From an uncultured bacterium (GTDB lineage Bacteria > CAZDME01 > JAYEMH01), in contig CAZDME010000009.1 of the NCBI GenBank assembly GCA_964506785.1, positions 1 to 32,593 on the forward strand: DNA of 32,593 nt, in the 5' to 3' direction. Under the pieces are notes generated by a model that was given only the letters and a program-made list of their open reading frames with translations, was not told the DNA's origin and made no database searches. Shown piece by piece: positions 1-32,593 of the stretch (positions are counted from its first letter, which is position 1; every line of letters starts with the position of its first letter). The position numbers were made by a program, and so were the translations under genes.

Positions 1-39
1 TAGAATGCGACATTTCTAATTTGGCTAAATACGACATTA

Positions 40-624
40 TCATTTTGGTATGACAGTGCGACTGCCGGGTTTTATTAAGGGCAGGTTCCTCTTACAAAGG
101 GGGCAATCAGGCGGGGTAAAGCTTTCAACCTCTAAAGAAAGAAGGGCCTTTAGGGGATAACCCAGGTTCATTCTTCCGCCGCTTCTATCTACCAAGGCGG
201 CAATGCCGACGATATCTGCCTGAAATTCCTCGGCAATACCAATCGTCTCTTTAACCGAGCCTCCGGTAGTAATGACATCTTCGACAATTAAAAGCTTCTG
301 CCCTTTTTTAATCCGGAAGCCCCGGCGTAAGGCCATCTTATCCTTAATTCTTTCAGTAAAAATCGCTTTGGTGCCGAAAGAAGAAGCTAATTCATAACCG
401 AGAATGATGCCGCCGGTAGCCAGGCCTAAAATAAGCTCAATCGATTCATCTTTAAATTTCTCTTTGAGTGCCAAAGCGAGCTTACCGGTAATATCGGGAG
501 ATTCTAAGATTCTAAATTTCTCAAAATAGGTGCCGCTATGCCGGCCGGAAGAAAGAAGAAAATGGCCTTTTAGAATAGCCTCGCTCTCTTCGAAAATCTT
601 AAGGATCTCTTTTTCAGTAAGCAT
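40..624 (-). CDS. pyrE: Orotate phosphoribosyltransferase
   Basis: GHFLLSSGRHS and PRPP-binding motif LLIVEDVITTGGS; last gene of pyr operon; overlaps pyrF end. Confidence 0.97.
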   Translation of the reverse strand: MLTEKEILKIFEESEAILKGHFLLSSGRHSGTYFEKFRILESPDITGKLALALKEKFKDESIELILGLATGGIILGYELASSFGTKAIFTERIKDKMALRRGFRIKKGQKLLIVEDVITTGGSVKETIGIAEEFQADIVGIAALVDRSGGRMNLGYPLKALLSLEVESFTPPDCPLCKRNLPLIKPGSRTVIPK

Positions 625-1348
625 CTTGAGCCCTTTCTAGTTCTAATAAAATCTCTTTGGCGGATTTCACCGGATCAACCGACTGAGTTATAGGACGACC
701 TACAACTAAAAAATCGGCTCCGGAGGCAATGGCTTCTTTGGGAGTAGTAATCCTTTTTTGGTCATCAAATGAAGCCTTTGAGGGACGAATGCCCGGGGTA
801 ACGACTAAAAAATCGCCGCCCAGTTTTTCTTTTATCGTTTTAGCCTCCCGGGCGGAGGCAACTACCCCGTCTAAACCGGCACGCTTACCCAGAGAAGCTA
901 GCTCTAAAACCAGGGAAGATAAATCCCTGTCTATACCCATTCTTTTTAAATCTTCGCCAACTAAACTGGTTAAAACGGTAACGCCAATAATTAAAGGAGG
1001 CTTCTTTCCCTGCTTTTTAGAAAACTCTCTAACCTTTTTAACCGTCTCTTTAATCATCGCCTCTCCACCGGCAAGATGAAGATTGAACATAAAAACGTTC
1101 TTCTTTAAAACACTAACGCCGGCTTGTGCGACACTTCGGGGGATATCGTGAAATTTTAAATCGAGAAAAACCTTTTTCTTTTTCTTGGCAAGCCAATCGA
1201 GAATCTCCGGGCCAACGGCAGTAAAAAGCTGGATACCGACTTTATAAATAGAAACCGAATCGCCTAATTGTCCAACTATTTTTTTGGCCGAGTCTAGGTT
1301 GTCTGTATCCAGGGCAACAATTAATCGGTCTCGAGGGGTAAATTTCAT
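614..1348 (-). CDS. pyrF: Orotidine-5'-phosphate decarboxylase
   Basis: LIVALD, VFLDLKFHDIP (DxKxxD), VTPGIRP, LVVGRPI motifs. Confidence 0.97.
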   Translation of the reverse strand: MKFTPRDRLIVALDTDNLDSAKKIVGQLGDSVSIYKVGIQLFTAVGPEILDWLAKKKKKVFLDLKFHDIPRSVAQAGVSVLKKNVFMFNLHLAGGEAMIKETVKKVREFSKKQGKKPPLIIGVTVLTSLVGEDLKRMGIDRDLSSLVLELASLGKRAGLDGVVASAREAKTIKEKLGGDFLVVTPGIRPSKASFDDQKRITTPKEAIASGADFLVVGRPITQSVDPVKSAKEILLELERAQDAY

Positions 1349-2268
1349 GGTTTTACATCCACTTTTAAGCTTCCAATAATCTCTTTAATACTTTTTAATT
1401 TATCTCTGGCAAGATATGTTTTTAAGCCTTCAATGATTTCTATCGAGGAACGGGGGTTAATAAAATTAGCCGTGCCCAGGGCAACCGCCCGGGCGCCGGC
1501 AATAAAGAATTCGAGGGCATCCTCTGTCTTCATAATGCCGCCGCCGCCTAAAATGGGAAGTTTGGTGTGTTTGGAAACTTGCCAGACCATCTGCAGGGCA
1601 AGCGGTCGAATGGCCGGGCCGGAAAGACCACCAGTAATATTGGCTAATTTAGGACGGCGTAAGTCAGGGTCAATGGCTAATCCTAAAAAAGTATTTACCA
1701 AAGATAAACCGTTAGCTCCGGCCTTTTCAGCAAGCCTGGCACACTCAACAATATCACTAACATTAGGCGATAACTTAACTAAAAGAGGCAGTCGGGTGAG
1801 TGAACGAATCTTACTTACCAAATATTTTAAAATCCGGGGATTGTTGCCAAAATGAATCCCGCCCTCTCTTACATTGGGACAGGAAAGATTTATCTCCAGG
1901 GCCGATATGCCTTTCTGCCGATTGAGAGAGCTGGCTAAACGCAAATATTCATTCTGGCTAAAACCGGCAATATTGACGATAATTGCCGTTTTAAATTGTC
2001 TTAAAAAAGGTAATTTCTCGCGGATAAAATGCTCCAGGCCCTGATTCTCCAAACCAATGGCATTGAGTAATCCGGCCGGGGTCTCGGCCAGACGCGGAGG
2101 AAGATTGCCCTGATGAGGCTTTTCGGTAATGGATTTGGTAATGATACCGCCCAGGCGATTAAGGTCGATAAGCTTTGAATAATCTTCACCATAACCAAAG
2201 GTTCCGGAAGAAACCAAAACCGGGTTTTTAAGCTTTATGCCGGCAAAGTTAATTGAGAGTTTGTCCAT
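1345..2268 (-). CDS. pyrD: Dihydroorotate dehydrogenase family 1B, catalytic subunit
   Basis: SSGTFG, LNAIGLEN, EINLSCPNV (catalytic Cys), VKLSPN, GGLSGPAI; adjacent to pyrK. Confidence 0.96.
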   Translation of the reverse strand: MDKLSINFAGIKLKNPVLVSSGTFGYGEDYSKLIDLNRLGGIITKSITEKPHQGNLPPRLAETPAGLLNAIGLENQGLEHFIREKLPFLRQFKTAIIVNIAGFSQNEYLRLASSLNRQKGISALEINLSCPNVREGGIHFGNNPRILKYLVSKIRSLTRLPLLVKLSPNVSDIVECARLAEKAGANGLSLVNTFLGLAIDPDLRRPKLANITGGLSGPAIRPLALQMVWQVSKHTKLPILGGGGIMKTEDALEFFIAGARAVALGTANFINPRSSIEIIEGLKTYLARDKLKSIKEIIGSLKVDVKP

Positions 2269-2271
2269 TTT

Positions 2272-3099
2272 TTAAAAAATAACCTCTCGAGCCCGGAAAA
2301 CCGGGCCGTCTTTGCAAACCAATTTATTTTCAAATGATTTTTTATCGCCCGATGAGGAACGGAAACGGACGGTGCAGCCCATACAGGCACCCAGGCCGCA
2401 GGCCATGTTTTCCTCCAGAGAAATTTGACAAGGGAAATTATATCTCCGACTTAAAAGGGCCATACTTTTTAACATTGCCCGGGGGCCGCAGGCAAAAACC
2501 ATCCCGGGATTTTTCAAGGCACCCTTAAGTTTTTTCTCGAATAGCAGGGTAATCAGCCCTTTTTCTCCAAAAGTGCCGTCGTCCGTAGCCATAAAGCAAT
2601 CTATGCCTAATCGGCGAATAGCCGGCCGGCCTAAAAGTAAATCTTTAGTCCGGGCGCCGAGAAAAAAAGCTAATTTGCCTTTTTTGTGATGTGTGACCAA
2701 TTTATCGGCCAAGCCTAAAAGCGGAGCGAGGCCGAGACCACCGGCGACTAAAATAATTTTTTTGTTTTTGGGAATACCAGCTAAATCAAAGCCGTTTCCC
2801 AAAGGGCCGATTAAATCCAAAATCTCGCCTGTTCTTTTTGCGCTTAAAATACGGGTGCCTTCACCTTTTATCTGATATAAAAGGGCAATGGCCGGAGGCC
2901 TGACTCGATGGAGACTGAAGGGACGGCGAAGAAGAGGTAAATCAGAATCAGATATTCTTAAGTGGACAAACTGGCCGGGTGAGATAGAGCCGGCAATAGC
3001 CGGGGCGTTTAATTTTAAAAGAAAAGAACCCGGGGCTACCTCTTGATGCGAGAGAATCCTAGCCTTTATTTGAACCATTTTTTGAGAAGAACGAGGCAT
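2272..3099 (-). CDS. pyrK: Dihydroorotate dehydrogenase B electron transfer subunit (FAD, 2Fe-2S)
   Basis: PGQFV, RRPFS, GPLGNGF, AGGLGLAP, CGP, MACGLGACMGC...VCKDGPVF; ATG overlaps the flavodoxin stop (TAATG); an alternative start is at the eighth codon. Confidence 0.95.
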   Translation of the reverse strand: MPRSSQKMVQIKARILSHQEVAPGSFLLKLNAPAIAGSISPGQFVHLRISDSDLPLLRRPFSLHRVRPPAIALLYQIKGEGTRILSAKRTGEILDLIGPLGNGFDLAGIPKNKKIILVAGGLGLAPLLGLADKLVTHHKKGKLAFFLGARTKDLLLGRPAIRRLGIDCFMATDDGTFGEKGLITLLFEKKLKGALKNPGMVFACGPRAMLKSMALLSRRYNFPCQISLEENMACGLGACMGCTVRFRSSSGDKKSFENKLVCKDGPVFRAREVIF

Positions 3100-3587
3100 T
3101 ACTCAATATCCTTAATTAAATCTTCAATCTTTGCTTCAATCTTTCGGGTATCGCCGATATCCTTTTGAGGATAAGTAAAAGTTTTTACCACTATTCCCCC
3201 TTTTTTCGAAAGAAGCCCTGTGGTCGTCTTTAAACATTTTTCTACACCCAGGCCGCTGCCAAAGGTGAAAAAAAGAATAATCTTTTTTCCGGCGAAAGTT
3301 GAGACTTTTTTAAGAAAAGAACGGATGGCCGGCGCCGGCTGAAAGGCCCAAACCGGGCTGCCCAGACAAATAAGCCGGTAAGGAGAAAGGTCAAAAGAAA
3401 CATCTTTTAATCTTATCTTTTGTTTGAAAAAAGCCTGCTTGGCCTGAAAAAAGAAACGCTTTTCTTCCTTGACCACCTCTAAAGGGATAAAATCGACTTC
3501 AAAGCGAAGGGATAATTTTTCCTTAAGCTTCTCGGCAATTTTTTTGGTGTTCCCGGTAAATGAATAGTAGATAACGGCGGCTTTCAT
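3099..3587 (-). CDS. Flavodoxin-family protein
   Basis: FMN phosphate loop YYSFTGNT, LGSPVW motif, FFTFGSG; 162 aa. Confidence 0.85.
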   Translation of the reverse strand: MKAAVIYYSFTGNTKKIAEKLKEKLSLRFEVDFIPLEVVKEEKRFFFQAKQAFFKQKIRLKDVSFDLSPYRLICLGSPVWAFQPAPAIRSFLKKVSTFAGKKIILFFTFGSGLGVEKCLKTTTGLLSKKGGIVVKTFTYPQKDIGDTRKIEAKIEDLIKDIE

Positions 3588-3604
3588 TTTTTTATTTCCT
3601 AAGA

Positions 3605-4921
3605 CTATGTGTTTTCATTCTGCAAAAAATTTACTTTTTCGGTATTACTGTATACTACTTTCCCCCCAACGATGGTTACCTCCACCTTCCCCTGAAGGGA
3701 CCAACCTTGAAAAGGAGAGCTTTTGCCTTTGGAGGCAAAATCTTCGACTCTAACGGTATATTCTTTATTCAGGTCGACAATGGTCAAATCGGCAACTTTA
3801 CCGACCTGAACCCTTCCTTTATCCAAACCCAAAATTTTTGCCGGATTCAAACTCATTTTAGCCGCTAAGGCAAGCGGACTGAATTTTTCCTCCTTGAGCA
3901 ATTTGCTCACCGCCAAGGATAAAGCTGTTTCTAACCCGACAATACCAAAAGGAGCAGAATCATAATCCAGCTCTTTTTCCGCCAGGGTGTGAGGGGCGTG
4001 GTCAGTGGCAATCACATCAATGGTGCCGTCTTTTAACCCTTTGATAATCGCTTGCCGGTCCTTCTCCGGACGCAAGGGAGGATTAATTTTAGAGGAGGTT
4101 TCAAAAGTTTCTACGGCTTTATCCGTCAAGCTGAAATAATGAGGGCAGGTCTCGGCAGTTACCTTAAGGCCCTTCTTTTTCGCCCGGCGGACTAATTCGA
4201 CACTTCCCGCCGTGCTTATATGAGCGAGGTGCAGACGACCGCCAGTATATTCAGCCAGCATTATATCCCGGGCAATGCCGATTTCCTCGGCAACAGAGGG
4301 AATTCCGGCCAATCCCAGGCGGGTGGAGACAAACCCCTCGTGCATCAGGCCGCCGTTAGAAAGATAGAGGTCTTCAGCATGGCTGATAATGGGCAGGTTA
4401 AACATCCGGGCATATTCCAGGGCACGGCGCATAAGTTCTGAATTCAATACCGGAGAGCCATCATCAGATAAAGCAACCACTCCGGCCTTTTTCAAATCAG
4501 CGATTTCACTTAAGGTCTCTCCCCGGCGCTCCCTGGTTATCGAACCGATGACATAAACATTAACCAATCCTTTTCGTTCAGCTTGATTGCGGATAAATTC
4601 GACTACCGAGCGGCTATCAACGGGCGGCCGGGTATTAGGCATGGCGACAATACCGGTAAAACCGCCCCGGGCAGCCGCTTTTGTTCCCGTCTCGATTGTT
4701 TCTTTCTCCTCTTCTCCCGGTTCTCTTAAATGAGTATGTAAATCGATTAATCCCGGAAAAACTATTTTTTTATCGGCATCAATAATCTTAAAACCGGAGG
4801 GAATCTTGGCGATTTTCCCAATTTTAGTAATCTTCCCTTTCTCAATAAGAATATCAACTCGAGAATCCAGGTTTGTCTCCGGGTCAATCACCCGCCCGGA
4901 TTTAATTAAAAGATTCATCAT
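3605..4921 (-). CDS. pyrC: Dihydroorotase (long, multifunctional-complex type)
   Basis: PGLIDLHTHLREPG, MPNT, HAED, HIST, ETCPHY, KINPPLR, ATDHAPH. Confidence 0.96.
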   Translation of the reverse strand: MMNLLIKSGRVIDPETNLDSRVDILIEKGKITKIGKIAKIPSGFKIIDADKKIVFPGLIDLHTHLREPGEEEKETIETGTKAAARGGFTGIVAMPNTRPPVDSRSVVEFIRNQAERKGLVNVYVIGSITRERRGETLSEIADLKKAGVVALSDDGSPVLNSELMRRALEYARMFNLPIISHAEDLYLSNGGLMHEGFVSTRLGLAGIPSVAEEIGIARDIMLAEYTGGRLHLAHISTAGSVELVRRAKKKGLKVTAETCPHYFSLTDKAVETFETSSKINPPLRPEKDRQAIIKGLKDGTIDVIATDHAPHTLAEKELDYDSAPFGIVGLETALSLAVSKLLKEEKFSPLALAAKMSLNPAKILGLDKGRVQVGKVADLTIVDLNKEYTVRVEDFASKGKSSPFQGWSLQGKVEVTIVGGKVVYSNTEKVNFLQNENT

Positions 4922-4937
4922 TTACCTTGTTTATCTC

Positions 4938-5001
4938 CGGGAGACGGCCAACGTAAGAAGAAAGAAGTAAATCTTCCGCTTCTGGTTTCCCATCTACCGT
5001 T
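4938..5001. repeat. Degenerate ~7-nt-period purine/pyrimidine inverted micro-array between pyrB and pyrC
   Basis: CGGGAGA-CGGCCAA-CGTAAGA-AGAAAGA-AGTAAAT followed by a pyrimidine-rich arm CTTCCGC-TTCTGGT-TTCCCAT-CTACCGT; the phase is imperfect. Confidence 0.35.
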
Positions 5002-5014
5002 TGCTAAAATTTCA

Positions 5015-5956
5015 CTATCTAACTTTCTTCAAATTAGTCCGCACCCCGGAGAGAATGTAAAGAATGGCCATGCGGATAGCCAAACCATTGGTTACCTGCT
5101 CCAGAATCACCGACCAGGGGCCGTCAGCTACCTCCGCATCCAATTCTATGCCGCGGTTAACCGGCCCGGGATGCATAATCAAACAGTCTTTTTTAAGCAA
5201 TTCCAACCTAAACCTATTAAGGCCAAAAAGCCGGACATATTCCCGGATAGAAGGGAAAAGACTCCTCTTCTCCCTTTCTTTTTGAATCCTTAAAAAATAA
5301 AGGATGTCGGCCTCTTTTATTACCTTCTCGAAATCATAGCTAATCTTAACCGGTAATTTCTCCACTTCACGGGGTAATAAAGTTGGCGGAGCGCAAAGAA
5401 TAACCTCGGCCCCCAGTTTAGTTAAGCCCCAAATATTGGACCGGGCGACCCGGCTGTGCAGAATATCACCAATTATGGCTACTTTCAAACCGGCAATCTT
5501 TCTTTTCTTTTCCCGAATGGTATAAAGGTCAAGCAAGGCCTGAGTGGGATGTTCATGGGCGCCGTCACCGGCGTTTATAATCGAAACATCGGTAAGGTTA
5601 GATAAAGAATAAGGAAAGCCGGATGAGGAATGCCGGATAACCATCATATCTACCTTAAAAGCCTCGATATTTCGAACGGTATCAAGGAGGGTCTCTCCCT
5701 TGACTAGCGAGCTGGATGAAGGAGAAAGGTTAATTAAATCAGCGCTGAGACGTTTGGCCGCCAGTTCAAAAGACATCCGGGTCCGGGTACTCGGTTCAAA
5801 AAATAAATTAGCGACGGTTTTCCCTCTTAAGGTCGGCACCTTCTTTATCGGGCGGGTGGAAATTTCTTTAAAAGAGCCGGCCGCATCTAAAATAAAGTTT
5901 ATTTCTTCCGGGTCCAATTCTTCCAGCCCGAGGAGATTTTTTCTTTTCCAAATCAT
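5015..5956 (-). CDS. pyrB: Aspartate carbamoyltransferase catalytic subunit
   Basis: [48 protein letters not shown]. Confidence 0.98.
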
Positions 5957-5958
5957 CT

Positions 5959-6510
5959 TTATATATCCTCTTTTTCCATAATTACCACTCTGTCTTCTCC
6001 GTCCACTTCTTTAAGACGGACCTCAACAATCTCCCGGGGAGCAGTAGGAATATTTTTGCCGACAAAATCAGCCCGGATCGGCAATTCCCGGTGGCCCCGG
6101 TCAATAAGAATGGCTAATTGAATTTCCCGGGGACGGCCGAAATCAACTAAAGCATCGAGGGCGGAGCGAATGGTCCGGCCGGTATAAAGGACGTCGTCAA
6201 CCAGGACTACCTTCTTCCCATTAATATCAAAAGGAATATCAGTCTTGTGAACTATCGGCTGGGAGGCAATAGCGGTTAAATCGTCCCGATAAAGGGTAAT
6301 ATCCAAAATCCCTAAAGGCAGGCGGCTCTTATCAATCTCGTTAATCTTTTTTACTATTCTCTCGGCAAGGAAAGCACCGCGGTTTCTAATGCCAATAATA
6401 GCCAGGTTAACACTACCTTTGTTTTTTTCCAAAATCTCGTGGGTGATTCTACTTAAAGTGCGGTTTAAAGCAGCGGCATCCATAACACCCGCTTTTTCCT
6501 TCCGGGCCAT
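5959..6510 (-). CDS. pyrR: Bifunctional pyr operon RNA-binding regulator / uracil PRTase
   Basis: [52 protein letters not shown] upstream. Confidence 0.98.
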
Positions 6511-6523
6511 ATTTTCCTCCTAA

Positions 6524-6664
6524 TTGGCTCATGGCTCATAACTCATGGCGAGTAGCTCAATTTAATTGTGTACTGAGTGATATGTTATGCGCACTGTTAA
6601 AGAAGGTAAAAATAAATATTGTGACTAAGAGCTATGAACAAAGAGCTAAGAGCCAAAAGAGCTC
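6524..6664. repeat. 7-nt-period inverted micro-array in the pyrR 5' leader
   Basis: Left arm GCTC/ACTC at 6527, 6534, 6541, 6555 (GGCTCAT units); right arm GAGC/GAAC at 6629, 6636, 6643, 6650 (plus 6659); AT-rich spacer of about 65 nt. Confidence 0.8.
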
Positions 6665-6676
6665 CTGGTTCATATC

Positions 6677-6760
6677 TCATATAAAAAAATAAAAAAAAAC
6701 GCCCACCCGGATAAATCCAAGCAGGCTATGATTTTTTGACAAGAAACTCGCTTTTCTCAT
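6677..6760 (-). CDS. Putative pyr leader peptide, 27 aa (MRKASFLSKNHSLLGFIRVGVFFYFFI)
   Basis: AAAGGGGA-tata-ATG at 6772-6758; open frame runs through the terminator hairpin and U-tract to TGA at 6679-6677; below the ORF-track size cutoff. Confidence 0.55.
   Translation of the reverse strand: MRKASFLSKNHSLLGFIRVGVFFYFFI
6683..6726 (-). terminator. Intrinsic terminator (attenuator) in pyr leader
   Basis: RNA GCCUGCUUGGA-UUUA-UCCGGGUGGGC (11 bp including G-U pairs) followed by G-U9-A-U7. Confidence 0.85.
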
Positions 6761-6767
6761 TATATCC

Positions 6768-6800
6768 CCTTTGTTAGCTTCACCGAGCTAACTTAAAAGG
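6768..6800 (-). promoter_or_regulatory. PyrR-binding RNA hairpin
   Basis: CCUUU-UAA-GUUAGCU-CGGUGA-AGCUAAC-AAAGG: CNGNGA hexaloop, UUUAA motif and CCUUU/AAAGG lower stem as in PyrR binding loops; lies upstream of pyrR. Confidence 0.88.
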
Positions 6801-6817
6801 TTTTAAAAGTTTGACAA

Positions 6818-6846
6818 ACTATACCATAAGATTTAAGCCCTGTCAA
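6818..6846 (-). promoter_or_regulatory. Sigma70-type promoter of pyr operon
   Basis: TTGACA (6846-6841), 17 nt, TATAGT (6823-6818) with TGn extended -10. Confidence 0.85.
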
Positions 6847-6849
6847 GAA

Positions 6850-8793
6850 TTATTTCAAAGGACTTCCTTCAAGACGCTTAATCTCCGCCCTTTCTTTATC
6901 CCTTAAATCCAACTCATCTAACTCAGCATAAATTTCCTCCAACCGGTAATGAGGAAAAAGTTCATTTTCACGTTTTAAGGAGGTTTTAAACTCAGCTATA
7001 GCCTCTTTAAACCTGCCTAAATCCCGGTAAAGGCAGCCTAAATTATAGTGAATCCGGGCATAGTCCGGGAACATTTTTTCTAAAGCCTGATATATCTTTA
7101 AAGACCTCTGATATTCACCGATAGCCCGGTAGCAATACCCCAATTTATAATAAGCGGGAAAAGAATAGGGATTGATTTTTTTTGCCTCTGAAAACTTTAT
7201 AATCGCCTGGTGAATATCCCCCTTTTCTAAGGCCTTTATCCCTTTTTTTAAAGCAACATCAGCCTGATAGGGCTTTAAAATCTTGAACGATAAAGGAAGA
7301 AATAAGACAACGGCTAAAGCGTAAAGCAAACCTTTTTTAACCGGCTTAAAAACGGGGAAAAACCTGTTTCTGAAAGTAATAAATCCTCTCCAGGAAGCCG
7401 GGACGGAGATTTCGGGATCGGATGCAATTATCCTTTTTACGGACACTGTCAGAGCGACCATTAACCAGAAAAAAACAGCAATTGCCGTCCAACGCAAAGA
7501 AGGAGAAAGCTGGCTATGCAATAAAATCCCGGCAGCCCCTAAAGTAAATGCCAAGGGATATTTTTTCCAGGCAATCGGGGCTTCCCGCCAGAGCTTTATA
7601 CCCAGGGATAAAAAAGCAAAAATTATCCAAAGAAACAAACCTAAACCCAGAAAACCCATCTCTATTGCTATTTCTAAAAATTCATTATGGGCATGGAAAA
7701 CAAGCGGGACAGGGATAATTCGAAGAGACTCAGCCGTCCGATATTGGGGGAAATAAATATGAAAAGCGCCAACCCCCCGGCCGGTAAAAGGGAAAGCCTT
7801 AATCATCTGCCAACCGCTCATCCAGAGATTTTCTCTTATAGCCATTGAAATATTGCCCGGAAAAAGAAATTTTTCTACGGAAGTAGAACTCTCTTTGGGC
7901 TCCTCAGCAAAAGAGGAATCTTCTTCTTTTAAAAACTTTTTGATATCTAAAGTCTTGATTTGCAAACGGTCTTTTCTTAAAACCTCCCTTAAAGCCTGGG
8001 AGTAAATCGTTACTGAATATAATCCGCCGACAAGCAAAAAAGGCAAAAGGGCTGAGATAAAACTTTTTACAAATTTTTTCTTGCGCCAAAAGTTCACAAC
8101 GCTACCGATATATAAAACCGCTAAATAGAAAATCAGAACCAGCCAGGCTCCCTGGCTGCGGGTCAAAAGCAAGGTTATTGCCAGCAGCATAGAAAGAAAA
8201 AACAGGGCTGCCTTCTCAAATTTAAAGTGAGAATAAAGAAAAAGAGAGAAGCTTAACGGAATGACAGCCAGGAGATAGCTGGCAAAAAAATTAGGATTGC
8301 CGAAGAAATGGAAGTAAACGGGGACGTTCCAGAAATCGAGCCTTAAGAAGGTGATACTTTTATAGAGGCTGAAAAGGCAGATTGCTCCGGCGGTAATTAG
8401 AATGCCCTGCGCAAGGAAACGAATCTCCCTTCTTTTTTTAATATTTTCGGCAACTAAAACAAAAAACAGAAAATAGCCGAGAATGGAAAGAAAAACTTGA
8501 AAGCTGGCGTATTTATATGCAGAAAAACAAGCAGAAAGGAAAGCGTAAAGAAGGAATAAACCAAAGGGGAGAATAATGGGATTCCCTGGGATTTTGATAA
8601 ATTCAGACCGGATAACCTTTAAAAGCCAGACAAATAAAAGAAAGCTCAAAGAAAGCTTGAAAAAAACCGTCTTAATTAAAACCAGATGAAACGACCGCCC
8701 GCTAAAAAGGAAAGGTAAGGCAGTTACAACAAAAAACAGCCCCCAGAAAATGATTTTCCTATAGGCTTCTAAATTCCTGCCATTCGCCGTCAT
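6850..8793 (-). CDS. O-antigen ligase-like (Wzy_C) polytopic membrane protein with C-terminal TPRs; candidate pilin O-oligosaccharyltransferase
   Basis: Many hydrophobic segments; FGNPNFFASYL, LTRSQGAW, R..LW...WQMIKAFPFTGRGVGAF, HAHNEFLEIAIEMG motifs; TPR-like repeats (AYYKLGYCY, IHYNLGCLY). Confidence 0.8.
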   Translation of the reverse strand: MTANGRNLEAYRKIIFWGLFFVVTALPFLFSGRSFHLVLIKTVFFKLSLSFLLFVWLLKVIRSEFIKIPGNPIILPFGLFLLYAFLSACFSAYKYASFQVFLSILGYFLFFVLVAENIKKRREIRFLAQGILITAGAICLFSLYKSITFLRLDFWNVPVYFHFFGNPNFFASYLLAVIPLSFSLFLYSHFKFEKAALFFLSMLLAITLLLTRSQGAWLVLIFYLAVLYIGSVVNFWRKKKFVKSFISALLPFLLVGGLYSVTIYSQALREVLRKDRLQIKTLDIKKFLKEEDSSFAEEPKESSTSVEKFLFPGNISMAIRENLWMSGWQMIKAFPFTGRGVGAFHIYFPQYRTAESLRIIPVPLVFHAHNEFLEIAIEMGFLGLGLFLWIIFAFLSLGIKLWREAPIAWKKYPLAFTLGAAGILLHSQLSPSLRWTAIAVFFWLMVALTVSVKRIIASDPEISVPASWRGFITFRNRFFPVFKPVKKGLLYALAVVLFLPLSFKILKPYQADVALKKGIKALEKGDIHQAIIKFSEAKKINPYSFPAYYKLGYCYRAIGEYQRSLKIYQALEKMFPDYARIHYNLGCLYRDLGRFKEAIAEFKTSLKRENELFPHYRLEEIYAELDELDLRDKERAEIKRLEGSPLK

Positions 8794-8798
8794 GAAAT

Positions 8799-10304
8799 TT
8801 AGGCTGCCGGGACGAAATTGATAACTTCCCGATGGAGCTTTTCGTTTTCCCGGATAAATATTTTTTTCCGGAAGCGGCGGGAAATTATTTTAATTTCATC
8901 CTGTTTTTCAGCATTGAGATATTTAGCCAGCTGGGGGTGAAGTTCAATGTAAATTTTCGCTTCTTTAGTTTGAGCGGCGTATTCTTTCACCTTTCGCAAA
9001 ACCAGCAAACCCATAGTGATGACCGTCTTTATTCTCCCTTTACCGCGGCAGTAGGGGCAGGGCTCCTCAACGACTTCAGCCAGGCTTTCCCTCACCCGCT
9101 GGCGGGTCATTTCGACTATTCCGAATTGGCTGATGTTTAAAACCTTGGTTTTGGCCCGGTCTTTTTTTAAAGACTCTTTTAAACATTGTTCCACCTTCTG
9201 GCGGTTTTTAGAAGAAATCATATCGATAAAATCAATAACAATAATCCCGCCAATATCACGGAGACGAAGCTGCCGGGCAATCTCCCGGGCAGCTTCTAAA
9301 TTGTTTTTGAGAGCGGTTTCTTCCAGGTTTTTCTTGCCTTTAAAGCGGCCGCTATTAACATCAATGGCTAGAAGCCCCTCAGTCTGCTCAATAGTAATAT
9401 AACCGCCGGATTTAAGCCATATCTTGGTTTCGAAGATTTTTTCAATTTCTCTTTCCAAATTGAACGCGGAAAGCATCGGTTTCCTGCCGCGATAAAGCTC
9501 GAGCCGGGACCGAAACTGCGGGGCCAAGAGATTTATAACCTTCCTTAAACGCTGATACAAAGGTTTCGAATTAATAACCAATTTTTCCACATCTTCGACC
9601 AGCAAATCTCTAATTACCTTGGAGGGCAAATCCAGTTCCTGGTGTAAAAGTTTGGGATGGGCGATTCTTTTAGAATTTCTTTGAATCTTCTTCCAGAGAT
9701 GGAGAAGATATTTTATATCCCCTTTAAAATCCCTGGGGCTTTTATTTTCGCCTTCGGTTCGAACAATAAAACCGAAATTTTTAGGGGTAATAGTTTCAAT
9801 TATTCCTTTAAGCCTCTTTCTTTCTTCAGGCTCTACAATCTTTCTGGATATACCGATTCCTTCCAATCCGGGCATGAGAACCAGAAACCGGCCCGGAATA
9901 GAAATATATGTAGAGAGCCGTACCCCTTTCTGGCGGTGTGATTCCTTTATCACCTGAACTAAAATTTCATCGCCTGCCTTGAGCTCTTTGTCCAGAGAGT
10001 GGGTATTTTTTTTTCTTCTCCTGAAACTGCCGACTTTCTCTCCCTGGAGTATCCTTTTGAATATTTCTTCATCAGCGCCGGTCAATAAATCGGAATGGTG
10101 AAGAAAACCGCTCCGGCCCAAACCAACATCGACAAAAGCGGCTTCGATACCCGCATGGATGTTCTCCACCCGGCCTTTATAAATGTTGCCGACAACATCT
10201 TTATCCTTTTCTCTTTCCAGATAAAGCGCCTCTAAAACCTTATCCTCAAGAATAGCTACCAAAGTTTCTTTTTCTTCATGGCTAACGACGATAATTTTCC
10301 CCAT
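8799..10304 (-). CDS. rng: Ribonuclease E/G family endoribonuclease (RNase G-sized, no C-terminal scaffold)
   Basis: S1 domain GNIYKGRV...AAFVD, IDVNSG, RLRDIGGIIVIDFIDM, EMTRQR, CPYC Zn-link. Confidence 0.9.
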   Translation of the reverse strand: MGKIIVVSHEEKETLVAILEDKVLEALYLEREKDKDVVGNIYKGRVENIHAGIEAAFVDVGLGRSGFLHHSDLLTGADEEIFKRILQGEKVGSFRRRKKNTHSLDKELKAGDEILVQVIKESHRQKGVRLSTYISIPGRFLVLMPGLEGIGISRKIVEPEERKRLKGIIETITPKNFGFIVRTEGENKSPRDFKGDIKYLLHLWKKIQRNSKRIAHPKLLHQELDLPSKVIRDLLVEDVEKLVINSKPLYQRLRKVINLLAPQFRSRLELYRGRKPMLSAFNLEREIEKIFETKIWLKSGGYITIEQTEGLLAIDVNSGRFKGKKNLEETALKNNLEAAREIARQLRLRDIGGIIVIDFIDMISSKNRQKVEQCLKESLKKDRAKTKVLNISQFGIVEMTRQRVRESLAEVVEEPCPYCRGKGRIKTVITMGLLVLRKVKEYAAQTKEAKIYIELHPQLAKYLNAEKQDEIKIISRRFRKKIFIRENEKLHREVINFVPAA

Positions 10305-10344
10305 AATTAAACTCCTTAAAAAAATCCACCCAACAGCCCTGTAT

Positions 10345-10438
10345 ACACGGATTCCAGAAACTCCCTATAGCTCGGCCGGCGAAAAGCGCGGCAAAATTGC
10401 CTGCCGGCACAGGGGCAGGCCGGGATTTTAATCCGTGT
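10345..10438. repeat. Nested inverted repeats between pilQ and rng
   Basis: ACACGGATT (10345-10353) / AATCCGTGT (10430-10438) enclosing GCCTGCC-N8-GGCAGGC (10399-10420). Confidence 0.7.
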
Positions 10439-12483
10439 CATTCAGTTTGAGTTACGGGTGGCTCTATGTCTTCCTCTGACGGCACTTCTTCTTTTTTCTC
10501 TTTGCCTTCTTCAGGTATTTCTTTTGAGGGGGCTTCCTCTGCCGCACTTAGAGATTTTTCCTGGGGCTCGGCAAGTATTTCTTTTTCCTCAGAGGGAACC
10601 TCTTCTGCCGCACCGGGCGCTTCCTCCCGGGATTCGGCAGGTTTTTCCTCTTTCTCTAAATCCTCAAGTTCTTTTTCTATCTCTTTAAAAGCCTTTTTTT
10701 CCTCTTCGCTTTTTTCTTTCTCAACTAATTCCACCCCTTCATCTCCTTCAAAACTAATCAATTCCTTAGCTATTTCCTCTTTCTCCTTTTTGCCGAAAAC
10801 AGTCGGGGTGACAAAAACAAGAATTTCCTTATCTTCTTTTTCGTGCTTCTGTTTCTTAAAAGCCCAGCCGACCAACGGAATATCGCCAAGGAAGGGAATC
10901 TTAGCGACCGTTTTAACATCCTTTTCATAAATTAAGCCGCCAATAACGACGGTATCACCGCTTTGAACCAAGACCTCAACGTCGGCTTCTTTGGTTTGAA
11001 TAATCGGGTATTCTCCCGAAATTAACTGTTTCCATTCTCCAATTTCGCTCACCTCGGGCTGAATCTTTAAAGTAACCATATCCTCTTTATTAATGGTAGC
11101 GGTCACGGTAAGCTTGGTGCCGACATCCTGGTATTCAACCGTATATTCAGTGCCGGTTTCGGTCGTCTCGGATTTTTGAATGGGAATCTTTTCACCGACG
11201 ACAATATAGGCCTCTTTACTGTGTAAAGTAGCTACCCGGGGATTAGAGAGTATTTTAGTGCCGGCATCAGTTTCCAAAGCCTGCCAGGCAATCTCAAAAT
11301 CATAGGCGTCTAAAACACCCAATTTAAAAAGCCCGCCATAACCATCGGCGCCATCATAGGCACCGGTGGTCGGAAACTGACTTTCAAAACTGCCTGCCTT
11401 ATGATCAATTTCCCGGCGCATTGCCGCCTCCTCTGCTTCGGTATCATAAGGGCCTAACTTATCAAGCATATCTTCAAGATTGTCGCCTTTATAATGGGTA
11501 TGAAGAAGTTTAGTGCCTTTAATCGCCCAGTCAATACCGACATCCTGGGTAAAATTTGTCGAGGTCTCCACAATCCGGGCTTCAATCATTACCTGGGGCG
11601 TCTGGGTATCAATGGAGAGAGCTACCTTTTTCACCTCGGGAAAATTCGAAGGAATTTCCGTAATCACTAAAGAATTGGTCCTGGCATCGATAACCACACT
11701 GCCCCTCTTCGAAAGAACCTTCTCCAGGGAATCTTTAACCTCTTTGGCATCACTGAAATTTAAGGTAACTACCTCGGTAACTAAAGGCTCTTTTTCTTTT
11801 TCTGCTTCCGCCAGCTTAAGTTCCGCCTCTTTTTCCTCGTTTAAACGGGCCACGGTGGTTACCCGAATAACATTTTCCTCTCGTTCGTAAGTGAGCTTAT
11901 TCGCCTTTAAAACCATATCCAAAGCCTGCTCCCAGGGGACATTTTCTAACCGTAAGGTTATTATCCCTTTTACCTCATCCCCCCAAATAATGTTCATCCC
12001 TGTCTGCTGGGCTAAAGCGGCTAAAACATCGGTAACATCGGCCTCCTTAAAAATTAAGTTTACTCTGCCCTGTTCGGATTCCATCGTTTCTTCGCCCGGC
12101 ACCTCCCCCGCTTCAATAAACTCCAGCTCTTCGGGAATTTCCAAATCTAATTCTTCGACAGTAAGCTCTAAAGGCTCCTCTTCAAAATCTGCGGCTGATT
12201 CTTCCTCAAAACCAATTTCTTCAAAGACGGCTTCTTCCTCGGCAGGGGCAATGTCCGGCCAAACTGCGAGTTCTTCCTGAGACGGCTGAACTACGGCCTC
12301 TTCCTGAGAGGCTTCATTTTTTTGTTCTCCTTCAAGCAGAGCCCGGCCGCTTTCTAACTCATCCACCGGGTTTTTTTCTGACGGCTCTTCTCCCTTTTGA
12401 GAAAAAGAATAGCTGGAAAACACTCCTACACTTATGAGTACCAGGAAACTTAATAACCACAGTTTTCTTTTATTCATTTCCAC
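10438..12483 (-). CDS. pilQ: Type IV pilus secretin with acidic N- and C-terminal extensions
   Basis: Signal peptide; N0 (VNLIFKEADV...LRLENVPWEQAL), N3 (IDARTNSLVI), secretin domain (PQVMIEARIVE, ILSNPRV, VVIGGLI, KIPFLGDIPLVGWAF); follows pilMNOP. Confidence 0.92.
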   Translation of the reverse strand: MEMNKRKLWLLSFLVLISVGVFSSYSFSQKGEEPSEKNPVDELESGRALLEGEQKNEASQEEAVVQPSQEELAVWPDIAPAEEEAVFEEIGFEEESAADFEEEPLELTVEELDLEIPEELEFIEAGEVPGEETMESEQGRVNLIFKEADVTDVLAALAQQTGMNIIWGDEVKGIITLRLENVPWEQALDMVLKANKLTYEREENVIRVTTVARLNEEKEAELKLAEAEKEKEPLVTEVVTLNFSDAKEVKDSLEKVLSKRGSVVIDARTNSLVITEIPSNFPEVKKVALSIDTQTPQVMIEARIVETSTNFTQDVGIDWAIKGTKLLHTHYKGDNLEDMLDKLGPYDTEAEEAAMRREIDHKAGSFESQFPTTGAYDGADGYGGLFKLGVLDAYDFEIAWQALETDAGTKILSNPRVATLHSKEAYIVVGEKIPIQKSETTETGTEYTVEYQDVGTKLTVTATINKEDMVTLKIQPEVSEIGEWKQLISGEYPIIQTKEADVEVLVQSGDTVVIGGLIYEKDVKTVAKIPFLGDIPLVGWAFKKQKHEKEDKEILVFVTPTVFGKKEKEEIAKELISFEGDEGVELVEKEKSEEEKKAFKEIEKELEDLEKEEKPAESREEAPGAAEEVPSEEKEILAEPQEKSLSAAEEAPSKEIPEEGKEKKEEVPSEEDIEPPVTQTE

Positions 12484-12868
12484 CGGTTTTGCCCTCCATC
12501 TCCCAAAATATCAGGGAGAAAGTTTTGTTATTATAACTCAAGAACACCCTGTCTCTATCAATCCTTTCAACAACAGCTCCTTCGATTTCATCTCCCGGGC
12601 CCAAAATTTCTCCGTTTATTACTACCAGAGGATTGACCGGACTCCAGAGAATCCCTTCTAATTTCATTTTTGATTTAATCGAAACCGCGCTATAGTTCTT
12701 GAGGCCGATTAAAGGAACAAAAGGGTCTTTGTATTTTCCGATTTCAAGGATAAATTCCTGAAGGTTAATATCAGAGGAATCCTCGTCTTCGTTTACTTCA
12801 TGGCTTAACGCCGGGAAGGTTAAACTCAAAAAGAAAAATAGAAAAAAACAGATAAATCTTTTAGGCAA
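12470..12868 (-). CDS. pilP: PilP-like alignment-complex protein
   Basis: Located between pilO and pilQ; KDPF motif then LEGILWS...VINGE...GDEIEG...V.RI beta-domain; N-terminal hydrophobic signal; TTG start. Confidence 0.7.
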   Translation of the reverse strand: MPKRFICFFLFFFLSLTFPALSHEVNEDEDSSDINLQEFILEIGKYKDPFVPLIGLKNYSAVSIKSKMKLEGILWSPVNPLVVINGEILGPGDEIEGAVVERIDRDRVFLSYNNKTFSLIFWEMEGKTGGNE

Positions 12869-12885
12869 ATTTCTTTCCTTCTTAC

Positions 12886-13491
12886 TTAGGTTAAAGGAGG
12901 CGCTTCCTGGTACATATAGACTTCGATAATCAGCCTTACTTCATGGCGGCTCGGGTCTTCGTTACAACTCCCCTTAATTTCGAAACTAATCACTTTGACA
13001 AATCTTTTAGTTTGTTCCAAACGGAATAGAAACTTCTCCAGGTCATGGAAACCACAGTGCATTTTAACCTCTATCGGCAGGCGTAAATAGGCCCCTTCAC
13101 CACCCTTGCCGGCTAATTCTTCAATCGGACTGGTCCGCTGCGGCCGGATAGAAACAAATTCAATATCGGCTAATTCGACAATATCAGTTAATTCCTCTAA
13201 AAGAACAGGAATATCTTTTTCTCTCGGCAATTTTTTCTCGTATTGAATCAAAGATTCCTTTATGTCATCGATTTCGGCAAGTAACTGCGACTTGCGGGCA
13301 ATCTTGGCCTTAGCCGTAGAAATTTTCTTTTCAAGAGACCCCGCCCGGGAACGATAAGTACGGATAGCCCTGCTCTGCGGCCGGAATATCAAAAAACAAC
13401 TGCCAAAGATAAGGAAAAAAATAAGAACAACTATGGCAACCAGTTTGTTAAGCTGATGTTTTTCTAATTCAGGAATCTTTATTTTAATCAC
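12886..13491 (-). CDS. pilO: Type IV pilus assembly protein PilO
   Basis: TM, coiled coil, KLPREKDIPVLL, LPIEVKMHCGFHDLEKFL...RFVKV; GTG start. Confidence 0.9.
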   Translation of the reverse strand: MIKIKIPELEKHQLNKLVAIVVLIFFLIFGSCFLIFRPQSRAIRTYRSRAGSLEKKISTAKAKIARKSQLLAEIDDIKESLIQYEKKLPREKDIPVLLEELTDIVELADIEFVSIRPQRTSPIEELAGKGGEGAYLRLPIEVKMHCGFHDLEKFLFRLEQTKRFVKVISFEIKGSCNEDPSRHEVRLIIEVYMYQEAPPLT

Positions 13492-13552
13492 TGGCCTTTC
13501 CTTTACCCCCGCCCTTTCCGATAAGGTTAAATATTTCCGGGCGGGAAATAGA

Positions 13553-14212
13553 TTATTTCAGCCTGCAGGCTAATTCAAAATCCATAGCATCCTGCTCTTG
13601 AATGACCTTTCTCTGGGTAAAAATCAATTCTATATCAGAGAAATCTTGAAAAAAATCTTTATCGTCCTTAAGGCTGGTCATAAACTTTCCCACCGAATCA
13701 ATCATCTCTTCACCGGAGAGCGAAATAACCGTCCCTTTAAGAATTATAGTTTGAAAACTTTTTTTAACCCAGGCCACTTGAGAAGCCTCTTTTTTCTTTC
13801 TTCCCTTCCTGGGATCGGGTTTGACCGGCACCTTTACTTTTTCAGTCCGGGTGGTTATATTAAAATCAGCCAGCCAAATAGAAGGGAGAACCTGTCTGCT
13901 CAGTTGATAAAGCTTCCTTGACCAAAGAAGCCTGCTCTGGGCTAAATCCTCTATGGCCTTCTTTTTGCCGTCTAATTCTACCCTAAGCACCTCCAGTCCC
14001 AAAACTTCCTTCTCTTCTTTTCTAATTACATCCCATTCTTTATTTAAACGGCTAAATCTTGCCGATTGAACTTTTACCTGGACACCTAAAACCAAAGAGA
14101 TAACCACAATAATAACCAGCACCCCGACGGCTATGCAAAGAAGCGTCAGAATGTAGGTATTAAATTGACGTTTTCTCTTTAATTCTTCCGGAAGAAGATT
14201 TATTTTTATCAT
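13553..14212 (-). CDS. pilN: Type IV pilus assembly protein PilN
   Basis: Start re-assigned to ATG 14212 (MIKINLLP, the PilM-binding INLLP motif), ATGA overlap with pilM stop; TM, coiled coil, LPSIWL. Confidence 0.9.
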   Translation of the reverse strand: MIKINLLPEELKRKRQFNTYILTLLCIAVGVLVIIVVISLVLGVQVKVQSARFSRLNKEWDVIRKEEKEVLGLEVLRVELDGKKKAIEDLAQSRLLWSRKLYQLSRQVLPSIWLADFNITTRTEKVKVPVKPDPRKGRKKKEASQVAWVKKSFQTIILKGTVISLSGEEMIDSVGKFMTSLKDDKDFFQDFSDIELIFTQRKVIQEQDAMDFELACRLK

Positions 14213-15291
14213 ATAACTTCTAGAGCCCGAAGAGCTAACCCTGTCCCCACACATAAATAAGGCCGGCTGGCTTGGAGATTTTCTTCAGAGAAACGCTTGT
14301 CTATCTTGAAGTTTTTAAATGGATCCCAGCAGGAAACAGGCGAATCTAATATTCTACCGAAGAAATTTTCAATCCCTTTAAGTTTGGCCGTCCCACCGCT
14401 TAAGAAAACCTTAAAAGGCATTTTTTCTACGGCCATGGTCTGGCTTTCGTAATAATCAAAAGAACGCCGGATTTCATTAGCCAGGCTTTCCAATACCGGA
14501 GAAATAGATTCAAAAGACGGGGAAGATTCCCCCTCTATCTTTTCTTTTAACCTTTCCGCCTGTTTAAAAGCAACGTTCAGCCTTTTTGAAATACCGTCGG
14601 TAAGATTGTTCCCCCCCATAGGAATATCCCGGCTGAATTTAGGAATCCCCTTATTTAAAATGCTTACATTGGTGAGACTTGCCCCTATATTGACTAAAGC
14701 GGTCGCCTGGTGAAGATTTGCCTCTTCGTTATTGGCATAAAGAAAAGCATTAATCAAGGCAAAAGAATCAACATCGATTATAACCGGCTTTAAACCCTGA
14801 CTTTCCAGAAGTTCGATATGTTTCTGGATAAAATTACGCTGGGCAGCCACCAGTAAAACCTTCATCTTTTTGCTTTCCTGGTTCTTGGCCTGGTCTAAAA
14901 CTTGAAAATCTAAAATTACATCTTTTAAATCAAAAGGAATGTGGGGCTTGGCCTCAAACTTTACCGCGCTTTCTAAATCGTTTTTAGACATTTGAGGAAG
15001 GTCTATATAACGGACAACTACCGCCGGCCCGGATATTCCGGTAACTACTTCATTATTGGCCAAATTAGCTTTGGCCACGGCCCGCTTCAAGGCTTCACTC
15101 AGGGCATCGCCTGCTTTTCCCTCTTTAACCGGCTCTTCGGAAATCGGCTCAATAAAAAATCTATCTACAAGAAAACCCTTATCTCCCTTAGATATACAGA
15201 CTATTTTTATGCTATTAGTGCCAATATTAAGGCCAGCAGCAACACCGGACCTTAAAGATTTCCTGAAAGGTAGATTGGGTAATTTTAGCAT
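14209..15291 (-). CDS. pilM: Type IV pilus assembly protein PilM (actin-like)
   Basis: GLNIGTNSIK, EAKPHIPF, VLLVAA, IDVDSFALIN, VNIGAS, GGNNLT, LSGGTAKL, GLALR. Confidence 0.95.
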   Translation of the reverse strand: MLKLPNLPFRKSLRSGVAAGLNIGTNSIKIVCISKGDKGFLVDRFFIEPISEEPVKEGKAGDALSEALKRAVAKANLANNEVVTGISGPAVVVRYIDLPQMSKNDLESAVKFEAKPHIPFDLKDVILDFQVLDQAKNQESKKMKVLLVAAQRNFIQKHIELLESQGLKPVIIDVDSFALINAFLYANNEEANLHQATALVNIGASLTNVSILNKGIPKFSRDIPMGGNNLTDGISKRLNVAFKQAERLKEKIEGESSPSFESISPVLESLANEIRRSFDYYESQTMAVEKMPFKVFLSGGTAKLKGIENFFGRILDSPVSCWDPFKNFKIDKRFSEENLQASRPYLCVGTGLALRALEVI

Positions 15292-15361
15292 TTCACACCC
15301 TTAACGCCCATAAATAGAGAAAAATACCTCAGTTAAACCCGGAGAAATTAGGTTAATAGCA

Positions 15362-15391
15362 AGTTTACCATAGTGATTTAGATTATGTCAA
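15362..15391 (-). promoter_or_regulatory. Sigma70-type promoter of pilMNOPQ
   Basis: TTGACA (15391-15386), 18 nt, TAAACT (15367-15362) with TGn extension. Confidence 0.65.
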
Positions 15392-15441
15392 GGAAAAAGA
15401 AAAAAAGCTCTAAAAAAACGGGGAAAATTAGCCGATTATAG

Positions 15442-15472
15442 AAAAAGGGGATAGCCTTTCGGGCTATCCCCT
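15442..15472 (-). terminator. Strong intrinsic terminator after the pilin array
   Basis: AGGGGAUAGCC-CGAAA-GGCUAUCCCCU followed by UUUU; perfect 11-bp stem. Confidence 0.92.
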
Positions 15473-15505
15473 AATCCTTAAGTATTGCTAACACCTCACC
15501 AGCTT

Positions 15506-15883
15506 TTAATAGCTGGAGTAAGGCAGCTCATGGTCATCATATGTATCGGCAGTGGAATTAGTGCCGATACTACAGGTAGGTACAGCATTAACAGCGTTAA
15601 GACTGTACGTACCACTCGAAGGACACTCAGGTTCTATCTTCAAAAAGTCAGACACCAAATCTGTTGTCCCTGGCGCATCAGTTTGTGCCGCACCAGTGCT
15701 CATCGCCCAACGTTCCTTGGCTCCTTCGATTTGCTTCAAGTTAGCAACACAGCTATTTGCTCTCGCTTCTTCTCGGGCGCGTAAAAAGTTAGGAATAGCT
15801 ATAGCAACAAGTAATCCAATAATCGCCACCACGATCATGATTTCAACGAGAGTAAAACCCCGCATACCTTTAAGCTTTCTCAT
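15506..15883 (-). CDS. Type IVa pilin 5 (probable major pilin)
   Basis: MRKLKGMRG|FTLVE class III signal; start re-assigned to ATG 15883, 7 nt after GGAGGT (the track's GTG is part of the SD); directly precedes the terminator. Confidence 0.9.
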   Translation of the reverse strand: MRKLKGMRGFTLVEIMIVVAIIGLLVAIAIPNFLRAREEARANSCVANLKQIEGAKERWAMSTGAAQTDAPGTTDLVSDFLKIEPECPSSGTYSLNAVNAVPTCSIGTNSTADTYDDHELPYSSY

Positions 15884-15909
15884 CTTTCTCACCTCCCTCC
15901 CCTCTAATT

Positions 15910-15982
15910 TAGGTGATAGGCTATAGGACGTAGGTTATAGGTCCTTCCCCTACTGCCTATTACCCAACCAACCTACTACCTA
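15910..15982. repeat. 7-nt-period inverted micro-array between pilin 4 and pilin 5
   Basis: TAGG at 15910, 15917, 15924, 15931, 15938; CCTA/CCCA at 15949, 15956, 15963, 15972, 15979. Confidence 0.88.
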
Positions 15983-16416
15983 TTATAAAGAACATGGTCA
16001 TCCCAGCTGTCTGCGCTGTCATTCGTGCCAATATCACAAGTAGGTAAATTATCAGTGTTGTCAATGGTGTAGTTACCGCCCGAGGGACACCTGGGCTCTG
16101 TCTTTAAAAAAGCCGGAACTAAATCTGACATCTCCGCTTCGTCCCAACGCCCCACATCCATAGCTACCGCCCATCTTTCCTTCGCCCCTTCTATCTCTTT
16201 AAGATTGGCGATACAAGCTTTAGCTTTGGCTTCTTCCCGGGCCCGGACATAATACGGGGCGACTATCGCCGCTAAAACCCCGATAATCAAAACCACTATC
16301 ATTATCTCAACCAGGGTAAACCCTTCTTTAGCGTATAGCAAATATCGTATAGCGTTTAGTAACCCTTTTTTAACTCCCTGTGTTTTGTTTCTTCCCGTTA
16401 ACTCTTCTAAAGGCAC
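15976..16416 (-). CDS. Type IVa pilin 4 (extended leader)
   Basis: KEG|FTLVEIM, P22, hydrophobic alpha1; GGAGGT SD before GTG start. Confidence 0.9.
   Translation of the reverse strand: MPLEELTGRNKTQGVKKGLLNAIRYLLYAKEGFTLVEIMIVVLIIGVLAAIVAPYYVRAREEAKAKACIANLKEIEGAKERWAVAMDVGRWDEAEMSDLVPAFLKTEPRCPSGGNYTIDNTDNLPTCDIGTNDSADSWDDHVLYNR
16319..16367. repeat. Five heptamer units flanked by a 7-bp direct repeat within the pilin 4 leader
   Basis: AACCCTT (16319-16325), CTTTAGC GTATAGC AAATATC GTATAGC GTTTAGT, AACCCTT (16361-16367). Confidence 0.85.
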
Positions 16417-16492
16417 CCCTCACCTCCATCTTATCCAATAATTGCGAAATCAACAATTAAAATTTCAAAATAATATTTTCCCAATTTTAACT

Positions 16493-16849
16493 TTAGAAAA
16501 CGTGGTCATCCCATGTCACGGCTGTGGTGGCAGTACCAATACTACAAGTGGGAATGGCATTGACCGCATTAATGCCATAATTTCCGGAAGCCGGGCAGCT
16601 GGGCCACTCTTCTAAATAAGAAGATAAGTTTGTGCTATTTGGCGTAGCCGACTCAGCGGCATCCGTATCTAAAGCCCACTGCTGTTTAGCCCCATGAATC
16701 TGGTGAAGGTTATTAACACAGACTTTAGCCCGGGCTTTTTTCCTGGCATTGATGAAATTAGGAATAGCCATACTAAGAATAAGACCAATAATCCCGATAA
16801 CGACCATAATCTCAACCAGGGTGAAACCCGATATTCTTTTCTTATTCAT
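16493..16849 (-). CDS. Type IVa pilin 3
   Basis: MNKKRISG|FTLVE; start re-assigned to ATG 16849, 7 nt after GGAGGT. Confidence 0.9.
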   Translation of the reverse strand: MNKKRISGFTLVEIMVVIGIIGLILSMAIPNFINARKKARAKVCVNNLHQIHGAKQQWALDTDAAESATPNSTNLSSYLEEWPSCPASGNYGINAVNAIPTCSIGTATTAVTWDDHVF

Positions 16850-16865
16850 CTTTTTCACCTCCCGT

Positions 16866-17222
16866 TTATTCTAATACATGTCCTTCTTGAGTGCAAGTAG
16901 GATTTTCACCTGCTTTTTGCAGTGTATAAGAATCGCTTGTTTTTGTCGCCGGACAGACTGGTTTCTTCTCCAGATAATCGGTAACGATGTCACTCCAGGT
17001 CATTTCAGTCCCGGTAATTTGATTTTCATCCAAAACCCATTGGTCTTTAGCCATTTTAATCAACCAGAGATTGCCAATACAGCTTTTCGTCTCTGTCTTC
17101 TCTCTCATCTTGGGAATATTGGGAATAGCAAACGCGGCCAGAATACCGATGATAATGAGGACAATCATTATCTCTACCAAAGTTACCCCTCTCTGTTTTC
17201 CCTTTTTCACCTTTCTCACCAT
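16866..17222 (-). CDS. Type IVa pilin 2 (Val at +1)
   Basis: KKGKQRG|VTLVEIM, E5, P22. Confidence 0.88.
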   Translation of the reverse strand: MVRKVKKGKQRGVTLVEIMIVLIIIGILAAFAIPNIPKMREKTETKSCIGNLWLIKMAKDQWVLDENQITGTEMTWSDIVTDYLEKKPVCPATKTSDSYTLQKAGENPTCTQEGHVLE

Positions 17223-17224
17223 CC

Positions 17225-17620
17225 TTAAGGATAAACATGGTCATCCCAAGTGTAAGCACTGCTATTTGTTCCCACGGAACAAACCGGGTGGGTATCCGCA
17301 TCCCAATCCGCATAGGCGCCTCCCGTAGGACAATCAAGGACCTCCTCCGTATAACCCTGGTTATAGAGTGTCGTGGCATTAATGTCAGTAACCCCAGAGC
17401 CCTGCTCCAGCCGATAGGCCTGTCCGGCTTCATAAAGTAATTTCATATTATTTATACAGGTGGTTGCCTGGGCTCGCCGGCGGGCATTGATAAAGTTGGG
17501 AATGGCTAAAGCAAGAATAATACCGAATATGCCCACTACGACCATCAACTCTACCAATGTGAAGCCCCCTTTGCCATATATCCGGGGAAATCCCAGGGCT
17601 AACCTTTTTAAAGTCCTCAT
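17225..17620 (-). CDS. Type IVa pilin 1
   Basis: GKGG|FTLVELM, E5, G14, P22. Confidence 0.9.
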   Translation of the reverse strand: MRTLKRLALGFPRIYGKGGFTLVELMVVVGIFGIILALAIPNFINARRRAQATTCINNMKLLYEAGQAYRLEQGSGVTDINATTLYNQGYTEEVLDCPTGGAYADWDADTHPVCSVGTNSSAYTWDDHVYP

Positions 17621-17635
17621 CTCTTACCCCTATAA

Positions 17636-17664
17636 ATTATAGCATATAGGAAGATGGAAAACAA
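17636..17664 (-). promoter_or_regulatory. Sigma70-type promoter of the pilin array
   Basis: TTGTTT, 17 nt, perfect TATAAT (17641-17636) with TGn extended -10, in the pilC-pilin gap. Confidence 0.7.
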
Positions 17665-17671
17665 ATCTATT

Positions 17672-18919
17672 TTATCCCACCAGCTGAACCATTCTAAATA
17701 TAGGCAGGAACATGGCTATGGCCATAGAGCCAACAACAATGCCTAAAAAAGCAATTAAAACCGGCTCAATCAAAGAAGTCAGGCCGGAAATGGCCGCTTC
17801 AACCTGGGTATTGTAAAAATCAGAGATTTTAGCCAGCATCGTCTCCAATGCCCCGGTTTCTTCCCCCACGGCAATCATCTCTACCACCATCGGCGGGAAA
17901 ACCTTGCTTTCCTTCAAAGGGATAGCAATATTTTCCCCCTCCCTGATGCCCAATCGAGCCCGCTCGATATCCCTCTCAATAACTTTATTTCCTGAGGTCC
18001 GGCCGACAATCTCTAAGGCCAAAAGTATCGGCACCCCCCCCTTAAGCAAGGTGCTTAAAGTTTTGGAAAATCTGGACATGGCTAACTTTTGCAGCAAAGG
18101 CCCAAAAATGGGTAGACGTAGTTTGAACTGATCGAATTTTAAACGCCCCTGCTCAGTGTGAATGGCCCGGCTGCCAATAATGAAAATCAGCACCAGGGCG
18201 ATAAAAGCATATAGAAAATGTTTCTGCATAAACTCACTTGTGAAAATGAGTACCTGGGTCGGCTTCGGCAAAGTGGCTTCCAACCCGGTAAAAATGGTTT
18301 TAAAAACCGGCACTACTTTAAGAAGAAAAACCAGGGTCACCACCACCGCCATGCCGCTAACAACGGCCGGATAAACTAAAGCCATTCGCACCTTTCTTCT
18401 CATCGCACTCATAGATTCCAGATAATTAGCCACTTCATTCAGAATAATGTCTAACATACCGCTGACCTCCCCGGCGCGAACCATACTGACAAAAAAAGGA
18501 GAAAAAGTCCGGGGATGATTAGCCAGGGCTTCAGATAAACTTAAACCCTTCTCCACATCCTCTTTCACCCGGTGAATTACCCCGGCCAAAACCTTATCTT
18601 CAATCTGTTTCTCCAGAATAAACAAACCCTGCACCAGAGGTAACCCGGCATTAACCATAGTGGCTAACTGCCGGGTGAAAATTACCAGGCTGTCTAATTT
18701 TACCTTCTTTTTACCCAGAGACGAGCCGAAAGAAGCAGGCCCTTTTTTACTCTTCGAGGAAAAAGGCAAGGTGAAACCTTTGCCTGCCTGCTGGCAGGAA
18801 ATCAAAATATAACCCTTGCTGTGTAGAATTTTATTTAAGGTTTCTTCGTTCTCGGCTTCCTGCTGATTTTCAAAACGATGTCCGTTTTGGTCAATAGCCG
18901 TATAGCGAAATAAAGACAT
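17672..18919 (-). CDS. pilC: Type IV pilus inner-membrane platform protein (GspF/PilC)
   Basis: FTRQLATMVNAGLPL, MVRAGEVSGML, ALVYP, LPKPTQ, MIAVGEETGAL, LIEP, AMFLPIF. Confidence 0.96.
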   Translation of the reverse strand: MSLFRYTAIDQNGHRFENQQEAENEETLNKILHSKGYILISCQQAGKGFTLPFSSKSKKGPASFGSSLGKKKVKLDSLVIFTRQLATMVNAGLPLVQGLFILEKQIEDKVLAGVIHRVKEDVEKGLSLSEALANHPRTFSPFFVSMVRAGEVSGMLDIILNEVANYLESMSAMRRKVRMALVYPAVVSGMAVVVTLVFLLKVVPVFKTIFTGLEATLPKPTQVLIFTSEFMQKHFLYAFIALVLIFIIGSRAIHTEQGRLKFDQFKLRLPIFGPLLQKLAMSRFSKTLSTLLKGGVPILLALEIVGRTSGNKVIERDIERARLGIREGENIAIPLKESKVFPPMVVEMIAVGEETGALETMLAKISDFYNTQVEAAISGLTSLIEPVLIAFLGIVVGSMAIAMFLPIFRMVQLVG

Positions 18920-18941
18920 TTTTTACCTTTCTTCCCTTTTG

Positions 18942-18993
18942 CTTATTTCGTTTTTACGAAATAAGGTGATAACGAAATAACGAGATAACGGGT
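18942..18993. repeat. Perfect hairpin plus 8-nt-period micro-array between pilB and pilC
   Basis: CTTATTTCGT-TTTT-ACGAAATAAG (10-bp stem, 18942-18965); units ACGAAATA AGGTGATA ACGAAATA ACGAGATA ACGGGT from 18956. Confidence 0.8.
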
Positions 18994-20691
18994 TTAAGCC
19001 GTTACCCTTAGAATCTCTTCTAAGCTGGTGGTGCCGTCTTTTACCCTTCGCAAACCACACTGCCTGAGAGGAACCATTCCTTCTTGAATCGTCTTATTTT
19101 TTACGTCCACCTCGGGAGCGCGTTGAACAATCATATTTTTTATTCCCTCGGAAAGAGAGAAGGCTTCCACCACGGCAAACCTGCCCCGATAGCCGGTGTT
19201 GCTGCAACGCGGGCAGCCCCGGGGACGGTAAAGGACTAAATCCTTGCCGCCTTCTTTTTTAAATCCGTACTTATCCATAATTTCCGCTGAGGCCTTATAG
19301 GATTCCCGGCAATCAGGACAAAGTTTACGAGCCAGCCGCTGGGCCATAACACAAACCAAAGAAGAAGCAATGAGAAAAGGCTCCACCCCCATATCGATTA
19401 AACGGGTTATCGCCCCAACAGCATCGTTGGTATGCAAGGTGCTGAAAACCAAATGCCCGGTCAAACCGGCTTTAATGGCCACATCGGCCGCTTCACCGTC
19501 ACGGATCTCCCCGACAAGAATAACATTCGGCGCCTGGCGGAGAATAGAGCGCAGTCCGCTGGCAAAGGTAAGGCCGATATCCTGATTAATCTGAATCTGG
19601 TTAACTCCGTCTAATAGATATTCAACCGGGTCCTCGACAGTAATAATGTTTTTATCCGGGGTGTTTATTTTGGATAAGGCCGAATAAAGAGTGGTTGTCT
19701 TTCCGCTGCCAGTCGGGCCGGTAACTAAAATTATCCCGTAAGGATGAGTTATTGCCTCAGAAAAAGTTCCGTAAGGTTCTTTACTAAAGCCGAGTTTGGC
19801 CAAATCTAAAGTCAAACTTGCCTTATCGAGAATTCTTAAGGTTACCCGTTCGCCAAAAGCGGTCGGGATGATGGCTACCCGGAAATCAACTTCCCGGCCA
19901 GCGACTTTTATTTTAAACTGCCCGTCTTGAGGCAAACGACGCTCGGCAATATCCAGACGAGATAAAATTTTTATCCGGGAAACAATCGCCGGCCGAAGCT
20001 GCTTGGGAGGAGAAATCGTTTCGTGTAATACCCCGTCAATACAATAGCGAACCCTTACCTTGTCCTCAAAAGGCTCAATGTGAATATCGCTGGCTTTCTT
20101 TTTGACCCCTTCACCCAGAATCAAGTTGACAATTTTAATAACCGGGGCTTCCTCGACTTCTTTCATTAACTGGTCAAGATCGAGTTTTTCTTCAGCCGTC
20201 GGGGCGGCAACCACATTCAAATCAGCCCCTTTTATCGCATCCTCCATCGTCCCCCAAGGGGTATAATATTTGCTTATGGCGTCAAGAATCTCCTCGCTGG
20301 TAGTAATTATCGGGTCAATGTTATACCCGGTCATTACCTTGATATCGTCCATAGCAAAGATGTTCAAAGGATCGGCCATAGCTACAGTTAAGGTTTTCCC
20401 CACTTTTGATACCGGAATTAACTGGTAGTGCCGGGAAACATGTTCGGGAACAATTTTTAAAACTTCGGGATTGATTTTATACCGGCTTAAATTTATCGGC
20501 GGGATATTAAGATGCTGGCTTAAACAGGCAAGCAAATCCTTCTCGCTAATAAAACCCAGTTTAATCAGAATCTGGCCTAACCTTCCCCCCTCTTTATCCT
20601 GAATCTCAAGGGCCTTTTTCAACTGTTCCTTGGTAATTACCTTCCCTTCAATCAATATTTCGTTTAGCCTTTTACGCAGCGACCTAACCAT
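18994..20691 (-). CDS. pilB: Type IV pilus extension ATPase with MshEN-like N-terminus
   Basis: ASDIHIEP, RRLPQDG, Walker A GPTGSGKTT, TVEDPVEY, VILVGEIRD, His boxes TGHLV/STLHTN, Zn motif CPDC...CPRC. Confidence 0.96.
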   Translation of the reverse strand: MVRSLRKRLNEILIEGKVITKEQLKKALEIQDKEGGRLGQILIKLGFISEKDLLACLSQHLNIPPINLSRYKINPEVLKIVPEHVSRHYQLIPVSKVGKTLTVAMADPLNIFAMDDIKVMTGYNIDPIITTSEEILDAISKYYTPWGTMEDAIKGADLNVVAAPTAEEKLDLDQLMKEVEEAPVIKIVNLILGEGVKKKASDIHIEPFEDKVRVRYCIDGVLHETISPPKQLRPAIVSRIKILSRLDIAERRLPQDGQFKIKVAGREVDFRVAIIPTAFGERVTLRILDKASLTLDLAKLGFSKEPYGTFSEAITHPYGIILVTGPTGSGKTTTLYSALSKINTPDKNIITVEDPVEYLLDGVNQIQINQDIGLTFASGLRSILRQAPNVILVGEIRDGEAADVAIKAGLTGHLVFSTLHTNDAVGAITRLIDMGVEPFLIASSLVCVMAQRLARKLCPDCRESYKASAEIMDKYGFKKEGGKDLVLYRPRGCPRCSNTGYRGRFAVVEAFSLSEGIKNMIVQRAPEVDVKNKTIQEGMVPLRQCGLRRVKDGTTSLEEILRVTA

Positions 20692-21160
20692 CTTTTTTTT
20701 CCTCTCCGTTTGATTTTCTGTAATTATCGTCGAGCGCCTTTGAAATCTCTCTGGAAGTGGTAATGAAAATTTCTATATTAGCGCCGGTAAGCTTTTCCAT
20801 TTCCTCAACGACATTGATATCTAAAGGGTTAACCATGGCTAAGGTAAGAATGTTCCCTATCTTGTCAACCGGTATAAGCAAATTTTTACGGGCGGTATCC
20901 TCCGGGATAAGTTTGAGAACTTCCCGGTTAATGGAATAATTCTCTAAGGGTAAATAGGGAAAACCGTATTGAACCATGATGCAGTTGACGATATCTTCTT
21001 CAGCCGCATAGCCAAGTTTTACCAAACATTCGCCTAAAAAACCCCCGGCTTCTTTCTGCATATCCAAAGCCTTTTCCAACTGCTCCTCAGTAATAACCTT
21101 CTCCTCCAGAAGCAGGCGGCCTAATTCTTTCTTTACCAGTTTTTTTAAATGTTCAATCAT
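20684..21160 (-). CDS. Stand-alone PilB/GspE N-terminal domain protein (MshEN-like plus N1D), no ATPase
   Basis: Collinear with the adjacent PilB N-terminus (LIPVDKIGNILTLAMVNPLD vs LIPVSKVGKTLTVAMADPLN); 8-nt overlap with pilB start. Confidence 0.88.
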   Translation of the reverse strand: MIEHLKKLVKKELGRLLLEEKVITEEQLEKALDMQKEAGGFLGECLVKLGYAAEEDIVNCIMVQYGFPYLPLENYSINREVLKLIPEDTARKNLLIPVDKIGNILTLAMVNPLDINVVEEMEKLTGANIEIFITTSREISKALDDNYRKSNGEEKKDG

Positions 21161-21203
21161 TTCCTTAACTCTTAGAATTCGAAAAATCAGATAAGATAGT
21201 TTC

Positions 21204-21231
21204 TTCCGTCCTCTACCTTCTGTCTTCTATT
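21204..21231. repeat. 7-nt-period micro-array at pilT 3' end
   Basis: TTCCGTC CTCTACC TTCTGTC TTCTATT; the last unit contains the pilT stop codon. Confidence 0.65.
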
Positions 21232-22300
21232 TTTTTTCCGGTTTTACCGAACTCAAAAGCCTTTCCAAATCTTCAGGCTCCGTGGTCCGCCAAACATTTT
21301 CGTAGCTGATAAGATTCCGGCTGTAAAGGTTTACCAGGGACGTATTCATGGTGTGCATCCCTTCCCGCACCCCGGTCTGAATGGCCGAATAAATCTGATG
21401 GGTTTTACCCTCGCGGATTAAACTGCGTATGGCCTGGGTAGCGACCATAACCTCACAAGCCAAAACCCTTCCTTTACCGCCGACTTTGGGAATTAACTGC
21501 TGAGAAAAAACCGCTTGAATGACAAAAGATAACTGCACTTTAATTTGAGCCTGGAATTGAGAAGGAAAAATGTCGATAATCCGGTTTATCGTCTGAACGG
21601 CATCGTTGGTATGCAAGGTAGTAAAAACCAAATGGCCTGTTTCGGCAATAGTCATGGCCGCTCTCACCGTCTCTAAATCACGCATTTCACCAATGAGAAT
21701 GACATCCGGATCCTGCCTTAAAACATATTTAAGGGCGTTGGCAAAAGAATAGGTGTCACTGCCAATCTCTCTCTGGCTAACCACACTTTTCCTGTGCTGA
21801 TGCACATATTCGATAGGGTCTTCAACGGTAACTATGTGGCAGCGACGCTCCTGGTTAATAAAATCGGTCATTGAAGCAAGAGAAGTCGATTTCCCGCTGC
21901 CGGTAGCTCCGGTGACTAAAACCAAACCTTTGGGTTTACGGACTATCTCCCGGGTAACCGGAGGCAAGCCCAGTTCTTCGAAATTAAAAATTTTTAGAGG
22001 GATGCGGCGGATCGCCGCCGAGACATAGCCCCGGTGATGGTAAATATTTACCCGAAACCGGCTAAGCCCGGCAATTTCAAAGGAAAAATCCAATTCGTGT
22101 TTTAATTCAAAACGCTTTTTTTGCTCTTCAGAAATAATACTGTAAATAAGTTCCCGGCAGGTCTCAGGCGTTAAAACGTCAAAATCGGTAGGAATCAAAT
22201 TTTCATCTATCCGCAGCTGGGGAGAAACACCGGCGATAAGATGCAGGTCGGATGCTTCTCTCTCGACAATTAAATTCAATAACTCTTTGAATTTGACCAT
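21227..22300 (-). CDS. pilT: Type IV pilus retraction ATPase
   Basis: ASDLHL, RFRVN, GATGSGKST, TVEDPIEY, QREIG, RQDPDVILIGEMRD, AIRSLIRE motif, GMHTMN. Confidence 0.96.
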   Translation of the reverse strand: MVKFKELLNLIVEREASDLHLIAGVSPQLRIDENLIPTDFDVLTPETCRELIYSIISEEQKKRFELKHELDFSFEIAGLSRFRVNIYHHRGYVSAAIRRIPLKIFNFEELGLPPVTREIVRKPKGLVLVTGATGSGKSTSLASMTDFINQERRCHIVTVEDPIEYVHQHRKSVVSQREIGSDTYSFANALKYVLRQDPDVILIGEMRDLETVRAAMTIAETGHLVFTTLHTNDAVQTINRIIDIFPSQFQAQIKVQLSFVIQAVFSQQLIPKVGGKGRVLACEVMVATQAIRSLIREGKTHQIYSAIQTGVREGMHTMNTSLVNLYSRNLISYENVWRTTEPEDLERLLSSVKPEKK

Positions 22301-22341
22301 TTTTTACCTCATTTTATAAGGGCCTACGTCCGTTCTTAATT

Positions 22342-23334
22342 TTAAAATCCTAAAACTTGCCCCGGGCTTTCTTTACGGGCGCGGGAGACGGCTTCCTTCA
22401 CTTTACCGACTAAGTCGGCGCTTTCCACTCCGTCCAACGGGGAGGAGACAACCCCGCCATTTACCACCAGCTCAAGTTGCTCATGAGAAATAAAACCCTG
22501 CACTTTCTTCAGAAGCAATTCCCCCTCAACCAGGGATTCTTTTTTATTCTTCTCAGGAAGAATAACCATAAATTCACCCGGCTGGGTGTGGGCGACTTTT
22601 TCAACACCTTTTAGACTTTGCCTTATTACCCTGCTTACCTCTTTAAGGAGATAATTCGTCTTGGCAACTCCTTGAGTTTCCTCAAACTTTTTTATCGGGA
22701 CAATTTCTAAAACGAATAAACTGCAGGGACGCTGAAAAAGCATCGCCCGTCTAATTTCTTCTTTCCAGCGGTTGCGGAAATACTGGGCGTTATAAAGGCC
22801 GGTTACTTCATCCCTTACCGATAAGGTGCGCGTCTTCTCCAACAATTGGTTCTTTTCCTTTTCAGAGACAATTAAGCGCTTCTCATATTGCTCTAACTCC
22901 TGCATATTCTGCTGCAGGCGGGCAATGACAAAATTCATCGTGTCGCGTAATTCTCCTATTTCATCTTCGCTCATCACCTTTATCTGCTGGGCAAAGTTGC
23001 TATTCTGGACAATCGTTCTGGCCTCAGCAGTCAGCTTTAAAATGCGCTGGATTATGTTTCGGACGAAATATAGGCCGACGAGAGAAAGGGCAACTACCAG
23101 TACAACCACGCAAAGTAACTGAAAAGGTAGTCTTTCCCTGGGGAAAATGCTAAGAAAGCCAGGGAGGTTGCTGGATATACGGACGCGCTGGTACAGTTGG
23201 AAAGCCTGCTGCTGTAAAACCATGAAAAGAAGCAGAATCGGAATAATCGTCCCTAAAGCGAAAGTAGCCCATAATTTATGCCGTAAACCCCGCGGAGCCA
23301 TCGCCCATTTTTTTCTAAATTCTTGATAAGACAT
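22342..23334 (-). CDS. Membrane protein with two TM, HAMP, coiled coil and degenerate GGDEF domain
   Basis: Two hydrophobic segments, HAMP signature EDEIGEL, DEVTGLYN entry motif; GGDEF position reads QPGEF. Confidence 0.85.
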   Translation of the reverse strand: MSYQEFRKKWAMAPRGLRHKLWATFALGTIIPILLLFMVLQQQAFQLYQRVRISSNLPGFLSIFPRERLPFQLLCVVVLVVALSLVGLYFVRNIIQRILKLTAEARTIVQNSNFAQQIKVMSEDEIGELRDTMNFVIARLQQNMQELEQYEKRLIVSEKEKNQLLEKTRTLSVRDEVTGLYNAQYFRNRWKEEIRRAMLFQRPCSLFVLEIVPIKKFEETQGVAKTNYLLKEVSRVIRQSLKGVEKVAHTQPGEFMVILPEKNKKESLVEGELLLKKVQGFISHEQLELVVNGGVVSSPLDGVESADLVGKVKEAVSRARKESPGQVLGF

Positions 23335-23400
23335 TTCCCCCTCCTTTTTTAAAACGCCTCTCTCTATCAGGCAGGCGTAAATCTCCAGTAATACACAGTA

Positions 23401-23823
23401 TTAGAAATGAACCTCCATTGCTCTGGGTGGACAAGCTTTAATGCATAACTCGCAGGCAATACATTTAGAATTATCAAAATTGACTTTTCTGGTCTTGAAA
23501 TCAAAGGTTAAGGCTTGAGTAGGACAAATGGTCACACAGGCGCCGCAATGGGTGCATCTTTCTTCGTTTCGGACAATATCCTGGCTGAGGAGCTGAATCT
23601 TTAGTCCGATTTTCTCCAGAAATTTTACCCCCTCCTGATATTTTTTTTCCTGACCGCTTAATTCTAAAACCAAAAGCCCCTCTTCTTCCGGGGTAACCGA
23701 GGCCCTAAGGATATTAAATTCTAAATCAAAATCCTTGACCAGGCGGCAAATAATGGGTTGATCGACTAATTGTTGAGGAAAACGCAGAACGATTTTTTTG
23801 GTTACCTTAAGTTTTTCAGACAT
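23401..23823 (-). CDS. NIL domain-2x[4Fe-4S] ferredoxin (MA1822-like partner of aspartate-semialdehyde sulfurtransferase)
   Basis: LRFP...QPII..LVKDFDLEFNILRA NIL domain; CTHCGACVTICP and CIACELCIKACP; start re-assigned to ATG 23823, 2 nt after the upstream stop. Confidence 0.9.
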   Translation of the reverse strand: MSEKLKVTKKIVLRFPQQLVDQPIICRLVKDFDLEFNILRASVTPEEEGLLVLELSGQEKKYQEGVKFLEKIGLKIQLLSQDIVRNEERCTHCGACVTICPTQALTFDFKTRKVNFDNSKCIACELCIKACPPRAMEVHF

Positions 23824-23825
23824 GT

Positions 23826-24986
23826 TCAGGCTTTCCTTCCCGGAAGAAATTCCACCGGCTCGGTTAAGAAAAATTCCTTTTTTAAAATCCAATTTTTTAA
23901 AATTTCACAAATCTCCCGCGCCTTAAAATAGCTGGAAAGAGAAGTCGTGGGGACATCCTTCCCTTTTACCCTAATCTTTCCCGACTTTAGCTCCTGGTAA
24001 TTTACCTCACCTAAAATCCGGCCGGTCCCCTGAGGATAATCACGGCTGTAATCGACTACCTGCGTCCAGATATCGGCGTCTTTCACCGCGGCAAATTTAA
24101 TTACCTCTTCGTCTAAAACCGGAAGAGGAATACCAATACCGACGGTGAGAGTAGCCCCATAACCGAGGAAACTGGCACCCACCAGCCATTTATCGCTCAT
24201 TCCCTTTAGATCGCCTTTAACGGATAATGTCCCCGCAGGAATATACGGAACCCCGTTTTTCTTTCTGGCTTCCCGGGGAGAATGCTGGGTGCCCGGGCCA
24301 ACAACATAACCTATTCCTCCGCCAAGAAAAATCCTGGTTCCCAGCCCAACCGTTCGATAATAAGGGTCATTCAGTAAAGGGGAAAGCTGTCCGGCACTGC
24401 AATAACTGGCGCTGCCTAAGTTGGGCTTTAGCATTCCCATATAGGTATAGATAATTTTATCGGAAAGATTGACGGCGCAATTATAGTTCTGATAGGCATT
24501 GCGGGGATTGAAAAGAAAAGCTTCGCTCATTTCCTTTAAAGAAATTTCAGTCTCAAGTGTATCCAGAGGATAACAATCCGTGCGGCAACCAATAGCTTTA
24601 AGTTTTACCTTTTTGCCAGCGACCAAATCTTCAATAACATGCCCGCCTCCATATCTAAATTCTCCCGGATAAATTCTGTTAGCCGGATCAGTCGTGACTA
24701 ATTCAGTTACCCCGATATAGACATCAACGGCAGCCAGGCCGCAATAAACAGGCACATCATTGAGCCAGGCCCTTTGCATTTTCGTTTTAGGCCTGGTATG
24801 CCCCAGACAGAGAAAAGCCCCTGAGGAACACATCGGCCCAAAGGTAGCCGTGGTAACCACGTCTACTTCCCGGGCAACCCGGGCCGTTCCTTTCTTCTCA
24901 ACCAGGTCGATAATCTCCTCGGCGTTAACGACTACCGCTTTACCCTCTTTTATTTTCTCATTAATCTCGGCGATGGTTCTAATCAT
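23826..24986 (-). CDS. DUF39 homocysteine biosynthesis protein (L-aspartate semialdehyde sulfurtransferase, MA1821/MJ0100-like), lacking CBS domains
   Basis: RTIAEINEKI, DVVTTATFGPMCSSGA, YGGGHVIEDL, TDCYP, NPRNAYQNY, SAGQLSPLLNDP; paired with NIL-ferredoxin. Confidence 0.9.
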   Translation of the reverse strand: MIRTIAEINEKIKEGKAVVVNAEEIIDLVEKKGTARVAREVDVVTTATFGPMCSSGAFLCLGHTRPKTKMQRAWLNDVPVYCGLAAVDVYIGVTELVTTDPANRIYPGEFRYGGGHVIEDLVAGKKVKLKAIGCRTDCYPLDTLETEISLKEMSEAFLFNPRNAYQNYNCAVNLSDKIIYTYMGMLKPNLGSASYCSAGQLSPLLNDPYYRTVGLGTRIFLGGGIGYVVGPGTQHSPREARKKNGVPYIPAGTLSVKGDLKGMSDKWLVGASFLGYGATLTVGIGIPLPVLDEEVIKFAAVKDADIWTQVVDYSRDYPQGTGRILGEVNYQELKSGKIRVKGKDVPTTSLSSYFKAREICEILKNWILKKEFFLTEPVEFLPGRKA

Positions 24987-24994
24987 ACTGCAAA

Positions 24995-25765
24995 TTACCT
25001 TCTTTTTAGTTTTTTGACGATTAATTCAGCCACCCTTTTCCCGGAGAGAAACATTCCGCCAAAAATAGGGCCCATCCGGGGAGAGCCAAAAACCGCATTG
25101 GCGGCCATCCCGGAAACAAAAAGACCAGGGAAAATTTCCCTGGCATTCTTGACTACGGCAGATTCGGCCGGGTCAACCCACATCGAACCCTCACCGATAA
25201 TCTTTCCCTTCGGTGTTTTTAATCTTCCCACTTTGCGGGAGACTAAAGAGCTGACTTCGGCCGGATGACCGGTAGCATCGAGAACTATCTCCGATGATAA
25301 AGCTATCGGGTCAATATGATACTCGCCTTGATTTACCAACGTCCAGTTAACAACCACACCAGCCAGGCTTTTTTTCCTAATAACCACGTCTTCAACGGTA
25401 ATACCGTTAAAAATTTTTGCCCCCCGGTCTATGGCCGCCGCGGTCAATTTTGCCGCCGTCTCAATGGCATCAGCAATCAATAACCCTTCTTTAGTCTTAA
25501 ACTTAATTTCGAACTTTTCTAAAATAGGCCCGGCTTTCTTTCCCAAAACAATCCGGGGATACATCATCCCACCGCCCCAGATACCGCCGCCAAGACTAAA
25601 TTTTTTCTCTAATAAAAGAACATTAATCTTCTTCTCGGCCAAAAAACTAGCCGCCACTAATCCCGAAGGCCCTCCGCCGACAATAATTACCTGGCTGACG
25701 AGAGACCCTAAAAAATCGTCAATGCTGGAATTAATGATATGATAACTTATTCTTGTCTCAAGCAT
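24995..25765 (-). CDS. thi4: Sulfide-dependent (non-Cys) adenosine diphosphate thiazole synthase
   Basis: GGGPSG, GGGIWGGGM, VVNW, HIDP, DATGH, PRMGPIFGGMFLSG. Confidence 0.93.
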   Translation of the reverse strand: MLETRISYHIINSSIDDFLGSLVSQVIIVGGGPSGLVAASFLAEKKINVLLLEKKFSLGGGIWGGGMMYPRIVLGKKAGPILEKFEIKFKTKEGLLIADAIETAAKLTAAAIDRGAKIFNGITVEDVVIRKKSLAGVVVNWTLVNQGEYHIDPIALSSEIVLDATGHPAEVSSLVSRKVGRLKTPKGKIIGEGSMWVDPAESAVVKNAREIFPGLFVSGMAANAVFGSPRMGPIFGGMFLSGKRVAELIVKKLKRR

Positions 25766-25810
25766 AATAAGAAAGAGGCCTTCTAAATGTATCAGAGCAA
25801 TATAGGTAGT

Positions 25811-25839
25811 ATTAAAACATATATACAGCTTTGTGTCAA
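25811..25839 (-). promoter_or_regulatory. Sigma70-type promoter of the thi4-DUF39-NIL/Fer unit
   Basis: TTGACA (25839-25834), 17 nt, TTTAAT (25816-25811) with TGn. Confidence 0.65.
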
Positions 25840-25950
25840 GAAATTTAAAGGCAACCGGCTTTAAACCTATGAGCGCAAAGAGAAAAGAGACATCGACACT
25901 TGGTTTGTTAAAAAATAAATTCTAATGAGGAGAAAATGCGGAAGGGGTTA

Positions 25951-27675
25951 TTATCGTTTGAATTTCTTCTCTAATTCTTTCCAGGTAAGTTTGATGGCCG
26001 TGGGGCGGCCGTGGGGACAATTAAAGGGCTGTTCGGCCTTTTTCCAATCTTGGATTAAAGCGGTCATCTCCTTTTGGCTTAATTTATCCCCCCAGCGGAC
26101 GGCCGAATGGCAGGCAATAAGCTGGTAAATCTTCTCCTCGGGGAAAGAAACAGACATATTTTTGAACTCATCCAAAAGATCATAAACCAGGGGCTTGGGA
26201 TCAGCTTTTTTAAAGATTGCCGGCAGGGCGCGGATGATAAAAGTCTGGCCGCCAAAAGGCTCGATTTCAAAACCCAAATTTCCCAAAGAAGGGATAACCT
26301 TCTTTAAAAGAACCGCTTCCTCAGTTGACACCTCCATTTTAACCGGGATAAGAAGACTTTGCACCGAGAGGCTCTTTTTCTCTTTAAGCCGGTCAAAAAG
26401 AATGCGTTCGTGGGCGGCATGCTGGTCAATGATAAAAAGGGCCTCTTCATCATGATAAATAATGAAACTTTTTTTAATCTGAAGACAAGTGCCGACGGGT
26501 AAATCATCCGAAGAAGGCAAAGCCGGGGCTAATTCCTCTTTAACCAGATACTGGTTAATGGCCTCTTTAATCCCCTCTTCTCTATGGTGAGTTTTTTTCT
26601 CTCCATAGGAGGTCTCCGAGGGGAAAAATGCTTCAGCTTCTTTTCCCTTTTCTTCTTCGGTGACAACAATCCGGGGGATGGGTTCTGATTCTTTCAAGAT
26701 TTTTCTGGTTATTTCGCCAAGTAAATCGTGAATTAAACGGCTGTTTTTAAAACGGGCCTCCCTTTTGGTGGGATGGATATTGACATCGACTTCGCCCGGA
26801 GGAACCTCCAGAAAAATTATCGCCGCCGGCATCCGGCGGGGCTCAAGAAAGGTATGATAGCCCTGGATAAGGCCGTGAGATAACGAAGGCGAGGCAATCC
26901 ATCTTTTATTTACATAGAAGAAAAGATAATTGCGGTCGAGGCGGCTGTAAGCGGGCTTGGCGATAAAACCGGAAATTGAAACCCTGGGATTTTGAAATTT
27001 TAGAGGAATGAGCTCGCCGGCTAAATCCTTACCTAAAAGCTGGCCGATTCTCCGGGTGAGATTACCGGTTTTTAAAGCTTTAATAATCTCCTTTTTATTC
27101 TGCCGGAGAGAAAAGGAAATCTCCGGATGAGATAAGGCCTCCCGGGTGAAAATCTGATGGATATGGGAAAGCTCGGTCGTATCGGCCTTTAAGAATTTGC
27201 GGCGGGCGGGAAGGTTATAAAAAAGATTTTTTACCTCGACCGTCGTCCCCTGGGGAAAACCTAGTTTTTTGAAGGATATTTTTTTCCCGCCGTGAATATT
27301 CAATTCTGACCCCAGGGTTTCGCCCTTTGGGGCGCTGGTCAGTTTGAATTGGGAAACGGCCGAGATACTGGCTAAAGCCTCTCCGCGAAAGCCCAGGGTA
27401 GAAATATTTTCTATATCCTCAAAGAAAACAATTTTACTGGTGGCGTGCCTTTGACCAATAAGTTTTAGGTCATCCGGATTAATGCCCAGGCCGTTATCAG
27501 AAAGACGAATAAGGGTTTTGCCTCCCCCTTCTATCTCTACCTTAATATCAGAACTTCGGGCATCGATGGAATTTTCTATCAGCTCTTTTACCACCGAAGC
27601 GGGACGCTCCACAATCTCTCCGGCGGCAATGCGGCTGGCAACTTTGTCGGGCAGGATTTTAATATTATTCATCAT
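25951..27675 (-). CDS. mutL: DNA mismatch repair endonuclease MutL
   Basis: IAAGEIVERPASVVKELIENSIDA, GFRGEAL, DVNIHPTK; endonuclease motifs DQHAAHE, ACH, CPHGRP; clamp motif QSLLIP. Confidence 0.98.
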   Translation of the reverse strand: MMNNIKILPDKVASRIAAGEIVERPASVVKELIENSIDARSSDIKVEIEGGGKTLIRLSDNGLGINPDDLKLIGQRHATSKIVFFEDIENISTLGFRGEALASISAVSQFKLTSAPKGETLGSELNIHGGKKISFKKLGFPQGTTVEVKNLFYNLPARRKFLKADTTELSHIHQIFTREALSHPEISFSLRQNKKEIIKALKTGNLTRRIGQLLGKDLAGELIPLKFQNPRVSISGFIAKPAYSRLDRNYLFFYVNKRWIASPSLSHGLIQGYHTFLEPRRMPAAIIFLEVPPGEVDVNIHPTKREARFKNSRLIHDLLGEITRKILKESEPIPRIVVTEEEKGKEAEAFFPSETSYGEKKTHHREEGIKEAINQYLVKEELAPALPSSDDLPVGTCLQIKKSFIIYHDEEALFIIDQHAAHERILFDRLKEKKSLSVQSLLIPVKMEVSTEEAVLLKKVIPSLGNLGFEIEPFGGQTFIIRALPAIFKKADPKPLVYDLLDEFKNMSVSFPEEKIYQLIACHSAVRWGDKLSQKEMTALIQDWKKAEQPFNCPHGRPTAIKLTWKELEKKFKR

Positions 27676-27686
27676 TCACTCCTCTT

Positions 27687-27740
27687 AAGAAATCAGATGA
27701 CAGATGTCAGAAAAATCTGTTTTCTGTCATCCGTCTTCTT
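27687..27740. repeat. 7-nt-period inverted micro-array between mutS and mutL
   Basis: AAGA/CAGA at 27687, 27694, 27701, 27708; TCTG/TCCG/TCTT at 27716, 27723, 27730, 27737; overlaps the mutS stop codon. Confidence 0.85.
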
Positions 27741-30351
27741 TTCTACATTTCTTCTGCCACTCGATTATTTTGTTCAAGGCCTCAATAGGGGTCATCTTCT
27801 CAAGGTCCAAGCTCTTTATCTCCCCGACCAAGGGATGCTCCCCGGCACTTTCGAAAAGACCCAGCTGGGATTCCCCCTGGGCCTCGGCAGAGTCGGCTAA
27901 TTTGGGCAGGCCGGAGCTGTCGACACTATTAATTTCCAAAGTATTTAAAACCTCTTTGGCCCTTTCGACGACCATTTTAGGCAGCCCGGCCAGGCGGGCC
28001 ACATGAATGCCGTAGCTATGGTCAATACTTCCGGCAACTACTTTATAAAGAAAAATGACTTCATCATTCCATTCCCTGACGGCTACATTAAAATTTTTCA
28101 CCCGCTTCAAGGTTAAACTTAACTCCGTCAATTCATGGTAATGAGTGGCAAATAAAGTCAAAGGTTTTTTATCCTCCAGGCGGTGAAGATACTCAACCAC
28201 CGCCCAGGCAATGCTTAAACCGTCAAAGGTGCTGGTGCCCCGGCCGATTTCATCGAGAATGACCAGGCTCCTTTCAGTAAGGTTATTCAAGACATTGGCC
28301 GTCTGGCACATCTCGACCATAAAGGTGCTCATTCCCCGGGCGAGATTATCCGAAGTGCCAATGCGGGTAAGAATCCTGTCGACCAGGCCGATTCTGGCTT
28401 TTTTAGCCGGGATAAAGGTGCCCATCTGGGCCATTAATACCAAAAGGGCAACCTGCCTGATGTAGGTCGACTTTCCGGCCATATTGGGTCCGGTAATAAT
28501 CAAAATCTGATTCTCTTCCTGATCGAGTAAAATAGGATTGGGAACAAACTTGTTACTACCCAGTAAATCTTCCAGAACCGGGTGGCGGCCTTCTTCGATA
28601 TTAATGGCATTACCTTCATCCAATTCCGGACGGGTATAATTTTTCGAAAGACTAACACCGGCCAAATCGGCCAAAACATCCAGATGGGCGAACTTCCCGG
28701 CTAAACCCTGAATAGAAGAAACCTCACTGGCTAAACTTTCTCTTATCCGGGTGAAAAGGGTATATTCCAATTCTAAAATCCTCTCCTCCGCCCCTAAAAT
28801 CTTTACTTCATGCTCCTTAAGAGCCGGGGTGATAAACCTTTCGGCATTAACCAGGGTTTGCTTTCTAACATAATCAGGAGGAACCAGGGAAAGATTGGCC
28901 TTGGTTACCTCGATATAATAGCCGAAAACCCTATTATACCTAACCTTGAGCGAATTTATACCGGTGCGTTTGATTTCCTCCTTCTGGAGATTTACTATCC
29001 AATCTTTTCCGCTTCGGGTGATGCTTCTTAATTCATCAAGCTCCTGGTTATACCCCTCTTTTATCAAACCGCCGTCCCGCAGGGAAAGGGGCGGCTCATC
29101 AACAATAGCTTCATCGATTAAATCGGTAATCCGGGAAAGCGGGAAAAGGGCCCGGTCAATCTCTTTTAAAATTTTCGCCCGGGAGTGAGCAAGCATCTTT
29201 TTAAATGCGGGAATGCGTTTTAAGGTATTGCCTAAATTCAGGAGGTCGCGGGCATTGGCCGTGCCCAGGGAAATGCGGGCAATAAGACGCTCCAAATCGC
29301 CGATTCCTTTCAAGGTCTCAATTAACCCTTCACGGAGTTTATCATCCTCGACTAAATTCTCTATCCCGTCCTGCCGCTTTGTAATTTCTTCAAGATTCAA
29401 TAAAGGCTGTTCAATCCAGTTTACCAGAAGCCGGCCGCCCATGGCCGTCTGGGTGTTATCCAAAATAGATAAAAGGGTGCCGAATTTTTCCCCGGATAAA
29501 TTACGGGTTAATTCCAAGCTCCGACGGGAATCAATATCAACGGCCAGGAAATCCCGGGGCGAATAAAGGGAAAGGCGGGTAAGATGCAAAAGCTCCGTTT
29601 TCTGAAGCTCCTGAAGATAGCTGAGTAGCCCTCCGGCGGCAGCTATGCCCAATTTACATTCTTCGATGCCAAATCCGGCCAAGCTCCCGGTTTTAAAATG
29701 GGATAATAAGGTCTCATAGGCAGTTTCGTATAAAAATGACCATTCCTGATAAGGGGTAATGAGGCAACTGTTCCATTTCTTTATTCTTTCAATGGCCTCC
29801 AGAGAGAGAAGATTCTCGGGAATGAGGACTTCGCTGGGATTGATTCTTTCCAGTTCATCCAGGGAATTTTCCAGATTGCCGAATTCGGCAATTTTGAATT
29901 CGCCGGTAGAAAGGTCAACCAGAGAAAGGCCGGCTTTATCTTCGGAGATAACCAGAGAGATAATAAAGTTATTTACTTTCTCCTCGAGAAGATTCGGCTC
30001 GGTTAAACTGCCCGGGGTAATCACCCGGATAATCTCGCGCTTGACAATCCCTTTGGCCAGTTTAGGATCCTCTACCTGATCGCAAATAGCCACTTTAAAA
30101 CCGCCTTTAATCAGACGGGCAATGTAGGAATCAACAGCGTGATAAGGGACGCCGCACATAGGCACCCGCCGGCCTTTACCGCCCTGACGGGCAGTCAGGG
30201 TTATATCTAAAGCCTTCGAGGCTATTTTGGCATCTTCAAAAAACATCTCGTAAAAATCACCCAGACGGAAAAGAAGAAGGGCCTGAGGATAATCATTTTT
30301 TATCTTCAGGTATTGGTTCATCATTGGGGTAAGATTGAGTTTATCGGTCAT
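27727..30351 (-). CDS. mutS: DNA mismatch repair protein MutS
   Basis: TPMMNQY, FRLGDFYEMF, TGPNMAGKSTY, STFMVEM, DEIGRGTS, ATHYHEL, SYGIHVA; C-terminal clamp motif QLGLF. Confidence 0.99.
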   Translation of the reverse strand: MTDKLNLTPMMNQYLKIKNDYPQALLLFRLGDFYEMFFEDAKIASKALDITLTARQGGKGRRVPMCGVPYHAVDSYIARLIKGGFKVAICDQVEDPKLAKGIVKREIIRVITPGSLTEPNLLEEKVNNFIISLVISEDKAGLSLVDLSTGEFKIAEFGNLENSLDELERINPSEVLIPENLLSLEAIERIKKWNSCLITPYQEWSFLYETAYETLLSHFKTGSLAGFGIEECKLGIAAAGGLLSYLQELQKTELLHLTRLSLYSPRDFLAVDIDSRRSLELTRNLSGEKFGTLLSILDNTQTAMGGRLLVNWIEQPLLNLEEITKRQDGIENLVEDDKLREGLIETLKGIGDLERLIARISLGTANARDLLNLGNTLKRIPAFKKMLAHSRAKILKEIDRALFPLSRITDLIDEAIVDEPPLSLRDGGLIKEGYNQELDELRSITRSGKDWIVNLQKEEIKRTGINSLKVRYNRVFGYYIEVTKANLSLVPPDYVRKQTLVNAERFITPALKEHEVKILGAEERILELEYTLFTRIRESLASEVSSIQGLAGKFAHLDVLADLAGVSLSKNYTRPELDEGNAINIEEGRHPVLEDLLGSNKFVPNPILLDQEENQILIITGPNMAGKSTYIRQVALLVLMAQMGTFIPAKKARIGLVDRILTRIGTSDNLARGMSTFMVEMCQTANVLNNLTERSLVILDEIGRGTSTFDGLSIAWAVVEYLHRLEDKKPLTLFATHYHELTELSLTLKRVKNFNVAVREWNDEVIFLYKVVAGSIDHSYGIHVARLAGLPKMVVERAKEVLNTLEINSVDSSGLPKLADSAEAQGESQLGLFESAGEHPLVGEIKSLDLEKMTPIEALNKIIEWQKKCRKEDG

Positions 30352-31361
30352 TTTCCCGAAACCACCATCCCCGGAAGGTTTTCTTGGGTCTCTATCTTCT
30401 CAACCATCACACCTGCCGCTTCTTCATCAGGGAAATCGCCAATCCTTACCCGGTAAAAAGTAACCCCGTCTTTTTCGGCCGAGACCAAATAAACCTGATA
30501 GCCTTTTCGGCGAAGCCGGGCAACTAATCTCTCGGCCCTCTTCTTCGTACTAAAAGCACCCACCTGGACGGCATAAGTCTTTCCCTGATAATTTTCAGGA
30601 GAGAAAATATCTTTTCCTTTTTTTTTCTCTAAATCCAGGCTCTGAGGAAATTCCTCCTTTAATCTGTCCAAGATTTTTTTGCTTTTATCCCGCTCCCCTT
30701 TTTCCAGATAAACCTCAGACAAACTCTGATAGATACCGGCTTTATTCTCCCATCGGGGATAATCTTTGAGAAGTGATTCCAATTCTTTCTCGGCCTGGTC
30801 GATTTTCCCCCTATTAAGATAGGCAGAAGCTAAATTAAAACGGGCCTGCGGGATGAGACGGCTCCGGGGATATAGACTAATAAATTCTTCAAAGGAATCA
30901 ATGGCTTTATTGAATCGTTTTTCTTCGTAATCACAGGAGCCAATGGATAAAAAAGCCGTTTCGGCCTCTTCGCCTTGAGGAAAAAGCTTTAAATATTTCT
31001 GCCAGGCGAGTTTGGCCTGACGGAAATTTCCGAAGGTAAAATAATGCCGGGCAATGCGCCCCTGAGAGAGGCAAGCAAACCCTGACTGGGGATAATCTTT
31101 GATAATCCTTTCGTATTGCTTCAACGCCCGGTAAGAATCGGATTCGGATTCCGCTAAAAAGAATTTTACCTCCGGGAGATAATCACTGTCAGGATATTGC
31201 TTGATAAAGGATTGAGCGGATTTTCTGCCCGTCTCTATTTTGTTTTCCTTAACCAGCTTCTTAAAGTTTCGATAGGAATCATCTTCAGCGGGAATAGAAG
31301 CCCAAAGTGATAGATTAAATAAAAATACCAAAAAAAGTAATAAAAAAATTCGCTTAATCAA
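30348..31361 (-). CDS. Secreted TPR-repeat (BamD/CpoB-like) protein with C-terminal SPOR domain
   Basis: Signal peptide, repeated ...YP.S TPR units, SPOR YAVQVGAFS...YRVRIG. Confidence 0.88.
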   Translation of the reverse strand: MIKRIFLLLFLVFLFNLSLWASIPAEDDSYRNFKKLVKENKIETGRKSAQSFIKQYPDSDYLPEVKFFLAESESDSYRALKQYERIIKDYPQSGFACLSQGRIARHYFTFGNFRQAKLAWQKYLKLFPQGEEAETAFLSIGSCDYEEKRFNKAIDSFEEFISLYPRSRLIPQARFNLASAYLNRGKIDQAEKELESLLKDYPRWENKAGIYQSLSEVYLEKGERDKSKKILDRLKEEFPQSLDLEKKKGKDIFSPENYQGKTYAVQVGAFSTKKRAERLVARLRRKGYQVYLVSAEKDGVTFYRVRIGDFPDEEAAGVMVEKIETQENLPGMVVSGK

Positions 31362-32593
31362 TCTCTTTACCTAATAACCGCCAGGAACCGGTTTCTTCAA
31401 TTAAAACATCTATGATTTTACCCAGGGGCTTTGATTTCGATTTGAAAATAACGATTTTATTGCCCCGGGTTCTTCCGATAAACCTGGTTTTATCCCCGGC
31501 ACTTATTCTCTCAACCAAAACCTCAAGCGTTTGCCCCTTTAACCCTTTGTTTTTCTCAAAAGCAATCTTTTCCTGAATCTCCAGGGTTTCAGCCAGCCTT
31601 TTTTCTTTTTCTTCTTGCGAGATATTATCTTTTAGCTTCTCCGCCCGGGTCCCTTCACGGGGTGAGTATTTGAAAATAAAGGCGTTGTCGAATTCAACTT
31701 CTCTTATTAAGTCTTTAGTCAAGCGGAAGTCTTTTTCGGACTCTCCCGGAAAGCCAAGGAGGATATCTGAGGTGATAGAGGCTTCAGGAACTATTTTACG
31801 AATCTTTTCAATAATTTCAAGATAATTATTTCGGCCATAGCCCCGCCTCATCGCTTTGAGAACCCTATCGGAGCCGGATTGCACCGGAAGATGGAAATGT
31901 TCCGAGACTTTAGAAAGATTAGCCACCGCCTCAATTAATCTTTCACTTACATCCCGGGGATGGGCGGTAAAAAAGCGGATACGTTCGATACCGGAGACTT
32001 TATTTAATTCTTCCAATAAATCAACAAAATCGATATCACCTAAATCCTTGCCGTAGGAAAGAACATTCTGCCCCAAAAGGGTAATTTCTTTAACTCCCCC
32101 TTCGGCTAAAGCCGTGACTGTCTCTAAGATTTCTTTCTGCGGGCGGCTTTTTTCCCGGCCGCGGACATAAGGGACAATACAGAAACTGCAAAAATTGTTG
32201 CAGCCGCGGATTACGGAAACCCAGGCCTGATAAGGAGTACCTCTTTTTGCCAGGGATTCAGAGATAAAAGGCTCACGGCCATTATCAAGTGCGACTACCC
32301 TATCCAAAGGATTCCTTAAGGATTTAATAATCCGGGGGAGTTGATAAAAAGAATGGGGGCCGACAACCATATTTACATGAGGCGCCCGGCGGAAAATATT
32401 TTCTTTTTCCCTGGCACTCATACAGCCAGAAACGCCAATTAAAAGAGAAGGATTCCTATCCTTTATCTTTTTTAATTCCCAGACCTGCCCGTAGGCTCGG
32501 TCTTCGGCATGTTTTCTAACAGAACAGGTATTAACCAGGGCAATATCAGCCAAAGCCGGCTTATCAACCAGCTTAAAGCCTTCTTTCTCTAAC
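31354..32593 (-). CDS. miaB: tRNA-2-methylthio-N6-dimethylallyladenosine synthase (5'-truncated by the window edge)
   Basis: NTCSVR, GCMS, radical-SAM CNNFCSFCIVPYVRG, LLGQNV, HLPVQSGS, FKYSPREGT, TRAM domain GRT; frame stays open to the window end. Confidence 0.95.
   Translation of the reverse strand, partial: LEKEGFKLVDKPALADIALVNTCSVRKHAEDRAYGQVWELKKIKDRNPSLLIGVSGCMSAREKENIFRRAPHVNMVVGPHSFYQLPRIIKSLRNPLDRVVALDNGREPFISESLAKRGTPYQAWVSVIRGCNNFCSFCIVPYVRGREKSRPQKEILETVTALAEGGVKEITLLGQNVLSYGKDLGDIDFVDLLEELNKVSGIERIRFFTAHPRDVSERLIEAVANLSKVSEHFHLPVQSGSDRVLKAMRRGYGRNNYLEIIEKIRKIVPEASITSDILLGFPGESEKDFRLTKDLIREVEFDNAFIFKYSPREGTRAEKLKDNISQEEKEKRLAETLEIQEKIAFEKNKGLKGQTLEVLVERISAGDKTRFIGRTRGNKIVIFKSKSKPLGKIIDVLIEETGSWRLLGKEID

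Follow-up and report, generated by a model that had tools for sequence, protein, structure and literature searches.

Degenerate tandem arrays of 7- and 8-nt units, several with facing complementary arms, in the spacers of a tightly packed bacterial gene region

The 32,593-nt stretch of DNA analysed here (the window) comes from an uncultured bacterium (GCA_964506785.1, CAZDME010000009.1:1–32593) and holds pyr genes, a type IV pilus cluster, and mutS-mutL in a tightly packed gene region with all genes on one strand. Seven loci had been singled out by a reading of the sequence alone as micro-arrays of short units at gene junctions, and all seven are present where that reading placed them. The arrays occupy the few weakly constrained stretches: spacers starting at stop codons, the interval from the pyr attenuator to the pyrR ribosome-binding site, and a prepilin leader that is cleaved off. 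The features are as follows, with the strand given where one is assigned.

4938–5001, minus strand: weak period-7 signal between pyrC and pyrB (p = 0.022 for the best window of four units)
6523–6559: pyrR-leader arm 1, five heptads of TGGCTCA type (TRF, phased print, and arm duplex test)
6622–6664: pyrR-leader arm 2, five to six heptads of GAGCTAA type, complementary to arm 1
6693–6804, minus strand: PyrR-binding attenuator with terminator 6701–6726, upstream of the pyrR-leader array (Rfam RF00515 and terminator scan)
6818–6846, minus strand: promoter-like site, the best of the region (TTGACA, 17 nt, TATAGT, TG-extended; 11/12 matches)
15910–15944: pilin junction arm, TAGG five times at exact 7-nt spacing (CCTA on the mRNA strand)
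15945–15982: opposite pilin junction arm, CCTA-rich on the plus strand, i.e. TAGG/UAGG on the mRNA, with irregular spacing
16326–16360, minus strand: heptads in a prepilin leader, GCTATAC-type on the mRNA, inside ORF 15976–16416
18942–18965, minus strand: perfect 10-bp hairpin closing the pilB-pilC 8-mer array (fold; arm test z about −2.6)
18949–18993, minus strand: pilB-pilC spacer array of about four 8-nt units, CGTTATYN on the mRNA; 45 nt missing from the nearest relative, L001
18983–19007, minus strand: 9-pair hairpin with the pilB stop codon in its loop (terminator-like scan)
21197–21231, minus strand: single-armed heptads, TTCCGTC/TTCTGTC on the plus strand, starting at the pilT stop codon
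27687–27740: mutS-mutL hairpin, CAGA/TCTG cores at 7-nt spacing, taking in the mutS stop codon

The period-7/8 tandem repeats in these spacers are real and often take the form of two complementary arms. When the 14 intergenic regions of the window were pooled and compared with 1000 dinucleotide shuffles, period 7 stood out by the sum of best 4-unit windows (z = 5.14) and by pooled lag identity (z = 5.07), with 0/1000 shuffles as high in either case. Period 8 gave z = 1.4 and 2.0 and period 9 gave z = 1.7 and 2.8, period 4 was marginal (best-window sum z = 1.8, p = 0.04), and periods 3, 5, 6, and 10–12 were not significant by either measure. The comparison with composition-matched controls proposed in the sequence-only reading thus came out positive. 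Lag-7 identity was 0.322 in intergenic DNA against a maximum of 0.274 among 300 length-matched coding segment sets, and 26 intergenic period-7 windows scored at least 0.62 compared with 9 coding ones, with intergenic DNA making up 4.8% of the window. Only non-coding or weakly constrained DNA shows the period-7 enrichment. Once the seven loci are masked, the other 1055 nt of intergenic sequence have no lag-7 excess (z = 0.65), indicating that the signal comes from discrete elements and not from a diffuse mutational bias.

Chance low-complexity sequence in AT-rich spacers is already disfavoured as an explanation, and we consider it barely credible. Taken singly, the regions are indeed only marginal (p = 0.006 to 0.08 each, with p < 0.05 at period 7 in 6 of the 14), and 4938–5001 and 21204–21231 have no supporting structure. 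However, the pooled signal is specific to period 7, its intergenic value is never matched by coding controls, and the complementarity of the pyrR-leader arms is equalled by none of 500 shuffles.

TRF, run on the window at a score of at least 30, confirmed head-to-tail units within the 5–11-nt range in three period-7 rows, 6525–6549 (pyrR-leader arm 1; 3.6 copies, 77% matches), 6625–6653 (arm 2; 4.1 copies, 72%), and 15910–15942 (pilin junction; 4.7 copies, 69%), and in one period-8 row, 18956–18990 (pilB-pilC; 4.4 copies, 74%). The pilT array appeared as a period-14 row of 1.9 copies (21203–21229), and 27687–27740, 16326–16360, and 4938–5001 returned no row. With matches of only 69–77%, the units are degenerate, suggesting that the window arrays are decayed, not clean. 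The stretch at 4938–5001 had been called weak from the start, and its folding (z = −0.6) and arm test (37/500 and 167/500 shuffles as good) give no hairpin signal to set against its p value.

Facing complementary arms are robust at two loci. In the arm test, the duplex energy of each arm was compared with that of 500 shuffled arms on both strands. The pyrR-leader arms, which lie ~100 nt apart from start to start, form a duplex of −34.0/−33.6 kcal/mol (z = −4.7/−4.4), and 0/500 shuffled arms were as good on either strand. Arm 1 ends ~4 nt before the pyrR ribosome-binding site. The adjoining attenuator matches RF00515 over the full model length at 50.9 bits (E = 3.5e-6), below the gathering score of 54, and Rfam 15 gave 0 matches at gathering score in the whole window; this sub-threshold PyrR site adjoins the array and does not lie inside it. 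The mutS-mutL locus (p = 0.014 in the per-region test) folds better than its shuffles on the sense (z = −3.9) and antisense (z = −4.75) strands, with 7/500 (plus) and 2/500 (minus) shuffled arms as good. A third facing-arm locus had been proposed at the pilin junction, where complementary arms are only partly supported: the region as a whole folds more stably than its shuffles (z = −3.1 sense, −2.1 antisense), but its arms pair no better than shuffled ones (132/500 and 66/500). The opposite arm there reaches into the final codon and the stop of the pilin gene 15976–16416 and, in the phased print, is not strictly 7-periodic.

The other pilus-cluster arrays differ in setting. The heptads at 16326–16360 do not lie at a gene junction, where the other loci do lie as proposed, but in the leader-peptide part of ORF 15976–16416: they are the coding sequence of a 32-residue leader peptide, just before K-E-G|F-T-L-V-E, and the Pfam scan places an N_methyl motif at residues 31–52. 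The best period-7 window in this tract (16327–16359) scores 0.67, and the tract is degenerate, with just two perfect, non-adjacent copies. In the pilB-pilC spacer (p = 0.002 at period 8, per-region test), the 3′ arm of hairpin 18983–19007 is the first 8-mer unit. The pilT array (p = 0.018 at period 7, per-region test) forms no hairpin (fold z = +0.8), and we agree that it and 16326–16360 are single-armed. Three overlaps with stop codons had been noted correctly, those of mutS (27727–27729), pilT (21227–21229), and pilin (15976–15978); the pilB stop adds a fourth. The array hairpins are not intrinsic terminators, as none has a U tail in the terminator scan of the window; strong terminator-like sites lie elsewhere, at 15472–15446 and 6726–6701.

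The nearest relative found, a Candidatus Ratteibacteria MAG (L001) with 79% identity in PilC, carries arrays at matching positions, built of units unrelated to those of the window. The leader of pilin 15976–16416 carries a GCTATAC-type unit here and a GGACTGT-type unit in L001 pilin E, and the junction preceding the last pilin gene, putatively that of the major pilin, has 7-nt TAGG/CCTA arms here and facing 9-nt ACAGGATTT/AATCCTGT arrays in L001. The pilB-pilC spacer is 74 nt in the window versus 19 nt in L001, which lacks the array; the difference that the array makes is 45 nt and falls directly behind a stop codon that is unchanged. Over 74 loci this spacer has a median of 24 nt, and in five Thermodesulfobacteriota-type MAG loci with nearly identical PilB C-termini it measures 4, 75, 199, 273, and 359 nt. 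Aligning orthologous junctions in relatives, also proposed from the sequence alone, has thus revealed presence/absence or replacement. Reverse-complement templating of the pilB-pilC insert from its flanks was not detected (p = 0.44 and 0.28 for the matches); of four tests, one gave a direct match, a weak one, to pilC codons 3–6 (p = 0.022).

The L001 arrays can be perfect: ACTGTGG in 4.4 copies (100% matches) and 2.7 copies, and GGACTGT in 3.7 copies. Such tracts lie toward the 5′ end of the coding sequence in three to four paralogous prepilin genes, within the annotated leader peptides and all now in frame, and they have the appearance of live slippage-prone tracts, compared with the 69–77% matches of the window arrays. 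A protein search with the prepilin leader region for variants matched L001's own two proteins only. These tracts lend support to a proposal that the pilus-cluster arrays are contingency loci, in which gain or loss of a heptad shifts the frame (7 mod 3 = 1) or the junction and so switches pilin genes. The pilin leader position common to the window and L001, and the location of four of the seven window loci within the pilus cluster, fit it as well. We nevertheless regard it as improbable. The L001 genes show what a phase-variable locus displays, a perfect tract of a unit that is not a multiple of 3 in a 5′ coding or promoter position of a surface gene, whereas 16326–16360 with its two perfect non-adjacent copies does not; the arrays at pyrR, pyrC-pyrB, and mutS-mutL have no place in such a scheme; and the heptamer repeats of Rehm 2015 are not tied to surface genes in the accessible part of that paper (PMC4692102).

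As one possibility, the sequence-only reading had put the arrays forward as footprints or empty sites of a mobile or templated-synthesis system, mentioning similar arrays beside bAvd genes. This gains no support: among the 32 proteins of the window there is no Pfam match to a reverse transcriptase, a bAvd/IVS-type four-helix bundle, a transposase, or RAYT, and a literature search for the four-helix-bundle link to such arrays found nothing relevant. A diversity-generating retroelement or bAvd-linked templated synthesis does not fit that Pfam result, nor the lack of any long direct repeat pair in the window that could be a template/variable repeat pair. The loci likewise do not fit the definition of REP and REPIN sequences, with no consensus among them and no RAYT match; the same reading was right in arguing against a single dispersed REP family, as no sequence is common to any two window loci.

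A live rival is that the loci are small non-autonomous REPIN- or MITE-like elements, with inverted ends made of short tandem sub-repeats and several families per genome, that insert into operon junctions and then decay. We judge this unlikely, though it deserves serious weight. The empty and filled pilB-pilC alleles of L001 and the window, and the 4- to 359-nt range among close Thermodesulfobacteriota-type relatives, are what it would predict. In another locus, L048, a GATACTG array with ~60 nt of flank occurs at two sites, 4.6 kb apart and inverted (I1, 91 nt, 93% complementary; D3), and the mutS-mutL element resembles L001 11262–11395, a non-orthologous site (Smith-Waterman p = 0.027); both observations favour dispersal over growth in situ. 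The accessible text on Geobacter metallireducens describes 8 to 24 pairs per class of comparable sites and insertion sequences whose distance to class 1 sites is fixed (PMC2700814), and the L013 unit, from another phylum, is the only one among our loci to fit the Geobacter class 3 consensus MTYCTGA. On the other hand, seven unrelated loci per 32 kb would require many families at high density, one array is in frame in a coding leader, and others begin inside conserved last codons. Inverted arms are present in this 32-kb window, but on reading the pyrR-leader and pilB-pilC boundaries we saw no target-site duplication. In the portion of the Geobacter supplement available, conservation is limited to the outer tandem-repeat ends and does not extend to the interiors, unlike typical MITEs.

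The same facing-array geometry is also found in Ratteibacteria-like, Thermodesulfobacteriota-type, Desulfuromonadales, Omnitrophota, Binatia, and Acidobacteriota loci, and the 80 other loci contain no match to the window units. Across 81 sequences, a facing partner above all 40 shuffles accompanies 6 of 19 intergenic period-7 arrays and 4 of 8 period-8 arrays, and none of the 16 period-7 arrays inside ORFs. Of 13 facing-array hairpins with a neighbouring gene whose direction is known, 6 are more stable on the sense strand and 4 on the antisense, while 3 show no difference. Strand asymmetry therefore lends no support to the earlier suggestion of RNA duplexes, and the absence of a consistent sense-strand preference fits a DNA-level origin. 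It is conceivable, though unlikely, that paired heptad/octad arrays are an element class defined by geometry, independent of sequence, and spread across uncultivated phyla, which repeatedly colonises the same operon junctions (pilB-pilC, pilin spacers). Such a class might be spread by a so far undescribed enzyme able to recognise inverted ends composed of short tandem sub-repeats, or a conserved host factor might read it with a 7-nt register and tune inter-cistron expression.

Ribbon-helix-helix repressors bind contiguous heptad or octad boxes. The arrays could similarly be binding sites of a multimeric protein that reads a 7–8-nt register, either on DNA, with a ribbon-helix-helix-like protein or IHF/HU (as proposed for Geobacter) as a model, or on RNA, with a repeat-binding attenuation protein as the model. 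The 4-nt cores that recur precisely every 7 nt, with the bases between them free (TAGG five times, CAGA/TCTG, GCTC/GAGC), would suit such a protein. In the sections available, Aklujkar 2009 read the Geobacter pairs as global-regulator sites (PMC2700814), and a Nostoc preprint reports that deletion of heptamer repeats changed reporter activity (10.1101/2022.06.06.494920). Yet at least five unrelated cores within 32 kb would require as many proteins, the units are not kept at the orthologous sites of L001, the Pfam scan of the 32 proteins offers no candidate gene, and TAGG, whose register is the cleanest, lies on the antisense strand. We place little confidence in this explanation.

The architecture of the window arrays matches the paired tandem hepta-/octanucleotide sites of G. 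metallireducens, in print since 2009. As far as the accessible text and supplements S8 and S9 describe them (PMC2700814), these are pairs of 3–5 tandem 7–9-nt units on opposite strands at variable distance, about 70–160 bp, in several unit classes per genome, intergenic but also within operons, as with one pair between proB and proA. The window arrays have the same number and length of units, and the pyrR-leader element, with its 5 and 5–6 heptads on opposite strands ~100 nt apart, has that architecture; the mutS-mutL and pilin-junction arms are adjacent. Unlike the Geobacter sites, two window hairpins have arms <15 nt apart, and the units match none of the class 1, 2, and 3 consensus sequences. 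Geobacter has many copies of a consensus per genome; within these 32 kb no unit is common to the loci. The window shows no enrichment of the TCYGTC core that it has in common with class 2 (21 occurrences versus 16 expected).

Other catalogued repeats share part of this picture. Heptamers are reported to be the most frequent unit length among prokaryotic long simple-sequence repeats; heptanucleotide repeats are over-represented in intergenic DNA and sporadic across phyla, and slippage has been proposed (Mrazek et al. 2007, as cited in the accessible parts of PMC4679880 and PMC4692102). The window tracts likewise have tandem 7-nt units in excess of composition and enriched outside genes, although they are short (4–5 units), degenerate, and often inverted pairs. 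In Xanthomonas and Nostoc, the available text of Rehm 2015 places GGGNATC-type heptamers between aligned ORFs, mostly <50 bp from a stop codon and some overlapping it, with about four units preferred (PMC4692102). Position and unit number agree with the window arrays; those repeats, however, are G-rich, quadruplex-forming, and one family per genome, whereas the window units lack G-tracts and differ by locus. Marine Beggiatoaceae TAACTGA repeats and cyanobacterial tandem heptanucleotides (PMC4692102) are similar as intergenic tracts of 2–6 copies, some overlapping the upstream ORF end. The TAACTGA unit is dominant in its genome, with copies mostly on the sense strand that end no more than a few nt from a start codon and only 1 of 170 sets inverted (MacGregor 2015, PMC4679880); the window has no single dominant unit. 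REP/BIME and REPIN sequences (for REPINs, PMC3116915) are also intergenic inverted repeats inside operons, giving mRNA stem-loops and doublets on opposite strands, but REPs have a genome-wide consensus and a RAYT gene.

The explanation we prefer, and hold tentatively, is that these are small tandem repeats in partial decay, of the heptamer-class, long simple-sequence type, made and remodelled by slippage and forming DNA-level inverted repeats. As a repeat type they are already catalogued, though still unexplained, in other bacteria, and they give no grounds for a new mobile or templated-synthesis system. Slippage is put forward as the generator. Replication slippage would create and resize the 7–8-nt units, and where a tract overlaps or adjoins an inverted repeat, selection for pairing or strand-switch copying could make both arms periodic. 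Today the window arrays have too few perfect adjacent copies for efficient slipping, which counts against slippage at present. If units arise, drift, and are replaced fast, position and geometry would recur while sequence would not. The product would be a DNA-level inverted repeat that is also an imperfect stem-loop in polycistronic mRNA, where it may affect mRNA stability or the coupling of neighbouring cistrons.

The short-period arrays described by the sequence-only reading are real as a whole, and its observation is largely right. In a pooled test of 14 spacers, period 7 stood out both in the best four-unit windows (z = 5.14) and in pooled lag identity (z = 5.07), and neither value was reached by any of 1000 dinucleotide shuffles. 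Periods 8 and 9 were marginal, period 4 was marginal by one measure, and the remaining periods were flat. Mean lag-7 identity was 0.325 in spacers versus 0.243 in genes, and coding controls reached a maximum of 0.274 over 300 length-matched sets. Once the seven named loci were masked, the other 1055 nt showed no lag-7 excess (z = 0.65), indicating that the signal consists of discrete elements and that essentially all of it had already been caught.

All 32 substantial ORFs of the window lie on the minus strand, intergenic DNA amounts to 1567 nt (4.8% of the window), and no tRNA or tmRNA genes were found.

Gene order in the window
First part, minus strand: miaB, TPR/SPOR protein, mutS, mutL, thi4, homocysteine-synthesis pair, GGDEF protein
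Type IV pilus cluster, minus strand: pilT, MshEN protein, pilB, pilC, five prepilins, pilM-N-O-P, secretin pilQ
Last part, minus strand: RNase G, O-antigen-ligase/TPR protein, pyr operon with pyrR first

Between pilM and pilO, a 233-residue ORF (13553-14254, minus strand) without a Pfam match is, from its position, probably PilN. The stand-alone MshEN-domain protein (20684-21160, minus strand) is encoded directly upstream of pilB and overlaps the pilB start, and a flavodoxin gene (3099-3587, minus strand) sits within the pyr operon with pyrC and pyrK on either side.

Support for the arrays is uneven among the seven loci. TRF detects both arms in the pyrR leader (6524-6664), one arm at the pilin junction (15910-15982), and the pilB-pilC octamers (18942-18993), and it finds no array at 27687-27740 (mutS-mutL), 16326-16360 (a pilin leader), or 4938-5001 (pyrC-pyrB), the last of which is weak by every measure. 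Facing complementary arms had been proposed at three loci. Arm-to-arm complementarity is strong in the pyrR leader (0/500 shuffled arms as good, either strand) and at mutS-mutL (2/500 and 7/500), but at the pilin junction arm pairing does not exceed that of shuffled arms (66/500 and 132/500 as good), although the region as a whole folds better than shuffles (z = −3.1). Arrays were said to overlap three stop codons; those of mutS, pilT, and pilin ORF 15976-16416 hold, but the pilB stop brings the count of arrays starting at or across a stop to four. A core common to the arrays at the stops of mutS and pilT was considered and rejected: the 6-mer TCYGTC is not enriched in the window, and the count for TCYGTCTTCT (11 versus 4.0 expected) is raised by overlapping matches inside the two arrays and by codons rich in purines. 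The array at 16326-16360, previously placed at a gene junction, is in fact coding and lies within ORF 15976-16416. Because this ORF has a GTG start, preceded by a GGAGGTGA box, and a methylation motif at residues 31-52, the heptads encode part of a 32-residue leader ending in K-E-G before F-T-L-V-E.

A PyrR attenuator, with its promoter and terminator, precedes the pyrR-leader element, which stops ~4 nt short of the pyrR ribosome-binding site.

Features of the pyr attenuator
6693-6846, minus strand: complete attenuator (promoter, PyrR-binding site, and terminator)
6846-6818, minus strand: promoter, TTGACA-17-TATAGT
6726-6701, minus strand: terminator, relying on G-U pairs

The attenuator is a near-threshold match to RF00515 (50.9 bits versus a gathering score of 54). 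At gathering thresholds Rfam gave no match in the whole window, and in a permissive scan of 6450-6900 the sole match was the PyrR site beside the array. The terminator is ~180 nt from the pyrR start, a distance exceeding that of Bacillus. Inside the attenuator, an antisense promoter-like site (6736-6763, plus strand; TTGACA-16-CATTAT, 10/12 matches) is directed away from the array and may simply mirror the palindromic sequence of the attenuator.

Relatives were found by one genome scan with PilC as query. The best match was L001, a Candidatus Ratteibacteria MAG locus (79% amino-acid identity); the other 79 PilC loci, all from other phyla, do not exceed 50% identity. A blastn comparison over the 11.4 kb of L001 matches the pilins, pilC, pilM-Q, and RNase G to their counterparts in the window and gives no alignment of spacers or pilin leaders. 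The pilB-pilC spacer is 19 nt in L001 versus 74 nt in the window, the difference being a 45-nt block that directly follows an unchanged stop codon and contains the octamer array. The last pilin is preceded by TAGG/CCTA arms in the window and by facing 9-nt arrays ~150 nt apart in L001. Between the two, place and geometry persist, and the unit and even the period change. The L001 unit ACTGTGG matched twice in the window (0.9 expected), both times within genes. That the pilB-pilC insert was templated locally, by its flanks, is unsupported: reverse-complement matches were not significant, and a direct match gave p = 0.022. In the perfect hairpin upstream of pilC, the 3' half (18957-18964, minus-strand mRNA) shows 8 nt of complementarity to pilC codons 3-5 (UUAUUUCG, ~18904-18911), and the array's match to these codons has p = 0.022. 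This could let array units compete with the pilC start region for pairing and so form a possible translational switch.

In L001 pilin E, the ortholog of the window pilin, the corresponding part of the leader holds a degenerate tract of GGACTGT-type heptads. Three L001 pilin paralogs contain ACTGTGG x4.4 (100% matches), x2.7, and GGACTGT x3.7, all in frame and inside deposited protein annotations; the perfect heptamer tracts at 1949-1979, 2617-2635, and 3286-3311 are translated as L-W-T-V-D-C-G in long prepilin leader peptides. As gain or loss of one unit would shift the frame, these are candidate phase-variable pilins; a protein search aimed at heptamer-encoded leaders of differing copy number returned just L001's own two proteins. 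Downstream of RNase G, L001 has a long hairpin (11278-11392; −40.3 kcal/mol, z = −3.15) in which irregularly spaced ACAGATG-type motifs face ATCTGTG-type motifs, sharing its core with the mutS-mutL hairpin of the window. Separately, a GC-rich CCTGCC..GGCAGG-type palindrome that resembles a small REP-like dispersed element recurs in both genomes (window 10400-10413; L001 1826-1848, ~3262-3285, and ~3747-3775). One L001 copy is in a spacer and two are inside pilin leader coding sequence, adjoining heptads, and the window's RNase G-pilQ spacer matches the L001 sites at z ~4.

Similar arrays occur in other phyla. Of the 41 sequences that contain sufficient non-ORF DNA, the window ranks fourth by lag-7 excess, and several Thermodesulfobacteriota-type MAG loci rank alongside. 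Two loci carry heptads in the pilB-pilC spacer: L048 has 35-nt arms of GATACTG type that are 91% complementary, and L013 has ATYCTGR units. L048 also contains a composite dispersed repeat, with a 150-nt direct copy (9664-9813 and 14431-14580, 77% identity) enclosing GTCATTCCCGCGCAGGCGGGAATCC-type hairpins and, beside it, a 91-nt segment that carries the heptad array and is inverted between sites (9582-9672 and 14312-14402). In five Thermodesulfobacteriota-type relatives the PilB C-termini are nearly identical, yet the spacers measure 4, 75, 199, 273, and 359 nt; over 74 loci, the spacer before pilC has a median length of 24 nt. A reverse-complement partner at most 250 nt away accompanies 22 of 205 filtered TRF arrays, above all 40 shuffles. 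Outside ORFs, facing partners were found for 6/19 arrays of period 7 and 4/8 of period 8; for period-7 arrays inside ORFs the count was 0/16. Examples were examined in Acidobacteriota, Omnitrophota, and Desulfuromonadales loci. All these loci were selected via PilC, so part of the recurrence at pilus junctions reflects ascertainment. Neither the TAGG nor the GCTCA array of the window was found in the 80 PilC loci (0/80 each).

These arrays belong to a known but unexplained repeat type. We know of no function or generating mechanism shown for any heptamer repeat of bacterial spacers. Mrazek reportedly noted tandem heptamer repeats in such spacers in 2007, work that MacGregor 2015 (PMC4679880) summarizes. 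Heptamer-biased tandem repeats have been noted since 1990, judging from the reference list of Rehm 2015 (PMC4692102), and that paper places heptamer repeats between aligned ORFs, mostly no more than 50 bp from a stop codon and in some cases overlapping it. For Geobacter metallireducens, Aklujkar 2009 (PMC2700814) describes sites that come in pairs, one on each strand, with a varying distance between the two. A site comprises four octanucleotides in 24 pairs, three 8-9-nt units in 21 pairs, and five heptanucleotides in 8 pairs, one of them located between proB and proA; the authors guessed that the sites serve an IHF/HU-type regulator. The paired sites share the architecture of the window's pyrR-leader element, and the class 3 consensus is fitted by the L013 unit. 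A literature search on Ratteibacteria gave, among the papers listed, no title or abstract opening on repeats.

What generates the arrays? The mechanisms first proposed, footprints of a mobile or templated-synthesis system or RNA duplexes, are largely unsupported: a literature search for a link to four-helix-bundle/IVS genes gave nothing relevant, and hairpins show no sense-strand trend (sense folds better in 6, antisense in 4, equal in 3), so that selection at the RNA level is not indicated and the symmetry looks DNA-level. Fast unit replacement argues against a fixed sequence-specific reader, and retention of position and geometry while the unit is replaced, seen in the window and one relative, points to a mutational or structural cause. 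Dispersal of the arrays keeps a smaller but real probability, since one L048 array recurs with its flank 4.6 kb away, the mutS-mutL element resembles the L001 element after RNase G (p = 0.027), and Geobacter has multi-copy classes. We tentatively favor slippage, without putting it at even chances: slippage would give rise to heptamer-class repeats, which would persist in unconstrained DNA and could build or extend inverted repeats. Perfect tracts in L001 and decayed ones in the window fit such a birth-and-decay cycle, in which perfect tracts would arise and later decay.

Once present, the arrays may affect mRNA stability, processing, or translational coupling. At present they are an ordinary though under-studied feature, whose importance could rise if genome-wide multi-copy families or pilin copy-number switching prove true. 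The window adds a candidate phylum to the list of heptamer-repeat carriers and, with one relative, provides a clean example of kept position and geometry with replaced unit sequence.

Follow-up and report, generated by a model that had tools for sequence, protein, structure and literature searches.

Five tandem type IVa pilins of an uncultured bacterium share a Cys3-His head that probably holds a structural metal

In a contig of an uncultured bacterium, analysed here over its full stretch of 32,593 nucleotides (the window), five pilin genes lie in tandem within a complete type IVa pilus operon, and their products most likely are paralogous, major-pilin-sized subunits of a retractile type IVa pilus whose heads are stabilised by one tetrahedrally bound metal, probably Zn2+, a reading to which we assign a probability of about 0.7. 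The textbook stabilisers of type IV pilin heads are a C-terminal disulfide and, in pseudopilins, calcium, and to our knowledge zinc has a single precedent, in a minor pilin with two domains from a Gram-positive pathogen.

The genes of the operon and the codons of the candidate metal ligands are collected in Table 1. A prepilin peptidase is encoded elsewhere in the genome (Peptidase_A24, 66.6 bits, which exceeds the cut-off), and with PilB, PilC, PilM/N/O, the secretin, and PilT it completes the machinery of a dedicated type IV pilus. No family was found in the window in an Rfam scan at gathering score, which leaves the window without a c-di-GMP riboswitch. Four matches to a sigma-54 pattern were found, but 15 of 100 shuffles gave at least as many, and it was discarded.

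Table 1. Features of the pilus operon, in positions of the window; ligand residues are numbered from mature residue 1.
Feature	Position	Strand	Ligand codons	Remarks
Secretin	10438-12483	(-)		Secretin E 4.5e-47; part of the alignment and outer-membrane gene block
Small T2SSB-like protein	12470-12868	(-)		part of the same block
PilO	12886-13491	(-)		PilO E 3.1e-16; part of the same block
PilN-like	13553-14254	(-)		no Pfam match; part of the same block
PilM	14209-15291	(-)		PilM_2 E 1.2e-68; part of the same block
Alignment and outer-membrane gene block	10438-15291	(-)		PilM, PilN-like, PilO, T2SSB-like, secretin
Promoter-like site	15391-15362			ahead of pilM
Terminator-like hairpin	15446-15472	(-)		11 pairs, 7 G-C, T run; closes the pilin array
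Pilin 5	15506-15892	(-)	C36 15749-15751; C78 15623-15625; C95 15572-15574; H109 15530-15532	128 aa as listed; likely start is the ATG at 15883
Pilin 4	15976-16416	(-)	C36 16213-16215; C78 16087-16089; C95 16036-16038; H109 15994-15996	146 aa as listed; leader of 32 aa, unusually long; head-profile match E 2.0e-43
Pilin 3	16493-16858	(-)	C36 16718-16720; C77 16595-16597; C94 16544-16546; H108 16502-16504	121 aa; 11-aa leader; head-profile match E 4.4e-42
Pilin 2	16866-17222	(-)	C36 17079-17081; C78 16953-16955; C98 16893-16895; H103 16878-16880	118 aa; 12-aa leader, Val at +1; head-profile match E 4.9e-31
Pilin 1	17225-17620	(-)	C36 17456-17458; C78 17330-17332; C95 17279-17281; H109 17237-17239	131 aa; 19-aa leader; N_methyl E 4.3e-7; head-profile match in own genome E 1.3e-40
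PilC-type platform protein	17672-18919	(-)		directly upstream of pilin 1; T2SSF E 1.2e-58, two stretches
PilB-type assembly ATPase with MshEN	18994-20691	(-)		T2SSE E 5.7e-138, MshEN E 3.1e-19
PilT-type retraction ATPase	21227-22300	(-)		357 aa; T2SSE E 1.3e-48, core only

All five pilins carry the G/[FV]TLVE signature, in which the leader ends in Gly and is followed by the hydrophobic alpha1-N segment, and all five exceed the cut-off of Pfam N_methyl PF07963 (28.2-33.4 against 21.2 bits), with the NCBIfam model TIGR02532 likewise scoring above its cut-off. Their mature lengths are 106-116 residues with a single head each, so that the two-domain architecture of dual pilins is absent. The long leader of pilin 4 is also present in one family representative (P0130), and a near-twin of pilin 5 in the database begins at an ATG three codons inward of the listed start.

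Five near-equal paralogues are unusual given a single major pilin, and GspG and ComGC are among the best partial matches in NCBIfam, which could suggest that the five products are not the subunits of one pilus but pilin-like proteins used alternatively or left unassembled, for example phase-variable cassettes or secretion pseudopilins. We consider this very unlikely, given that all five genes lie between pilC and pilM in an operon with PilB, PilT, and the secretin and with one terminator at the end, and that all are intact and preceded by ribosome-binding-site-like sequences. Furthermore, the matches to the GspG, ComGC, and PilA models cover the N-terminal helix only and fall far under the cut-offs (for GspG, TIGR01710, 40.7-48.9 against 88.85 bits over profile positions 1 to ~70), the genome carries a separate set of Cys-free GspG-like genes elsewhere, and both other genomes of the phylum likewise contain tandem arrays. 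All five pilins would be incorporated into the fibre, where the exposed parts distinguishing the paralogues would be the alpha-beta loop and the variable loop of 5 or 14 residues between the third Cys and the His.

Each mature pilin contains exactly three Cys residues. The first is Cys36 in all five; the second is Cys78 (Cys77 in pilin 3), with Pro next to it in every case; and the third is Cys95 (Cys98 in pilin 2 and Cys94 in pilin 3), always in a P-[TV]-C context. Past the last Cys comes a single His, which lies at +14 within DDH in pilins 1, 3, 4, and 5 and at +5 within EGH in pilin 2, where a nine-residue loop is missing, and the ligand spacing is thus 41-42, 17-20, and then 5 or 14 residues. 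The residue counts, together with a five-way alignment in which C, CP, Y, P-x-C, and H are among the invariant columns, confirmed what the first-pass annotation had described, namely three Cys and a C-terminal-side His in every mature pilin, with the His kept even where the loop has been deleted. No C-terminal Cys pair and no disulfide-bonded D-region were found in these proteins, the Cys lying instead at 36, ~78, and ~95. The same Cys/His pattern occurs in none of the 11 other prepilin-motif ORFs of the genome, two of which are GspG-like and have zero Cys.

The motif is not peculiar to the present locus, being part of a large, uncurated head module of ~75 residues that is spread across several phyla, and a search with a head-only profile gave 5666 cluster representatives at E<=1e-3. 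In the profile of 143 pilin-type sequences (A3), the columns C48, C90, and C107 show no variation, and at least 90% of the sequences retain H121. Conservation was counted over 329 domains spanning profile positions 11-70, where the C,C,C,H set is found in 120 of 120 close homologues and in 206 of 209 representatives sharing at most 50% identity. In two of the three departures (P0170 and P0204) the His is replaced by a Cys that stands three residues past the third Cys, forming a CxxC, with the swap present in all three repeats of P0170, and the third (P0250) is an alignment shift in which both Cys and His are present. A His lies at most 25 residues past the third Cys in 209 of 211 diverged representative domains, against 38/211 and 70/211 in control windows of 25 residues ahead of the third Cys and after the first Cys, respectively; between the first and third Cys of the representative domains the frequency of His is 0.010. 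The spacing from the third Cys to the His is variable in the family, spanning 2-20 residues. In their pattern of conservation, the four residues act like a single ligand set throughout the family.

The head of this family is currently without a curated model. A precomputed label, PF26697.1, was present on 3 of the 120 homologues, with no entry in the Pfam copy searched and no mention in the literature searched, and the ESM Atlas neighbours were clusters of 'hypothetical protein' with N_methyl only.

A more conventional arrangement, in which two of the three Cys form the disulfide of a D-region, the third is free, and the His is kept for packing or for a subunit contact, has in its favour that diderm pilin heads are usually stabilised by disulfides, that VKOR and DsbA-like genes are found in some carriers of the module, and that the two Cys4 variants of the family could in principle make two disulfides. 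Nonetheless, the number of Cys is odd in all five pilins, and the His is just as invariant as the three Cys, with no conserved pair accompanied by a free extra residue; where the His is lost, it is exchanged for Cys and not for an unrelated residue, a swap that fits a metal ligand rather than a disulfide with a spare thiol. The earlier remark that an odd Cys count is a poor fit for a simple disulfide is thus borne out by the family-wide C,C,C,H set and by the nature of its two real departures. Profile searches in which the controls responded found no DSBA, DsbB, VKOR, or Thioredoxin_4 in the 91.4% complete genome of the organism. Out of five other module-bearing genomes, two have VKOR and a DsbA-like domain and three have neither, so the module is not limited to organisms without oxidative folding, and the resulting tally of four genomes without and two with such genes is too small for a correlation test. 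Given in addition that the nearest solved relative is a pilin that holds zinc at the aligned Cys, we judge the disulfide arrangement unlikely.

This relative is PilJ of C. difficile, represented by its N-terminal pilin domain (4ixj); PilJ holds a structural zinc by means of three Cys and one His. It was the best PDB match of three family profiles, with E-values of 0.019 for A3, 0.12 for A2, and 0.0014 for A4, the last being a profile of non-pilin repeats and hence devoid of the pilin N-terminus. In the HMMER alignments of A2 and A4, the PilJ Cys lie beneath the family Cys36 and the CP Cys of the C-x-(S/G)-G-G-x-Y knuckle, and the alignments end ahead of the third Cys and the His; single heads of P0092 and P0141 used as queries gave no PilJ match. 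The AlphaFold2 model of pilin 5 (mean pLDDT 89.1) has a helix at 15-66 and a small head with very little sheet, and with this model VIA-align ranked 4ixj_B first among 48161 chains (rmsd 2.3 A over 72 residues, model 39-111 against chain 27-115, with all three Cys inside the range) at a Z of 7.6, a value within the typical range of the program for models without a clear relative. The top 16 VIA-align rows were mostly pilins or pseudopilins, in agreement with an alpha-beta pilin head fold. A Foldseek search of the PDB returned no match at E<=0.001, with PilJ at rank 5 (E 0.47), and the Pfam model PilJ_Pilin (PF22473) matched 2 of the 143 members at E<=1, the best with 13.9 bits against a cut-off of 26, and none of the five window pilins at E<=1.

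PilJ had already been named as a parallel in the first-pass annotation, and it now stands as the closest solved relative both by profile (E 0.0014-0.12) and by fold. The likeness consists of Cys at positions matching the family Cys36 and the Cys of C-x-G-G-x-Y. [quoted passage not shown] A literature search for an earlier account of a zinc-binding pilin family returned only references to PilJ. In the excerpts retrieved, PMC6916266 and PMC6497953 mention zinc only through the citation of a prepilin peptidase paper, PMC6630890 only for unrelated nanomaterials, and PMC9556784 has no metal passage concerning PilJ.

In the mechanism that we propose, the head would be a minimal pilin fold of ~75 residues past the N-terminal hydrophobic helix, and the side chains of four candidate ligands would converge on one metal, presumably zinc: Cys36, located in the C-terminal half of alpha1; a Cys in the C-P-x-G-G knuckle that precedes the first strand; a Cys in the P-x-C turn that comes after the hairpin; and the His on the C-terminal tail. 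The predicted site would clamp the C-terminal tail to alpha1. In proteobacterial pilins this tail corresponds to the disulfide-bonded D-region and in pseudopilins to the Ca2+ site, and the bound metal would do this clamping without the need for an oxidising periplasm.

The first-pass annotation had placed zinc or another metal such as iron in every pilin, giving a filament with a regular array of metal sites. A metal in every pilin is favoured by the conserved ligand set, by PilJ as the nearest relative, and by the lack of Dsb and VKOR matches in the genome, whereas nothing points to iron or a redox role, nor to a functional array, and one metal per subunit would follow simply because a structural site is present in each subunit. 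Cys3His ligation also serves the 2Fe-2S CDGSH proteins, and a redox centre at this site, either mononuclear Fe or a CDGSH-like 2Fe-2S cluster, could make an electron-carrying or redox-sensing fibre. The organism appears to be anaerobic, with no haem-copper or bd oxidases found in its 91.4% complete genome, and its sources are sediment and seawater metagenomes; this setting would suit a redox fibre, for which there is no positive evidence. The CDGSH ligand motif is compact (C-x-C ... P-x-C-D-G-[SAT]-H), quite unlike the ligand spacing in the five pilins, and no Pfam match to a CDGSH-type family was found at E<=1 among the window pilins and family members. Pilins undergo Sec-type insertion and then fold outside the cytoplasm, where we know of no Fe-S assembly route; the variable distance from the third Cys to the His is more in keeping with a structural site that tolerates variation than with a tuned redox centre, and the five sequences showed neither aromatic-rich nor haem motifs. 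A redox centre is, in our judgement, extremely improbable.

PAK PilA (1oqw), Neisseria PilE (2hi2), and Thermus PilA4 (6xxd) share with the present pilins the class III leader, the G/F-T-L-x-E signature, and the long alpha1, and the proteobacterial T4a pilins and PilA4 have the assembly machinery in common with them and match in fold by Foldseek and VIA-align. Their heads, however, exceed the present ones in size and contain a four-stranded sheet and, at the C-terminus, a disulfide-bonded D-region, which is typical of proteobacterial T4a pilins although not universal, whereas the present heads have ~75 residues, very little sheet, and, in place of a Cys pair, three Cys and a His. The pseudopilins GspG/EpsG/PulG (4lw9, 5wda) are similar in size and fold (VIA-align Z 6.8 with the pilin model and 7.9 with the repeat model). 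The Ca2+ ligands of pseudopilins are oxygen donors, while the present candidates include thiolates; it is Ca2+ rather than a disulfide that fixes the pseudopilin C-terminal region (excerpts of PMC4376143). As for the DUF1559 proteins (PF07596) of Planctomycetota and Verrucomicrobiota, 46 of the 143 members match the first ~20-40 positions weakly (best E 0.0041), a stretch corresponding to the alpha1-C segment that bears the Cys36-x2-N-L motif. Pilin 5 falls below the cut-off (13.7 against 23.3 bits, profile positions 3-19 only), and the remainder of the 268-position domain is absent from the present pilins.

The module is also found in exported non-pilin proteins, in 2-8 tandem copies. In the structure prediction for one of these (P0124), the repeats form blocks of pLDDT ~90 with low-confidence linkers between them, and the module is thus predicted to fold confidently alone, as expected of a small metal-stapled unit. 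It is conceivable, with a slim chance in our estimation, that the Cys3His mini head is an old, self-folding extracytoplasmic metal module that builds a whole main fibre with one metal per subunit, is re-used as beads on a string in the exported non-pilins, and has its stability switched by zinc or oxidants; the lineages concerned may include Omnitrophota-like bacteria, Verrucomicrobiota, Planctomycetota, Armatimonadota, and others. Thiolate-zinc sites give up their metal upon oxidation, and therefore the stability of the fibre could be switched by the zinc supply or by oxidants, which, if true, would be a new means of pilus control.

If the metal-clamped head is correct, a metal-thiolate site would be a third solution to the stabilisation of type IV pilin heads, and across a large and mostly uncultured portion of the bacterial tree the main subunit would rely on it as a rule. 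It would also provide annotation with a new and readily recognised pilin family, and structural work with a metal-stapled pilin head that is very small and probably soluble. Such a site would account for how force-bearing fibres are made in reducing habitats without Dsb enzymes.

Five pilin open reading frames are arranged head to tail on the minus strand from 17620 to 15506, each with a short basic leader, a glycine, an F/V-T-L-V-E stretch and a hydrophobic helix, and all five exceed the cut-offs of both Pfam N_methyl and TIGR02532. For the head there is no curated model in Pfam or NCBIfam; hits to the equivalogs for GspG, ComGC and Myxococcus PilA are confined to the N-terminal helix and reach 37-50 bits, where the cut-offs are 75-400. 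As the first-pass annotation had claimed, each mature pilin contains exactly three cysteines, namely C36 in all five, a Cys-Pro cysteine at 77/78 and a P-[TV]-C cysteine at 94-98, followed by a histidine located 14 residues after the last cysteine (DDH) in four pilins and 5 residues after it (EGH) in pilin 2, where it is kept despite the absence of a nine-residue loop. Full-length identity to pilin 1 among these paralogues is only 31-43%, so recent duplication does not account for the Cys/His motif. Pilin 4 also has a 32-residue leader ahead of its Gly-Phe cleavage site, versus 11-19 residues in the other four, and a long leader is present as well in P0130, a related cluster representative.

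The genes flanking the five pilins on the same strand form a complete type IVa pilus operon in the order PilT-type ATPase, free MshEN protein, PilB, PilC, the five pilins, PilM, a PilN-sized protein (no match in the Pfam search), PilO, a small T2SSB-like protein and the secretin, with a strong terminator-like hairpin after pilin 5 and a near-consensus promoter-like site ahead of pilM; a prepilin peptidase gene is found elsewhere in the genome. The reading that the five proteins are not fibre subunits is weakened by the placement of their genes within this operon and by the recurrence of such arrays in related genomes. PilB also bears its own MshEN domain, and this, together with the free MshEN protein and the adjacent HAMP-GGDEF protein, suggests that the pilus is under c-di-GMP control. 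The second gene downstream of the secretin, after one for RNase E/G, encodes a Wzy_C protein; in Pseudomonas and Neisseria, pilins are glycosylated by members of this enzyme family.

Coordinates of the pilin genes, of two further family members and of neighbouring genes
Feature	Position	Strand	Remark
Pilin 1	17225-17620	-	
Pilin 2	16866-17222	-	
Pilin 3	16493-16858	-	
Pilin 4	15976-16416	-	
Pilin 5	15506-15892	-	
Family member on contig C8 of the same genome (G000)	26725-27159	-	outside the pilus operon
Family member on contig C21 of the same genome (G000)	18919-19248	-	outside the pilus operon
Free-standing MshEN-domain protein	20684-21160	-	158 aa; between pilT and pilB
HAMP-GGDEF protein	22342-23334	-	just upstream of pilT
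Wzy_C (O-antigen-ligase-type) membrane protein	6850-8793	-	647 aa; C-terminal TPR repeats
HcyBio sulfur-incorporation enzyme and NIL-ferredoxin partner	23401-24986	-	
Thi4-family gene	24995-25765		after the HcyBio/NIL-ferredoxin pair

The Cys3-His motif marks a large family and is not peculiar to this locus. With pilin 5 as query of a word-indexed search, at least 7954 of at least 8000 candidates scored had E<=1e-3, the best 120 being 54-98% identical, with Ca. Ratteibacteria, Omnitrophota and Armatimonadota MAGs as the named sources among them. A head-only profile without the pilin helix (A2), searched against 1.84 billion cluster representatives, matched 5666 proteins at E<=1e-3, of which 1213 reached <=1e-10 and 11 reached <=1e-30. 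In species genomes, 606 pattern matches yielded 438 confirmed relatives; 80 loci were retained, and 28 of them encode one or more short pilins in which C36 is followed by two further cysteines and then a histidine. These are from Planctomycetia, many Verrucomicrobiota, Lentisphaerae, Kiritimatiellae, Armatimonadetes, Sumerlaeota and Ca. Acidoferrum. All three species genomes of the window's phylum in the collection carry 6-10 copies, mostly as tandem arrays, and the window's genome has seven, five in the operon and one each on C8 and C21; these last two each have a fourth cysteine, located in the hydrophobic helix in one case and in the alpha-beta loop in the other. Among the 120 homologues listed, three (P0067, P0103 and P0118) bear the precomputed Pfam label PF26697.1, which has no entry in the Pfam copy searched and no mention in the literature searched. 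In 46 of 143 pilin-type members, the part of alpha1-C that contains Cys36-x2-N-L has a weak match to the beginning of DUF1559 (PF07596), as have residues 39-55 of pilin 5, a hint that this very large prepilin-type family of Planctomycetota and Verrucomicrobiota shares the Cys-bearing helix.

Across the alignment of these 143 pilin-type members (A3), the three cysteines are invariant and the histidine is present in at least 90% of rows. All 364 domains detected were placed on the head profile, and in the subset of 329 that cover positions 11-70, C, C, C, H was found in 120/120 close-homologue domains and in 206/209 from representatives at <=50% identity. Of the three exceptions, P0250 reflects a shifted alignment, and P0170 and P0204 lack the histidine and instead carry a cysteine three residues past the third one, making a CxxC that is present in all three P0170 repeats. 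Such a swap of His for Cys, with nothing else altered, is the behaviour of a metal ligand, unlike that of a residue conserved for packing. Although the spacing from third cysteine to histidine varies from 2 to 20 residues, the histidine is position-specific: it follows the third cysteine in 209/211 representative domains, versus 38/211 and 70/211 in two control windows of equal length.

We also found the head module outside pilins. The top-scoring A2 representatives are exported non-pilin proteins with 2-8 tandem modules, besides other forms in which one or two copies end long proteins; among 150 listed representatives, ranked by summed score and hence over-representing multi-copy proteins, a prepilin motif is present in 36 short proteins and absent from 33 other short ones (some of which may be fragments) and from 81 that are long or multi-copy. 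Representatives P0121-P0125, P0127, P0128, P0139 and P0180 lack any pilin N-terminus, the copies being in tandem in exported or lipoprotein-like proteins or at the C-terminus of 600-1060-aa proteins, and Cys, Cys, Cys, His is kept in each copy. The model of the three-repeat P0124 has three confident units (block pLDDT about 90) with low-confidence linkers, and shows beads that fold independently and resemble pilin and pseudopilin heads, its best structural matches being EpsG (Z 7.9), C. difficile PilJ (Z 7.2 but rmsd 9.7 A) and PulG (Z 6.7).

In PilJ, three cysteines and one histidine hold a structural zinc. Its structure, 4ixj, was the only head-region match among PDB sequences with three different profiles, at E-values of 0.019 (A3), 0.12 (A2) and 0.0014 (A4, built from non-pilin repeat proteins and containing no pilin N-terminus). 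The parallel with PilJ drawn in the first-pass annotation held in part: PilJ cysteines, probably residues 36 and 81 from SEQRES offsets and the entry's numbering, align with the family's first Cys and its C-x-G-G-x-Y Cys, but only 2/143 members match Pfam PilJ_Pilin, both below cut-off. The AlphaFold2 model of pilin 5 (mean pLDDT 89.1) has one long helix, a second, short one and hardly any sheet; VIA-align, run on 48161 chains, placed 4ixj_B first (Z 7.6, rmsd 2.3 A over 72 residues, model 39-111), ahead of EpsG (Z 6.8) and Thermus PilA4 (Z 5.8), a Z of 7-8 being common for models without a clear relative, and Foldseek gave nothing at E<=0.001, with PilJ only at rank 5. In view of the Foldseek, Z-range and PilJ_Pilin results, we take PilJ to be the closest relative known and use it as a working analogue, but do not assign the window pilins to its family.

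The main alternative, one disulfide plus a free thiol, seems unlikely given the conservation, the His-to-Cys swap, the PilJ match and the redox context. In the window's genome (1.38 Mb, 91.4% complete), no DSBA, DsbB, VKOR or Thioredoxin_4 match turned up, and no haem-copper or bd oxidase either, with the control genomes responding, a gene content that fits an anaerobe without periplasmic disulfide formation. The HcyBio/NIL-ferredoxin pair suggests a homocysteine pathway that does not depend on oxygen, consistent with the missing terminal oxidases. The head module is not restricted to organisms without disulfide machinery: in a comparison of the window genome and five other carriers, too small a sample for correlation, disulfide/VKOR families were absent from 3/5 carriers, and VKOR was joined to a DsbA-like domain in the other two, a Verrucomicrobiae MAG and an Armatimonadetes MAG.

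Most likely, the pilin would first be inserted in the membrane, and its head would then fold outside the cytoplasm, capturing one putative Zn2+ through Cys36 on alpha1-C, the C-P-x-G-G Cys, the P-x-C Cys and the tail His. The predicted metal would pin the C-terminal tail onto the helix, a job done in proteobacterial pilins by the D-region disulfide and in pseudopilins by Ca2+ (PMC4376143). Iron, also named in the first-pass annotation, found no positive support, and a redox-active Fe or Fe-S centre at the Cys3His site is at odds with ligands so loosely spaced and with a head that folds outside the cytoplasm. Returning to the proposed zinc site, the most variable regions among the five paralogues are the third-Cys-to-His loop (5 or 14 residues) and the alpha-beta loop, which are likely exposed surfaces and may explain why several subunit genes are kept.

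The literature searched, with many subscription papers not covered, gave no description of a zinc-binding pilin family, only PilJ references. The principle of a zinc-binding pilin head has one precedent, PilJ, from which the present case differs in that the candidate metal site belongs to single-domain, major-pilin-sized subunits of diderm bacteria, and in that the motif recurs over several phyla and in non-pilin repeat proteins.
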